In this document: positions 1 to 64,000 of the stretch, one piece after another
Numbering within the stretch: the first letter of the stretch is position 1
Layout of the letters: each line of letters starts with the position of its first letter
NCBI RefSeq assembly: GCF_036588685.1
Contig: NC_086386.1
Location: 1,302,001 to 1,366,000, forward strand
Source of the DNA: Mytilus trossulus
Lineage: Eukaryota
Direction of reading: 5' to 3'
Length of the DNA: 64,000 nucleotides
Position numbers and translations under genes: made by a program
The notes under the pieces: model-generated
The model's database searches: none
Told to the model about the DNA's origin: nothing
What the model saw: the letters and a program-made list of their open reading frames with translations, nothing else

Positions 1-859
1 TTCCATATCACCACCAAGATACTTGAACCTACCTTTTCTAGTAAAGCAAAATCTAAACCTTTGACCAAATGGGTATGTTCCATATCACCACCAAGATACT
101 TGAACCTACCTTTTCTAGTAAAGCAAAATCTAAACCTTTGACCAAATGGGTATGTTCCATATCACCACCAAGATACTTGTACCTACCTTTTCTAGTAAGG
201 CAAAATCTAAACCTTTGACCAAATGGGTATGTTCCATATCACCACCAAGATACTTGTACCTACCTTTTCTAGTAAAGCAAAATCTAAACCTTTGACCAAA
301 TGAGTATGTTCCATATCACCACCAAAATACTTGTACCTATCTTTTCTAGTAAAGCAAAATCTAAACCTTTGACCAAATGGGTATGTTCCATATCACCACC
401 AAGATACTTGAACCTACCTTTTCTAGTAAAGCAAAATCTAAACCTTTGACCAAATGGGTATGTTCCATATCACCACCAAGATACTTGTACCTACCTTTTC
501 TAGTAAAGCAAAATCTAAACCTTTGACCAAATGGGTATGTTCCATATCACCACCAAGATACCTACCTTTTCTAGTAAAGCAAAATCTAAACCTTTGACCA
601 AATGGGTATGTTCCATATCACCACCAAGATACTTGAACCTACCTTTTCTAGTAAAGCAAAATCTAAACCTTTGACCAAATGGGTATGTTCCATATCACCA
701 CCAAGATACTTGTACCTACCTTTTCTAGTAAAGCAAAATCTAGACCTTTGACCAAATGGTTATGTTCCATATCACCACCAAGATACCTACCTTTTCTAGT
801 AAAGCAAAATCTAAACCTTTGACCAAATGGGTATGTTCCATATCACCACCAAGATACTT
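1..859 (-). repeat. 77-bp tandem array (at least 11 copies, two 71-bp variants) made of the IK exon 7 3' end plus its splice donor
   Basis: TTCCATATCA recurs at 1, 78, 155, 232, 309, 386, 463, 540, 611, 688, 765 and 836. The minus-strand unit is 69 nt coding (KYLGGDMEHTHLVKGLDFALLEK) plus GTAGGT(T/A)C. The array runs off the window. Confidence 0.95.
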
Positions 860-3800
860 AGATTCCTGGATTACTTGTTTTCTTCTTTCAGCATAGTTTT
901 CTCCTCTATCAATCAAAAGACAATAGTAATGCTTTAAATTCATTATAGTTGGGAATACATTTATCAGAGATTATCAACATAATCACGGAGTAAATCATTA
1001 TTATTTTTATTTTTTAAACCCATCTCATGGCTTATAGATATAAAAGTACACATTTCAGTTTGAATCCCAGACAGACCATCCTGGTAACTTAGATATAAAA
1101 GAAAGATTACTGATTCCACCCTAAGATGGACCCTACGGTTGCTGGTAATTTCTTTCTTTTCTTATAACCATAAACATCACTCAGGGAACATGAGTACCTT
1201 TATGTTTCATAGTATGTACACTCACTGACTCTAACTCCTTATCTATGAAATTTACATTGTTTTTTTGTTGAGTTTTATTTATCACATCATTTATAGTACA
1301 TGTTTGCAGATTTTTTATGTCATTTGCTCCAAATTCAATATTTATGTTTTTGAACCACAGATTCAAATGTTCCACAAATTACAACTTTCCTAAATGCATT
1401 GAACACAAAAATCTGCAAAACCACAAAGACTTACGTCTTAACATCAGGACTATAAATAGACTTACGCCTTAACTTCTGGACTATAAATTTACTTACGCCT
1501 TAACATCTGGAGCAACAGCTCTGTAATCAGCTGTAGTACTAACAATTTCTGTTTCTTCGTAATCTTTGTTGTGACCATCACGTCTTTCTCGAGCCTGAAA
1601 TAATACGGCAAATACAACATTATTATTATAATCACCTAATTATTCAGACTACAACTTCATTCAGCAGAGTGGGTATTTGAGAATAACTACCGGTAAGTTG
1701 ACATGTGCAAGTGGACACTCAAGTATCATTCAGTAGACTTTTTTAGTTTTTTTTGTCTCTTTGACACATTCCCATTTCCATTTTCAATTTTATTATTGAG
1801 TGGGTATTTAAGTATCATTCAGGAAGCATCTGTGAGTGGGTATACATGTTTCATTCAATATACATGCTAGAATGGGTACCATGCTGAAGACATGATGAGC
1901 ACTCTATTTCCTATATGGTATGTACATGTATGATACATCTGTAATTACTACAATAAACTAATATCTTTTAAAGAAATCTTATTTTGTGTGCCTTTTTCTT
2001 ATCACTCTAGAACATAACTATTTCTCAAGCATTCCTATCTCTGTACTCTATTTCTTGTAACTAATGGCAACCTTACCCTATCTCTGTATTCTATTTCTTG
2101 TAACTAATAGCAACCTTACCCTATCTCTGTACTTTATTTCCTGTAACTAATGGCAACCTTACCCTACCTCTGTACTTTATTTCTTGTAACTATTGGCAAC
2201 CTTACCCTATCTCTGTACTTTATTTCTTGTAACTAATGGCAACCTTACCCTATCTCTGTACTTTATTTCTTGTAACTATTGGCAACCTTACCCTATCTCT
2301 GTACTTTATTTCTTGTAACTAATGGCAACCTTACCCTATTTCTGTACTTTATTTCTTGTAACTAATGGCAACCTTACGCTATCTCTGTACTTTATTTCTT
2401 GTAACTATTGGCAACCTTACCCTATCTCTGTACTTTATTTCTTGTAACTAATGGCAACCTTACCCTATCTCTGAACTTTATTTCTTGTAACTATTGGCAA
2501 CCTTACCCTATCTCTGTATTTCTCTTCAAGCTCCTTCTGTTTCTCTTCTTCCATTCGTTTAAGTTTAGCATAGTAACTGTAATGGAAAAACATATTTTTG
2601 GGGGTAAAGTTCAAGGCTCAACGCACTCAACTTCAGAATCAACACAAAAATTTAAAATATAAGTGATTAATAGTGGTAAAATTGTTTCTACAACTTAAGG
2701 ATGTCTGCTTGTCATGTTTTGGAATTATTATCAGATTTTCGGAATCCTCTGGTTTTATCCATTTGAATGCCTTAAAAAAAATTCCCCATGAACCCCCATT
2801 TTTCTTTTTATAAATCTTTAACATGTATAATTATAAATCATTTGTAAAAGTCTTATAAAATTTTATTTATTTTTTAATAGTATTTGAGAACTTTAACTGG
2901 TCAATGATAAAGCTATAAAAAATCAAGAGAGAACATTTTCCCGCCAAAATTCCAATAGCTAATATCTCGAAAACAAGTACATGGACCCCTGTATTTTGTT
3001 TGCTATTTTGATTCCTCAATTTATTTCCTATCAATACATACTAGTTTTATGAAAAGTTATTTATTTTGAAACTGAGCAGCGGACATCCTTAAGTTTTAAT
3101 ATAACAGCACCACCATTTTTTTTGTGGAAACTTGTGGTATTATTTCAGAGAGATCCATACACTGTTCCACAAGTTTTTGTCTGGAAACTAGAAAAACTTT
3201 GTGGTTATATACCTTGCCTTTAAATTTCATAGATTTCTATTTACTTATACAAGAGTTATTGTTTGGAAACCAAATGCCTTCAGATTACGCTGACGATGAC
3301 GTGATACCAATATATGACAGCAAAAGAAAAATTGAAAAAAATAAAGGATGATTTTAAAAGTCTCCCTTCTGAAAAAAATGGCCAATATTTAAGATTCATT
3401 CTAGGTTCTTCATTCCAATGTGAAGAGTATCTAACAGTGACAACAAAGTGATACAAGTCAAAAAACATTTCATCCTGTGATGTAAACTGGAAAATTGACC
3501 AATCAAAATCAAGATTTGCTCTAGTGTCATACTATTTGCCTTATAGTAGCATGTGACCTTCAAACAAAAGCATGTCAAATCCAGTTAAAATGTAACAGAA
3601 GAAGACAAATCTGCTTCCCTACAGGATTTAAATGAGAAACATATGTGGTGTCCATATTTCATCAGTACAAAATCAATTATATATGATTGATAAATCATAG
3701 CACAAATATCAACTCAAATATAATTCAGATAATCATAAAATAAGCTTTTTTATTAGTTGTTAATTTACTATTGGTGAATACTAAATCTTACATTTTCTTT

Positions 3801-6800
3801 TTCCTTCTTCTGGTCCCTGCATCATCATCCTCATTGTCTTTGGGTAATTCTCTGGAAAAGAAATTTAATGAGTACCGGTACTGAATATCAGGAAACCAAT
3901 AATTCAACTAAAAACCCAAAAAATAGGGTTGTTAGCCTAACAATGGTTTCTATGTCTTTAGATTTAACTGTAATCTTGGTTGTTTTTAAATCACATATTC
4001 TGTTCTATAACTGAACAAAAAAAAAGTATAATTTTCAAACATTCAAATCTTTATGTGTTTAGAGTGCTTTGCTGTTTGTCATTTATGGTTTTTGTCCATA
4101 TCATTTCAGTTCGTTCTTGATTATAATTGAGGATATCTCATTGGTATCTTTCTTCCCTCTTTTATAGATTTCGAACTCATACACAAGTTTAATATTATTT
4201 AAAAGGGATATTCGTAATTTTAAATTTTATTTTGTTCATTTGACTATACACAACATCCCATGCTGTCCTACACAAATGTTTTCCTAGGTCACTTGTAGGT
4301 CAATCAGAATGTTTGGGAGACTTAATAACATAGCTGGTATGGAGTCAGGTATTTTACATTATAGATGATAACAATAGGTCCAGGAGTTCTACAAAAGATG
4401 AGGTTATAACTTCCACAACAAAGTTTCTAATACAAAACTAGTTCTAACTGGTGACTTGTATGGCCAGCTGATGATTATATGTAGATATGGAATCATTATG
4501 GGCTCAGTACATTTGTGGATCAAGGATTTGAAAAAGGAGCACTATGAACAAGTCTATACAATAACCAATGTATTTAGCTTTTTGAGGCTTTTATCAAATT
4601 ACTAGTGAGTTCTTAAACCAAATGCCATAGTTACAGAGGTCTTACAGAGGTGACCTATAGTTGTTAATGTTTTTAGTCTTTTGTGAATTGTTTTACATTG
4701 TCTTATCGGGACCTTTTATAGCTGAATATGCAGTATGGGCTTTGCTCATTGTTGAAGGCTGTATGGTGACCTATAGTTGTTAATGTTTTTGGTCTTTTGT
4801 GAATTGTTTTACATTGTCTTATCCGGACCTTTTATAGCTGACTATGCGGTATGGGCTTTGCTCATTGTTGAAGGCCGAATGGTGACCTATAGGTGTTAAT
4901 GTTTTTGGTCTTTTGTGGATTGTTGTCTCATTGGCAATCATACCACATCTTCTTTTTTATATTACAATAGAGTAATGGTGCTGGTTTTTTTATGAGCAGA
5001 TTAATGTTGTAGAACGGTGGCAGTTGCTCTCTAACACTTCATTTTAACTCTGGGGATAGTTGTCTCATTAGCAATCATACAATATATCCTTATTTCCATA
5101 CCAATAATATTGTCATAGTTCCTGAATACTTACAATATTGTATTACTACTACTGCTTGAGTGTTTCTTAGGGACAGATGAATGTTGCTGATGTTGTTGAT
5201 TGTGTTGATGATGATGTTGTTGTTTTGCTGCTGGTCCTGGCCCCCGAGGGGTCATCATCATTTTCCTAAAGTCATCATTGGTCAGGGGATGTCTAAATAT
5301 ACATTGTACATGTATTAAATTATTATAATATATAAATTACTGACCCTGTATCTTAACATAATAATTGAAATTGATTTAATACTTGTTTTTTAAACACTAA
5401 ACAAAAAATAAGAATCCATAAAAAAAACAAGAGAAAATCTCTTTAGTCAACACAATAAGATATATTTCCTAGTTATTTGACATAATTTCACCATTGCTGA
5501 ATGACAATCATGACAATTTTAGGAACTATTTTTCGTTAATCATCAGGATGTGTTGTGACTGTTATTTGACTGGCAAGTATAATTTGATAGCAATTAGATA
5601 GTCATAAATAGATTTGAAAAAAATATTATTAGGATTATGTATTGGTATAACAGTGAGAGTTTATTTCTATACAAAAGTTATTATAAATCATAGTAACTAT
5701 GGTAACTTACCCTTCATCCTCATCATCACTATAGTGATGATTTTCTGGAGGAAGTGGATTTGAGAAAACCTCAGAATCTCCTCCTAAAATATATAATCAT
5801 TAAAATGATCTTAGATTTTCTAATGGCAATTTTAATCTAATTTGAAAGTTTAAGTCATATCTAGATCTGTTTGAATCAATTTGAAATATTTTCTGTATTT
5901 AAAATTAGTTATTGTAAATTCATTATTATTTGTGGGACTTCAGCAATACCACAAAATGCCAAAATCGGTAGGCAGGTAGGTAGGTGAAACTTACATAAAT
6001 GAAGAGATAAATGAAAAATGAACAGATTGATGCCCGATTTATATAATTCCAAGGCCGTCAGTCTGCACCAGAAGCGATGAAGCAGCGCATCTATTTAGGG
6101 TGGTCAAATATCCACTTTTTGATATGGGATGAGCCCTGACGTTCCACGACCCAAGCTTGTCTGGCAAAACAGCCGTTAGACATCATGAGAGTAATCTCGG
6201 ACTAATTACCATGCTGCCGTATCAATTTTTTAATTATTATACAGGTCTAAACATATATGACATCTTTGTGACAGTCATTCTCTATCAGATAACACATAAA
6301 TAGAAAATGGAATGTCATTACTCTCTTACTCTAAAAAATAGAAAATCTTTGTACATTCTAACCGGCATCCTACCAGTCGAGGCACAAATCCATACCAAAA
6401 TGATGACATTCTTTAGTAACATATGTCAGCAATCAGACAATAGTGTTGAAAAACAGCTTGGTAAAAGACAACTAGCTGTAAAATCCTCAGGAAGCCACAG
6501 CTGGTATATTGAAGTACAGAGGGTCATGTTCAAATACAACCTCGGCAGAGCCATTGATATGCTGAATAATGCAGATGTGACTAAAACCACTGTCAATCAA
6601 ATAAAAAGACAAATTGCTAACCACTGGGTCAAAGAAATATCAGTTATTGCCAACCTGTATCAAGGGCTAAAATACCTTCAAACAGACAACTTCATGGCAG
6701 GCAAAATCCACAGTATACTGAAGATCAAAAGATACACCAACAAAGACCGTTTTAGAATTCCAATCAAACTAAAACTCCTCACTGGAACCTACTCACTGCA

Positions 6801-8198
6801 GCCCCTGAGATATAAAATCTACAAAGAAGGAAACCAGGAGATATGCAACGCATGCAGCCAAGAAGTGGAAACGGTTGACCATCTATTGATCAAATGTAAA
6901 GCTTGGGACAACATCAGAAGACCTGTAATTAAAGAGATAGAGAACATATTAACAAGCAACAGCAAAATAGAGTGGGAATCTCTTAATGAAGGGACCAAAA
7001 TACAGATATTGATGGACATAACCATGGTACAACGACAACTTCGTCTGAACAGTGAAGAAGTCTCAAAGATAGAACACCAAGCAAAACGTCTCATATACCT
7101 TATACACAGCGCCAGATGTAAACTTCTACTTCAACCATAGCTGATTGGAAGATGATTTGATCAGGGTTTATGGTAGGGTTGGGTCTGGGTGTGTAGGGCA
7201 GCCAATTCCAAAAAAGTCGAGCTCACTGTATAACATGTTAATTTCAAACGCTTCGGAATTCATGGGTGTAATTTGACCATATTTACAATGAACATTATGC
7301 AGATTGCTGCAACAAATACGTAATATGGGTGTGCCGGTGCCAATATAGATGTGAGATAAAATCTTTTACCTTTTAAAGACAAGCTTTTAGAACTATATTA
7401 ATAAACATATGACAATTGCTGTTAAATTACAGTGCGTGCCTAGATCGTAAACGTCGCACAAAGTGCTAATATATAGATGCAACGAAATCTTAAAAATCCT
7501 GTTATATATTTTATGATGTGAAATTGTCTATTTCTATGCCATGTATGCGTGGATTAAGTTTTTAGGCTATATGAACATTTTAAACAATTTTAAGTATATG
7601 AAAAGGAAAGAAAGTGATTTTCTTTTAACTTTTAGATCTTTTTATCATATCACGAAAGGCGAACTATTTTACATTTTACTGCTGCAAATCTATTATTCTT
7701 TTTATCAGTGCGAACTTGAGTGTAGCATCTTATTTTACAACATTGTCTTTTAAGAATGAACTATTTTACTACATTGTCTCTTAAGAATGAACTATTTTAC
7801 TACGTAAACATATATAATCCCATTGTATATATGTCCGGTAACTAGCCTAACAATTTTAAACGCAACTAAGAATACATACAACAAGATATATGCGAAACTA
7901 CAAAAGTGCTCCTGTATATAGCGGTGGAGGATGGAACTATCCGAATTATAGTGTATATATATTCCTACTTGTATGGTGGTGGGTTTTGTTTTACATGCCT
8001 TAATGGTGTGGTTGTCCTACAAAGGATGTGAAGATTTGGAAGAAGAAGAAGAAATTCATCAGACTTTGTCAGAACAGAGAATTTATCATAAATACATGAC
8101 TTTGATAATACAGTCTAAAATTGAAAATAAATGCTTTACAGATAGTATGTGTGCTGATTTCATGTGTGTTTGTGGGGTGCAAACTTACTTTCTGGCAT
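791..8198 (-). CDS. IK: Protein Red / IK (spliceosomal B-complex and spindle-pole protein), exons 1-7; gene continues beyond the left edge
   Basis: Minus-strand exons with GT-AG ends and matching phases: 8198-8189 (MPE), 5783-5711 (RGDSEVFSNPLPPE), 5292-5134 (HPLTNDDFRKMMMTPR), 3851-3792 (ELPKDNEDDDAGTRRRKKK), 2576-2507 (YYAKLKRMEEEKQKELEEKYRDR), 1594-1497 (ARERRDGHNKDYEETEIVSTTADYRAVAP), 905-791 (ENYAERRKQVIQESKYLGGDMEHTHLVKGLDFALLEK). YRDRA.ERR and SK.LGGDMEHTHLVKGLDFALL are hallmark RED N-terminal motifs. Confidence 0.95.
1427..1511 (-). repeat. 31-bp degenerate triplication of the IK exon 6 donor
   Basis: Plus-strand ACTTACG(C/T)CTTAAA-like motif ACTTACGYCTTAAC gives minus-strand donors at 1496 (authentic), 1465 and 1434. 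Confidence 0.8.
2034..2519 (-). repeat. 43-bp tandem array (about 11 copies) spanning the IK exon 5 donor
   Basis: Plus-strand unit CCTTACCCTATCTCTGTACTTTATTTCTTGTAACTAATGGCAA reads TACAGAGATAGG|GTAAGG on the minus strand. Donors occur every 43 bp from 2506 down to 2076. Confidence 0.95.
6345..8052 (+). mobile_element. 5'-truncated non-LTR retrotransposon (LINE): ORF2 C-terminus, 3' UTR and (GAA)n tail, in IK intron 1, antisense to IK
   Basis: ORF 6307-7140 has 'LYILTGILPVEAQIH' (typical region after the RT domain) and a CCHC-type finger CNACSQEVETVDHLLIKC. It is followed by about 900 bp and ends in GAAGAAGAAGAAGAA at about 8039-8053. The 5' boundary is approximate. Confidence 0.8.
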
Positions 8199-8637
8199 CT
8201 TTGCAACTGCAATGAGCAAAATAAAAATAATGCAGTGTCTAAAATCTAAAACAAAAACCGGATTGATCCGTAAATATATCCGGGTTTATTTATAGCCAAA
8301 TTGTTTAAATATTCTACACTTTATAACAACTGTATCGAGATATATGCAGAAAAGAATGAGAAAAGACATTAGAAATCGTATTATTTTTTAGCTGACTTTA
8401 TTTGAGTTAAAGGAATAGATATATTCGAATGTGTTTTATCCGGAAAAAAATAATCCGTCAAAATCATGCGAGCTAATTTTACTTCTACTTCCGGAAACAA
8501 ATTTCATTGGTCAAAGCGAAAAAGTGAAAGAAGAAATTCGAAAATCTGGCGGTCCTAAGCATATCTGCATAGATATCTGTTGAATATCCCTACATACCTA
8601 ATGACAAAGTATCAGTAATAGAAAAAAAACCAGCATT
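8199..8637. promoter_or_regulatory. Bidirectional promoter shared by IK (minus) and HMMR (plus)
   Basis: The two ATGs are 440 bp apart head-to-head. Motifs: ETS-like ACTTCCGG (8487-8494), reverse CCAAT box ATTGG (8506-8510), CHR-like TTCGAA (8537-8542) lying 4 nt from GC-rich TGGCGG (8547-8552). Confidence 0.7.
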
Positions 8638-11600
8638 ATGGCGTTTTCTAAAGCACCATTTAAACGCTTTAACGAAAAGACAGGTGGGTGAAAATATAGA
8701 TTAAAGATTCACTGAGGCTGATCAATGCAAATATAAAAAAAAGTTGTCAATTCGGCACCTATACAAAATCGGGACCTGGTAAAAAAATGGGGTACAAGAT
8801 TATAATTGCAATGATCAAATTGGTTTTTCTCGTAATCTGTAGCTTAAACAACTGCATGCACAGTGGCTCCTTTGGCTTTGTTGTGTTTTTTTATTTACAA
8901 CTGCAGTGACAAATATTACCATCACTATTTTCGCTTTATAGTCACACCTAAACAATAGTTTTTGTAAAGCGTATTTCATTTCCTCATTTATGTAAACAAA
9001 ACAATATTTTTTTTCACTCCAATGGCAGCTGTCGGAGCAAATATCTGCCCTTTCATATCCTTCGGTGCCTTTCCTGGTCTAAGATTATCTTGCTAGAAGG
9101 GTGTCTGTGTTTACATTTGTATATTGATATTCCTATTGATTTTTTTTACCACCTCTTGCGATTTGCTTAAGGTTTACAATTGGCAATGTGTGTATATCTG
9201 AAGAAATAAACCATTATTAAATATTATCTTAATTTTCAAAGTAAACAACTCTAGAAGTCTTTAGTCTTTAGAAGTGTCAACTTGACACTATAATCTCTCT
9301 GTAATTTGAATCACACTGGTAAATTTACGTCACTTTTGTATAAAACTCATTGGTACATTTGTATTTATAATGTGGCACTGCAGAAAAAAATATGTAACTT
9401 AATAAATAATTCAATAATTAATTACCCAAAAAAAAAAAAAAAAAAATTGAATAAGTAATTAACTCTTATAAAACCTTAACTATCTATTTTGTGAACCTTC
9501 CAGTATCTTTAATAAAGACCCCTAACAAATGCTGAATATCTTCTATGTGATGTTTGTAATTATCATTTTCTGTTGTTGCTAACAATACTTCAGATTCAAG
9601 TGTTAGTTTTGCTGTTATGAAGTAGAGTGCTGAGCGGAGTTTGTCTCTAGCCTCCTCATAATTTTCACAATCCAGCAGGTAATGGTCTACTGTTTCTACT
9701 TGTCCACAGCTGCATTTGTCGATGAGTGCTGGGCATATTGTTGATTTGTAAAAGTTTAAATTGCAATATCCTGTTCTTAGACTTGTAGTTATTCTATATA
9801 TTTCAGTTGACGGCTTGTCTTTTGGAAGTGTATTTTTTACATTTTGTTGAAAGGCATAATATCTTCTTCCTTTATCACTGGTGTCCCATCGGTTTTGCCA
9901 TTTTACCATAACACTGTCTTTTGCTCCTTTTTGTATATCTTGTCTTGTAAATACTGGAATGCTTTGTATTTTTTCTGCCTCCTGTGCTGCTTTTTTAGCT
10001 AGTTGGTCTGCTAGTTCATTACCTTGTATGTCAGCGTGTCCAGGGGTCCATTCAATGGAAACCATGATTCCTTCAGATTTAAGTGCCAATATACCAATTT
10101 TAATATCATGAATAGTTTTGCCATAATTATCAGATTTCCAATTTAAAGTTAAAATTCCAATTGCTGATTGGCTGTCTGAGAAAATTTGGATAGATTCAGT
10201 GTTTTTTCTGTTGTTTGGAATTAAAAGAAAATCTATTACTAGCTTGATAGCTACTAATTCCCCTAATAAAATAGATCCTATATTGGAAACTAGCTGGGTT
10301 AACTCCACATGTTCTGTGCTGTTTGATATTAAAATAGCTGCCCCAGCACCACATGGACCTGGATTTCCTTTGCAGGAGCCATCAGTGAAAGCTAATGTTG
10401 TATTATTTTTAAGTTGATGTATTTTTTCCAAAATAATATTTTTTCCCTGAAATGCTTGTTCCTCTGATCTAGACTTTGAACTTCCGAGATTTTTCCAATA
10501 CTCTGGTGGTGATTTTGAGGCTGCTAACCCTCGGAATTCAAATTGAGACTATACAGTCAGAATCAATCTCTGTTGACCTTTTCATGTCTTCAGCCTGTAA
10601 TACCATTCTTCCAATTGGTGAGATTATTTTTTCAGGTTCACTTATATTTTTCCAATCTTCAAAAATTTGTTTAATAGGGATAGTGATTTTATATGATTTT
10701 ATTTTTGCAATTTGTCGGATACCGGCTTCTTCTCTTTTGAGGTCCAGTGGTAGTATTTATAAAAAAATTATAAAAGTTTGCTGGTATAGATGAAAACTTA
10801 TCTCAAATTACAATCTTTAAAATAAACTTTTAATAATTTTGATTAAAAAACTGAAGGTCCCTTTTTTTTAAAAAACTGTTTCATACAGTAACTGATCTTC
10901 TGATTGGCTGAGAGTATTTTGTTTATCAGCGTACATGGTTGTACACTTAAATTTGATATGACTGTGTTTCATCAACATTTTTTCATGTCAGATTTACCCC
11001 TTACAAATAGAATTTAGAATGAGTTGTAAGGAGTGATAAGTGTTTTATCTAAAGCAATTTTGTATGGCACAACGCCATGGCCTATGTTTTGATGCAATGC
11101 TCTTTTTCTTTGTAAAATTTGATGCCATGTGCCCTTTTGTATTATCTAGATCAAGATTGGGATTTTTTGCTGTCAGATCAAAGTGGAACTATCACATCAA
11201 AGCATTGACTTAATTATTAGCATGTCATTACATGGAAGAGATTTTTAATCGGTTCAGCAAGACTCATGAGCTTACAGCCCTTCTAGGCTATATTATATTA
11301 TAATCCAGTTCTAACACCTGAGGGATCTGATATCCGGATTAAATCTCTCATCACTTGTACCTGAGCTTGTACAGGTAGATCAACATACCAGACAAGAGAA
11401 TACTATCTGAAGATAGAGGGTTCATTTATCAAATTATTCAACTAAGTTTCAGCAAATGCTTATGATAATTTAGATTAAATAAATAAATTAATTATCCAGT
11501 TAGAAAGAAAACAGTTTAACAAGTCGAAGACATGCTTTTATTTTAACTTTAATACGAATCAGCATCCCCCTTTTTTTTAAAGGGGCACTAGCTACCAGAT

Positions 11601-14600
11601 ATATAAAAAATCTTAAGTAATATTTTTTTTGTTCAATCAATAATGAAAGTGAAATATGAAATAGTGAAATAATAATTTGCATTTAGCAGCCAAAATGGTT
11701 TAATTTTGTCAAATTAAGCAATGAAACATTGATAATTACTGTTTCACTTGCAAGTGAATTAGCCGACCTCATTCAATCCATATTCATGTGAACTTCAATT
11801 TAACCCCTCGCTAGAGATTGACAACGCATGCATTATACATGTACGTGTACAGGTTATTTAAAGAAAAAAGAATGTCAACAATGAAAGTGAAACTACAGTA
11901 AATCATTTGATTACTGATTCTATCTATATAAAATCATTCTTATACGGTTAAAAACAATGAGACACATAAATTTTAATCTATAAGATAAAATCAAACAGAC
12001 CTATAAAAATCCAATTGCACATGTTGGTTTAATCTATTGATATTGTTATTTATGTTTACATCGCTTATATGGTCATCTGAGGTCAAATCAATAGTTAATT
12101 AGATGGTGTCTGGACTAACATACACATGAAACAAACCTACATATTATCTATGCCATGCTCTGTATCCTGTTTATTTTAGACTTTTGGTAGTTTGGATAAA
12201 TGTTTTACATTGTTATAAATCAATTATGAGAATTTGAGTCAAATCGGTGACCATGAATTTGACAGCTAATGCCCCTTTAAGAAGTACAAAATAAGACCTA
12301 AGTCATTAATATTATTTCATCTCAAATAACTCGAGTACTGCTGTAACCATAATATAGAATTACTTTAAAGGTTAAAAAGTAAAAACTTAAATATTTACTG
12401 TGAAAAGATATTGTATTGTAATTCTGTTCAGATTCATTTCGTAGTTTACAATCAAATTGATACATCTGCGTTTCCGGTTTATATTCAGACTCGAAAGATG
12501 CATGTTGCATAGCATCAATTTGCTAGATAAAGTCATTAAAAACCTTTTCATTTGTCAACGTTTGCTTTACAAATCTCTTCAGCCTTTTACATAACCCGTA
12601 CAAATCGTTTTGTTATCGCAAATCAACCATACTGGTGATGGGTTCATGACTTATTAATTTGTCTGTGTCTGTGAAACACAAGCTCCACATGATTTTTAAC
12701 CCACATAACAATTACCAAAAATAGTAGAAAAACTACAGAGGGACCTTCATGACAGTTATAATTCATACTCAACTAAGGGGAGCATGGAGGCTTGGCATTT
12801 GAATCGTTACAAAGGGCAATTAATGAAAATATTGATACTTCTAAAATGAAAGTTCAAAAATATAATTTAAATAAGCAATGAATTAGCATGTTCACAATTC
12901 CTTACATTGAGGGAAGAAATACTTTGGATCACGCTACACTGTACAGAATAGACATGGTAAGTGATGGTGAAAGTTCCTCCATCGTTAAATTTTCATCCAT
13001 GGAGATCCCTGGTCCATCATTGAAATATTTGTAAGAACTACGGGTCATAGTATTAAAGATTCATCGGAAACAGACCAGTTATGATCAAATCCTGATAATT
13101 TTAATAATGAATATCGACGCATGAATGGCACAGCTGACAAAAGAAAGAAAAAAATTACTCATTCCACTCGCATTAACATACTTTTAAATATGTATTTTAT
13201 CATTATAGCGAAGTGTTTAAAGGTGTCAATATCAGTGACGGTACACCTACCTCATGAAATTGCCATTATTCTGAATACATTTATGGCCCCAGTCCCCATG
13301 TTATAACAGGAGACATTAACATTGTTTATGACTGAGAGTGGAAATCATTCTAAGTAAAGGACCTAAATATCCTTCCCGGTCAATTATTAATTGGAATGAG
13401 TGTCCTAACAACATCATCCACAACTTGTTCGGTACTTAAAATGGATAAAACAAGAAAAACATGTTGAAATTTAAATTTATTGAATGACTAAAATGATCTG
13501 TATGTGTTTTATAGGTTGTGCACCTCCTGTTGGCTCATATGATCCTAAACAGAAGGATAAAGCTGTTTCTATGCAATTTGATAAAGGAGGGGATCGATTC
13601 AAAACACCAAAAGGTAATATATGTATTGTTATAAACTGGAAGGGATCTTTTCAAAACATCAATAGGTAATATATATTGTTAGATATAACAGGGGATCGAT
13701 CAGTTGGACTCAACATTACCATTTGTCAGCTTCATGAGCTTGTCCAGGACAAATGAAAATAGGTGAAGGACAAGAAGCCATAGAAGTAAACGTTTTATAA
13801 AAACAATGTTATTTCTGTTATAGAGAAATGACACTTCTATGCTATCAGGTTCCCTTTTACCAACGAAAATCACAAAAATGGTATCCATTGAATATTAATG
13901 AATCCACAGTTAACTGTAATCACTAGCTAGCCAGTCAACATCAAGGGCACTACCGCTTCCTCCAGCAATAATAACTGATTGCCACAAAATAGCTCAAAAG
14001 TGGTATTAAAACACAAACAATCAATCATTATTGTTTAACTAAATATTACAAACTTTATATACTGGCAAGTGAGTTTGTAAATGTAAAATTGTAATTTCTT
14101 TTTTTCAGATATTCTTCTTGGACCTGGATCTTTTGACATTGATACACCAGTTAAAAAGTGCCCATTGAATCAATCAACATGTAGTAATGGGGTTAGTAGC
14201 TGAAGCTTTTGATAGATCTAATTAAGAAATAATTCATGGGAGCTTGAATATATCTAGATTTTACCACGGGTTGCCCCTTTATGACAAATATTCTAACATG
14301 ACGTCCTTCAAACGCTTTGCGTACACACCCGTGGTAAAATATGAATATATTGCCAGTGCTGTTCCGATTGTACTCCCACGTCATATGCTTTTTTATGAAT
14401 GAGATACCCGAAGTCATAGAACAATGACGTTAGAATGTAAGCATTTTATGGGAAAATACACGCTTGTGAATCTGAAAATCATCACAAGGAAACATACACA
14501 AATGATGCTAAAATGTGGCAAAAGCCCTTTATTGAACATCATATAAGACATATATAAATAAATTATTATTCAAATTCATCCAAAACTGTCTAAATACATT

Positions 14601-17600
14601 ATTTTAAATAGTTTAAGCATGTCACTAATGCAGTTTGCTCCGTTCTTTTACGCTAGTTTATTTATGGGAACAGCAAATATTTGCCTACACCTAGAGCGCT
14701 TCGATCCAAAAGAATTGCTGTATGTGTCCTATCAGAATGGAAATAAATCATGGGGGCTTGAATATATCTAGATTTTACCACGGGTTGTCCCTTTATGTCG
14801 ATATTTTACCCCTCGCTATCGCTCAGGGGTAAAAGATTTGTCATAAAGGGCCAACCCGTGGTAAAATCACGATATATTCAAGCCCCCATGAATTATTTCT
14901 TAATTTTAACCTGAGTGATAGGGAGGCGTAAAATATCGGCATAAAGGGACAACCCGTGGTAAAATCTAGATATATTCAAGCCCCCATGAATTATTTCGAT
15001 TCTAATAGGACAAATATGGCAATTCTGTTGGATTGAAGCGCTCTAGGTGGAGGCAAATATTTGCTGTTCCCATAAATAAACACACTATTTAATTGGCGTA
15101 AAAGAACAGAGCTAACTGAATTAGTGACATGCTTAAACTATTTTCAATAACGTATTTAGATCGTTTTGGATGAATCAAAATGAAAATTTACTTATATGTC
15201 TTATATATTTAAAAAAAAAATGGCTTATACCATATTTTAGCATTGTTTGTTTACATTTCCTTGTTGTGATGATTTTCGGTTCAGAAGCGTATATTTTCAC
15301 GTTAAATGCTTATATTCTTACGTCATCGTTCAATGACGTTTGGAAGCTCATTCATAAATAACATATGACGTGGGAGTATGATCGGAACAGCCCAGGGAAT
15401 ATATTCATATTTTACCACGGGTGTGTACTTTTGAAGGACCTCATGTTAGAATTAATTATAACATGTTAAATGTAGGAATGGTTGATGGTCATAAGTCATT
15501 GGTTAGTCCGAAAATCTTAATGTGCAATATAGGAGCACATGGTTGGATCAACTTTTTTTTTTATTAATCTATGTACTGCTAAGTTTACAATGAAAAATAT
15601 CAAAATATAAAGCTTTATGGCATAAAACTGTTACAGAGTTATGTTAAGTTCAACATTTTAAGGTATTTTACTTCATGTTGGCATGGAACTGAAGCACAAT
15701 GTTTTATGCTACTATAATTAAAAATCAGGCATGTTTTCTATTAAGTGGAAAGTATCTACATGTATCTCTGTCTATCTGGTATGGAATAGAATTTAATGTA
15801 ATAATCATATCTTTTATTTGCAGGGAGATAAAAAGAAAAATCACAAAACTTCAGAAAACTCCTTGGAAATGGCAAAAATCAAAGATCTGGAACGAGAGGT
15901 ATATTATTGACTTAAAAAAGAAGATGTGGTATGATTGACAATGTGACAACTCGCCACAAAACATGACCAAATGACACCAACATTCATAGCTATAGGTATA
16001 TGGCCTTCAACAATGAGCATAATGAGCATAACCCATACTCCAGTCAGCTTCAAACGGCCTAATTTATGTACTTTTTTTTTTAACAAAAAACAAATATGTA
16101 ACATAGCATCAAACGACAAACTCTGAATTACAGACTTGGGATAAGTATCTACGTACAGAATGTGTTGCTGCATTAATATGGAAAATAAATCTACAATTTT
16201 AATTTAAATCAAAAATTAATCTACAATTTTAAATTTTACTTCAAATTTTGAAATTGCATTATGGATTAAAAGTTTAATTCTTTTAACATGTTCTTCCCAC
16301 TAATAGCAATTTTTTGACAATATTACACATTAAAAATAAACGTATGGCAGTTATTTCTTCATTTAGACCTATTGATAAATCATTGTTTGCTTACAGATAA
16401 AAAGGTTAGTTCAGGAGAGAAATAACTTAGATAAGCAGTTAACACACAGAGAAGACGATATAGTTAAATTAGAAGGAAGATTACAAACAGCTCACACAGA
16501 TAAAATCTCCCTTCAGGCAAAAATAGCTTCACTAGAAAAAGAATTGAAGGAGCTAAAGAAAAGTAATGAAGTCCTCAGAAATAAGGTGTATATTTCTTTT
16601 TCATTAATAATACAGTTATTTTGGTGTCTTTTCGCTAGGCACAATTTCTGCCCTTTCTAACAATGCCATGTTTTTCTTGGCAGTAAACTTCTCTATCGGT
16701 CACCCCAGTCAACCAAACCATAGACCCTACCTTTCGGATTTATTGTAAATTTGTTTGTGGCCTGAATATACTGGAAAAATTTGCTTCTGAACATCGAGTA
16801 AATAATGATCAATCTATTACAAGACTTGTTCTGTAGCAAAGCTTTAATCTAATGTTATACTTAATTTCTGAATTTTGTGATTATCTCAAATATGAATTAC
16901 TAATATATATTGAAGTAGGGCACTCTTTTATTTCAATTTTTGTAAATTGTTTATATTTAACTGGACCCATTTAACTTTACTAAAGAATAACTTTAACATG
17001 TTTGTTGTACTTTTTTTCTGAGCAGATGTCAAATGCAGACACAGCATGTAAGAAACAAGAAAGTCTTCAGCATGAGTTATCTTCCCTGAAACACCAGATG
17101 GAGTGTAAGAATAAAGAAATATCTCGTGTTAAACATGAATTGGATATCACACAGAATCACCAGAACAATGAACTACATATTTTAGAAAATGTTGTCATGG
17201 TGATAGAAGAAAGAATCCATCATTTGGGTATGTTTTAATCACACCTATTTTTGAGATTTTTTTTTTTCTAGTGTTATCGTACAATAAATGATGGAATTCT
17301 TAGTTTAAATATATTTATTCCAGATATAAAATAACTCTTGAAATTACATACTATGAAGACAGCTAATGAATGCCCTGACATGAAAAATGTGAACCTACAT
17401 GACCTTTAAAAAAGAAGATGTGGTATGATTGCCAATGAGACAACTATCCACAAAATACCAAAATGACGCAAACATTAACAATTATAGGTAACCGTACGGC
17501 CTTCAACAATGAGCAAAGCCCATACTGCATAGCCAGCTATAAAAGGCCCTGATAAGACAATGTAACACAATTCAAACGAGAATACTAATGGCCTTATTTA

Positions 17601-20600
17601 TGTAAAAAAATTAAGGAAATACAATTATGTAACACATCAACGAACGACAACCACTGAATTACAGGCTCCTGACTTGGGACAGGCACATACATAAATAATG
17701 TGGCGGGGTTAAACATGTTAGCGGGATCCCAACCCTCCCCTAACCTGGGACAGTGGTATAACAGTACAACATAAGAACAAATTATTTATACAATATGAAT
17801 TATGAAAAACAAATATGAGACATGACCCAATGACAACCACTGAATTACAAGCTCCTGACTTGGTATAGGCACATAAAGAATGTTGCAGGGTTTAACATGT
17901 TTATGAGTGGTCAGCAATTCCCTTACCTGGGACAGTGGTTACAGCACAACAATTGAAGTCTGGTACTTTGATAGAGAATGATAAGAATTATGTCATGACA
18001 TTGTGATAATGAGAAAACATGGCATGTTGGATACGGTATAACAGTTGTAATATTTTACATTTTTTTTTTAGATATTGATGCTGATCATAACTGCACACCT
18101 AGGAACAACTCAGAAATAAGCAGTAAGTAACATACATTGGGGGGAAAACCGTTTATGTGGATTTACCTTCATTAGGAACATGCAATGCCGAAATATTTAC
18201 AAGCCAGGGATGTACACAAACAGAAACATTTTTAAAAGAGCTACTTTAACAACAATTATTTCACTTTAATTTCACATGCAAAACTTTTAATGGTATTTAA
18301 TTTGAAAAAAATCAACCCCAAACTAAAACTTTGTTTAGAAACCAAAAGTTTTAAAAATTTGTTTTACATCTTCCATTTTTAAAAAGTAAAACTTTCTTCA
18401 AAAATTTATATTTTCACTAAAATTTAATTTTGAATCTAGACATAAATTAAATTAACAAGAATAAAATGTTCATGTATATTGGATGGAAAAATGCAGTTGA
18501 AACCCTGTTTATGAGTCTAGACATTGAATATTCCACAAAGCAGCCAATCACATCCATATTAGATATTCCTATAAAAAATGAATTGCCAATAGCACAAAAT
18601 TGTAGATATCTTAAAATGATGGAAAAATTATTTGAAGATGTTTAACTTACTGTTGAAGTATTTTGGTAAAAATGTTTGATTTCTTATTACAGGTTTCAAA
18701 AGAAAAGGCAGTGAAGATTTGGCTGTCAATATGAAAACAGAAAACCCCAAGAAAATCATTGAGGTAAAACTGCATATCTATATAACAAGAAAATCGTTGA
18801 GGTAAAACTGCATATCTATATAACAAGAAAATTGTTGAGGTAGAACTGCATATCTATATAACAAGAAAATTGTTGAGGTATAACTGCATATTTATATAAC
18901 AAGAAAATCGTTGAGGTATAACTGCATATCAATATAACAAGAAAATTGTTGAGGTAAAACTGCATATTTATATAACAAGAAAATCGTTGAGGTATAACTG
19001 CATATCAATATAACAAGAAAATTGTTGAGGTAAAATTGCATATCTACATGTTTATACCAAGAAAATCATTGAGGTAAAACTGCATATCTACATGTTTATA
19101 CCAAGAAAATCGTTGAGGTAAAACTGCATATCTACATGTTTATACCAAGAAAATCATTGAGGTAAAACTGCATATCTACATGTTTATACCAAGAAAATCA
19201 TTGAGGTAAAACTGCATATCTACATGTTTATACCAAGAAAATCGTTGAATAAAATACCTCTGAGTGAGAAATTTGTAAAAAAAAAATTTACATATCTATA
19301 TATAAAGGTATAGAACCACTAATTCAGGCCTGGTTTGAAAGAAAGCAGTACATATTTTAAGCAAAATAGTTCCTACGCATAGCTGTTTCTTTGTCAATAG
19401 AAGGAATATTTTGGTAGTTTTGAAAGTTTCTTTTGATTAATAAAGAGGCAAAGTTGCTTGTCTTTATAACAAATGAGAAAATGTAAAAATTAAAAAAAGA
19501 AGAAATCTAGAAACAGAAATACAGCTGTAACTGTGTCATGGTATCAACTGATTCAAGGATAACCCTTTGTATCTATTACAGCTAATTTCCTAAAGCATGT
19601 AGAGCAAGACTTTAGTTAGCTTACTGGCTTTGTTTTTATATTGTACAATAATTAGGATAACACCCAATTAAATTCAAATATTATATATACAGGTTAAACT
19701 TTGCCTATATATATTGTTTAAAGATGTTAATTTTATTTACAAAGCTTGTATAAAAAATTATACAAACAAAGCAAGCAAGGCAACCAAAGTTTTGCTTTAC
19801 ATGCATTAGGAAATTAGCTGTAATGATATTTCATGATTTGACTCTGATTTGTAGAAGTTACAGAAACGTTTTAATGAGACAATTCAAGAGTTCGACAAGA
19901 AGATACAGTTGTTTAAGACCCGGTATGAAAGGATTATGGCGGACAAAGTAGATCTGGAACAAAATCTGGAGAAAAAGGAGATAGCCTTGAAAGATTATAG
20001 GGAGGAATCTGACACTCTTGAAAAAAACAGGTAATTTAGAATAACATGTGTAAAATAAAAAGGTGTGGTATGATTGCCAATGAGACAACTGTCCAACACA
20101 GTTCAAATGATAACGGATTTAAAGAACTATAGGTTACCTTATGACCATCAATAATGAACAAAACTCATACTGTATATAGTCAACTATAAAAAAAACCCAG
20201 ACATAACAAAATATGAAAATTTAGTGACAAAAACCGACTGGAACCTACAACTTCCATTTAATTACACACAAAAAACATGGGACAGTGGTATAAAAGCCAT
20301 ACATTAGAATAAACTATTAAAAGTCGACTCATCAGATCTTCACAATGTGGTCATGGGTGCATCGGTAGCGAGTGGTCTAAGTAGTTCTACTATTGTTATC
20401 ACTAGTCAGTCAACACTGAGGTTGTGACATTGATCCCTGCTCGTGCAAATGCTCTCGATTTCAATCTTTTTTTTCTGGGATTGTCAGTTTTCATATCAAA
20501 GGTCTGTGGTTTTCTCATAGCACTCTGGCTTCCTGCACCAATAAAGTTATAAAAATTTATTAAATTATGTTGATTGATTATTTACACTAATGATTCTACT

Positions 20601-23600
20601 GTAACATGTAATATACTGTACTATTTCAGGAGTATGTTATCAACTAAATATTCCACATTAAAAAAGATGATCAAAGATTTAAAGTCAGAAACCTGGAGTC
20701 AAGAGGATGATATCAGGTATTGAACCATTTTAAAGATTTATAAGTAAACACCAAGATATTCCAAGAGATTGAAGAAGTTAACCCGAGAATCTGGGAAAAT
20801 ATTGTGCAGATCCCTTATGTTTATGCACTTTCAATGAAGACTTCAAAGATAAGGTTTCAATTATCAATTGAATTTGTAACCTTTATTGATTGTTGTTTGT
20901 GTGGAAAGATAAGTTATTTTTTAGAGAGAAAAACATCTTTTATCCTGGGCCATTATATTTTCTGGTCTGTGCATCCATCAGTTTGTTGGTCACTTCGCTA
21001 GTCTCCTCAGTTTAAAGTTTTTAGTCAAGGTAGTTTTTGATGAAGTTGAAGTCTGAACAACTTGAAACTTAGTACACATGTTCCTTATGAAATGATCTTT
21101 CTGATTTTAATGTCAAATTAGAGATTTATCTCAATTTCACGGTCCACTGAACATAGGAAATTATAGTGCCGGTGGGGCATCCATGTACTATGGACACATT
21201 CTTGTATTTAGTAAACTTTTTTCTTTTTATAATAAATGAAGTGGACTATTACCATGTAACTAGTATTTCCAATGTATTATAACTAGGTATGGCAATTTAA
21301 AGCCAGGATAAACATGTGTTTTAAAATGGCTTAGAAGTTCAACAAAAAATGAAACTGGACATTTAGGAAGTTTTTATATATTTGAAACATTTCACTTTCC
21401 ACAAGGTAAAGAGAATACTGGATCTATGCAAAGTTAATAGAATTTAGCAGCACAGTAACTTTAAACCAGGTTGTGAGATTATCTTTTATTTTTATTTTTA
21501 GATATTTAAAAGGAGAGGTATTTTCCAAACAAGATAACTTGAAGGAAGAAGGACAGATATTGTTTGAGGTCAGAGCAGAGAAAGCCAGTCTCCTGGAGAA
21601 ATTGGATATCCTGGAAGAGTAAGATTATTTATACAACACCTTCATAGTCATTACACACTTCAAATAGCTTCCTTATTTATCAAGTTAAATAGCGTCCTTA
21701 TTCATCAAGTCAAATAGCTTCCTTATTCAACAAGTATGTAACAGAATGTGAAACATACAGATGTTTTTCTGTTGGTGTCAGTGTTATCGTTTTGTATTAA
21801 GCTTTTCATTTCAGATGATTGAAGAAATTATAATCCATATTTTGTATATTATGGTCTGAAGTTTTCATCTGACGTATGTCCATACTCCTTGACCTCATTT
21901 TTATGTGCATATTATAAAATTTTCATGTGTCTTTAAAGCATATTGTAGTTTTGATCCCACTGCTTTTTACAGCGAAAATCTGCATTTTGTAAAATTTATA
22001 ACTGTCTCAAATCGATTTATATGCTATCATACATGATGCAGTGATAGAATCCATTTTCAACAATCTTTGTAAAAAATAAAATTTTATAAAATTATTCTGA
22101 TTTTAGTGTAAGTGATGTCATTACTTCCCACGTAACTGTATCATTAGCCCTTTAGCCCTGATAATAACTTGATTTTAATTTCATATTTAACAAAAAAATA
22201 GAATTGTTTATATTGCTCTGAGATGGTGCAACTGTTTATAAGTCTATTTATATCTTATTTTTGATAGAGTATTTAATCATATAAATCATTTCAGAGAAAA
22301 TGGAACATTGAATGAAAACATCAAGACATTAACAGAAAAGTACCATGTTATTGAAGGTCAATTTGGTGAGTATTATTTTATTGAAGGTCAATTTGGTGAG
22401 TATTATATGTTATTGGAGGTCAATTTCGTGAGTATTATGTTATTGAAGGTCAATTTGGTGAGTATTATGTTATTGAAGGTCAATTTCGTGAGTCTATTAT
22501 TTTATTGAAGGTCAATTTGGTGAGTATTATGTTATTGAAGGTCAATTTGGTGAGTATTATTTATTGAAGGTCAATTTGGTGAGTATTATGTTATTGGAGG
22601 TAAATTTCGTGAGTATTGTTTTATTGAAGGTCAATTTCGTGAGTATTGTGTTATTGAAGGTCAATTCGTTGAGTATTATGTTATTGAAGGTCAATTTCGT
22701 GAGTCTATTATGTTATTGAAGGTCAATTCGTTGAGTATTATTTTATTGAAGGTCAATTTGGTGAGTATTATGTTATTGAAGGTCAATTTGGTGAGTATTA
22801 TTTTATTGAAGGTCAATTTGGTGAGTATATGTTATTGAAGGTCAATTTGGTGAGTATTATTTTATTGAAGGTCAATTTGGTGAGTATTATGTAATTGAAG
22901 GTCAATTTTGTGAGTATTATGTTATTGAAGGTCAATTGGTGAGTTTAATGTTATTGAAGGTCAATTTAGTGAGTATCAAGTTATTGAATTAAATTTGGTG
23001 AGTCTATTATTTTATTGAAGGTCAATTCGGTGAGTTTTTTATTGTGTTATAAAATATGTTAGGATTGTTTCATAAAATACATTAAAAAACAAAATAAAAA
23101 ATCCTAATAGGTTTCATGAAGTCCCATAAAATTTTAATTTATCGACTGTATTTCTATGAGGCCACAATCTTTAAAATCATCAGATAATCGATATCTTGAC
23201 TGCAGTTCCTGTCTGACGAAATTTTGAATTTGAACATATCATAGTAGTACTAACGAAAATAAAATAAAAGTTATGTTGATACTGTAATTACTTATCAAGA
23301 ATCAATATAATGTGTATCAATTCATTACACCAAAAATAAAATAGGCCTCCCAACACTGGACATTAGATAGATGTCTCAATGGCAGTCATGTCATATCTCT
23401 GAATTTTTATGATAGTTTGTATTTTTCAGCAGAGGAACAAAATCAGAATAATGTGAAATCCGATCAAGTTCAGTCCCAACTGGATGTTACTAAATGTCAT
23501 CTGATGGAGGTCCAGGACCAATATCAATTCCTACAGTCCAAGAATAAAGAACTGGTCCATTCCATCAACAAAGAGAAGGTAATAATTTATAGAAAACACG

Positions 23601-26600
23601 TCTGACATGAACAACATTTAATATCAGAGAGAGAGTGAACAAAAAGGTTTTTCCTGACATAACTTATGCAATTAATTAATGAACATTTAAATTTGTGATT
23701 CTCCTGTACCCACAAAATCAACAAAAATTGGTATATCATATGAGCGTATGATTGTTGTTAGGAATTTGAAGAAAAAACACTTGTTGTAACAGTGAAGACC
23801 TTGTTGTTAATGTGTTTATCTTGAGCATCAATGTATTGCTTAGAAGTTGTTATCAAGTTTTGTTTTAATTTTCAGGAGAATGTGGAAAAATTTATCTATG
23901 AATTAGATGAACAGAAACAGCTGACCTCTGACCTCCAGATGTTAGTTGTTGATAAAGAAGAGAAAATAACAGACTTGGAGATATCACTAGAGGCCACAAA
24001 AGTGGAATTACAGAACTTAATGGACAGCATAGAAGATAAGGAGGGTGATATCATAAACTTACAACACAGAATTCACAGTCTAGAGGAAATGGAGAGGTCA
24101 CTTCAAAGTCAAATACAACACGAAAACAAGGTCAACCAAGAAACAGCAAGACAACATGCAGATAGAATATTACATTTAGAACATCGTGAGATTTCTGTTA
24201 CCGAGGAAAACATCAAGTTATGTAGAGAACTAGAAGAGATGAATCATCTCAAATCTGCTGTTGAGGAGAAAATGGAGGACGGACACAAGGAATTGACAAA
24301 CCAGTTACAACTGGTTCTGAAAGAAAAGGAAAGCATACAAACTGAACTGGAAATCACACAAAAAAAGCAAGCAAGTTTGAAGGAAGAAGTTTCTAACCTT
24401 GAAGGGAAACTAACAACTGTAGAAGATACACTAGAAATAGAAAAACAAACACGTCTTGATATTGCTGAGCAGATGACAGGAAACATTCAGACAGTTATCC
24501 AGGAGAAACAAGATTTGATCAACAACTTACAATCACTTACCTCACAAATAGAAAAAAGTAAATCTGACAACATTTACCTGATAGAACAGATACAGGAATT
24601 AGAGAAAGTGAAAGTACAACAACAACAGGAAATATTACATCAGAAGGAGGAGTTAGGCAAAGTGAAAGTAGATAAAGAAAACACTGATGATAAACTGAAG
24701 AAGTTGGATGCTAAATTCCACAGTCTAAACAAAGAAAATACACAGTTAATGAATGAGATTGACTTTTTACAGGAGAAAAAATTGAGGGATGAAAATGAAA
24801 TTAAGGATCAAATTGAAACATTGAAAAGTGATTTGTTAAATTTGAAGGAGAAAGATGAGAGTCAAACTGAGGCTATATCTCAACATGTTGAGTCATTGGA
24901 AGATGCTCATTCTGAGATTGAAAAGTTGAGGAATGACACTATGAATCTGAAGGAGAAAGAGACAGTTCAGACTGAGACTATATCTCAACATCTCAAGTCA
25001 TTAGAAGATGCTTATACTAGAGAGAAAGAATTAGATGAAGAGAAAGTAGAGCTAACATCAAAATTAGAACAAGTAACAACACAAAAAGAGGCCATCTCAA
25101 AACAGTTTTCTGAGTTAGTGAGTTCATTAGAAGAAGTGAGTAACAAATCAACAGAGAAGGAGACCAACTGGAGAAGTGAACAGGAGAGATTGATCACAGA
25201 ATTACAGACGGTCACAAACCAAAAGGAGATCTTACAACAAAGGATTACTTCCCTTGAGGAGGAAAAAGGAGCACTTGGGGAATTAGTTAAGCATTTAGAA
25301 ACTAAGTTGGAAGATGTGGAAAGAGAAAGTAGAACAGAAATAGATTCTATTAAAACCCGTTTAGAAAACACAGAACACCAGAATGAGACACTACAATCTG
25401 TGAACCTGACATTACAGGAGACATTAGAGGATCAAGGTGTACGATCTCACAGCTTGGAAAACGATGTAGAAAAGTTAACACAAGAAATACATGTGTATAA
25501 AGATTTCAAAGGGAAGTATGAAGATAAAGTCAAAGAAATATCACATGTGGAACAGGAAATGATGTCACAGATTGATTCACTAAAGGTTAAAATACAGGAC
25601 ACTGAGGCAGGGAAAGATATGCTGAATCAGCAGATTAACGATATTAATAAAATAGTCGATACTTTAAATACGGAGAATGCAAGACTTGAAAAGGAAATAG
25701 ATACTAAAGAAGAGGTCATAGAAAGGTTAACTTTACAATATGAATCTGAAATAAAAACTTTTAAAACTGAGGTCAAAGGTCAACAATCTTGTAATAGAGA
25801 TTTGACTGATAATATACAGCTTTTAGAAAACAGACTTAAAGAATTAGAAAGTGAAACTGTGAAATATAGAACACAAACTGAAGCGATGCAAAACGAAGTA
25901 AAGCATAAAGAAAGTGAATCAATAAATAGAATAGAAGATTTATCTCAACTTCTCCATTCAGTGAAGGAGGACAGGAATCAGCTAACACAGGAAGTTCAAT
26001 CTTTACAAAGGTATAGTTAGATCTATATACAATTGTCCATCTATTAGTCATAAATATGTCTACCTTTAATGGCAGTCTTAAGTGATTTATTCTTTTCATG
26101 TATAAAAAAGACAAATCTTCACAAGAGACCAATTGACACAGAAATTAACTAGAGGTCACCATACAGCCTTCAACAACCAGTAAAGCCCACACCGCATATT
26201 TGTTAAGAAATCAATCTCTGCTTATACTTATAGCTTTACAGTAGGAAGAATGCAGTCTGCCTATCAGGATGTCAATAGCTTGCTTAATGTACAAAATCTT
26301 TTGAAACAAATACGATAAGTTTTAAGATATTGAGGTGTTAATTTTTTTTCCGAAAAGAGAAATTTTTATGAGAATGTAACAAGGAGCCATTTTTTAAAGT
26401 TTTTTAAATGAAGAAAGGCTTTGGGGCCAAATTCTGGAGTATTCACACCCATTATTAGTATTAATATGAATAACTTTATATTATTAAACAAGTTACAGGT
26501 ATTTAAATAGAAATACTACTTTATGTTTAGTCAAATACACACAGTGGAAGATGAAAAAGAAGAAATGGCCAAACACTATGAAGATGAATTAATGGATCTG

Positions 26601-29420
26601 AGAGACCAAGCCAAGGCTATGGACAATGATAACAAGTAGGTGTCTCAAACTTCTCAACTAATTAATAAAAAGATATTTATATCAATCATACAATTGTATC
26701 CGTTCCTTCAACAACTGCAACCTCCATTATTATAAATATAGTAAAATAGGATTCATATTCAAAACTCCCAGGGGTTTTATTGGGTGACATCATTTTCAAA
26801 GATTAAAATTTTTTGTGTATAACATTTCATGTCTGATTTATTTAAGGAATGATTGTAATATTTTTTTCTGTCTATAAAGAAATGACAAAAAAATTTGGTG
26901 CACACTGAATAACGTGCGTAGCGGGTTATTTAACAGTGTGCACTACATTTTTTATGTTATTTCGAATAGACAAAAAAAAAATATTACAGTCATTTCTTAT
27001 AATTTAATTCTAAATTCCATTTTAAACCGTAGAAAACCATGAAAAATCGTTTGTGACCTCGTGGTCACATGACTTAATTATGTCTATGGGCTCATAACAA
27101 AATAACGTCAGCCAATCAGGAGATGTGTTACATCCAAAATTAAATTATTGGTCAATGTTCTATGATTATTCAGCAACACTTTTCTTCTTAAGCTTTAGAT
27201 GTAATGTTGTCTTCTTGATATTTACCATTACAGTTAAATCCATTTTGTCCATGTGGTCGGTGATATTGTGAATAATGTATGATCTGATTTAGTCATATCC
27301 GCAATGTAACACAAATAGAATAGCTGTATTTACACTTGTATACTAAATAGTCCCCAGTAACTTCAAATCACAAAGTTCCTGTAAAATTTGACATCACAAT
27401 TTGATATATTATTTATATTATTTTCATTAACAGCTGGAAGAAGATGTATGAAGACCTGATGACAAAAGTGGAGCCATTCATGGCACAGATAGACGCTTAT
27501 GAGATGGAGAAAATGGCACTACTGGGTAATTATTGATATTAGATTGTACTTAAATTATATAATATAAAATTGAGAAAGGAAATGGTGAATATGTCAAAGC
27601 GACAACCACCCGACCATAGAGCAAACAACATGTATGTTACAAGCTTTTCCATAAAAACATACATGGAACCCAGGGGAGACACTATGAATGGGTGCTACAG
27701 TAGGAATGTTAAATGATATTCTTCATTTGTTTCAGTAGGTGGTTACCCCAGTTTGAAAGTATACATTTAAATGGAATAGCCCTGAATTATACAGTAATTG
27801 ACACACTTGACAAATTACTTACCAAAAGAACTTTTTATTTTATTTTATGATTGTTTATACTTAATGTTGCAATATTTTTTAGGGGACAGCTGTTTGATTA
27901 GCGAAAGAGTTGTTTTCCTTGTAGGGAGAAGTCAGTTTTCCCAGTAATAGATTAAACTATTCATGTAACAGACTGATGGTTGTTTTTCATTGCAGGGAGA
28001 AGTCAGTTTGCCCAGGCAGAGATGGATAAATTGAGTCAAGCCTATGCCAAATTACTGGGGCATCAAAATCAAAAACAGAAAATCCATCATATTGTCAAAA
28101 TAAAAGAAGAAAATAATAGTCTGAAAAAGGTATTAGCAATATAACTGAATAGGTGAAACTATTTGTATTGACTCATAAACCGAGTCCAGTGGCTAATATT
28201 TCATATATATTCAGATTGAGAAGTGAATGAACAATAAATCAATAATGGAATAAAAAGGAAAAAGAGACAAGAATTTAAATGTAAAAAAAAACAGCAATCT
28301 GTGTATTGGTACACACCCAAAAAGAACTTAATTGTATAGGATTTAAACTAGTAGGTATATCTATCTCCATTAATGAGAAATATAGTAATAAGTCAATATT
28401 GACATCTCTTAATGTCACCATCCATTTAACTCTTGACAGAATGTAAAGCAACAACAGTGCAATCCCTTACCTTATAATTTGGTAAGGCCAAAAAAAAATA
28501 TATGTCTGTTTACCGTTACCTGACAAACCCTATTTTGAGTGCTGACCCTAAGCCATTTTATATCCGTCGTAAAGTGAAAAATAAACTGAACTGGTGTTGA
28601 AAGTGAAGATAGTGTTGCCTAATCATGAATATGATAGCTGTTTTAAGGACTTGTGTGATGAAATAAACATTGTGCTGCCATTTTTTACAATCAATAACAA
28701 AGGGAAGTAATCCAATCATTAAAATTACGTAACTTGCCGACCCATGATAAACTCTGACCTTGACCTCAAAACTGCACACTCAAAATCATGTCACTAAAAA
28801 TAAAATGAAAATACTAACCTACCTACCCTATTTTTTTAAAGCATATTACCTTAAACAGACATATATTTTTTTGGGCCTACGGATTGATGATCCAGCAACT
28901 CAACAGGCAACAATTATTAGTTATTATAGTGAGGTCAGACAGAAGTTTGATATGTTAGATCTATATTTTTAATAAAATTTTAATCTTTTTTTTTTTAAAG
29001 GAAACTACCTCACTCAGAGAACAGGTTAATAAGCTTAAAAGAACCAACCAGAAACTAGAGGAAAAGACCTTGACATTAGAAGGGCGAAAAAGATTTGATC
29101 CATCTAAAGCTTTCCAATCGAAAGAGAACACAGTTCCACCATCAAGTCCATTAAAGGATGGTAAATAGTTCTTGTCAGCACAATAGTATTATACTCTTGC
29201 AACAAACAGATTTATTATTTTAGCTTCAAACCTATGAACACATTTATATTTGAAATTTTTATTGACTCTTAAATCCTGAAGCAAACATTTGATAATACAT
29301 ACACAATTAGTCAACACACTGTTTATAAATCATTGTACAAGTTTAACTTGCTTTCTGTTACTTCTTTTGATAACCTCATTCTTCATATATTTATTTATTT
29401 TTCTAGGAAATAGAAAATAA
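8638..29420 (+). CDS. HMMR: Hyaluronan-mediated motility receptor (RHAMM) orthologue, 19 coding exons, about 1351 aa
   Basis: Exons: 8638-8683, 13515-13613, 14109-14191, 15824-15898, 16397-16585, 17026-17227, 18072-18122, 18693-18763, 19855-20030, 20630-20716, 21502-21618, 22295-22365, 23430-23578, 23876-26010, 26531-26635, 27434-27525, 27996-28129, 29001-29160, 29407-29420. Total 4056 nt with consistent phases. The N-terminus [27 protein letters not shown] and the C-terminal [39 protein letters not shown] and [20 protein letters not shown] are diagnostic. Confidence 0.93.
9007..10757 (-). mobile_element. 5'-truncated, frameshifted RNase H-encoding LINE (I/Nimb-like group) in HMMR intron 1, antisense to HMMR
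   Basis: ORF 9484-10431 has RNase H motifs [19 protein letters not shown] and [19 protein letters not shown] plus [16 protein letters not shown]. The upstream frame ([10 protein letters not shown]...) is joined by a frameshift near 10545. A putative A-tail appears as a T-run at about 9007-9014. Confidence 0.85.
11581..12276. mobile_element. Non-autonomous DNA transposon (Kolobok-like MITE)
   Basis: TTAA flanks at 11577-11580 and 12277-12280. TIRs AGGGGCACTAGCT / AGCTAATGCCCCT with one mismatch and purine-purine termini. Confidence 0.75.
13586..13700 (+). repeat. Degenerate ~52-bp duplication (2.3 copies) of the HMMR exon 2 donor
   Basis: GGAGGGGATCGATTCAAAACACCAAAAG|GTAATATATGTATTGTT (donor 13614) is echoed by GGAAGGGATCTTTTCAAAACATCAATAG|GTAATATATATTGTT (13666), with a third start GGGGATCGAT at 13691. 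Confidence 0.8.
14221..15455. mobile_element. TIR element (14221-14903) abutted by an inverted partial second copy (about 14911-15455)
   Basis: ~68-bp TIRs ATTAAGAAATAATTCATGGG... / ...CCCATGAATTATTTCTTAAT. The segment 14911-15455 is the reverse complement of about 14288-14826 (checked at both ends). Confidence 0.8.
17408..17780 (+). repeat. Best-preserved copy of an abundant dispersed repeat beginning AAAAGAAGATGTGGTATGATTGCCAATGAGACAAC
   Basis: Related copies or fragments at about 4640-4940 (reverse), 15915-16170, 20055-20320, 38840-39050, 51290-51745 (reverse), 56395-56445 (reverse) and 60345-60460. Confidence 0.75.
18748..19248 (+). repeat. 38/44-bp tandem array (12 donors) spanning the HMMR exon 8 donor
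   Basis: Unit CAAGAAAATC(A/G)TTGAG|GTAAAACTGCATATCTA... Donors at 18764 (authentic), 18802, 18840, 18878, 18916, 18954, 18992, 19030, 19074, 19118, 19162 and 19206. Confidence 0.95.
20355..20545 (+). mobile_element. tRNA-derived SINE fragment
   Basis: A-box-like GGTAGCGAGTGGTCTAAG head, degenerate B-box, and a body GGTTTTCTC..GCACTCTGGCTTCCTGCACCAATAAA. A related 3' fragment lies at about 13920-14027. Confidence 0.6.
22346..23036 (+). repeat. 30-bp tandem array (about 23 copies) spanning the HMMR exon 12 donor
   Basis: Unit TGTTATTGAAGGTCAATTTG|GTGAGTATTA. The authentic donor is at 22366 and the exon part encodes VIEGQF. Confidence 0.95.
27909..28015 (+). repeat. Duplicated splice acceptor of HMMR exon 17 (71-bp offset)
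   Basis: GTTGTTTTCCTTGTAG|GGAGAAGTCAGTTTTCCCAG (AG ends 27924) versus the authentic GTTGTTTTTCATTGCAG|GGAGAAGTCAGTTTGCCCAG (AG ends 27995). Confidence 0.85.
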
Positions 29421-31229
29421 AGAAAAGAAGCCAAAAGAAAGGGAACCTAACCATTATGGACCTGTTAAATGTCAGCGGTGTGAAGTCAAGGAGCACAGTA
29501 TATAGTGTTATTTTTTACATTGCGTAAAATGATTCTAACAATGTGTGTTATAAGTATGACAATATAGTGTTATTGTTACATTGTGTAAAATGATACTTAT
29601 AATGTGTTATATGTTACCTTTTATAATCTTACAGTGACATTGTGTAAAATGAATCTAACAATATGTGTGATGTCACATTATTTAACTATAGTAACATTTG
29701 TGACGAGTGAACCAACACCTTCTAACGGAAAAGCTGGTAGAGTAACCTTGTGTAAAATGATAGAGAATTTGTACTGTATGTCAAGTTACACAGCACATAG
29801 TTTTAATGGTGTAAAATGATTCTAACAATGAGTGAAATAATTGTGACAATGTATTGTTTTATCATAATATAAATACCCAATCATTATTAATAAACAAAAA
29901 TGATAGCAATATTATTTGTAAGATTGATTTTAAAGATTCCATTCCTCCTCATAAAATATAAAACCCAAGATTTGACTTCTCAAGATCATATAATATTCAT
30001 TTGAAGGTTGTGAATTTTAGTGTCTCCCAAAACATATTCTCATATCACCTGGATAATTAAATAGGTATTACCCCATTGAGAACAGCGTCTAGTCAGAAAT
30101 GTTAACTGAATATTACAGCAGCTTCATTTCTTACTTCATATATACTCACGCATATCACTTTTAAGACGAGGAAATAGCAGGTTTTAATTATGTGAAGTAC
30201 CACTGTAGTTTAACCTTGTATTTTATACTGTACTTTAAATAGTTATTAGTGTTTTTAATGTAGAATTATGTATGCAACCACTTTTTATTTTTTAAATCAT
30301 TTGTTATAAATCTATATGTATGATAGGTACAAGTATCTTTTCTGAGTTAATATAAAGGATTAAACTATGACAATTTTAAACCTATGGCAGCACATTTTTC
30401 ACACTACCTCTATTTATTTTTTATTAGTAAATGTTAAAATCTTGAAGGTACTTTTTCATCTTTGTTCGATCTACAAGCGATAATTTTTCTCTGTACCTTT
30501 ATTTTTATAGTGTCTGTTGTTCTTTAGTTTTTAGTATGTAGTGATTAGTAATAACTAGATATAGACTTATGTAGAGAAAAAAGTTTAGAAAAAAACTCAA
30601 CTCATTAACACTTGCCTGAATTAGCAACATTTTTAACTGTTAAAGTATTTACAAAAAATGATCTGGTAACACCAGTGCTTGATATGCCAGTCATATTTCT
30701 AAATATTTTTCCTCAAGCTTTTCTAAACATCACTAAATGAAATTCAAGCACATACTATTTGATGAATATGTACGATGCCTTTGATTTGACCTTTATATAT
30801 GCAGCAGGGATATGCCACACAAATATTATCTTATGTGTCACATTTATATGCACAAATTAAATCATTGCCTGATAAACTTTTGATCATAGAATCACATTTT
30901 CAATCTTGTTACTTACTGATTCTTTATGTAGCATGTCAGTAAAGGTTTTGTTTTAAATCAGGTTCAACTTTAGGCTGACATATCATGTGTTGAGTTTGAT
31001 TATTTATGTATTTTGTGCATGATCAAGATCAATTAAAATTTTAGACCATGTTTAATTTCGTTTCTATGTTGATTTAGGCCATATAAGTGGCACCTTTAAC
31101 ATCCCTGTCTGTGAGCAGGATAATTGGGAAAAAAACTGATACATGTTCAAAAGATGGACCCTGTGTCTTTATAAACATGATAGTCACACAACCCATAATT
31201 CCATTGCATTGGACAAAGTAAACCCTTAA

Positions 31230-31525
31230 CCCTCTTGCTGCCGATCGTTTTTCAAGGTTGCATTTCATATGCGGGAAAATACGACAGCTCAACGTCTGTG
31301 ACGTAACATGCCAAACAACGACGTCATTTTATATATGACGTCACAACATAATGACTGTAACATTTAGGACCCATTGGAAAAAAACATAACACTGTTTAAT
31401 CTCGCTTTTTTTAATTAAAAGAGATACAGCATTGATAAGAAGCTTGCATAAATTTCACCACGGACATATGTGTCCCTCAAACACTGCCGGTGTGGAAATA
31501 TGTGTCCCTCTGGCAGCAAAGAGGG
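31230..31525. mobile_element. piggyBac-like MITE
   Basis: TTAA|CCCTCTTGCTGCC ... GGCAGCAAAGAGGG|TTAA, i.e. a TTAA target-site duplication with CCC/GGG termini. Confidence 0.8.
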
Positions 31526-32399
31526 TTAAGGTGTATGTCTCATTAATTTTTAAAAGATCCAAATAAACCTAATTGTAAGGATGTATCTAGGGAAATATGT
31601 CAAAGGGACAACAACCCAAGCAAAGAGCAGAAAACAGCCAAAGGACACCAATGGGTCTTCAATACAGCGAGGAAATCACATCCAGAAGTGGGCTTCAGCT
31701 GACCTTTAAAAAAAATGTGTAATTCTTCTATTTTCTTTGCTTCATTGATTTCCATAAGTAAGTTTTTGGGCCATGTAGTATTGATAAATTGAAGTCACAT
31801 GTTCAGGTGTTTTAATTGATATAAAAGGGCTTTACTGTCATGGGAAGGATCAGTATACACAGCCAAAAATCTGGTAAAAGTAAACACTATTTTCATGGAT
31901 TGATAGATCACGTGATCAGTCCAGTCTTAAAAGTAAAATTTAAAAAAAAAACAGCTCCAATGAGAATTCCAACTTAAAAGTACTTTATAAAGTGGCAATA
32001 TCAAAAGCGTAAACACATCTAACAAAGGAATGGAAGTGATTTATTTCTGACTTGTTACCAGCATCTCTTTGTGTTTCCTATTAATAGATTGTTAATAACT
32101 TTCTTAAACTATCCTGGATTTGTACCAAACTTGGATTGAAGCTTATTTTTGATCACAAGATAGTATCCAGAAGTAAATTTTGAGACACTGGGTTCTGCGG
32201 AACCCTTACAAATTTTAATTGATTGATAGATAATCTGTTTAGACTGATTTGATAGATCACATGATTAGATTGATTTAGTAGATTGATATACCACAGACCA
32301 AGACCAATTTAAGAAATGGTTCGATCACAGCATTGTCAATTTTCAGCAGTTGATGGTTAGTATGATTTGTCAAATTTAATGGATTAAATAGATCACATG

Positions 32400-32553
32400 C
32401 ACCTTATCGCTAGTTGTCAGCCATTACTGGATATCACACAGGTTCCTGTAAAATTTTGTGTCGTAAAACAACATATATGACGGCACAATGGAACAGTGAT
32501 TGTTGTATGCGTCAAAAGGTCAAGCGGCCGAGTAGGCTAATAGCGATAAGGTG
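32400..32553. mobile_element. Short MITE with 13-bp TIRs
   Basis: CACCTTATCGCTA at 32400 and TAGCGATAAGGTG ending at 32553. Confidence 0.55.
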
Positions 32554-32766
32554 TATTAGCAGGAGGGTTGAATGTCAAGCTTAGTGACATCATTTATCAG
32601 GTTTAATTGATTACTAGATCATTTGATCAGTTAGACTTAATGAACTTGGTTAGTGGTTGCAGAGAATTACTAAAAGTTCTAGTTTTCGGATTCAAATCAT
32701 GTCTGTTCCGGATTGATTTACTCATTCGGAACACTTTGGATTTTTCTTTTATTCTAAAGAAGAATC

Positions 32767-32777
32767 TTCCCGCGAAA
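32767..32777. promoter_or_regulatory. E2F-type site immediately upstream of the DCTD start codon
   Basis: TTCCCGCGAAA (reverse strand TTTCGCGGGAA) lies 10 nt before the ATG at 32788, consistent with S-phase control of a dTTP-pathway gene. Confidence 0.6.
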
Positions 32778-32787
32778 TTTATGAACG

Positions 32788-35700
32788 ATGTCATCAGCAA
32801 ATAACATTAGCGACGATTTTAAAGAGAAATGGTACGTATTATTGGGGTCAAACCTATAATCCGACAGTCTTATAATCTGACACTCCAAGAGTCTGTCAGT
32901 CCTATAATCTGACAGCTGATAATCTTACTCACGGTCACTTGTCTCTGAAAAATAGTGTCCATCCAGACTGTGTTTCCAGTTTTCATGGTGTCGCGCTAAA
33001 ATTTAAAACCAAGCAATCCTGCATCATGCTCAGACCCCAATACACTTTAATATCGCTATTTAGTCCATTCCGGGAAAAACAGTCATTTAAACAACTTCCT
33101 GTTTAGGTCACCGGCCGAAAAATGGAGGTCATCAGTAGTGAGCTGAGGGAGTAAAAACTTTAGAAAGTGATCATCAAGAAACTTTGATATAGTATGCTCC
33201 ACTTTTTTCGAAATTAAAATTGAAGTATAAAGTTATTTTGCTTGTAGTATTTACGGTAGTTTAAACAGGTCTCATTAAAAAGTATCAAGCATGGTGAATT
33301 GTTTAAACAGGGTCCCAGATAGCTTCAACTGGATGAAAAAGTTGTGTAATTTTATAACTAATCCGGAATGGAATAAATAGCGATTAGGTGTATGAAACCC
33401 ACCCTATATTTTTTTAAACAAAAAAATTATCAAATCAGTCAGTATAACATCTTGGTTTAATAATATAGGAGAAAAACCAGTTGTGTCCATCTTCTTTTAC
33501 ATTATTTCCGTCATTGCATGTTTGCCCAGCAAAATTGAATTTTATTTCTAGCAGACATGGTAAATATTGGCCTTTCACTGAAACACTGTCAGTTTGTGGT
33601 ACACATTCCCTTGACGCTCTCAGCAATTTATCAACAGATTTCCTTCTGATCTGGGGAACCGCAGCTATTCAACATCAAAAGAGGGAAATGATTATTTCGT
33701 TTTTCTGTCAAATGGGTCTGGAAAGTGCAAATTCTTGATTATCCTTACTGTCTTTATAAGAAATGATCTTATATAACTTATTTTAAAAAAAGAATTGTCT
33801 ACTACCCTATTATCTAAGCCATTTCATTAACTATGTATAAACATAAAATTAAATTTTATTTTAGTGAAGTCACTGGTGTTATAAATGGTAAGCGAGAGAA
33901 CTATTTAGATTGGCCTGATTATTTCATGGCAATTGCATTTCTTTCTGCACAAAGAAGCAAAGATCCTAGAACCCAGGTAAGATATATTGATGTTATTATG
34001 GTTAGGATTATATCTACTTGGGGAGTGACTCTTGAAATGGTGATACTAGCCTGATTATCAGTACTTGTTATCGTTTGGTATGATTTGGAATATATCCTTT
34101 CACCAATAGGTCATTGACAATTTGTTGGGGATGGGGTCTGTCATCAGTGTTGCTTTTCTACCAAAGACAACACAGGCTCCAGATAACCAGCTGTCTAAGC
34201 TAAGGTACAAATTGTGGATAAACCAGAGTTTCTCTGTAGATCAAAATATTTCAAAATTGTAAGGTTGGCCAGGTCAGTAGGTATTTGTTTTTTTTTAACC
34301 AAAACATAACTGAGGGGGGAAAGGAGGGGGTCTTGATTCTGAATTCCCGGGTTTAAAAACACTAATTTCGAGGTCCCGAAATTAAATAAAGTAAATCCCG
34401 TCATCCTAAAATCCTAAAAAAAAAAATCCTGGATCCGGAAAGGGCCAATCCCGAAATCCAGAGCTTAAAAACAGCTGATCCCGGAGTCCTGATAAAGGTC
34501 CTATTCCACCTCATAACTTATATGATCTAGACAAGAAAATGATGATCAGATCATGAAAAACATCAGTAGAAGTTACAAAACTTTTAAAACAGTTATTGTT
34601 ATAAAATTGCTCAGGTAGGCTTCTTTTTAGGTGGGTGGGTCGGCAACATCAAACGAATGAAATTTTATTTTTGGCCTTATTTCTATATTGTGAAATTTTC
34701 CAATTGTGAAAGAAAAGGTTTTACTAAATTAAAAAAATTACACATTTAAAATTTTGCTATCATTACTTTTCAAGAAGGCAGCATATACATAAAAAAAATT
34801 CAATTATAAATCTAGCAATAACATTGTTTAAAAAACCACTATGGTAAATGTACTAAAAAAAATCTGAATATTAAGTGAGTATATAATAGTTTTGATAATA
34901 CTGTACTGAATGTATATGTAAAAAACTAAAACAACTAATAGATAGTTTATATCTGTTAACTTCAAAAGGTAATGCGGTAGCAGATATTGGTTTCCTTCAT
35001 TATGACAGTAACTTGATAATCTTGAAATACAACCCCTAAAAACACCATATGACACCAAAAGAAATATACATCTTTAATTTCTGTTTACCTTTCAGGTAGG
35101 GGCTTGTATTGTTAACGAGGAAAATAAAATTGTTGGAATTGGATATAATGGTATGCCAATTGGTTGTCATGACGATTTAATGCCATGGGGACGTGAACAT
35201 TCAGATGTTTTACAAACAAAACAGCTTTATGGTATTATATAGTTTTTACACCTAAGTTTAGAAGAAATTACATCATGTACATTGCTCTTCTCTAGCAGCT
35301 AGCCTGTATGTTTCCAAATAGCAGTTTTCAATGACAACTCAAATTTTGCCTGGGCTACTGAAGTGTCATTTGTAACACCATGAAGTTATTAAGTTTCTAT
35401 GACGTCTAATATTTTACATTAAATTGTGTGGTCAGAGGTAAAAAATGTCTAAATTTATTGCACATGATACAGTTTATATTTGTTGATTTGTATAAAAAAA
35501 ATGCAGAACATTTTGGGAAACCTCAAAACAAAAGGCAATTTAGGATTGCTTACTTCTCCATAAAATTAAACTGAATATGTGTTTATTTTCAGTTTGCCAT
35601 GCAGAATTAAATGCTGTTCTGAACAAGAACTCATCAGATGTGAATCATTATGTGTTTATTTTCAGTTTGCCATGCAGAATTAAATGCTGTTCTGAACAAG

Positions 35701-38152
35701 AACTCATCTGATGTGAATCATTATGTGTTTATTTTCAGTTTGCCATACAGAATTAAATGCTGTTCTGAACAAGAACTCATCTGATGTAAATCATTATGTG
35801 TTTATTTTCAGTTTGCCATACAGAATTAAATGCTGTTCTGAACAAGAACTCATCAGATGTGAATCATTATGTGTTTATTTTCAGTTTGCCATGCAGAATT
35901 AAATGCTGTTCTGAACAAGAACTCATCCGATGTGAATCATTATGTGTTTATTTTCAGTTTGCCATGCAGAATTAAATGCTGTTCTGAACAAGAACTCATC
36001 CGATGTAAAGAACTGTACAATATATGTGGCTTTGTTCCCATGTAATGAGTGTGCTAAAGTTGTTATACAGTCCGGTATCAAACAAGTCGTTTACTATTCA
36101 GATAAATATCATGAAAAACCAGAATTCATTGCTTCAAGGAAAATGATGGACATGGCTGGAGTGAAATACAGGTAAATAAATAATGGACATGGCTGGAGTG
36201 AAATACAGGTAAATTAATGATGGACATGGCTGGAGTGAAATACAGGTAAATTAATGATGGACATGGCTGGAGTGAAATACAGGTAAATTAATGATGGACA
36301 TGGCTGGAGTGAAATACAGGTAAATTAATGATGGACATGGCTGGAGTGAAATACAGGTAAATTAATGATGGACATGGCTGGAGTGAAATAATGGCTGGGG
36401 TGAAATACAGGTAAATTAATAATGGACATGGCTGGGGTGAAATACAGGTAAATTAATAATGGACATGGCTGGGGTGAAATACAGGTAAATTAATGATGGA
36501 CATGGCTGGAGTGAAATACAGGTAAATTAATGATGGACATGGCTGGAGTGAAATACAGGTAAATTAATGATGGACATGGCTGGAGTGAAATACAGGTAAA
36601 TTAATGATGGACATGGCTGGAGTGAAATACAGGTAAATTAATGATGGACATGGCTGGAGTGAAATACAGGTAAATTAATGATGGACATGGCTGGAGTGAA
36701 ATAATGGCTGGGGTGAAATACAGGTAAATTAATAATGGACATGGCTGGGGTGAAATACAGGTAAATTAATAATGGACATGGCTGGGGTGAAATACAGGTA
36801 AATTAATGATGGACATGGCTGGAGTGAAATACAGGTAAATTAATGATGGACATGGCTGGAGTGAAATACAGGTAAATTAATGATGGACATGGCTGGAGTG
36901 AAATACAGGTAAATTAATGATGGACATGACTGGAGTGAAATACAGGTAAATTAATGATGGACATGGCTGGGGTGAAATACAGGTAAATTAATAATGGACA
37001 TGGCTGGGGTGAAATACAGGTAAATTAATGATGGACATGGCTGGAGTGAAATACAGGTAAATTAATGATGGACATGGCTGGAGTGAAATACAGGTAAATG
37101 AATAATGGACACAGCTACAGTTTAATAACTAGCATCACAAGGATATGTCATTGGAAATAGGCATGTGTATGAGAAAAGTTCAGACATGTGTTAGAAAACA
37201 TCAAAATTGTTTGTTGAGAAAATCAAACACTTGTAAGAAAAGTTCAGACATGTGTTAGAAAACATCAAAATTGTTTGTTGAGAAAATCAAACACTTGTAA
37301 GAAAAGTTCAGACATGTGTTAGAAAACATCAAAATTGTTTGTTGAGAAAATCAAACACTTGTAAGAAAAGTTCAGACATGTGTTAGAAAACATCAAAATT
37401 GTTTGTTGAGAAAATCAAACACTTGTAAGAAAAGTTCAGACATGTGTTAGAAAACATCAAAATTGTTTGTTGAGAAAATCAAACACTTGTAAGAAAAGTT
37501 CAGACATGTGTTAGAAAACATCAAAATTGTTTGTTGAGAAAATCAAACACTTGTAAGAAAAGTTCAGACATGTGTTAGAAAACATCAAAATTGTTTGTTG
37601 AGAAAATCAAACACTTGTAAGAAAAGTTCAGACATGTGTTAGAAAACATCAAAATTGTTTGTTGAGAAAATCAAACACTTGTATTTAAAGAAAAGTTCAG
37701 ACATGTGTTAGAAAACATCAAAATTGTTTGTTGAGAAAATCAAACACTTGTAAGAAAAGTTCAGACATGTGTTAGAAAACATCAAAACTGTTTGTTGAGA
37801 AAATCAAACACTTGTAAGAAGAGTTCAGACAGACAGCAATCAAAAAAAAAGGGAAGACATTTAGTGGTTAACACACTCCTTTTTCAACAATAAACTGTAC
37901 ATACACAAAATATTTGGCTCTCAATCTGTCGGACTTTAAAAAAAATATAAAAAAAAGTTTTACCATTCAATCTCAACTGCTGATATATAATTACTCCCCA
38001 AAAGAGTGTTTACAAAAGGCAATTTACAACTTTTGTTACTTTTATTTTTCAGACAACATATTCCCAAGAAAACGCAGATTCTAATAGATTTCAGTGTGAT
38101 TGAAAATATGACACAAGAAGTTAAAGACGTACTAAACAAGGAATCAGATTAA
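32788..38152 (+). CDS. DCTD: Deoxycytidylate (dCMP) deaminase, 5 exons, 201 aa
   Basis: Exons 32788-32831 (least certain), 33865-33976 ([29 protein letters not shown]), 35096-35231 ([21 protein letters not shown]), 35958-36171 ([20 protein letters not shown], with the HAE and PCxxC zinc motifs) and 38053-38152. Total 606 nt with consistent phases. Confidence 0.95.
34312..34512. mobile_element. MITE with GAGG...CCTC termini and 6-bp TSD
   Basis: ATAACT|GAGGGGGGAAAGGA ... TCCTATTCCACCTC|ATAACT, with internal ATCCCG/ATCCTG subrepeats. Confidence 0.65.
35576..36006 (+). repeat. 73-bp tandem array (6 copies) spanning the DCTD exon 4 acceptor
   Basis: Unit TATGTGTTTATTTTCAG|TTTGCCATGCAGAATTAAATGCTGTTCTGAACAAGAACTCATCNGATGTGAATCAT. 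AG ends at 35592, 35665, 35738, 35811, 35884 and 35957 (authentic). Confidence 0.97.
36143..37110 (+). repeat. 37-bp tandem array (about 26 copies) spanning the DCTD exon 4 donor
   Basis: Unit ATGATGGACATGGCTGGAGTGAAATACAG|GTAAATTA with the authentic donor at 36172. A truncated variant recurs 313 bp apart (36391 and 36704), showing higher-order duplication. Confidence 0.97.
37172..37830. repeat. 64-bp minisatellite (about 10 near-identical copies), purely intronic
   Basis: Unit AGAAAAGTTCAGACATGTGTTAGAAAACATCAAAATTGTTTGTTGAGAAAATCAAACACTTGTA starting at 37172, 37236 and onwards. Confidence 0.95.
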
Positions 38153-39766
38153 CATACATTACTTTATATATTGTGATCAAATCAGAATACATTGCTTAGC
38201 ACATGGACATTGGAATAACACATGTTACAAGATTGAATAAAAGACACTTAACATTACAATAGAACAATGGAGTCATGAATACTAGTTGGATTTTCATTGG
38301 TTTAGAATAATGAACAGTAGAGACCTGAATACTAGTTGGATTTTCATTGGTAGGGAGAAACAAGGAACTGAGATACTCTATACAATACAAATCTTAGCAT
38401 CTTCCATAAGACCACATAACAAAACAGATGATTGAATAGAGATTTTTCTCGAACTATTAAAATTGTTTCCAGGGAAAATAAATGAAACCACAATACTTGA
38501 TACCAGGGATTACAGATAATGGCAGAAAGTAATAAATAGCCGTCATAATTATTCTCATTGTTTAAGTTATATCTATGTATAAAGTCTGTGATGGAAGTGA
38601 ATAGTATAATAAATATAGAATGTAAATAGTTTGATATTTATTTATCTTTTTGAAGTAAAACTGTTATGAAATGGTTCCTAATCTGAGGGATTATTGTGCT
38701 TGGGCATTCTTCTGAAGCCACAATGTCAAATTATTTTTCACCACAAAAAACTGTAAAATATCAAACGGGAAATATGAAGTTTAATTGCCATTGAGATAGC
38801 TATACATTACCGTTATAAATACTCTACAAATTAAAGGAAATATGTGGTATGATTGCCATTGAGATAGCTATACATTACCGTTATAAATACTCTACAAATT
38901 AAAGGAAATATGAGGTATGATTGCCATTGAGCCAGCTTTACATCCGAGTCCAAAGAAACGATAAGGTTACAACTAAAGGGTACCATACAACCTTGTCATT
39001 CAACAATGAGCAAAATCCATAATGTATAGTTGTCAATAAGATTTCCTAGCATGACATTATTTCAAATGATTCAACAGAAAACAAAAATATGACACCTAAA
39101 AAACAAAAAGGAAGCAAGCTTGTGTGTTATTGTAAGAGGTCAGCCTGCATTTGACATTGGAAAGAGGACAAGAAACATTAAAGATATCAGTTTGAAACGA
39201 TAGGACATGTATGATCCTATGGAAAACAAAAGTATTGACATAATCCTGTACTTGAGAAATCTTTTCAGAAAAATTTGAAAGATTTGGTTTGTTATTGTCT
39301 CGACTGCGATGAGTCGCAAAATGTATATATAGGGATCACTATCCTGTAGTAAACTATTTGTATAAAGCTTTGTATTTCAGAGGGTAGAATATATGGAGGT
39401 TTCACACCTTTTTTGCAGATGTTTTATGTTGCAAAGTTTCTGTCTGTCATATGTCCATTGTCCTTGACCTCATTTTCAGTTCCTTGCAAGGTCGAAACTT
39501 TCTCCAAGACAGAGTTCACCTGAGCTGATCTCATTTTATGTATCATTGATCAATGTTTAAGTCCTTTTCTGAGATACTATAAGCAGTACTATAGGTCAAC
39601 TCTATATTTGGTGTATGAAATTATTGTTAAGTAAACAAGTCAGTCTGGCAGACCTGTTTCATTTGACCTTTACCTCATTTTTATTCACAGTTTATAATAT
39701 TATGTTTTCCTGGTGAAATCTGTTTCTCAGATAATTCAACTATATTTGTTTCACAGAATGAACACA

Positions 39767-40905
39767 TGGTGACTATGTCTGGCAGAGTTTACCTCATGGT
39801 GACTTTGTCTGGCAGAGTTTACCACAGGGTGACTATGTCTGGCAGAGTTTACCACAGGGTGACTATGTCTGGCAGAGTTTACCTCAGGCTGACTATGTCT
39901 GGCAGAGTTTACCTCAGGGTGACTATGTCTGGCAGAGTTTACCACAGGGTGACTATGTCTGGCAGAGTTTACCTCAGGGTGACTATGTCTGGCAGAGTTT
40001 ACCACAGGGTGACTATGTCTGGCAGAGTTTACCTCAGGGTGACTATGTCTGGCAGAGTTTACCACATGGTGACTATGTCTGGCAGAGTTTACCTTATGGT
40101 GACTTTGTCTGGCAGAGTTTACCACAGGGTGACTATGTCTGACAGAGTTAACCTCAGGGTGACTATGTCTGGTAGAGTTTACCACAGTGTGACTATGTCT
40201 GGCAGAGTTTACAACAGGGTGACTATGTCTGGCAGAGTTTACCTCAGGGTGACTATGTCTGGCAGAGTTTACCACATGGTGACTATGTCTGGCAGAGTTT
40301 ACCTTATGGTGACTTTGTCTGGCAGAGTTTACCACAGGGTGACTATGTCTGACAGAGTTAACCTCAGGGTGACTATGTCTGGTAGAGTTTACCACAGTGT
40401 GACTATGTCTGGCAGAGTTTACAACAGGGTGACTATGTCTGGTAGAGTTTACCACCGGGTGACTATGTCTGGCAGAGTTTACCTCAGGGTGACTATGTCT
40501 GGCAGAGTTTACAACAGGGTGACTATGTCTGGTAGAGTTTACCATAGGGTGACTATGTCTGGCAGAGTTTACCACAGGGTGACTATGTCTGGCAGAGTTT
40601 ACCTCAGGGTGACTATGTCTGACAGAGTTTACCACATGGTGACTATGTCTGGCAGAGTTTACCACAGGGTGACTATGTCAGGCAGAGTTTACCTTGAGGG
40701 TGACTATGTCTGGCAGAGTTTACCTCAGGGTGGCTATGTCTGGCAGAGTTTACCTCAGGGTGACTATGTCTGGCAGAGTTTACCTCAGGGTGGTTATGTC
40801 TGGCAGAGTTTACCACAGGGTGACTATGTCTGGCAGAGTTTACCACAGGGTGACTATGTCTGGCAGAGTTTACCACAGGGTGGCTATGTCTGGCAGAGTT
40901 TACAT
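39767..40905. repeat. 30-bp minisatellite (about 38 copies)
   Basis: Unit GTGACTATGTCTGGCAGAGTTTACC(A/T)CAGG. It accounts for the long periodic ORFs on both strands. Confidence 0.97.
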
Positions 40906-41028
40906 GACCTTGTTTTGCTGCTGGTTGTCAGTCTCCTTTTAATCATTAATACTGAAACATGAATTACACAAAATGTAGACGTTTATAGGATATCATATAA
41001 ACACTGTGAATCTTCCTACTAACCAAAG

Positions 41029-41517
41029 ACAAGAGTGCACACACTGAAATGTCTCGCTTTCTTTACTAATCATTGATATTATGTTGATAGACCTAAAATA
41101 TAAAGCTTTATTACAACTGTCACATAAACTCAACATTAACCAAGAAAACGAAACATTGATCAATGAACCATGAAAATGGTCAAGAAAAAGAGACCAAAAC
41201 ACAAACACTTTACCTTTAGCAATGGACTGTGAAAATGAGGTCAAGGTCAAATAAAACCTGCATAACAGACATATAGATCATAAAATATTTCCATACACCA
41301 AATATAGTTGACCTAAGGGAGCTACCATTTGATTTTTATGGGGGAGGGGGAGGGGGGCTAGGATGAAAAATTTTGTCCTGCCTTTTAGTTGTCATCTCTG
41401 TCCTGCCTTTATATTTTTCAGTCTATTCGGTCCTGCCTTTTTTTTCTTAGCTTATCCTGACTTTTTATACGACCGCAAATTTTGAAAAAATTTTCGTCGT
41501 ATATTGCTATCACGTTG

Positions 41518-41549
<32 letters not shown>

Positions 41550-44500
41550 CGAATACTTTTAGTTTTCGCACTCTAACTTTAGTAAAAGTTAATAGAAATC
41601 TATGAAATTTTAACACAAGGTTTATGACCATAAAAGGAAGGTTGGTATTGATTTTGGGAGTTTTGGTCCCAATATTTTAGGAATTAGGGGCCAAAAAGGG
41701 CCCAAATAAGCATTTTCTTGGTTTTCGCACTATAACTTTAGTTTAAGTTAATAGAAATCTATGAAATTTTGACACAAGGTTGATGACCACAAAAGAAAGG
41801 TGGGAGTTTTGGTTTCAACAGTTTAGGAATTAGGGGCCAAAAAAGGGCCCAAATAAGCATTATTCTGGGTTTTCGCACAATAACTTTAGTTTAAGTAAAT
41901 AGAAATCAATGAAATTTAAACATAATGTTTATGACCACAAAAGGAAGATTGGTATTGATTTTGGGAGTTAAGTCCCAACAGTTTAGGAATTAGGGGCCAA
42001 AAAGGGACCCAAATAAGCATTATTCTTGGTTTTCGCACCATAACTTTAGTATAAGTAAATAGAAATCTATGAAATTTAAACACAAGGTTAATGACCATAA
42101 AAGGAAAGTTGGTATTGATTTTGGGAGTTTTGGTCCCAACAGTTTAGGAAAAAGGGGCCCAAAGGGTCCAAAATTAAACTTTGTTTGATTTCATCAAAAT
42201 TGAATAATTGGGGTTCTTTGATATGCCAAATCTAACTGTGTATGTAGATTCTTAACTTTTGGTCCCGTTTTCAAATTGGTCTACATTAAGGTCCAAAGGG
42301 TCCAAAATTAAACTTAGTTTGATTTTAACAAAAATTGAATCCTTGGTGTTCTTTGATATGCTGAATCTAAAAATGAACTTAGATTTTTTATTATTGGCCC
42401 AGTTTTCAAGTTGGCCCAAATCGGGGTCCAAAATTAAACTTTTTTGATTTCATTAAAAATTGAATAAATGGGGTTCTTTGATATGCCAAATCTAACTGTG
42501 TATGTAGATTCTTCATTTTTGGTCCCGTTTTCAAATTGGCCTACATTAAGGTCCAAAGAGTCCAAAATTAAACTAAGTTTGATTTTAACAAAAATTAAAT
42601 TCTTGGGCCTCTTTGATATGCTGAATCTAAACATGTACTTATATTTTTGATTATGGGCCCAGTTTTCAAGTTGGTCCAAATCAGGATCTAAAATTATCAT
42701 ATTAAGTATTGTGGAATAACAAGTCTTTTCAATTGCACAGTATTGTGCAATGGCAAGAAATATCTAATTTCACAATATTGTGAAATAGCAAAATTTTTTT
42801 TAATTAGAGTTATCTTTCTTTGTCCAAAATAGTAAGCAAGAAATATCTTATTGCAAGATTTTTTTTTAATTGGAGTTATCTTTCTTTGTCCAGAATCAAC
42901 TTAAATCTTTGTTATATACAATATACAATGTATATTCACTTTTTACTACCAACTGATAAATTTAAATAATCTTTACCATTCAGTGATAACAAGCAGTTTT
43001 TTTACATCTTAATATTTTATGATGTATTTAAATTAGTAGTTATTGTTGCAAACTCCATTAGAATATTTTAATTGAGATTAGTTTTGGAATAAGGGAAAGG
43101 GGGATGTGATTAAAAAATTGGGTTCAATTTTTCTTATTTGAAATTTCATAAATAAAAAGAAAATTTCTTCAAACATTTTTTTGAGAGGATTTATTTTGAA
43201 CAGCATAGTGAATTGCTTTAAGAGAAAACAAAAATTTTAAATTCATTAGAACACATTCATTCTGTGTCAGAAACCTATGCTGTGTCAACTATTTAATCAC
43301 AATCCAAATTTAGAGCTGAATCCAGCTTGAATGTTGTGTCCATACTTGCCCCAACCGTTCAGGGTTCAACCTCTGCGGTCGTATAAAGCTACGCCCTGCG
43401 AAGCATCTGGTTTACAATTGTCATCCTGCCTTTTTTTTTGCCAAGTTACTCATCCTGCCTTTTTTTTTTACTCAAAATCCTGTCCTGCCTTTTTTTTCAA
43501 ATTTTATCACTGATCCATGAAATGAGGTTGAGGTCAAGTGAAAACTATCTGACGGGCACGAGGACCTTGCAAGCTACACACATACCAAATATAGTTATCC
43601 AATTACTTATAATAAGAGAGAATTTAACATTACAACAAGAGTGCACACGCTAAAATGTCTCGCCTTCTTTACTAATCATTGATATTATGTTGATAGTCTT
43701 AAGTATAAAGCTTTATTACAACTGTCACATAAACTTAAAATTAACCAAGATAGTTTCACATAGACCAGTGAACCATGAAAATATGGTAAAGATCAGATGA
43801 ACCATGTCAGGCAGACAGACATGTACAGCTAACAATGCTTCCATACAACAAATATGGTTGACCTATTACTTATAGTTTGAGAAAAATAGACCAAAACACA
43901 TAAACTTAACATTGTCCAATGAACCGTGAAATTGAGGTCATGGTCAAATAAAACCTGCAGAACTGACATAGATCATAAAATATTTCCATACACCAAATAT
44001 ACCGGTAGTTGACCTTTGGCATATAATATTAGATAAAAAGACCAAAACTCAAAAACTTAACTTTGACCAATGAACCATGAAAATGAAGTCAAGGTCAGAT
44101 GACATCTGTCAGTTGGACATGTACACCTTACAATCATTCCATACACCAAATATAGTAGACCTATTGCATATAATTTAAGAAAAACAGACCAAAACACAAA
44201 AAACTTAACTATAACCACTGAACCATGAAAATGAGGTCAAGGTCAGATGACACCTGCCAGTTAGACATGTACACTTACAGTCCTCCCATACACCGAATAT
44301 ACTAGCCTTATTGCTAATAGTATCTGAGATATGAACTTGACCACCAAAACTTAACCTTGTTCACTGATCCATGAAATGAGGTAAAGGTCAAGTGAAAACT
44401 GTCTGACGGGCCTGAGGACCTTGCAAGGAACACACATACCAAATATAATAATCCTATTACTTATAATAAGAGAGAATTCAACATTACAAAAAATCTGAAC

Positions 44501-44725
44501 TTTTTTTTCAAGTGGTCACTGAACCATGAAAATGAGGTCAAGGACATTGGACATGTGACTGACGGAAACTTTGTAACATGAGGCATATATATACAAAGTA
44601 TGAAGCATCCAGGTCTTCCACCTTCTAAAATATAAAGCTTTTAAGAAGTAAGCTAGAGCCGCTGCTGCCGGATCACCATCACTATTTCAAGCTTTCTGCA
44701 ACAAAAGTTGCAGGCTCAACAAAAA
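41029..44725 (-). mobile_element. Cluster of nested non-autonomous Helentron-like repeats (AGGTCAAGGTCA-rich family)
   Basis: ACAAGAGTGCACAC(A/G)CT(G/A)AAATGTCTCGC starts copies at about 41029 and 43635. Segment 43507-43634 matches 44361-44490. A related copy in the opposite orientation lies at about 39290-39720. Confidence 0.65.
41462..43412 (+). mobile_element. Helentron-associated non-autonomous element (HINE/DINE-1-like), apparently complete
   Basis: 5' subTIR TTTATACGACCGCA (41464-41477) and its perfect inverse TGCGGTCGTATAAA (43374-43387). Also a short 5' inverted repeat, a (GTC)n microsatellite at about 41519-41549, internal ~155-bp and ~260-bp tandem units, a 3' stem-loop GCTACGCCCTGCGAAGC and T-rich insertion ends. 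Confidence 0.85.
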
Positions 44726-45181
44726 CTAGTGACCCACTTTCTGTAGCCTTCGTCACAATACAGGGTTTGAAATTGGCAATGGCCCCTAAAATTTGGTGTG
44801 AGCTTCTTCAATTTCTGCTTTTCTTGTTTAGGACTAGATGTAGGATACAAAATTTAAACTGTGGGCTACAATTGCCAAAGTCTTAAGTTCAATCCCTGCT
44901 ATATAATTAGATAAGTTCAATAATATCCTGGATAATTTTATATTTGGTTTGCAGATAATGTTGGTTGTAGGTTATAAGCAATTTGTATAACTGTTTGCAG
45001 AGTTTGAAAAATGCACAGATGTAATAACTCAAACCAGTACATGTTGATGCAATTTTTTTTTAATGTGTTGGAGGCTGAACTCAGAAAAGATGAACATCCA
45101 AAGTCACTGTCCCTATGCTGTTGGTTTTGTCAGCAACAGTTTTCATTCTATGTCGGTGGCTCAACTCTGACATTAATTAAA

Positions 45182-45897
45182 CCAACTGTTTCTATACTTC
45201 GGGTTTTGTCAGTAAGGATATCTTGACTGTGGGATGAACTAACATTTTCTGCTCCAACTGGTTCTATACTTTGGGTTTTGTCAGTAAGGATATCTTGACT
45301 GTGGGATGAACTAACATTTTCTGCTCCAACTGTTTCTATACTTTGGGTTTTGTCAGTAAGGATATCTTGACCGTGGGATGAACTAACATTTTCTGCTCCA
45401 ACTGGTTCTATACTTTGGGTTTTGTCAGTAAGGATATCTTGACTGTGGGATGAACTAACATTTTCTGCTCCAACTGTCTCTATACTTTGGGTTTTGTCAG
45501 TAAGGATATCTTGACCGTGGGATGAACTAACATTTTCTGCTCCAACTGTTTCTATACTTTGGGTTTTGTCAGTAAGGATATCTTGACCGTGGGATGAACT
45601 AACATTTTCTGCTCCAACTGTTTCTATACTTTGGGTTTTGTCAGTAAGGATATCTTGACCGTGGGATGAACTAACATTTTCTGCTCCAACTGTTTCTATA
45701 CTTTGGGTTTTGTCAGTAAGGATATCTTGACTGTGGGATGAACTAACATTTTCTGCTCCAACTGTTTCTATACTTTGGGTTTTGTCAGTAAGGATATCTT
45801 GACTGTGGGATGAACTAACATTTTCTGCTCCAACTGGTTCTATACTTTGGGTTTTGTCAGGAGAATATCTTGCCTGTGGGATGCTCCAACTAGTTCT
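45182..45897. repeat. 72-bp minisatellite (about 9.5 copies)
   Basis: Unit CCAACTGTTTCTATACTTTGGGTTTTGTCAGTAAGGATATCTTGACTGTGGGATGAACTAACATTTTCTGCT starting at 45182, 45254 and onwards. Confidence 0.95.
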
Positions 45898-48527
45898 ATT
45901 ATTGTATTATGTGAGAATGTTTGCTCTGTGTTGAAGGCATCACTGTGACTTATAAAGAACACAATAAAAGTGTTGTTTCTTTGGTCTTTATAGATTGGTA
46001 GCCTATACTTTTTTATTTTTTACTGTAACACTAACTGTGTGAAGTTTACGGTGGTGTCTGTTGTCAAATTTTGGCTTTTTAATTGTCACTAATCTTATGC
46101 CTATGTCTTTTGCCAGGTGCTTGTAGCTATTTTGATTCATGTGTTTATATACTCTTTTTTCTTCAGTCATTTCATTAAGAATGATCAGCTATGAGTTAGA
46201 ACTAAGGGTCATGAATAAAGTGAAATGTTGAAAGCTTTGTGAATCAGCGGGCAGAGATCACTCTAGCACACAATGAACGCACAATGCCTTTCAGAGATCA
46301 AACTAGCACATGATAACCTCACAATGCCCTTCAGAAATAATATTTAAATAATAAGACAACTAAACTTTTTTTCAATTTTAATGTCTCATTTTAAGACATT
46401 ATCAATGATCACTACAAAAATGAAACAAAACTCAATAACTCATGATAAATAGATCATGTTATACGGAGATAATACAAAGAAAGTTCACTCAAGTGGTTCA
46501 TAACATAATAACTATAACCCAGAATATGACATCGGTATAATAATAGTCAGACAGAATATGACATCGGTATAATAATAGTCAGACAGAATATGACATCGGT
46601 ATAATAATAGTCAGATAGAGTGCTTTATATTCATTGTTCTTATGTAACGTTCATTTTAATTGGATAATGCCACAAATTTTAGATCATCAATTCTTTCCTT
46701 GATTAATGACCTAAAATTGTGTGGGCAAGAACAGATGATAGATGTATATAACTAATAAAATTAACAATTAAAAGTTATATAATATAAACACAAGTCTTTT
46801 CGTTATATAATAACACAAAAGTAGTTTAAATATATAATATAACACAGAAATCTTTGAGTGAAGTTATGTGACCAATGAAATACTTTAATAAGAATTCTGG
46901 TGTACCTTCAAATATACCTAGTATTAGTACACCACAATACTTTATGATACAGGCAACATTATACAATAACAAAAACAACCAAAGCATAGTACTCAGGGAT
47001 ACATACTGTATTGAAGTGAAACTCATCAAAATATATATCTTCATTTGAGTAGCCATATAAATGTTTACATAAATCCTTCAAGTGTGGTTTTGATTATAAA
47101 TTATTCAAGTGAAAAATATAACTTTAAAATTACCAAGAATGAAAATAATATCTGCATAAAAAAACTTGTATTATAACTACTCTGTAAAGTATCCCTGGGA
47201 ACAAAACAATAATAATAATACAATAATTATACTGAAATCTGCACAAGACAAATACAAGTATTTGCATTGTGGATGAAGTCCATTTATTATTTGTGTGCCC
47301 ACAAAGTAATAAACAATATCATCAATTTCTCTCCAGTGTCTATGTATTTAAAAAGGGCTTTATTTAAATATTCTAATATTTTTAGGCCATTGGTGTCTAT
47401 TCTATATTTTTGGGGTCTGTTAATCTATTTTTGTATATCTCAGACCCGTAATACTGTATTTTGTTAACTTTACCTAGTCCCTCATGATAACTTAACAAGT
47501 TTAACAAGTTTTACATATTTGTACCACTATAAAAAGTCAATTATAAATAAGGTTTTAATAATGAATGATCTATCATTACAGAACTAATGGATTAACAGTT
47601 AGGTCAGTTACTTGACGACGAAACAAACTAATGATATTTACATTGTATTGTTATTTTATTAAATACATATTGTGGAGCTATTATTCCGACTTATAAAGAA
47701 TGACAACAAATTGTCATGAATATATTATAAAACAATGGTTACCATGGTTACCACAGACTAGTGATAACAGCCCACTGTAGAGAAGTTGATGATACAATAG
47801 GTATAAAATAAAACAAAATAGTCTTATACAGAAACTTGTACACATACAATTTCCTATCATTATAAATTACAGCACTTCTGGTATAATACTTCATACAGAT
47901 AGAGACATATGTCTCCCTGCTTCATATTCTACTTCTCATTAGACACCAAGGTCAATGGTCTATCTAAAGGAGAGGTTAACTCCATATAAAGAATCTATAA
48001 AACTGTGATGAACTTTGTATTCTAATGTATAAGGGTCAAATGTTCCTTTTCATTTACTTTAAGAATCTAAACTGAATACATGATCAAGTGTCATGGATTG
48101 TCTCATTGACATATACCCAATGTCTCCCCACACTACCCTAAAATGACTTACAACATACAACTGTTTTTGGTATAAAAAGAAGGTATTCAAAATATAAAGT
48201 AGAAATCAAATATGTCCTCCACCATCTTATTTCAACTTCCAAATATATTGTGAGCTCAATTGTTTGACGCTTTTCCCTGGATTTAACTGTTTGTTGACAA
48301 TTCTAAGCAATTTCTAATATAAACCAACTTCTTCTTCAATTTTTAAACATTTCCAATTATAAAATAGCAAATATTCAGAATTCAGAAGGATTTTTTCCAA
48401 AAATACAGATCTAAAATAAGAATATAAAAAAATCTTTACATCAACTAACTCAGTTAGAAGTGTTTTTAAAGTTTTATACAATAAAACATTGATATAATTA
48501 TGATGTTTGTAGACCTGACCATGTTAT

Positions 48528-51500
48528 TCAATCGTCCTCAATAGACCCATGAAAAATCCAACTTTCTTCTACAATAACTTTAACTCGTTTCTCATACTCC
48601 CTTTTATTGTCTTTGTATAGCTGGGCTGCCACATTATTTGCAGGGCTATTTGGATTTGGTTCATCAAGCAAAGACTGAAATAATACCCAAATTGGGACTA
48701 AACTTTATTTTAAAATTTACAGTATTTTATGACTATATGATAACGTTCATTGTTAGAATTTATAACCATTTAACTACTATTGAATAGATGAACTGTTAAC
48801 ACAGAGATTTGTCTGTGTGGCCTTAATACAATTTATCATTGCAGACAACAAGTTACCTCCCTTACCAACATGATCAAGATCTCTGAAATGTTTAAGTCAT
48901 ACTACATAAATCATTATCACAGAAAAAATCCTAAAAACTTTCTCATTTCAGATATCTGATCATAAAAATGCTTTGATTTGATTGTTCTCAATCATAAGTT
49001 TTTTTTGTAAAACTTGATAAAACACAAGTGAAAATAAAATAAATCCCTTGAATTTTACAACTGATTAAAAACATGATGCTGTAACTAGCAACAGATGAAA
49101 AATTACCCATTTGTCAGGCATATTTTTACTCTTTTTTTTTGGTGCTTACTTAACAATACCATAACTGACATTGGACTTAACAAGACTGGAACACATCTAA
49201 ATGGTACAATTCAATCAAACATTAACAAACATATGTTGCCCTTTCAGAAATGACTGTTAGGGGCTGTCTCATAACATATTTATATTGAAATTCTAATACT
49301 TTACGAGTTCAATTGACATGACTATTTTCTGAATTTCAGAATTATAAACAGCTCAATATGCTGATCAACATTCTAAAATGATGTTAGTTATAAAATCTAC
49401 ATGTAGTTTAAAATTAACGACACCAAATAAGGAAAAGTTCTGAGACAACCCCTTACAAGGAAAAGATATGTGTACATTATCAATGGAGAGATTTTTAACT
49501 GCATGTCTAATTAATGAAAGCTGTTGCTATGACAATTCTTTAGTTGTGTCCTCCTCATCGTCCGAATCATCTTGCCAGCTTTGTTGCACTATTGATGCTA
49601 CTTTTTTCTCATATTCTCGCCGATTTTCTCTATATAACTGAGCAGCTTCATTATTTGCTGGGCTATTTGGATTTGGATCGTGAAGTAAAGACTAAAATCA
49701 GAAAGAGACAATAATGTGCTAGGATGATGACAGATATGGATGATGAAGATGACCTAAAGTAATGTCGTCAACAACGGGATGTTAAACCAAAATAATTTAT
49801 TTTCTGTTTATTTCTAATTGTTTAATTTCCAAGCACCTGTACAAAGTAACATGATGTAAGGGAAGCAACCAACTGAAGACAATAATCTCTCAATTCCTTA
49901 TAAATGACTCATATGATAATTTCACTGTACATATACACATTCATATTTCAATATTTGTTAAATTTGCTTGGCTATAACAAGTAAATGCCTTGACCTTGAG
50001 TAAATTTTTAAATATATTTTAGTTTTTTTTCAATTTTTATTAAAATACCAGCAAAGTAAAATGTGTAATGTCTTGTAAAATCTTACAAATGATACAATGG
50101 TTGATGATTAATACCCATGTTCTGATATAGAGGTAAATATGGCTAGTGTTATATGTAACCTTACCTGTATAGAGGTAAATATGGCTAGTGTTATATGTAA
50201 CCTTACCTGTATAGAGGTAAATATGGCTAGTGTTATATGTAACCTTACCTGTATAGAGGTAAATATGGCTAGTGTTATATGTAACCTTACCTGTATAGAG
50301 GTAAATATGGCTAGTGTTATATGTAACCTTACCTGTATAGAGGTAAATATGGCTAGTGTTATATGTAACCTTACCTGTATAGAGGTTAAAATGGCTGATG
50401 CATCATATGTAGGACTCTACCTGTATAGAGGTAAATATGGCTAGTGTTATATGTAACCTTACCTGTATAGAGGTAAATATGGCTAGTGTTATATGTAACC
50501 TTACCTGTATAGAGGTAAATATGGCTAGTGTTATATGTAACCTTACCTGTATAGAGGTTAAAATGGCTGATGCATCATATGTAGGACTCCATCTATTTTG
50601 TAAAATATCTAAACATATACTACCATCAGCATAAACTGAAACAATATAATGTTAGTAAATAAATACATTATCAACAAGCAATTCATACAAATTCATAAAA
50701 TAACAAGAATGTGTCCAAAGTACACGGATGCCGCATTCACACTATCATTTTCCATTTTCAATGGACCCTGAAATTTGGCAAAGAATTTAATTTGGCATTA
50801 AAATAAGAAAGATCATATACCATAGGGAACATGTAATTGGACTTCAACTTCATTAAAAACTACATTGACCATGTTGACCAAAAACTTTAACCTGAAACTC
50901 GCACTTTCATATTCTATGTTCAGTGGACTGTGAAATTGGGGTTAAAAGTCTAATTTGGCTTCAAAATTAGAAATATCATATCATAAGGAGCATGTGTATA
51001 AAGTTTCAAGTTGATTGGACTTCAGCTTCATCAAAAACTACCTTGACCAAAAACTTTAACCTGAAGCGGGACAGATCAACAGACGTACAGACCAGAAACG
51101 TAATGCCCCTCTACTATCGTAGGTGGGGCATAAAAATAATTGAATACATTCCTGTACCAAAATGTGTTGTGGATTGATGGTTATTCTGGAACTTTGTATA
51201 AAACACAAAGAAAGATGCGTTTGTTAACTTGTCATTATATACAGCTCATAAATTAATCAGTCAAATTTATAAGTAAGTGTATGTTCACTTGTGTTAATAT
51301 GTCTTTTGATTGAGTCCAGCCATTTCAACTGATATTTTATAGTGTATGTGTCTTTCTATGTTGTGATGTTACACTATTGTTTCTGGAAAGGGTGAGGGTT
51401 GTACCTACATGTAATAAAACAATGTACCCTATCAAAACGTTTAAAAGCACCGCTGTATTTGTTTGCACCTGTCCAAAGTTAGGAATCTGATGTTCAGTAG

Positions 51501-54247
51501 TTGTTGTTTGTTGATGTGGTTCATAAATGTTTCTCATTTCTCTTTTTATTTTGTAGATTTGATTCTTGGTTTTCTCGTTTAAATGGTTTTACACTAGTCA
51601 TTAATGGAGCCCTTTATAATTTGCTGTTTGGTGTGAGCCAAGGATCCGTGTTGAAGACCATACTTTGACCTATAATTGTTTACTTTTACAAATTGTGACT
51701 TGGATGGAGAGTTGTCTCTTTGGCACTCATAACATCTTCTTATACATGTATCTATGATGACCTTCTGCTGTTGTTTTTTATTTGGTCGGGTTGTTGTCTC
51801 TTTGACACATTCCCCATTTCCATTCTCAATTTTATCTATGAGTTTGAATGAGCACCAGGACCTAATAATATGTCAAGCTCTACATCATTCTTAGGATGTT
51901 TGTACTAAATACACACTTACCATTAGGGTGAAACATTTTAGATACAAATCGTACTGTAGGAAATTTGTACTAAATACACACTTACCATTAGGGTGAAACA
52001 TTTAAGATACAAATCGTACTGTAGAAATCTATACTAAATACACACTTACCATTAGGGTGAAACATTTAAGATACAAATCGTACTGTAGGAAATCTGTACT
52101 AAATACACACTTACCATTAGGGTGAAACATTTTAGATACAAATCGTACTGTAGGGGGTTTATTTGGATATTCTTCAGTGAATTCTACTGTTAATTTAAAT
52201 GTACCATCTTCAAAAGGTGTGTCATGTGGCCTAAAACAGAATATATAACAAATAAAGTTCATGAAACAAGCAATAAAATAAGACTGTAAACAAACTAAGC
52301 TCAAATTTCAAAATGTATGTTAAGAAATCATTTTATAATTATAGGGATGCAGTAGTGTCAAGTCTCTTCTTTTAACATGAGACTCCACATATGCATGCTT
52401 AATTGGTGGCATTTTTCTTTGATTCATTGTTCTTCTCTGATGTTTTCTGGAAACCATAACAGGGTCAGGATCGATATCATGTATCATAACAGAGTTCTCA
52501 CATGAGCCCATGAGTCATAATGAAAATCTGTATTTGAAAAATGTCAAAATAATTCTGTTGCCCTGTTTATCATTTCTTTGATCAGAGTCATTTAACCATA
52601 TTGTAATCAGGATACTAAGGAAAATAAATGTAGAATGGTATAGAAAGAAAACAGCTCTAGAGAGGGAGTTTTTTGTTCGAGATAAGTGTTCTTCAAAGTT
52701 TTAAGATTATGCCCCCATATTGTTGAGTCTGCAGTTTAAATGTTGTAAACTTGTATAACTGTTTCTTTGGTTTATTTAAAGGCACTGGCTACGGTTACAC
52801 GGAAATGTAACAATAATAAAAATATTATTGTTACATTGGAGACTAAATGCCAGAATGCATGGTTGGGCAAGGACCTGTTTAGTTACGAATGTAACAATAA
52901 TTATTGAGGCTACGGTTACATTGCGTTATTGTTACATGAAAAACAGCAATGTACGATGGGACTAGTAATATGTACTAAATTATAAAAGTTGTAGACATTT
53001 ATTTTATATTTACAATACATAAATTTATTACATACAATTTATTTACTGTAACTTTTTATTTACAATGACAATTTCTACAAATCCAGTAACTGGTTTTGAA
53101 AGTCCGACATTTTTTATGAACACAATTACATCCTCCACGGAAACGTGTACATACAAAAGTTCTTAGTATTTAAGTTACAGTTAGCAAACTTTGCTTTTGA
53201 TGTATCAATTTGCGTCAAGTTGTATAGCTGTATGAAATTTATGTCTTGATATTGTTTCAGTTTCGTTTAAAACGCATCCCAAGTTTTCTTTTTTTTCTCT
53301 CACCCTAAACACTATTTGTTGAATAATAATATTTACTATCTATCATTATTACAAGTATTATTTGGTACATATGAAAGAATTAAGCAACACGACTATAGAA
53401 GATTTAAGTTTAATAAACAAGCGTACTGTTTTTCATGTAACAATAAAGTTATGTAACCGTAGCCTCAGTAATTATTGTTACATTCGTAATTTTTCGGTTC
53501 CTCGCCAACTTTGCATTCCGGCAATTAGTCTCCCATGTAACAATAATATTTTTATTATTGTTACATTTCCATGTAACCGTAGCCAGTGCCTTATTTAAAT
53601 TGTATAATATTTAACTTTTAATTGACTTTGTGGTTCAGTTCAGACTACACCAGGATCTAATTAATTATTCATGCGACCAGGATCCCTGAAATCACGCTAC
53701 CAGAAGATTTCTAGGGTCACCCTGTTAAAGTGTATCATAGGCACTGGCAGTTGCATTGGCATAAGTAGATCTGTGGCTTATATGGCAATATGGCTAAAAG
53801 ATACACAGTTTTTTTGTAGAAGATGATGCATGTTTGTAATTGGCTTTTTATTTATTCTTTCCATGAAAGGGCACCTGTAACTTATTCAAATGTTCCTAAA
53901 TGTTTAATGTTGTTGTGCTGGAATTAGTAAACTCTGATTATTCAATGACAATGAATAGGGATTGACCTGATTATTATGACAAATTATGTTTCTCCACAAA
54001 ACTTACCCAAATATTACTGCATTCCACAACATTATGTTATTGTCTGTTGGGGCACCACTTACACCAGCAGGTGGATCTTCTTGTAATCTGAAAATGAACA
54101 GTAAGAACTTTGTAAAAAAAATATATAAACAAAAACGGAAGCCATGTTTGATAACTGTTTTGAAGTACATAATTCGTTTTAAATGAGAATAGGGCTACAC
54201 TACCTTTTAAAATCTCTCATCAATCGTCTCCTAGCAGGTGTTGACAT
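48528..54247 (-). CDS. UBE2A: Ubiquitin-conjugating enzyme E2 RAD6 (UBE2A/UBE2B orthologue), isoform using the distal last exon, 158 aa
   Basis: Exons 54247-54204 ([15 protein letters not shown]), 54087-54007 ([27 protein letters not shown]), 52230-52115 ([38 protein letters not shown]), 50635-50547 ([30 protein letters not shown], with the catalytic Cys) and 48674-48528 ([48 protein letters not shown]). Confidence 0.96.
49527..49691 (-). CDS. UBE2A: Alternative (proximal) terminal exon of RAD6/UBE2A with acidic tail, giving a 164-aa isoform
   Basis: Acceptor TCTTTCTGATTTTAG, then phase-0 [54 protein letters not shown]. It is an intact paralogue of the 48674-48528 exon. Confidence 0.88.
50125..50590 (-). 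repeat. 42-bp tandem array (10 donors) spanning the UBE2A exon 4 donor
   Basis: Minus-strand unit GTAAGGTTACATATAACACTAGCCATATTTACCTCTATACAG. Donors at 50546 (authentic), 50504, 50462, 50420, 50374, 50332, 50290, 50248, 50206 and 50164. Confidence 0.96.
50702..51136 (-). mobile_element. Short HINE-like dispersed element; related copies at about 20930-21205 (+) and 55765-56040 (+)
   Basis: Shared ends TTTTTATGCCC(C)ACCTA...TAGTAGAGGG and GGCATCCGTGTACT.TGGACAC.TTCTTGTT, and shared core GGTCAAGGTAGTTTTTGATGAAG.TGAAGTC. Confidence 0.7.
51899..52154 (-). repeat. 65-bp tandem array (4 copies) spanning the UBE2A exon 3 donor
   Basis: Minus-strand unit CCTACAGTACGATTTGTATCTAAAATGTTTCACCCTAATG|GTAAGTGTGTATTTAGTACAGATTT. 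Donors at 52114 (authentic), 52049, 51985 and 51920. Confidence 0.95.
52781..53590. mobile_element. Mutator/MULE-like non-autonomous element
   Basis: 9-bp TSD TTATTTAAA (52772-52780 and 53591-53599). ~160-bp imperfect TIRs GGCACTGGCTACGGTTACA... / ...TGTAACCGTAGCCAGTGCC with internal TGTAACAATAAT palindromic subrepeats. Confidence 0.85.
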
Positions 54248-57200
54248 TGTTATACGTTATATTTTACAATAATTGTGCCTTTATCGCAGTATTTGATTGA
54301 TATTTCCCTAATTAATGCGGAGAGATTTTTCTTGTTTATGACGTTCTCATACGGGTTCTTTTCGTTTTTCGGTATTCTGTGCAGATGGATAAATCTGAAG
54401 AAATCTAACGAATGTTTCGAATGAAATAAGATCATGTGATATTTCAATCGGTAAATGCCATTCGTCACAATTCGGCAGATTCCGTACATTCAGAAGGAGA
54501 GCACAGGATCCACCGAGCATTGCCGAATGCGGTAAATGCTTATATTTTTTGTAAAAAGCGCTTCATTCTAAAAATGTACGCACGGTCAACGCTTTTACAA
54601 CCCTATAAAGTTTCAAAAAGAAGTATTCAATACTTATAATTACATTTTTTTAGCTAAAATCATGAAAACACGACTGATTTTTATCCAGTTTTATTTAATT
54701 CACCTGTGCACTTTTTTGTGAGACCTCGTGTCATCATGCATGATAAATGTTATTGTCTGATGCAATTGTTTACGGAATAACATGTTAGCCAATCAGAATA
54801 ACGTATTATATACTTTATAGTACAGCCCGAAGAATGCCCTCAGATTTGAGGGAATCTCCAATTTCACAACTGATTACCTTCACAGTTTGAAGTCATTGTA
54901 AATTATATATCACTCTTCCCAATAAACTGACCACAGATGTTACACATAGATTATCTGATAAGAAAGTCAACATTTTGGCATTTTCTGTCTTTTCTTGAAA
55001 AATAAATATTTCTACTACTTGTAACATTATCTTCTTCATAGGATTTTGACAAACAAGTCACCTTTTTCATCAATCATGTTTAAATACAGTTAAAGGAATA
55101 TAAAATAAAGTTATGAATATTTTTTATTATTTTTTTTTTAAATGATATTTTTGTCATTTTGAAGATTAATTTTGATTAGAAATGAATATTCTTTGAAATT
55201 TTAACATTTTTTTGATAAATTTGATTTAATTATAAAACAAAAATCCCTTTAATGTTTAAACAATTTTTTTTTATAAAATATTCATGAAGCAAACACAATT
55301 TAGGATAAGAACACCCCTCCCCCTTTTTATACGCCTGCTTAAAGGAAGTCTTATGTTATATCTTTGTCTGCCCGTCTTTTACATGTCAGACATCAACATT
55401 ATCTAGTATTTGGAGAAAACTCAAAAAACGCTTTCAGTAGTTCTCATGAAACTTTTGTGAATTGTGAATTTATATTTATTTAATCTGCCTTTTGGTTTTT
55501 TTTTATAAATTTTAGATTTCACATTCCCTAGTGATGATATTTATTCATGAAAAGGAGTGATTCTCTTGTTTTCAGAGAATAACCTTAAAATGCTTTGACC
55601 TTTTTTCGTTAAACTTTGTTGACTGAGTTATATCTATTAAGATCACCCCCCCCCCCCCCTTTTTTCATAAATTTCTGGTATGACATTGAGAAGTTAGTGA
55701 CTGTATTTTTGAACACCGTTAGGCGTATCATACGCTAGATGGCTCATGGTGCATCTGTTGTTTATTTTTATGCCCACCTATAATAGTAGAGGGGCTTTAG
55801 GTTTTCTGGTTGTAGCGTCCGTTTGTCCGTCCTTATGTCTGTCCCGCTTCAGGTTAAAGTTTTTGGTCAAGGTAGTTTTTGTTGAAGTTGGAATCCGATC
55901 AACTTGAAACTTAGTACACATGTTCCCTATGATATGATCTTTCTAATTCTAAGGCCAAATTAGAATTTTTCCAATTTCACTGAACTATAGAAAATGATAG
56001 TGCGAGTGGGGCAACCGTGTACTGTGGACACGTTCTTGTTGTGCTTAATTTTCATTTTTAAAACATCTTCAAGTGCTGGAACTTTTCCCTGTGTTGAAGA
56101 CCCATTGGTGGCCTTCATAGGTTTTCTGCTCTCTTGTCGGGTTGTTGTCTCTGACACATTCCCCATTTCCATTCTCATTTTTATTTCATATTTCAACTTT
56201 TTTTCTCTTATTCTAAGCGTTTCATCTCACTCATTTCAATGCGATGCTATCACAATAAAAGTAGTTTATGTACATATTGCCCCTCTATTCAGTGGAAAAT
56301 AAAAAAGGTGTGTGTGTCCACTCCATATGATTTGCACGTAAACAGAATTAGAAAATATTTTAGCCTTTAAAGAATATATGGATTGTTTGTTACTTGGATG
56401 GAGAGTTGTCTCATTGGCACTCACACCACATCTTCCTATATCTATTGGTCCTGAACCTGATTGATTTCAAAATAGTTATATAGAGAATCACTGTCTGCCT
56501 TAGAGGGTCCTGCTCTTGTTAGGCTTCAGTGATTCCCTATTTAATCAATCAAATGTCTCCCAGAAAAGAGGGGTGGCTTGGTCCCCCCTCTAAATCGGCC
56601 TCTGGAGTATCACCATAGTAAAAGCAAATTCGAACCATTCTAAGTATTACAAGAAAGAAAACATATAGGTTAGGAATACCTGATGAGGAAAGGTGGCCGT
56701 AACCGAAACACCTCCGTTAGTATTAGAAACTCAGACCAGATTTTGTTTTTTCATCTTAATATGCACACACAATAATTATATACTACAAGCTTGCAACTGG
56801 AAATAAAAAAAGTAAATAAAAATAAAATTGAGAATGGAAATGGGGAATGTGTCAAAGAGACAACAACCCGACCAAAAAAATAAAAAAACACAACATGTAT
56901 GCTAAAAAATGTATTCTATAAAAACTTTTTTAACAAGAAATATTTATCCTTCACTGAATATACCAGCTTCAAATATATGCACATGAAAAATGGAATTAAT
57001 TACTGAGGCTATAATAAGATAGTCTAGATTATAGTCCTGGGCCCGATTGACAATAATATAATATTAAAACATATAAAATTTGCTAAATTTAAAATATTTA
57101 TCATAGCATTTCCAAATAAGCTGCAGAAATCCTAAAGAAAAATTAAATTAAATTTATATATTATTTAAATGAATTTTTGAGGTAATGTTTTTCATTTAAA

Positions 57201-58292
57201 ATACCTTGACTGAGAATTTTTGTAGACAAGAATATAAAATGTAGAGGATATGAAAATTAAATAATTTTGACCAACTAGCCATCTGTGTTCATTTGATAAC
57301 ATCAGTGGACACCAACTGTGATAGAAGCACTTAACCTAATCATTTAATTGCTTGTATAAACAATCAATTACAAGGTTTCAATGTTGAATATCAGGGAAAA
57401 TCCGGGCTGTTCTCTAAAGTATATAATGAAACTTACATCTAATGTAATTATAAAGAATTGGAAATATAACACTATGGAAAATATAAGTGTACAATTCTTG
57501 CCAGATATCATATAAGATTAATATTAGCAATGCCTCTACCAATTTTGAAAATCAGTGCCTATTAACAAATTGTTAAAGAATTGTGATCATTGGAAATATC
57601 TAAAAAAAAAAAAAATAATATAAAAATGGTTTTTAAAGAAAAAATATGCTTGTCAGTTATTGTCCTGGGACAGAAAATGGACCATTCAAGTTAATATCTG
57701 CTAAAGGGGGGTGGATGGTCCTTTCTGAGGGGTGTAAAATTTATACATCTTAGGGGTGATTTTTTTTCATCTGACACGTACACTTATACGCAAAAAACTT
57801 CCGAAGTTCTTGCAGCAGCAAATAATTAAAAATAATTACATCTTAGGGGTTGAGAAAAATGCGTATGTCAGATCTTATGGGTGCTTTGGAATGCAGACAG
57901 TTTCGTATCATGCATTATCTGGTATTGTATTAAAAAATTCTGATGGCCACAATCCTTGCAGTAAAAAATTCTGATGGGTCATTTTTTCAGTGCCATGAAA
58001 GCCCATCGACCCAATATGAAAAGAAACTCTACATCTGATATGTCTTAATTTTTAGATCTGATAGGTAGTTTTTCATGTGGTTTTTTTCTGATACGTATAA
58101 AAAAAATCTCCCTATCCACCTGTCAGAAATTAACTGGAATGGCCCAATATGTACGGTGGGCGCGGACAATGGAACAATGGAACTCTGCATGTTCTTTTAT
58201 TTTTTTCACTATTTATTTTACATGTTTAAAATATTAATAAAATCTGAGACTAGTCTCAGATAAAATGTTTACATAAAAAATCTGTATGATAT

Positions 58293-58589
58293 GAGGGTGG
58301 TAAAGGAGGTGCCTTCTTGACGAATAAACGGTAAAAATTTTGATAAATGACGTTTAGTAGGTTTACGGTAAAAATTCTTGACAAAAATTTAATGACGATA
58401 ACGGTAATTTTTGATGCATGACGATAAAATATGCACTTTCTTTTAGGCGAGATTTTTTAAAAATAACGGTAACGATATTTATTTCAGTGAGGCCTCTAAC
58501 GAATCACGGTAAAACTTAAATCATTTTGATGCTAACGGTAGCCAAAAATGGCCGTTTGACGCCTGACTGTAAAGGGCATTACGACCCTC
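58293..58589. mobile_element. MITE with GAGG...CCTC termini and 6-bp TSD
   Basis: TGATAT|GAGGGTGGTAA ... TTACGACCCTC|TGATAT, with internal ACGGTAA/GACG subrepeats. Confidence 0.65.
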
Positions 58590-58792
58590 TGATATGTTAT
58601 TCAGTGACATTATTTTCATAATATTTTTGAAATCAAGTTGTCGTGGCGTGTTACATATATGTATTGCCTTTTCGGAAGAAACCGACGTTCACCCCGCTTT
58701 TCGGATTGTATGTATTATTTGTCTCACAGACTGGTGTGGCTAAATCATTGTTTTTCTGTGCAATATTTTTTATTTTGTTTATATGAGTTATA

Positions 58793-59030
58793 CAATTGAG
58801 AATGGAAATGGGGAATGTGCCAAAGAGACAACAACCCGACCATAGAGCAGACAACAGCAGAAGGTCACCAACAGGTCTTCACTGATGCAACGAGAAATTC
58901 CCGCATCCGGAGACGTCTTTCTGCTGTCACCTAAAAAAAATATACTAGTTCAGTGATAATGAACGCTATACTAAATTCCAAATTGTACACAAGAAACTAA
59001 AAGTTAAAATAATACAAGACTAACAAAGAC
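58793..59030 (+). repeat. Dispersed repeat beginning AATTGAGAATGGAAATGGGGAATGTG(T/C)CAAAGAGACAACAACCCGACC
   Basis: Further copies or fragments at about 1750-1795 (reverse), 27565-27630, 51780-51835 (reverse), 56095-56185 (reverse) and 56825-56875. Confidence 0.75.
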
Positions 59031-60706
59031 CGATTTTTAATTGTCCTCTTGGTATTTTTTCACTATATCTCTTTATGACAGCTTCGTTGGTAATATGTTA
59101 AGGAAGGTTATACATGTTATACATGTCACAGTAGTGCTAATTCTCAAGTTATTAAGACCCTTGAACATGTTTAGAAAATTTTATTTACACACAAACATTT
59201 TTTTCAAGACCCTTGAACATGTTTAGAAAATTTTATTTACACACAAACATTTTTTTCAAGACCCTTGAACATGTTTAGAAAATTTTATTTACACACAAAC
59301 ATTTTTTTCCTTCTATGAATTGTAGATGTAAGCTGGCATTTGATTTATAACTGTTCAGTAATGAGTTGTTAAAACTGGAATCGTTAAGTTAAGAGCCTGC
59401 TAACACCTAGTGCCAATTTAGCTGTATTTTTTAAATATTATTTGACACAAAGGCGGGATAAATGCAAAAGAATGGGCTAGCAGTTATAAGCGTAACATAC
59501 AAATACTATCAAATCAATTTAGCTGTATTTTTTTTTTAAATATTATTTGACACAAAGGCGGAATAAATGCAAAAGAATGGGCTAGCAGTTATAAGCGTAA
59601 CATACAAATACTATCAAATGAATAGGCTAGTTAATATAATAATTTGGATTAAAAAAGATAAATTATACAATTATAATAATCTGTGACAGAACAATTGTCG
59701 CCGGGTCCATATTTTACAGTCCTATTAGAACAGTAAAAAAAAACAGCACCTAAAATCAGATAAAGATGGCACAAAATAACTGGATTCTTGACATTGAGGA
59801 ATATTCTTTAAGCCGGACCATTGCAGTCTGAACTTGTATATTCTAGTAATCTATGGTACTTAGGCATTGTTAACTCATACTTCTCATATCTATAGACAAT
59901 AAAGAACAATAGAACAATACTATGACAAATGGAAAGTTAGGAAACTTAATGCGATTTAACATGATAATTTTGTTGATATGGAGTTCTATTGTAAATTACG
60001 AACTACATTGAAACTTATATACAATACCGTAGTTGTTGACCATTTAAGTGTCAATCGGATTAATAATTATAGTGATTATAGACATTATATACACGAAAGA
60101 ACGCTTAATTGTGCATCAGTGTCGGATCCAGAACTTTTCATAAGGGGCTCAGTTGACTGACCAAAGAGGGGACCCGCCCCAGTCATGCTTCAGTATAATT
60201 CCCTATATAATCAACCAAATTTTTCCCACGAAAGAGGGGGCCGGAACACCCCCCTCCCAGCCCCCCTGGATCTGCCTATGTGCATGTAAGACATTTCAAT
60301 ACTTGAACAGCTTATTCCTTCCTTTTTATTATAGAAGAAATAAGAAGAAGCTGTGGTATAATTGCCTCTTAGACAATTACGACAACTTGTGACCCTCCGC
60401 AAAAGACCAAAAGATAAATTGCCTTCAGATAACTCTCCACCAGAGACAAAATGACATAAAAGTAATGCCCAGCAGAAAAAGAACAAAATAGAAAGACATT
60501 AAAAGAAAAGAGAATAAATTTTAATTACTTAATTTCTTGATGCAATTACACTTAGAAAACCATAAAGATACGTTTTGGCAAGTTTAATTGAGCAAGTATT
60601 TTCATTTTATTTGAGTAAAAACACACATTGGACTTAAAACTACGCATTGATTAGGATTATCTTTAATGATAAATTTTTTGTTCGACGACTTATCTATGAC
60701 TTAATA

Positions 60707-62783
60707 TCCTCGGAGTAATATCTTCTGTTTGTGTACATGTACGTCATGCAGAACAAAATAAAATTCAATCATAGTCCAATTTTCTTATAAATGATTAAGC
60801 AGAAAAAGGTGAAAAATAATATATATTTGCCGATCTGACTTATTATCATAGATCTGCCGATATGACTTATTTCTTATAGATGCCGATATGACTTTTTTTT
60901 CTTATAGATGCCGATATGACTTTTTTTCTTATAGATGCCGATATGACTTTTTTTCTAGATGCCGATATGACCTTTTTCTTATAGATGCCGATATTACTTT
61001 TTTTCTAGATGCCGATATGACCTTTTTCTTATAGATGTTGATAGATCTACGACTTTTTTTCTTATAGATGCCGATATGACTTTTTTTTTCTAGATGCCGA
61101 TATGACCTTTTTCTTATAGATGCCGATATGACTTTTTTTTCTAGATGCCGATATGACCTTTTTCTTATAGATGCCGATAGATCTACGACTTTTTTTCTTA
61201 TAGATGCCGATATAACTTTTTTTTTCTAGATGCCGATATGACCTTTTTCTTATAGATGCCGATAGATCTACGACTTTTTTTCTTATAGATGCCGATCTGA
61301 CCTTTTTCTTATAGATGCCGATAGATCTAGCTACGACTTTTTTTCTTATAGATGCCTATATGACTTTTTTTTTATAGATGCCGATGTGACTTTTTTTATA
61401 TAGTTGCCGATTTGACTTTTTTTTTTATACATGCCAAAATGACTTCATTTTTATAAATGCCGATATCGATTTTTTTTAGATGCCGATGTGACTTTTAACG
61501 TTATAAAAAAAAAATTGTGTAAATCCCAATTTTTTTTTTATAACGTTAAAAGTTTAGGGACGTTAAAAGTTTAGGGACTTTCTATACTGTTACTTGGTCA
61601 AATCGGCACCGAATATTATTCGGTGCCGATTTGACCAACTGCCGCTTTAACTTTTATATGGGGGCCGATTTCACCAGCAGGTGCCGATTTGACTTATACC
61701 GATAATGACGTCGTCGTGCAACCCCTTGTGATCCCCAAACAAATATTTATATGATCACAAAGTCAACTTTGCAAACCCGAATTCGATTTGTTCAAAATCC
61801 TCGGAGTAATATCTTCTGTTTGTGTACATGTACGTCATGCAGAACAAAATAAAATTCAATCATAGTCCAATTTTCTTATAAATGATTAAGCAGAAAAAAG
61901 GTGAAAAATATTATTTGGTGCCGAATTGATAACTAACTATATAAATGCCGATCTGACTTATTATCATAGATCTGCCGGTATGACTTATTTCTTATAGATG
62001 CCGATATGACTTTTTTTCTTATAGATGCCGATATGACTTGTTTTTCTAGATGCCGATATGACCTTTTTCTTATAGATGCCGATAGATCTACGACTTTTTT
62101 TCTAATAGATGCCGATATGACTTTTTTTCTAGATGCCGATTTGACCTTTTTCTTATAGATGCCGATATAACTTTTTTTTTCTAGATGCCGATATGACCTT
62201 TTTCTTATAGATGCCGATAGATGTACGACTTTTTTTCTTATAGATGCCGATATGACCTTTTTCTAATAGATGCCGATATGACTCTTTTTTTTATAGATGC
62301 CGATGTGACTTTTTTTATATAGTTGCCGATATGACCTTTTTTTTTATATAGTTGCCGATATGACTTTTTTTTATATACATGCCGATATGACTTCTTTTTT
62401 TTAAATCGATATCGATTTTTTTAGATTCCGATGTGACTTTTAACGTTATTAAAAAAAATGTGATTTAATTAGGGACTTTCTATACTGTAACTTGGTCAAA
62501 TCGGCACCGAATACTATTCGATGCCGATTTGACAAACAAACAAATGAAGGTTTTAACGACCTTGACTGGCTATACAGCCCTTGCACGGTCGGGTCGGGCC
62601 GATTTGAACAACTGCCGCTTTAACTTTTATATGGGGGCCGATTTCACCAGCACAACAATGAGCAGGTGCCGATTTGACTTATACCGATAATGACGTCGTC
62701 GTGCAACCCCTTGTGATCCCCAAACAAATATTTATATGATCACTAAGTCAACTTTGCAAACCCGAATTCGATTTGTTCAAAAT
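60707..62783. repeat. ~1.09-kb tandem segmental duplication, each copy holding an ATAGATGCCGATATGAC(T)n minisatellite
   Basis: TCCTCGGAGTAATATCTTCTGTTTGTGTACATG starts at 60707 and 61798. Both copies end ...CCCGAATTCGATTTGTTCAAAAT. Confidence 0.9.
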
Positions 62784-63455
62784 TTTTAATCGTCCAATCA
62801 AAATTCATGTTACAAAGGATAAGTTCTTGCAATTCACGTTGGGACTAGTAACGTGAATCAGCCAGCGGATAGAAACTGTCTCAAATAAAACGACGTTTAT
62901 CAACAATATAATTCATTTTACATAAAACAGTTTTACAGCTCAAGGTATGTTTTCCTCGTAAAAAAACTAATAACACAGAAAAAATGCAAGTGCTGTACAA
63001 GAAAAAAACCAAAACAAAATAAAAAGGGGGGTTGAAAAACTTCTTGGTGCAAAACTTTTATACTCGTATTATTTTGTGCACTTGAGTTTGAACTACTATC
63101 TATCGAAACTTTCTTTGAAATAGTTTTCCTGTACTGTTTGTTTTTTATTATGTGTATTGTAACATTTGATAATCGAGTCTTATCAAAATTAAGGGTAGAG
63201 AGGGGTGATGTGAATTACACAGGTTTATGACATCTAGTAAATTCTATATGACTCACCCTTGGCTGTTGGATTGTGTTATGACAAGTATCATACATGTAGA
63301 TGGCCATGTTGGTTGATAAGTTAGTGTAGCAACTTCAATAAAAGTGAATAATTCTATTATATTAAACATAAAATAATTCACACTCTGTAGTTTTGAAAAT
63401 AGTTTTTAAAACATTTGTTACATATCTTTACCTTACCATTATTTTTTTCTAGAAA

Positions 63456-64000
63456 ATGGCGAACGCAATGATTCAAGATGCTTTACAGAATCAACTGACT
63501 CAGGCAGCTCAGATGATGGAACAGCAGGTTGATGCTGAATTACATCGTCTTGACAACATGGATGAAGATGATTTTGAAAGTCTGCGTAGAAAACGAATGG
63601 AAGGGATGAAAAAGGCACAGAAGCAAAAACAGGATTGGATGACACAAGGTCATGGCAAATACACTGAAATTCTAGATGAAAAAGAATTCTTTGAAATGTG
63701 TAAAAAGAGTAAGCGTGTAGTTTGTCATTTTTACCGGGACAGTACATTTAGGTGTAAAATTGTTGACAAACATTTAGAAATCTTAGCCCATAAACATATG
63801 GAAACAAAATTTGCCAAGATCAATGCAGAGAAATGCCCGTTTCTGATAGAGAGATTGAGGATTGTTGTCCTTCCTACGATGTGTGTGGCTAAAGATGGAA
63901 AAACAACAGACTATATTGTGGGTTTTGATGAAATGGGAGGTAAAGATGACTTTCCAACAGAAATGTTAGAATGGCGTTTAGGACGTGCTGATGTTATCAA
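63456..64000 (+). CDS. TXNDC9: Thioredoxin domain-containing protein 9 (phosducin-like protein 3), truncated by the window end
   Basis: Open frame from the ATG at 63456: MANAMIQDALQNQL...WMTQGHGKYTEILDEKEFFEMCKKSKRVVCHFYRDSTFRCKIVDKHLEILAHKHMETKFAKINAEKCPFLIERLRIVVLPT...VGFDEMGGKDDFPTEMLEWRLG. An acceptor ends at 63452 and a probable 5'-UTR donor CAAG|GTATGT is at 62945. It is absent from the ORF track because no stop falls inside the window. Confidence 0.93.
   Translation, partial: MANAMIQDALQNQLTQAAQMMEQQVDAELHRLDNMDEDDFESLRRKRMEGMKKAQKQKQDWMTQGHGKYTEILDEKEFFEMCKKSKRVVCHFYRDSTFRCKIVDKHLEILAHKHMETKFAKINAEKCPFLIERLRIVVLPTMCVAKDGKTTDYIVGFDEMGGKDDFPTEMLEWRLGRADVI

What the first reader, a model, noticed from the sequence alone, without database searches (positions are those of the whole stretch)
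1..52154. Splice-junction-seeded tandem arrays: 11 splice sites in four genes are each repeated into the intron
Seen: donors of IK exons 5, 6 and 7 (43, 31, 77 bp units), HMMR exons 2, 8 and 12 (52, 38/44, 30 bp), DCTD exon 4 (37 bp), UBE2A exons 3 and 4 (65, 42 bp), and acceptors of HMMR exon 17 (71 bp) and DCTD exon 4 (73 bp) each sit inside a tandemly repeated unit made of exon end plus intron end. That is 11 of about 68 junctions and roughly half of the non-TE tandem arrays here, although junction neighbourhoods are a small share of the sequence. Three rules hold: units are unrelated between loci, arrays extend only into the intron, and the exon-proximal copy is the authentic site. Donors outnumber acceptors 9 to 2, and ages range from near-identical to heavily decayed, so the process recurs. 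Inference: purifying selection explains the polarity but not the apparent enrichment over plain intronic DNA. Candidate causes are splicing-coupled mutagenesis (Pol II pausing, R-loops or RNA-templated repair at junctions) or retention as banks of decoy/U1-binding sites that tune splicing and NMD. I do not know of this being described as a genome-wide system, but I could not search the literature.
Basis: partly seen in the sequence, partly recalled or inferred. Interest (0 to 1): 0.92.

Follow-up and report, generated by a model that had tools for sequence, protein, structure and literature searches.

The report
Minisatellites seeded at exon-intron junctions
In four neighbouring housekeeping genes of this invertebrate genome (bivalve-like, unverified), eleven splice junctions have been copied in tandem into the adjoining intron; the kind is known from a few human genes such as F7, but it is far more frequent here than chance placement allows, and the cell still splices at the copy next to the exon.

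Summary
All 11 junction-spanning repeats exist: nine arrays of 2.7 to about 26 copies and two old two-copy duplications. Pfam profile continuity shows that the exon-proximal copy is the true junction at five junctions (IK exons 5-7, UBE2A exons 3-4). RNA contigs show it for both ends of DCTD exon 4.

The excess is real. Nine of 12 intragenic arrays span a junction, against 9-14% expected (p about 1e-7 to 2e-6). Across the genome, arrays carrying a consensus donor word are 3 times as common as arrays carrying the reversed word (p = 5e-5). They lie mostly near chromosome ends and cluster. The window is 1.3 Mb from a contig end and has about 7 times the array density of 200 kb of other loci.

Decoy donor cores vary as much as the rest of the unit. 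Acceptor arrays occur too, and both independent cases I found elsewhere are acceptor arrays. An in-frame duplication sits inside an HMMR exon. Breakpoints keep no fixed distance from the splice site.

Best reading: neutral junction-spanning minisatellites made by an exon-edge-biased tandem duplication and expansion process in distal chromosome regions, then filtered by selection. The cause of the bias is unknown.

Single human loci of this kind are published. I found no genome-wide description. Other windows of this genome carry similar, unchecked scan notes.

The parts
1..859 (-). IK (RED) exon 7 donor array. 77-bp unit = 69 nt of exon end + 8 nt of intron, at least 11.3 copies (runs off the window). 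The last exon base of the authentic copy is 791.
   Evidence: TRF; rows; Pfam RED_N 61-99; exon end
1427..1511 (-). IK exon 6 donor array. 31-bp unit = 15 nt exon + 16 nt intron, 2.7 copies, 88% identity. Last exon base 1497.
   Evidence: (RED_N 28-59)
2034..2518 (-). IK exon 5 donor array. 43-bp unit = 12 nt exon + 31 nt intron, 11.3 copies. Last exon base 2507.
   Evidence: (RED_N 4-29)
13586..13674 (+). HMMR exon 2 donor duplication. Two copies 52 bp apart, 86% identity. Unit = 28 nt exon + 24 nt intron. Last exon base 13613.
   Evidence: the repeat finder (D4); reading and translation ([10 protein letters not shown]...)
18748..19248 (+). HMMR exon 8 donor array. 38-bp units (seven spacings) and 44-bp units (four spacings), about 12 copies. 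16 nt exon + 22 nt intron. Last exon base 18763.
   Evidence: no Pfam match for this short coiled-coil exon
22345..23044 (+). HMMR exon 12 donor array. 30-bp unit = 21 nt exon + 9 nt intron, about 23 copies, 88% identity. In frame, with no stop for 140 nt. Last exon base 22365.
27913..28023 (+). HMMR exon 17 acceptor duplication. Two copies 71 bp apart, 85% identity over 40 nt (12 nt intron + 28 nt exon). The upstream copy has decayed. The authentic exon starts at 27996.
   Evidence: the repeat finder (D6); reading (…[11 protein letters not shown]…)
35576..36006 (+). DCTD exon 4 acceptor array. 73-bp unit = 17 nt intron end + 56 nt exon start (it encodes the CHAELNA zinc site), 5.9 copies, 98% identity. 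The authentic exon starts at 35958, in the last copy.
   Evidence: RNA joint 35230>35957 with a contig running on to 36090
36142..37111 (+). DCTD exon 4 donor array. 37-bp unit = 30 nt exon + 7 nt intron, about 26 copies, with a 313-bp higher-order period marked by a 17-nt deletion variant. The authentic donor follows base 36171, in the first copy.
   Evidence: RNA loose end behind 36171 that carries the exon 5 letters, in 4 runs
50126..50589 (-). UBE2A exon 4 donor array. 42-bp units, 10.5 copies, one of them a re-copied longer exon piece. In frame. Last exon base 50547.
   Evidence: (UQ_con 75-105)
51901..52154 (-). UBE2A exon 3 donor array. 65-bp unit = 40 nt exon + 25 nt intron, 3.9 copies. 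Last exon base 52115.
   Evidence: (UQ_con 37-74)
24812..25018 (+). Comparator: an in-frame 105-nt (35-codon) tandem duplication inside the long HMMR exon. It shows that duplications of this size also arise within exons and persist when they keep the frame.
   Evidence: the repeat finder (D3); codon-shuffle test, 39/45 matches against a shuffle maximum of 33 in 200 shuffles
37172..37831 (+). Comparator: a non-junction 64-bp x10 array in DCTD intron 4. It is one of only three intragenic arrays that do not span a junction (the others are 21660-21735 and 29500-29668).

Best explanation
These are junction-spanning minisatellites of the human F7 IVS7 type. In each case a short tandem duplication (30-77 bp) happened to cover a splice junction. 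It was then expanded by slippage or unequal exchange, as the higher-order periods in the DCTD and UBE2A arrays indicate. The arrays persist because they do little harm. The spliceosome uses the copy that adjoins the real exon (first donor, last acceptor), and the other copies leave with the intron. This is shown for DCTD and inferred for the other genes. Duplications that extend into the exon, or that lie within an exon out of frame, are removed by selection. That explains the polarity and probably part of the donor excess.

The excess over intron interiors is real, so selection alone is not enough. I infer, but have not shown, a mutational bias of tandem duplication toward exons and their edges. 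This process is most active in particular distal chromosome regions such as this one, 1.3 Mb from a contig end. The decoy sites themselves appear to be neutral passengers, not a regulatory device.

The molecular cause of the exon-edge bias is unknown. My leading guess is recombination-linked repair: exons are islands of homology between very divergent haplotypes, so repair synthesis may misalign where homology ends. Transcription- or splicing-linked breakage is the second guess.
For: Anatomy and true junctions.
Splice-site choice. Four RNA-contig runs from three studies and two coded organisms show the first donor at 36171 and the last acceptor at 35958 in use.
Arrays are real molecules: contigs that cross unit-unit boundaries of both DCTD arrays appear in these independent runs.
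Excess in the window: 9 of 12 intragenic arrays span a junction, p 7e-8 to 2e-6.
Excess genome-wide: 30 distinct arrays with AGGTAAGT or AGGTGAGT per 587 Mb listed, against 24 with the reversed words per 1423 Mb. Ratio 3.0, p = 5e-5.
Regional effect: the window has 0.36 arrays/kb, against 0.04-0.06/kb in 200 kb of other loci. Seven of 11 donor-word arrays on C1 lie within 8 Mb of an end (p = 2e-4). There are clusters such as C1:92.796 and 92.814 Mb, and C2:4.18, 4.42 and 4.65 Mb.
Not donor-specific: acceptor arrays at DCTD, HMMR exon 17, L032 and L005/L006, and an in-frame duplication inside an exon.
Decoys neutral: donor-core variation 7.0% against 6.1% in the rest of the unit, p = 0.39.
Copy number is unstable: 5.2 against 6.2 copies between the putative haplotigs L005 and L006.
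Premise of divergent haplotypes: presumed haplotig pairs differ by 4-5.5%, with kilobase-scale indels outside the exon.
Against: The exon-edge mutational bias is inferred from standing variation, not from observed new mutations. Differential fixation, meaning weak positive selection on junction arrays, would leave the same pattern.
The window was picked because it is extreme, so its p-value is inflated by selection. The only unbiased genic sample is small: 2 junction arrays among 4 arrays in about 27 distinct UQ_con exon loci.
The word test uses two donor words and two reversed controls, arrays were counted by eye from the first 100 rows of each listing, and contig lengths are lower bounds.
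The neutrality test is weak because concerted evolution homogenises the copies.
RNA signal inside both DCTD arrays is non-zero while unique intron reads zero, so some decoy use cannot be excluded.
The homology-island mechanism has no direct support here.
Confidence: 0.58

Rival explanations
1. Splicing-coupled, donor-specific mutagenesis. Pol II pausing, U1 binding, R-loops or RNA-templated repair at the 5' splice site cause breaks whose repair duplicates the junction.
For: Donors outnumber acceptors 9 to 2 in the window. Donor-word arrays are 3 times as common as reversed-word arrays genome-wide. The affected genes are housekeeping or cell-cycle genes, likely to be transcribed in the germ line (inference). 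All earlier scan notes mention donors (unchecked).
Against: Acceptor arrays exist, and both independent junction arrays found outside the window are acceptor arrays. The acceptor word TTTTCAGG gives about 3.9 arrays per 100 Mb, similar to AGGTGAGT. An in-frame duplication lies inside an exon, away from any junction. The intron part of the units ranges from about 3 to 31 nt, so no breakpoint is anchored at the splice site. The donor excess is also what selection predicts, because upstream decoy acceptors are more harmful.
Confidence: 0.15
2. Functional retention. The arrays are kept as banks of decoy or U1-binding sites that tune splicing, feed NMD, or protect AT-rich introns from premature polyadenylation.
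For: Most decoys keep an intact GT (11/11, 12/12, 20/23, 23/25, 8/10). Using the second donor would cause a frameshift or an early stop in 7 of 9 arrays, as an NMD switch would need. RNA contig depth inside both DCTD arrays is above zero while unique intron is zero. UBE2A exon 4 units read CAG|GTAAGG, like recursive splice sites.
Against: Decoy donor cores are no better conserved than the rest of the unit (p = 0.39). Intact GTs are what young arrays homogenised by concerted evolution would show anyway. Acceptor arrays and the exon-internal duplication do not fit a U1 bank. Units, lengths and copy numbers share nothing between loci. The RNA signal in the arrays can come from pre-mRNA reads of many copies collapsed into one contig. 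The human precedents are treated as silent pseudo-sites (PMC1557585).
Confidence: 0.12
3. No special process. Tandem duplications arise uniformly, and the apparent excess comes from picking an extreme window, from the choice of null, and from chance.
For: The window was chosen for this property. Its array density is about 7 times that of other loci, so it is not typical. The unbiased genic sample is small. The genome-wide ratio is only 3.
Against: A uniform model predicts mostly intron-interior arrays even in a hot region, yet 9 of 12 intragenic arrays span junctions. Independent cases appear in the UQ_con sample. The reversed-word control is exceeded with p = 5e-5. Many other windows of this genome carry similar notes (unchecked).
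Confidence: 0.1
4. Assembly artefact. The arrays are mis-assembled or over-expanded repeats.
For: Copy numbers in a single assembly are not verified. Long arrays of near-identical short units are hard to assemble.
Against: Contigs from four independent runs (three studies, two coded organisms) contain unit-to-unit boundaries of both DCTD arrays. Two presumed haplotigs carry the same array, with 5.2 and 6.2 copies. An artefact has no reason to start exactly within exons.
Confidence: 0.03

Closest known systems
Human F7 intron 7 minisatellite (37-bp VNTR whose first monomer spans the exon 7 / IVS7 boundary; Borensztajn et al. 2006, PMC1557585)
   Same: A tandem array of a short unit made of an exon end plus an intron start. 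Identical donor pseudo-sites are reiterated into the intron. Only the most upstream donor is used, as shown here for DCTD. The unit size is even the same (37 bp).
   Different: F7 is a single locus with 5-9 copies and only 4 nt of exon in the unit. Here 11 junctions in four adjacent genes are affected, up to 69 nt of exon is copied, arrays reach about 26 copies, and acceptor-side arrays occur too.
Other human junction minisatellites listed in PMC1557585: IFI6 (6-16) intron 2, CBS IVS13 31-bp VNTR, LMNB2 100-bp repeat, PDGFA intron 4 81-bp repeat
   Same: The first monomer spans an exon-intron boundary, so the donor is reiterated. [quoted passage not shown]
   Different: These are isolated curiosities in a genome where minisatellites are mostly non-genic. 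No enrichment, clustering or acceptor-side counterpart is reported in that paper.
Intron gain by tandem duplication of an AGGT-containing exon segment (Rogers model; potato RdRp case, PMC4974935)
   Same: A short tandem genomic duplication creates extra splice signals, and the spliceosome removes the duplicated part.
   Different: That model creates a new intron inside an exon. Here the duplications cover junctions of introns that are already there, and no new intron is seen. I did not test whether these intron positions are conserved in other species.
Subtelomeric, recombination-associated minisatellites of vertebrates (general knowledge, not tested here)
   Same: The arrays lie mostly near chromosome ends, they cluster, their copy number is unstable, and they show higher-order structure.
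   Different: Classical minisatellites are GC-rich and mostly non-genic. These arrays are 28-38% GC, some have no CpG at all, and they are anchored on exons.

Membership tests
Junction-spanning minisatellite (F7 IVS7 type) | Head-to-tail array of a 10-100-bp unit | tested here: met
   TRF periods of 30-77 bp with 2.7 to about 26 copies at nine loci; two further loci have only 2 copies
Junction-spanning minisatellite (F7 IVS7 type) | The first monomer spans the exon-intron boundary, so the splice site is reiterated in the intron | tested here: met
   Pfam profile continuity at the first copy; exon ends computed; reading of HMMR exons 2 and 17
Junction-spanning minisatellite (F7 IVS7 type) | Only the exon-proximal site is normally used | tested here: met
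   Met for DCTD exon 4 only. The first donor (36171) is used in 4 runs. The last acceptor (35958) is used, with a contig continuing into unique exon. Minor decoy use is not excluded. The other ten junctions were not tested.
Junction-spanning minisatellite (F7 IVS7 type) | Copy-number polymorphism (VNTR) | tested here: inconclusive
   5.2 against 6.2 copies between the presumed haplotigs L005 and L006 at another locus. No second haplotype of the window was found.
Functional decoy / U1-binding site bank | Decoy splice-site cores conserved above the rest of the unit | tested here: not met
   Core variation 62/891 (7.0%) against 201/3273 (6.1%) in the rest; Fisher p = 0.39. The test is weak because of concerted evolution.
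Functional decoy / U1-binding site bank | Decoy sites are used in RNA, or array length changes splicing output | tested here: inconclusive
   Contig depth inside the arrays is 1-20% of exon depth while unique intron is 0. Collapsed multi-copy pre-mRNA could explain this. The joint to the first acceptor copy rests on only 26-30 nt, identical among copies.
Recursive splice sites | Juxtaposed 3' and 5' splice-site motif (YAG|GTAAGT) that regenerates a donor after splicing, and is used stepwise | tested here: inconclusive
   The motif is present in UBE2A exon 4 units (CAG|GTAAGG). The 42-nt spacing is very short for an intron. Use was not tested.
Intron gain by tandem duplication | A new intron is created between duplicated AGGT sites within a former exon | not tested
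   Exon matches to Pfam profiles abut at the first copy and RNA contigs splice the DCTD introns, so the duplications sit at junctions of existing introns. Whether these intron positions are old, that is shared with other species, was not tested.
Transposable-element-borne satellite | The unit belongs to a dispersed repeat family | tested here: not met
   Units are copies of the local exon sequence and are unrelated to each other. TE-related arrays in the window (4649-4924, 38768-38943, 41654-44390, 60828-62422) are a separate class. A whole-genome search with each unit was not run.

The most novel reading that the evidence does not exclude
This genome has an undescribed mutational process that makes short tandem duplications preferentially at exon edges, in hot regions near chromosome ends. 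One possible mechanism is repair synthesis that starts in exons, the only islands of homology between very divergent haplotypes, and misaligns where homology ends. Another is breakage linked to co-transcriptional splicing. Under either, a visible share of all minisatellites, and up to a quarter of junctions in hot regions, would be splice-site arrays.
Probability: 0.35. Interest if true: 0.8.

Novelty: new variant of a known kind. Interest (0 to 1): 0.6.

Why it matters
If exon edges are hot spots for tandem duplication, this genome is a natural experiment on two open questions. The first is how minisatellites are born; most work studies how they change once they exist. The second is how the spliceosome picks one site among many identical ones. 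Here there are dozens of natural F7-like test cases, including the harder acceptor-side version at DCTD, where five identical upstream acceptors are bypassed.

There is a practical side. Gene predictors and RNA-seq aligners will misplace junctions in such arrays. Copy-number variation in the arrays can look like splicing variation.

If the bias proves to be linked to heterozygosity or recombination, it would tie genome architecture in highly polymorphic marine invertebrates to a specific repair outcome.

Tried and rejected
I replaced it with spaced-word pattern counts.
2. Ras-domain exon sample. The best hits were intronless genes, useless for junctions. I used them only for array density.
3. 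Laying RNA on the whole of DCTD exons 2-5. I laid the part with fewer copies, as the tool advised. As a result the exon 4 to exon 5 joint is seen only as a loose end that carries the exon 5 letters.
4. CpG or methylation-driven breakage. Rejected, because three of nine array units contain no CpG and a fourth almost none (0.09 per unit).
5. A fixed breakpoint at the splice site, as spliceosome-catalysed cleavage would give. Rejected, because intron parts range from about 3 to 31 nt and exon parts from 12 to 69 nt.
6. The idea that arrays end exactly at a junction position. Seen in two of eight arrays, so treated as chance.
7. Orthologous loci in related species through protein look-ups. Not attempted. 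Every single exon is too short for the length window of the search for homologous proteins, and I did not build or search a joined spliced model; exons were searched one by one by reference.
8. Literature. Five searches found the human single-locus cases but no genome-wide or mollusc description. PMC306954 is not held.
9. Total match counts of the word test (719 against 399, and 241 against 164) are dominated by a few long satellites, so I counted distinct arrays instead.


Full report
**Setting.** The window is G000:C14:1302001-1366000, in a 1.30-Gb assembly of 541 contigs. GC content is about 32%. The genome has about 14 chromosome-scale contigs and bivalve-type repeats, so I take it for a mussel-like bivalve. 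That is my inference from memory, not a tool result. C14 is at least 78 Mb long, so the window lies in the distal 2% of the contig.

**The observation.** TRF and row-wise printing on the gene strand show nine arrays. In each, the first unit is continuous with an open exon frame and contains a GT donor (in one case an AG acceptor) plus a few intron bases.
- IK: 1-859 (77 bp), 1427-1511 (31 bp), 2034-2518 (43 bp).
- HMMR: 18748-19248 (38/44 bp), 22345-23044 (30 bp).
- DCTD: acceptor array 35576-36006 (73 bp) and donor array 36142-37111 (37 bp).
- UBE2A: 50126-50589 (42 bp), 51901-52154 (65 bp).

The two other claimed cases are old two-copy duplications (read). One is the HMMR exon 2 donor (13586-13674, 52-bp spacing). 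The other is the HMMR exon 17 acceptor (27913-28023, 71-bp spacing).

They hit RED_N at profile positions 4-29, 28-59 and 61-99, dCMP_cyt_deam_1 at 52-101, and UQ_con at 37-74 and then 75-105. The profile matches abut at the exon-proximal copy, so that copy is the real junction. The HMMR exons are recognisable by eye ([10 protein letters not shown]…, …[11 protein letters not shown]…) but give no Pfam match. Units are unrelated between loci.

Exon parts of the units are 12-69 nt and intron parts about 3-31 nt. The mean intron share of a unit is about 0.37. That fits random placement of a unit across the junction.

**RNA evidence.** Following the tool's advice I laid 33800-36420 with four runs (three studies, two coded organisms), all held as contigs.
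- GT..AG joints link DCTD exon 2 to exon 3 (33973>35093).
- They also link exon 3 to the last acceptor copy (35230>35957). One contig continues into unique exon sequence to 36090, which fixes this choice.
- A second joint, to the first acceptor copy (35230>35592), rests on only 26-30 nt that are identical in several copies, so it is ambiguous.
- In all four runs contigs leave the genome at 36171 and continue with the first letters of exon 5. The first donor is therefore the one used.
- Contigs that cross unit-unit boundaries of both arrays exist in these independent runs, so the arrays are not assembly artefacts.
- Depth inside the arrays is 1-20% of exon depth, while unique intron reads zero. 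This could be decoy use, or multi-copy pre-mRNA collapsed into one contig. I cannot tell which.

**Is it more than chance?** With one set of criteria (period 20-200 bp, at least 2.5 copies), the window has about 23 arrays, or 0.36 per kb. That compares with 0.06 per kb in 96 kb around UQ_con exons and 0.04 per kb in 104 kb around Ras-domain genes.

Inside the four gene bodies, 9 of 12 arrays span a junction. The exceptions are 21660-21735, 29500-29668 and 37172-37831. For uniformly placed duplications the expected share is junctions times unit length over gene length. That is 9-14% with 68-80 junctions and with arrays collapsed to one copy. The binomial tail is 7e-8 to 2e-6, and 6e-5 even at a 20% share. 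Because the window was chosen for this feature, I looked for independent evidence.

**Independent sample.** A UQ_con search of the whole genome gave 30 exon loci. Outside the window these hold four distinct arrays, and two of them span junctions. L032 (C4:3.007 Mb) has a 57-bp x5 array. L005/L006 (a UBE2C-like exon on C15 and C6) has a 62-bp array. Both are acceptor-side arrays whose last copy runs into the real exon. L005 and L006 look like two haplotypes and carry 5.2 and 6.2 copies.

**Whole-genome word test.** No more sequence could be fetched. I therefore searched for three spaced copies of a donor word and of the same word read backwards.

| Word | Distinct arrays | Sequence listed |
|---|---|---|
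| AGGTAAGT (donor) | 11 | C1, at least 113 Mb |
| AGGTGAGT (donor) | 19 | about 473 Mb |
| TGAATGGA (reversed) | 14 | about 630 Mb |
| TGAGTGGA (reversed) | 10 | about 793 Mb |

The rate ratio is 3.0 (30 arrays per 587 Mb against 24 per 1423 Mb; p = 5e-5). If such a word makes up a few percent of donors (general knowledge), a ratio of 3 means that roughly a tenth of all arrays of this size class are donor arrays. Donor neighbourhoods cover under 1% of the genome.

The acceptor word TTTTCAGG gives 16 arrays in about 407 Mb. Its control was not listed.

Donor-word arrays are distal. Seven of 11 on C1 lie within 8 Mb of an end (p = 2e-4). They also cluster, for example at C1:92.796 and 92.814 Mb, and at C2:4.18, 4.42 and 4.65 Mb. 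Notes from other windows of this genome report the same kind of array in symplekin, TRAPPC1, UBE3C, survivin and others. Those notes are unchecked, and I use them only as leads.

**What bears on mechanism.**
1. Decoy donor cores (-3..+6) carry as many variants as the rest of the units (7.0% against 6.1%, p = 0.39). Most decoys keep GT, as expected for young, homogenised arrays.
2. Three of nine units have no CpG and a fourth almost none, so CpG damage is not the driver.
3. A 105-nt in-frame tandem duplication lies inside the long HMMR exon. It scores 39/45 matches, and none of 200 codon shuffles exceeds 33. Duplications of this size therefore also arise within exons and survive when they keep the frame.
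4. Acceptor-side arrays exist, and no breakpoint is fixed relative to the splice site.
5. Using the second donor would shift the frame or meet a stop in 7 of 9 arrays. In HMMR exon 12 (30 nt) and UBE2A exon 4 (42 nt) it would add in-frame residues.
6. Presumed haplotig pairs differ by 4-5.5% and by kilobase-scale indels outside the exon. Exons are thus islands of homology between haplotypes.

**Reading.** The arrays are members of a known kind: minisatellites whose first monomer spans an exon-intron boundary. This kind is described for human F7, IFI6, CBS, LMNB2 and PDGFA, where the most upstream donor is normally chosen (PMC1557585).

Three things are new here. The density is high: 11 junctions in four adjacent genes. 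Acceptor-side arrays are present. And there is a measurable excess, both genome-wide and in distal clusters.

Selection explains the polarity and probably part of the donor excess, since upstream decoy acceptors are more harmful. It does not explain why junction arrays outnumber intron-interior arrays. I therefore infer a bias of tandem duplication toward exons and their edges, strongest in certain distal regions, with the decoys as neutral passengers.

The cause of that bias is not shown. Repair that misaligns at the edge of exon homology islands, in a recombination-active and very heterozygous genome, is my leading guess. Transcription- or splicing-linked breakage comes second. A donor-specific, U1-linked process and a regulatory decoy bank are each less likely on the present evidence, though neither is excluded.

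**Limits.**
- I did not verify the total number of junctions or build full gene models.
- Only DCTD has RNA support.
- Copy numbers rest on one assembly.
- The word test uses few words and hand counts from truncated listings.
- No cross-species comparison was possible.
- No literature search outside the held library was possible.

Noticed in passing
window 36172-38039: DCTD intron 4 (about 1.87 kb) consists almost entirely of two unrelated arrays: the 37-bp donor array (970 bp) and a 64-bp x10 array (37172-37831). Without them the intron would be about 240 bp.
   Followed up: partly
window 35576-36006: Five identical upstream acceptor copies are bypassed in favour of the sixth. Each copy from the second to the sixth has a branch-point-like CTCAT about 32 nt upstream, supplied by the exon-derived part of the preceding unit. 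How the last copy is chosen is unexplained.
   Followed up: partly
window 48576-48692 and 49593-49700: There are two UQ_con matches to the same C-terminal profile segment (100-138 and 103-138), that is, a duplicated last UBE2A exon. The search reports stops inside the second match.
   Followed up: no
window 39763-40903: A 30-bp x38 array that is open in long frames on both strands (398 aa on + and 304 aa on -). It may be a coding decapeptide repeat or a chance effect of the unit.
   Followed up: no
window 45182-45883: A 72-bp x9.8 array with an uninterrupted 252-aa frame on the minus strand (24-residue repeat QDILTDKTQSIETVGAENVSSSHS). It may be an in-frame coding array of an unannotated gene.
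   Followed up: no
window 33038-33394: A roughly 355-bp dispersed repeat with at least 40 copies at 92-96% identity across many contigs. It looks like a young SINE- or MITE-like element.
   Followed up: no
L007/L008 (C65 and C8), L010/L011 (C15 and C6), L005/L006 (C15 and C6): Pairs of loci that look like alternative haplotypes kept in the assembly. They are 94.6-98% identical around the exon and have kilobase-scale insertions or deletions in the flanks.
   Followed up: partly
G000 C1:113247037-113248536: One 35-bp array carries AGGTAAGT on the plus strand and TTTTCAGG on the minus strand. It is therefore counted in both the donor and the acceptor word lists.
   Followed up: no
G000 C1:59.29-59.34 Mb, C3:47.34-47.61 Mb, C7:7.16-7.38 Mb: There are dense clusters of single-exon or two-exon Ras-superfamily domains, meaning large tandem gene expansions.
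   Followed up: no
window 21660-21735: A 25-bp x3 array begins only 47 nt downstream of an HMMR donor (…GGAAGA|GTAAGA). Even this 'non-junction' intragenic array lies close to an exon.
   Followed up: no

Follow-up and report, generated by a model that had tools for sequence, protein, structure and literature searches.

Tandem arrays repeat both splice junctions of the catalytic exon of a predicted mussel dCMP deaminase gene, and the main RNA form joins the innermost sites

The closest described systems are a repeat in human F7 and the 'mirages' of amphioxus. At the 37-bp VNTR of human F7 intron 7, the most upstream donor alone is used (Borensztajn et al. 2006, PMC1557585). Mirages occur at either exon boundary, differ between haplotypes (6 versus 3 units), and leave splicing regular; the genes concerned include Adh3, the globins BflGb6 and BflGb9, troponin C, and PGBD5 (PMC3087553, PMC3902484). 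Our search for literature on repeats at exon-intron boundaries in bivalves or Mytilus returned F7 and amphioxus as matches and found no bivalve paper; one other article describes a different kind of intronic repeat (PMC4039745).

Here we describe a locus in Mytilus trossulus at which both boundaries of one exon are repeated. The window, that is, the whole stretch of DNA analysed, comprises 64,000 nt of contig NC_086386.1, and all positions below are counted from its start. Evidence from sequencing runs was used in the form of contigs: X1 and X2 are DNA runs from two studies with two organism labels, and X7 and X11 are RNA-like runs. The features of the gene and its arrays are as follows.

33865..33976, + strand: DCTD exon 2 (tblastn with DCTD proteins, sequence reading, RNA-contig joint)
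35096..35231, + strand: DCTD exon 3, with protein end QTKQLY (tblastn; RNA-contig joints at both sides)
35576..36006, + strand: acceptor array, 73 bp x 5.9 (Tandem Repeats Finder, motif counts; X2 and X11 contigs, DNA depth)
35958..36171, + strand: DCTD exon 4, catalytic, 214 nt, with HAE and PCNEC zinc-site motifs (Pfam PF00383, tblastn, RNA contigs)
36142..37111, + strand: donor array, 37 bp, 25 donors (Tandem Repeats Finder, motif counts; multi-copy depth in X1 and X2)
37172..37831, + strand: third array, 64 bp x 10.2, in the same intron as the donor array (Tandem Repeats Finder)
38053..38152, + strand: DCTD exon 5, last coding exon, with stop TAA at 38150-38152 (tblastn; sequence reading; exon-5 start after 36171 in X7 and X11 RNA contigs)

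The gene is a predicted dCMP deaminase (DCTD). In particular, exon 4 translates as VCHAEL...FPCNEC...GVKYR and contains a zinc-binding cytidine/deoxycytidylate deaminase domain with HAE and PCxxC, identifiable both in the translation and by Pfam (dCMP_cyt_deam_1, PF00383; 48.3 bits, cut-off 25), and the closest named proteins to its open reading frame are called 'dCMP deaminase' (89% identity). The same homology search gave no match above 90% identity, and therefore no same-species record, and an exact look-up of six array and exon open reading frames in a protein collection found 0 of 6. A joint from 33973 to 35093 (cut +3), bordered by GT..AG and found in RNA contigs of both X7 and X11, connects exon 2 with exon 3; a 19-letter start of exon 1, taken from an X11 contig, was absent from the window with up to two mismatches allowed. 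A pseudogene was ruled out: the four coding exons in the window (exons 2–5) are intact, and the RNA runs show them both covered and spliced. DCTD-like paralogous exons were located at C5:30.09 Mb (59% identity) and at C14:20.70 and 20.82 Mb (52%), and the junction array was absent from both paralogues scanned (2 of the 3 loci).

The acceptor array repeats the intron 3/exon 4 junction. Tandem Repeats Finder reports a period of 73 and 5.9 copies at 35576-36006 (98% matches, score 813), and TTTATTTTCAG is counted six times, at 35582 + 73n, which gives the six acceptors that the original prediction had placed around exon 4. The 73-bp unit combines the final stretch of intron 3 (17 nt in the assembly, 24 nt as judged from an X1 contig) with the start of exon 4. 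Specifically, the 17 intron bases preceding AG are the same in 6 of 6 units, confirming that the copies carry identical splice signals, and the first exon base lies at 35593, 35666, 35739, 35812, and 35885 for the five spare acceptors and at 35958 for the real one. Units 3 and 4, two of the five upstream copies, carry CATACAGAA, which reads H-T-E in place of HAE; this substitution had been correctly noted, but the relaxed constraint read from it does not follow, the change showing simply that the intronic copies are untranslated. The arrays are not products of chance: comparison of the 73-bp unit with the 1.30-Gb genome gave one candidate place with three matches, all at the DCTD locus, to which the unit is unique.

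The donor array repeats the exon 4/intron 4 junction in a unit comprising the last 30 nt of exon 4 followed by GTAAAT. It is reported at 36142-37111 in three rows with period 37 (6.7 + 8.5 + 11.0 copies; 97–99% matches; scores 484, 591, and 739). ACAGGTAAAT is counted 25 times, with the exon end plus GTAAAT present in 25 of 25: one real donor, with last exon base 36171, and 24 spare copies downstream (last exon bases 36208...37093). The array had thus been rightly recognized, but its counts (about 26 donors, with about 25 copies downstream) were slightly too high. Neighbouring units have variants in common; 54-bp variants account for two of the units, and a higher-order block of 313 bp, comprising one 54-mer and seven 37-mers, is present twice. 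The third, 64-bp array is wholly intronic and shows no visible tie to an exon edge.

The presence of both arrays at multi-copy depth in contigs of the two DNA runs, with estimates for the acceptor unit of about 8 and about 43 copies, shows that they are real and that their length varies. Contig depth in a collapsed repeat is the sum over copies, and a hole in depth is no proof of absence. The acceptor unit has a depth of 196 + 92 in X1, where unique sequence has 36.5 (about 8 copies), and of 255 + 30 in X2, where it has 6.7 (about 43 copies), a difference of about five-fold that derives from depth and not from spanning reads. That an assembler over-expanded or invented the arrays is very improbable: although the support consists of contigs, with no read across a whole array, a 103-letter contig (one period plus 30) of the 73-bp unit occurs in both X2 DNA and X11 RNA, the multi-copy depth recurs in X1 and X2, and the X1 estimate lies near the 5.9 copies assembled.

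Pairing the six acceptors with the 25 donors gives 150 combinations, of which one yields an open, in-frame exon: the 214 nt between acceptor 6 and donor 1, in agreement with the original prediction that the innermost pair alone codes for the enzyme. The other sites are unproductive in the manner foreseen: reading from any of the five upstream acceptors leads to a stop after 116–161 nt, and every downstream donor reads AGG TAA immediately past exon 4.

The RNA contigs reveal that the innermost pair is in use, as had been proposed. In particular, an X11 contig has exon 3 joined at 35957 and runs onward to 36090, placing the joint at the innermost acceptor; in 2 of 2 RNA runs, position 36171 is directly followed by the first letters of exon 5, placing the joint at the innermost donor. 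X7 and X11 have contigs over the exons but over none of the unique intron bins analysed, except for a high-copy dispersed repeat in intron 2. The joints show that the main RNA form combines the innermost acceptor with the innermost donor, with minor use of outer sites possible.

Words from the arrays also occur in the RNA contigs, whereas unique intron 3 sequence has a depth of 0. Their depth is 194 in X11, versus 1382–2509 for exon 4 (8–14%), and 28–37 in X7, versus 75–83 for exon 4 (34–49%) and 27.8 for the exon 2-3 contig; the bin 36166-36256 has a depth of 205 versus 2509 in X11 and 18.8 versus 83 in X7. An X7 joint from exon 3 to 35592 is backed by just 30 letters and is compatible with several copies. 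The array words could represent real outer-site use, but the contigs fail to separate minor outer-site use from multi-copy pre-mRNA.

These words bear on the proposal that the arrays act as a dosage device, in which transcripts using spare sites would gain a stop and be degraded, and array length would set the level of dCMP deaminase. We consider such a device quite improbable. The premature stop produced by 149 of the 150 site pairs is what it would need, and the array words, at the depths given and alongside zero depth in unique intron 3, are what it would leave; but the main joints are those of the innermost pair, and with 10–40 copies the same depths could come from pre-mRNA at a level far below 1% in X11 and of a few per cent in X7. 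Moreover, the acceptor-unit copy number lies about five-fold apart in the two DNA runs, and similar arrays are found nearby in IK, UBE2A, and probably HMMR, which has two likely donor arrays in the same window. The arrays verified in these neighbours, with exon ends supported by Pfam, are as follows.

1-859 and 2034-2518: IK donor arrays
50126-50589 and 51901-52154: UBE2A donor arrays

These neighbours are unrelated to DCTD, and their arrays therefore argue for a general repeat process, and not for a DCTD-specific device; copy-number-dependent control of the enzyme level, as originally suggested, receives no support.

We favour, with a probability of about 0.8, the explanation that exon 4 is bordered by two junction ('mirage'-type) minisatellites, of which the innermost sites are spliced and the spare copies are passengers. 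Head-to-tail repeats, a boundary-spanning unit, splicing at the authentic copy, and length variation are all found at DCTD exon 4. In the likely course of events, two pieces, one of 73 bp over the intron 3/exon 4 boundary and one of 37 bp over the exon 4/intron 4 boundary, would each have been duplicated in tandem, and both arrays would have grown and shrunk through slippage or unequal exchange, leaving the outer copies within introns 3 and 4. The two sites at either end of the 214-nt exon, which are those used in the main RNA form, would be recognized as a pair, in the manner of exon definition, and among the identical donors the most upstream would win, as in the experiment on human F7 intron 7. 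The spare copies would be neutral or mildly harmful, would vary in number between individuals, and, if used, would yield stop-containing RNAs.

RNA structure masking the outer sites was sought in three folds and not found (z-scores 0.61, -1.02, and 0.43); an 11-nt stem covers the outermost acceptor alone. Arms of 34 nt with 71% complementarity, linking the outer edges of both arrays, were taken as chance. Recursive splicing was rejected, with exon 3 joined to an outer acceptor rebuilding no donor and the 37-bp unit having no polypyrimidine tract before its AGs.

A further reading, compatible with passenger minisatellites, is that exon edges are hot spots, at which transcription- or splicing-linked mutation, or selection for extra U1 sites, would favour or preserve junction duplications, and by which DCTD exon 4 would have been struck on both sides. 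We regard it as possible, though unlikely. In the window, 6 of 26 arrays (8 with the HMMR pair) contain a homology-supported exon junction, against an expectation of 1.0–2.5 for 40–100 junctions (P(>=6) 0.0006–0.045), the junction count being an assumption and not a measurement. Annotation-free scoring points the same way: 4 of the 17 array units contain a donor that matches the consensus in at least 8 of 9 bases, where the background rate is 2.8% (P = 0.001). Arrays are also denser in the window than in 20 evenly spaced 10-kb loci (0.27/kb versus 0.06/kb). In those 20 loci, however, the excess of donor motifs is not significant, with at least 8 of 9 bases in 1 of 12 arrays (expected 0.42, P = 0.35) and at least 7 of 9 in 5 of 12 (expected 2.9, P = 0.15), a sample too small to decide, and the donor:acceptor ratio of 7:1 is by itself not significant (P = 0.07). 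The exon-edge excess of arrays is significant within the window, but the 20 other loci, a small sample, did not show it. The excess in the window is left unexplained by a model of purely random passengers.

Also possible, though unlikely, is the broader idea that in mussel genomes some process directs tandem duplication to splice junctions, or preserves such duplications, with DCTD exon 4 one product of a genome-wide mechanism that would shape introns and be able to seed new exons or introns. Candidates for such a process would be breaks at stalled spliceosomes or R-loops, and selection favouring additional U1 sites where introns are AT-rich. The larger question, the reason for frequent exon-edge amplification in this genome, is testable genome-wide.

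Whatever their origin, junction minisatellites make the DCTD locus a natural series for splice-site choice, with six identical acceptors, 25 identical donors, one essential 214-nt exon, and a copy number that differs between animals; it was fair to describe the locus originally as a natural test of exon definition. Junction arrays also mislead gene predictors and short-read callers, and gene conversion could carry copies such as the H-T-E units into the real exon.

Three known systems offer comparisons. Unproductive splicing coupled to mRNA decay, as at poison exons or sites, is similar in that alternative sites bring premature stops; the DCTD arrays differ in having no evidence of regulated use, a very variable copy number, and a conservation that consists of presence in related samples alone. 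The F7 VNTR is similar in that the first unit spans the exon-intron boundary, so that the real donor is followed by identical pseudo-donors (PMC1557585). In a VNTR of the F7 type, loss of the upstream donor brings the pseudo-donors into use. It has 5–9 donors, against 25 in DCTD; the shared unit length of 37 bp is a coincidence and not homology. The DCTD locus, in a mollusc, has the design of F7 intron 7 plus an acceptor side that F7 lacks, and is known here from sequence and contigs, whereas F7 is known from experiment. The amphioxus mirages share with DCTD a real copy that adjoins the exon body, a variable number of units, and regular splicing (PMC3087553, PMC3902484); DCTD differs from them in having both edges of one exon amplified, more copies, and a different phylum. 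On these comparisons, the DCTD arrays look like a harmless type of repeat already known from lancelets and human F7.

Our analysis of DCTD, in a host genome of 1.30 Gb and 33% G+C, reveals that the main mRNA is made by the innermost acceptor-donor pair of two splice-site arrays that bracket the catalytic exon. Exons were located by tblastn with dCMP deaminase proteins (found via exon 4) and direct sequence reading, and arrays by Tandem Repeats Finder:

33865–33976, plus strand: DCTD exon 2
35096–35231, plus strand: DCTD exon 3
35576–36006: acceptor array, 73 bp × 5.9 copies, 98% matches
35958–36171, plus strand: DCTD exon 4, with HAE and PCNEC motifs
36142–37111: donor array, 37-bp units, 97–99% matches
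38053–38152, plus strand: DCTD exon 5, with TAA at its end

Exon 4 matches Pfam PF00383 at 48.3 bits (cut-off 25). Six copies of the 11-mer TTTATTTTCAG follow one another every 73 bp, the real acceptor being the last, and ACAGGTAAAT occurs 25 times, the real donor being the first. The original prediction of splice-site arrays on both sides of the exon holds, with six acceptors, and its count of about 26 donors is corrected to 25. Frame analysis, performed on contiguous genomic stretches with exons unjoined, found that only one of the 150 site pairs, the innermost, is both open and frame-keeping. Specifically, reading from the upstream acceptors meets a stop codon after 116–161 nt, and every downstream donor reads AGG TAA immediately. 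A third array lies in intron 4 (37172–37831, 64 bp × 10.2, 98% matches, with GTAAGA...TTCAG in each unit), and no link of this array to an exon edge was found.

To compare contig depths, we used Logan contigs, not raw reads, from four runs over 33800–36500; several public runs containing the stretch are labelled "mollusc metagenome". Two runs, X7 and X11, behave as RNA, with exon bins covered and unique intron bins at 0, except for a dispersed repeat in intron 2. Contigs of these runs join exon 2 to exon 3 at GT..AG. An X11 contig with a depth of 1382 comprises 29 letters of exon 3 followed by 35957–36090, and, because it extends beyond the point at which array copies and real exon diverge, the innermost acceptor is used. 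In both X7 and X11, a contig ending at 36171 goes on into the first letters of exon 5, indicating that the innermost donor is used. Together, these joints show that the main mRNA is made by the innermost pair. A further X7 joint, from exon 3 to 35592, is backed by only 30 letters, is compatible with several copies and favours none of them.

Array words are also present in the RNA contigs. Acceptor-array words have a depth of 194 in X11 (versus 1382–2509 for exon 4) and 28–37 in X7 (versus 75–83 for exon 4 and 27.8 for the exon 2–3 contig), and the first bin of the donor array has a depth of 205 in X11 and 18.8 in X7. These words could reflect minor use of outer sites. Equally, they could come from pre-mRNA, present at well below 1% in X11 and at a few per cent in X7, with its signal raised by 10–40 collapsed copies; the unique part of intron 3 has a depth of 0 in the RNA contigs, a value that, in a contig comparison, is no proof of absence.

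The intron 2 repeat (34346–34527) is of very high copy number: in DNA run X1 its words reach a depth of 121,101, where unique sequence has about 36, and it is plentiful in the RNA runs too. Upstream of 33864, 5′ of exon 2, the X7 and X11 contigs differ in sequence, a sign of alternative first exons or of a difference between species. In X11 this sequence has an in-frame ATG when base 33864 is counted in, and a search of the window for it, allowing up to two mismatches, gave no match.

Candidate branch points were assigned by the yUnAy rule. All five repeat-internal acceptors, including the real one, share the candidate CTCAT, which lies 33 nt upstream within the preceding unit; for the outermost acceptor the candidate is CTTAC, at 40 nt. 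With the same candidate branch points the signals would be equivalent, so position would have to decide. RNA folding revealed no structure able to mask the outer sites. If sites pair with each other over the exon, as in exon definition, the nearest acceptor and donor would be selected, a prediction that agrees with the innermost pair seen, and, among identical donors, the most upstream would win, as in F7 intron 7. The pairing mechanism itself is one we infer. The exon-definition reading proposed earlier is reasonable; the accompanying proposal that array copy number controls dCMP deaminase level is unsupported.

The arrays have multi-copy contig depth in DNA runs X1 and X2. Runs X2 and X11 each contain a 103-letter contig of the 73-bp unit, period plus 30 being the form of a perfect tandem repeat in such assemblies. 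In X1, acceptor-unit depths of 196 + 92, versus 36.5 for adjacent unique sequence, give about 8 copies, near the assembly's 5.9; in X2, which has a different organism label and comes from a different study, depths of 255 + 30 versus 6.7 give a depth-based estimate of about 43. Donor-array word depth reaches 473 in X1 and 92 in X2, about 13 times unique depth in each. Since the 73-bp unit occurs at no other place in the genome, this multi-copy depth indicates that both arrays are real, of variable length and present in samples under three organism labels, on the basis of contig depth rather than array-spanning reads.

The donor units include two 54-bp variants, and a 313-bp block (one 54-mer and seven 37-mers) is found twice, which, judged from sequence, is a signature of unequal exchange or slippage within the array. 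Adjacent acceptor units have variants in common: at one site, T in units 2–3 and C in units 5–6, and, in units 3–4, the G>A change that gives the previously noted H-T-E in place of H-A-E. In an X1 contig, 35575 is followed by four additional letters, with which the left flank equals a unit-to-unit junction; the assembled haplotype seems to have a 4-bp deletion at the array edge. The founding unit therefore comprised 24 intron and 49 exon bases, the join having one or two shared bases at most. To the right of the donor array, the flanking sequence still looks like the beginning of a unit, either one that is old and has decayed or a short direct repeat from which the first duplication arose. The outer array edges (35565–35598 and 37093–37126) are 71% complementary over 34 nt, probably by chance in AT-rich sequence.

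Tandem arrays number 26 in the window and cover 17.8% of its bases. Further arrays at exon ends, or candidates for such, are:

1–859, minus strand: IK/RED donor array, 77 bp × 11, beginning inside an exon with Pfam RED_N support and running past the window start
2034–2518, minus strand: IK/RED donor array, 43 bp × 11, beginning inside an exon with Pfam RED_N support
18748–19248 and 22345–23044, plus strand: HMMR-like gene arrays, from open frame and motif only
50126–50589, minus strand: UBE2A/RAD6 donor array, 42 bp × 11, at a Pfam UQ_con exon end
51901–52154, minus strand: UBE2A/RAD6 donor array, 65 bp × 3.9, at a Pfam UQ_con exon end

The repeated donors are GTAGGT or GTAAGG in the IK/RED arrays, and the UBE2A/RAD6 exons end ...ILTSIQ|GTAAGG and ...MFHPN|GTAAGT. 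The two HMMR-like arrays, whose first units begin in short open frames ending GAG|GTAAAA and TTG|GTGAGT, are likely donor arrays; HMMR_N matches lie at 16379–17235. With the two DCTD arrays, the four of IK/RED and UBE2A/RAD6 make six verified junction arrays in the window, versus 1.0–2.5 expected under a uniform model that assumes 40–100 junctions (P = 0.0006–0.045). In an annotation-free test, a near-consensus donor was present in 4 of 17 array units, versus 2.8% of background windows (P = 0.001). Twenty evenly spaced 10-kb loci contained 12 arrays, one of which reached the donor threshold versus 0.42 expected, with no significant excess. Array density is 0.27 per kb in the gene-dense window versus 0.06 per kb in those loci, and arrays may cluster in genes. 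Because such arrays are common here, we infer that chance alone would produce many exons in this genome with arrays on both sides. The DCTD locus itself is not the main point of interest, which lies in the excess of arrays at exon edges.

Large arrays also lie at 39763–40903 (30 bp × 38) and 45182–45883 (72 bp × 9.8), where frames stay open owing to periods divisible by three. At 63453–63998, a 182-aa open frame with Thioredoxin and Phosducin Pfam matches, from a TXNDC9-like gene, runs to the window edge. Three further deaminase exons of DCTD type are present in the assembly (G000; C14 is the window's contig):

G000:C5:30090805–30091008: 59% identity
C14:20700490–20700687: 52% identity
C14:20820619–20820822: 52% identity

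Scans at two of the three found no junction arrays.

Within one literature library, we found no literature on such arrays in bivalves. The F7 intron 7 study showed with 50 constructs that, where several identical donors compete, splicing takes the most upstream one and the others are silent though functional (PMC1557585). The Discussion of that study refers to early work on globin constructs, where duplicated donor or acceptor sites were spliced at the proximal copy, and to a study by another group with opposite results. The amphioxus globin gene BflGb6 has the layout of the DCTD acceptor array, with spares upstream and the authentic copy last (PMC3087553). The DCTD arrays belong with the amphioxus "mirages" (PMC3087553, PMC3902484), tandem repeats whose unit spans an exon-intron boundary, and with the F7 intron 7 repeat (PMC1557585).

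What the first reader, a model, noticed from the sequence alone, without database searches (positions are those of the whole stretch)
48528..49691. RAD6/UBE2A has two intact duplicated last exons, one with a yeast-like acidic tail
Seen: two phase-0 terminal exons 1 kb apart encode paralogous C-termini ([54 protein letters not shown] and [48 protein letters not shown]). Many differences are synonymous and both keep the Ser120-Pro site. Established: budding-yeast Rad6 has an acidic tail that promotes histone ubiquitylation, vertebrate UBE2A/B lack it, and Ser120 is a CDK phosphosite. Inference: one gene makes two functionally different E2s by alternative last-exon choice, instead of the gene duplication seen in vertebrates.
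Basis: partly seen in the sequence, partly recalled or inferred. Interest (0 to 1): 0.72.

Follow-up and report, generated by a model that had tools for sequence, protein, structure and literature searches.

The report
Ancient twin last exons in RAD6
The RAD6/UBE2A gene, which tags histones and DNA-repair proteins with ubiquitin, carries two interchangeable last exons here and in the same order in snails, oysters, worms and insects, so one gene makes two enzyme versions that likely differ in partners, probably since early animal evolution.

Summary
One RAD6/UBE2A gene has two intact phase-0 last exons (A 49691-49527, B 48674-48528). Of 80 metagenome loci, 30 hold both exons, always A then B; fused A+B gene models occur in oyster, gastropods and insects. 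Both exons are under strong purifying selection (dN/dS 0.011 and 0.021 in one group of close relatives). Exon 4 spliced to A is seen in RNA reads; exon 4 spliced to B was not seen in this lineage's reads, but two database proteins share an identical core with either end, and bees and ants have both as annotated isoforms. A's 3' UTR runs through B, so the switch is 3' splice-site choice. The acidic tail marks A only in Spiralia; insect A is tail-less. The deeper constant difference is residues 114-115 in the catalytic gate loop. Human UBE2A and UBE2B are both B-type, so they are not the vertebrate equivalent. A single ancient origin is favoured but rests on six columns. Function is untested. 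New member of a known class; not found in print.

The parts
54204..54247 (-). Coding exon 1 (44 nt, ATG at 54247)
   Evidence: Motif positions (ATG at 54247, GT donor follows 54204; the script's own slice was one base off); sequence
54007..54087 (-). Coding exon 2 (81 nt)
   Evidence: AG/GT boundaries
52115..52230 (-). Coding exon 3 (116 nt, ends in the HPN motif)
   Evidence: AG/GT boundaries
50547..50635 (-). Coding exon 4 (89 nt, catalytic C88, ends at Q110, phase-0 donor shared by both last exons)
   Evidence: loose ends of 22 and 25 reads at 49693 read as the end of this exon (compared by eye, 5 of 30 letters differ, all synonymous)
49527..49691 (-). Last exon A (upstream; H114-D115, E125, Q146; residues 111-164)
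   Evidence: spliced to exon 4 in RNA run X24 and in 5 transcript-like contigs
49530..49574 (-). Acidic tail of isoform A (15 residues after W149, 8 D/E)
   Evidence: conserved as acidic in 23 of 23 distinct non-insect pairs
48675..49526 (-). A-B interval: 3' UTR for isoform A, intron for isoform B
   Evidence: RNA depth without a gap from A through the interval into B, none upstream of the A acceptor
48528..48674 (-). Last exon B (downstream; D114-E115, V125, E146, hydrophobic residues after W149; residues 111-158)
   Evidence: purifying selection in relatives; spliced B-type protein P0184 and ant-type contig L068
46900..48527 (-). Shared 3' UTR (lower end not determined; 46900 is only the edge of the stretch laid)
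   Evidence: RNA depth

Best explanation
One RAD6/UBE2A gene carries two tandem-duplicated last exons, both kept under purifying selection, and exon 4 is spliced to either one, giving two E2 enzymes with the same first 110 residues that likely differ in catalytic gating and E3 or substrate contacts, from a duplication probably older than the mollusc-insect split. Shown: anatomy, conserved order, selection, the A junction, both spliced forms in other animals. Mechanism of the switch (largely shown): exon 4's donor chooses between a near and a far acceptor; when A is chosen the transcript runs on through B as 3' UTR, so no separate poly(A) site is needed; A is the common form in the spiralian samples seen. 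Inferred: the swap replaces loop 8 with gate residue S120, helix 3, helix 4 and the tail; fixed differences sit at 114, 115, 125, 146 and after W149, where yeast Rad6 contacts Bre1 and Rad18. Spiralian A, with its acidic tail, would favour basic substrates such as histones and ribosomes; B would be the human-like form. Lineages later kept one exon, or split them between paralogues.
For: (anatomy, single locus); 22 and 25 reads join exon 4 to A in RNA run X24; depth continuous through the interval and B; 30 of 80 loci hold both exons, all A-then-B; 19 show exon 4, GT intron, A, B; 5 show exon 4 joined to A with B downstream behind an AG; dN/dS 0.011 (A), 0.021 (B) over 105 non-independent pairs of 15 related loci; window B closer to other B than other A in 25 of 25 loci, window A closer to other A in 23 of 25 (2 ties). 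P0184 (B) and P0306 (A) share an identical, distinctive residues 1-110. Hymenoptera proteins named isoform X1 are B-type, those named X2/X3/X4 are upstream-type; fused A+B models in Magallana, Nucella, Elysia, Batillaria, Gryllus, Cotesia, Timema and others; all-column tree separates all B-type from upstream exons plus fungal/protist rows (98/97); AU rejects arthropod-only (p 0.012), ecdysozoan-only (0.007), spiralian-only (0.040) clades. Function leads: PMC9630792, PMC10018343, PMC9215706.
Against: No exon 4-to-B loose end is listed in X24 (one row hidden); none of the 23 exon 4-to-B loci among the 80 is of spiralian type. The A-junction reads differ from the window at 5 of 30 letters, so they come from a relative, not this genome. 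The tree has only 43 columns; spiralian A+B with flatworms was not rejected (p 0.064); with residues 114, 115, 150-153 dropped, arthropod upstream exons nest among B-types and none of four tests rejects (p 0.07-0.22). Residue 124 follows lineage, not exon class (N in both spiralian exons, S in both arthropod exons in most rows). Insect upstream exon has neither the tail nor E125. No biochemical test exists.
Confidence: 0.75

Rival explanations
1. The exons are real and both used, but the duplication arose twice (Spiralia and Pancrustacea), with the arthropod upstream exon derived from a B-type exon that reverted at residues 114-115.
For: With six diagnostic columns dropped, arthropod upstream exons nest among B-types and no single-origin or separate-origin test rejects. 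Residues 124, 140 and 146 of arthropod upstream exons resemble B. Convergent tandem exon duplications are common and C-terminal ones enriched (PMC9741552 passages).
Against: Same intron, same phase, same order and the same xD versus DE signature in both groups; all-column AU tests reject arthropod-only and ecdysozoan-only clades.
Confidence: 0.2
2. In spiralians B is a rarely used, near-redundant exon; the two isoforms are biochemically equivalent and the pair is kept for dosage or 3' UTR regulation (B shortens the UTR by about 1 kb).
For: All 5 spiralian-type transcript contigs and the listed X24 junctions use A.
Against: Class-specific residues are fixed without overlap at six positions in 23 pairs (14 of the 23 are one close group); redundancy would not keep them distinct.
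Confidence: 0.15
3. B is a dead duplicate lying in the 3' UTR, or the tandem is an assembly artefact.
For: B junction not seen.
Against: dN/dS 0.021; AG acceptor kept in all 30 two-exon loci; spliced B protein on the same core as A; independent contigs tile the region.
Confidence: 0.02

Closest known systems
Tandem duplicated exon substitutions with homologous C-termini (Martinez-Gomez et al. 2022, PMC9741552)
   Same: Two homologous, alternatively spliced 3' coding exons swapping a C-terminal region; ancient and conservatively diverged. 77 of 236 human events are C-terminal swaps (passage).
   Different: No UBE2 gene is named in that paper's main text (0 hits) or its one held supplement. Here the swapped region includes the catalytic gate loop and two helices of an enzyme core, and vertebrates lack the event as far as seen.
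Human UBE2A and UBE2B (solved chains 6cyo, 1jas; species recalled)
   Same: Same family; B-type D114-E115, S120-P121, no acidic tail.
   Different: Two genes, both B-type; they do not reproduce the A/B contrast.
Budding-yeast Rad6
   Same: Acidic tail after W149 (23 residues, important for activity: PMC9630792 passage; histone polyubiquitylation and ribosome association: PMC9215706 passages). Fungal rows and chain 2aak share the xD115...E125 pattern of spiralian A.
   Different: Single form; the tail here is shorter (15 residues, 8 acidic). The yeast chain itself was not displayed in an alignment.
Nematode UBC-1 (e.g. C. briggsae P0219, chain 1q34)
   Same: An animal Rad6 with a long, partly acidic extension, so acidic tails in animals are not new.
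   Different: It is B-type; the extension follows hydrophobic residues after W149, as in arthropod B.
Splice-form subfunctionalization after gene duplication (Lambert et al. 2015, PMC4417111, abstract only)
   Same: The copepod Eurytemora has an upstream-type and a B-type protein on different cores (P0436, P0515); the leech Helobdella has two A-type and one B-type paralogue.
   Different: Not the state in this window; for those species only protein records were seen, not the genes.

Membership tests
RAD6/UBE2A E2 family | UBC domain with HPN motif and catalytic C88 | tested here: met
   translation; relatives carry PF00179
RAD6/UBE2A E2 family | Closest solved relatives are UBE2A/UBE2B/Rad6; gate residue S120 | tested here: met
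   (exon A query); S120-P121 in both exons
RAD6/UBE2A E2 family | Ubiquitylates H2B with Bre1 and PCNA with Rad18 | not testable with these tools
   Biochemistry needed
Tandem duplicated alternative terminal exons | Two homologous exons in tandem, same phase, each with an acceptor and its own stop | tested here: met
   30 of 80 loci
Tandem duplicated alternative terminal exons | Upstream exon spliced to the shared donor | tested here: met
   22 and 25 reads in X24, from a relative; 5 contigs
Tandem duplicated alternative terminal exons | Downstream exon spliced to the shared donor in this lineage | tested here: inconclusive
   Not listed; shown only in other animals (P0184/P0306; L068; annotated bee and ant isoforms)
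Tandem duplicated alternative terminal exons | Both exons under purifying selection | tested here: met
Tandem duplicated alternative terminal exons | Tissue- or stage-specific use | not tested
   Only one informative raw RNA run (X24), tissue not given
Alternative last exons with separate poly(A) sites | Upstream exon ends at its own poly(A) site before the downstream exon | tested here: not met
   Reads run through the interval into B with no listed end pile-up; no AATAAA in the interval of the 5 A-spliced contigs, though those were found by their B match; an AATAAA lies at 48709, so minor use is not excluded

The most novel reading that the evidence does not exclude
The duplication predates the cnidarian-bilaterian split: the upstream exon is the pre-animal form (xD115, E125, acidic tail, as in fungi and plants) and B an animal innovation. 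Vertebrates, corals, nematodes and mites kept only B while flies and mosquitoes kept only the upstream exon, so fly Ubc6 and human UBE2A would be non-orthologous across the catalytic gate and C-terminal third, and molluscs, annelids and many insects still switch between two Rad6 chemistries that were separated over half a billion years ago.
Probability: 0.35. Interest if true: 0.78.

Novelty: new member of a known kind. Interest (0 to 1): 0.64.

Why it matters
RAD6/UBE2A is central to H2B ubiquitylation, DNA damage tolerance and N-degron degradation (established knowledge) and is treated as a single, almost invariant protein across animals. A splice switch of its gate loop, two helices and tail, conserved across molluscs, annelids and insects, gives a natural pair of enzymes identical in 110 residues with which to test what the acidic tail and residues 114-115/125 do. 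It also bears on fly-versus-human comparisons, and explains recurrent wrong gene models that fuse both exons in public annotations.

Tried and rejected
No RNA holder was on record in the run index; X21 laid 0 reads, X5 0 contigs, and holes in X1 and X9 are filter effects. X9 contigs ending at 48675 looked like the B junction but are explained by a variant bubble at 48645: rejected. The stretches laid did not include exon 4, so joints could not be called; junctions rest on loose ends. 13 of 14 listed X24 changes in exon B are synonymous, but only 40 of 87 rows were shown and a loose end implies at least one more replacement at residue 134 (read by eye), so this was not used as a rate. Synonymous sites between distant spiralian loci are saturated (pS about 0.87). 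AlphaFold models of P0184 and P0306 were low confidence (mean pLDDT 63.7 and 71.5, both tails under 50): uninformative. The Saccoglossus record in an upstream-type cluster is only an N-terminal fragment: no deuterostome evidence. The Toxocara double model repeats part of exon 4 and has two B-types: not this event. No named deuterostome or cnidarian xD-type protein appeared in the 120 rows shown of each of three searches (265, 800 and 1250 hits): weak evidence. Acceptor pyrimidine content did not explain A's dominance (0.62 A versus 0.72 B in 23 loci; reversed in the window). PMC1218801 was not held; PMC3926112 passages gave nothing on the tail. Earlier-findings look-ups were empty.

Full report
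Observation. The minus strand holds a five-exon RAD6/UBE2A gene: coding exons of 44, 81, 116 and 89 nt end at Q110 in phase 0, followed by two candidate last exons, A (49691-49527) and B (48674-48528), each behind an AG and each with its own stop. Over codons 111-150, 28 of 40 residues match and 12 of those 28 codons differ silently. A search of the own genome with exon B found only these two matches. Contigs of run X20 tile 48454-49790 at about 99% identity, which excludes an assembly artefact.

Splicing. In the one informative raw RNA run (X24, about 19% read), 22 reads at 90% likeness and 25 at 85% leave exon A at 49693 with letters that encode the end of exon 4 (compared by eye, 5 of 30 letters differ, all synonymous, so these reads are from a relative). 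Depth is absent upstream of the A acceptor and continuous from A through the interval, B and the UTR to the edge laid at 46900. No loose end for an exon 4-to-B junction is listed (one row hidden). So A is the main form in that sample and its 3' UTR contains B. The same design is seen in 5 transcript-like contigs with exon 4 joined to A and B downstream behind an AG; these were found by their B match, so shorter A transcripts could not appear. Use of B as coding exon is shown elsewhere: P0184 (B end) and P0306 (A end, long acidic tail) share an identical and distinctive residues 1-110; L068 has an uninterrupted core joined to an ant-type B; Hymenoptera records named isoform X1 end in B and records named X2/X3/X4 end in the upstream type.

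Conservation. The scan kept the best 80 of 300 confirmed metagenome loci. 30 of 80 hold both exons, all A before B; 19 show exon 4, a GT intron, A and B; 23 have exon 4 joined directly to a B-type exon, none with the spiralian N124; 26 show B without exon 4 in the locus; 1 shows exon 4 and an upstream-type exon only. Taxa of these loci are inferred from likeness. Named gene models that fuse A then B exist for Magallana, Nucella, Elysia crispata and Batillaria and for Gryllus, Cotesia, Timema, Trachymyrmex, Trichomalopsis, Diploptera, Temnothorax and Frieseomelitta. A-type ends are named in Lottia, Pomacea, Octopus, Argonauta, Sinanodonta, Dimorphilus, Helobdella and the rotifer Brachionus. In 15 related loci (105 non-independent pairs) dN/dS is 0.011 for A and 0.021 for B.

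What differs. In 23 distinct non-insect pairs (14 from one close group; frameshifted L071 and the two ant-type loci left out) residues 114 (H/D), 115 (D/E), 125 (E/not E), 146 (Q/E), 151 and 152 do not overlap between classes; the A tail has net acidic charge 5-12, B 0-3. In insects and copepods the upstream exon keeps xD115 but ends at residue 151-152 without a tail, while B extends after W149 with hydrophobic residues, as nematode UBC-1 does. Human UBE2A and UBE2B chains, coral and hagfish proteins are B-type; fungal rows and chain 2aak (plant, recalled) are xD115...E125 like spiralian A. Named dipteran rows seen (Zaprionus, Anopheles, Aedes, Polypedilum, Clunio, Chironomus) are all upstream-type; that flies lack B was not tested.

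Age. A 48-row, 43-column tree puts all 24 B-type rows on one side (98/97) against upstream exons plus outgroups, and groups protostome B exons with nematodes and a tardigrade (97/97) (bootstrap not fully settled). AU tests on all columns reject an arthropod-only clade (p 0.012), an ecdysozoan clade (0.007), a spiralian A+B clade (0.040; 0.064 with flatworms) and an all-protostome clade (0.006), and do not reject one clade of upstream exons (0.105) (groups tested after the first tree was seen, six tests). With residues 114, 115 and 150-153 dropped, spiralian A stays apart but arthropod upstream exons nest among B-types, and none of four tests rejects (0.07-0.22). So the duplication is securely older than the mollusc-annelid split (the same pair in named molluscs and an ORF close to Dimorphilus); one origin before the protostome split is favoured by position, phase, order and signature but rests on few columns; a pre-bilaterian origin is possible only. 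Dates are from general knowledge.

Mechanism. Shown: a shared donor with two acceptors, A transcripts carrying B as UTR. Inferred: function. The swapped region covers loop 8 (114-120) with gate residue S120, whose phosphorylation regulates Rad6 and UBE2A, helix 3, which organizes the catalytic pocket, and residues 141-149, needed for Rad18 binding (PMC9630792, passages). Rad6 W149 and residue 150 contact Bre1 K31 (PMC10018343, passages). The yeast acidic tail supports histone polyubiquitylation and ribosome association (PMC9215706, passages). UBE2A is listed among CDK9 targets (PMC3690251, passages); that S120 is the CDK site is recalled. I commit to: A is the general spiralian form with a yeast-like electrostatic tail, B a minor, probably regulated, human-like form with a different gate loop and E3-facing end.

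Comparison and novelty. This is a tandem duplicated terminal-exon substitution, a known class (PMC9741552, passages; no UBE2 hit in text or the one held supplement). Seven searches for this event (listings only) and one for molluscan isoforms (15 of 879 listed, none with UBE2A) found no description; most subscription papers and other supplements are not covered. Automated annotation already lists both forms in Hymenoptera.

Verdict. Real, conserved, alternatively spliced; new member of a known kind; interest 0.64.

Noticed in passing
window 50126-50589: A 42-bp tandem array (about 10.5 copies) repeats the end of exon 4 with its GT donor; one unit translates without a stop in frame (14 aa), so use of a later donor would insert 14-residue units. 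The relative's junction reads use the true exon end.
   Followed up: partly
window 51901-52154: A 65-bp array (3.9 copies) likewise repeats the end of exon 3 with its donor.
   Followed up: no
window 48440-49790, run X24: Two read populations: one about 94% alike through the UTR, and a larger one that matches only the coding exons and B's acceptor, with unrelated flanks (loose ends at 48527, 48690, 49517). A second species or a paralogue in that run; its B resembles P0180.
   Followed up: partly
P0436 and P0515 (Eurytemora); P0124, P0139, P0126 (Helobdella): Upstream-type and B-type ends on different cores within one species: possible partition of the splice forms between paralogues.
   Followed up: partly
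L058, L061, L080, L081: Long contigs with exon 4 joined directly to a B-type end (L058 and L080 have the whole coding sequence without introns); ends resemble named mite proteins, suggesting intronless, B-only genes.
   Followed up: partly
P0001, P0130, P0131, P0151, P0444, P0174-P0176, P0178, P0284, P0286, P0287, P0289-P0292: Public gene models fuse both last exons into one protein; probably annotation errors caused by this arrangement.
   Followed up: no
window 48704-48709: An AATAAA lies 35 nt upstream of B's acceptor; could be a minor poly(A) site for A competing with B.
   Followed up: no
window 23825-26020 (+): 731-codon open frame of coiled-coil-like composition, probably a large exon of a neighbouring gene.
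   Followed up: no
window 9484-10548 (-) and 6304-7140 (+): Open frames that look by eye like the RNase H and C-terminal parts of non-LTR retrotransposons; not searched against a family library.
   Followed up: no
window 45148-45906 (-) and 39667-40962: Tandem arrays with long open frames (72-bp unit, 9.8 copies; a shorter-unit array open in several frames); probably satellites.
   Followed up: no
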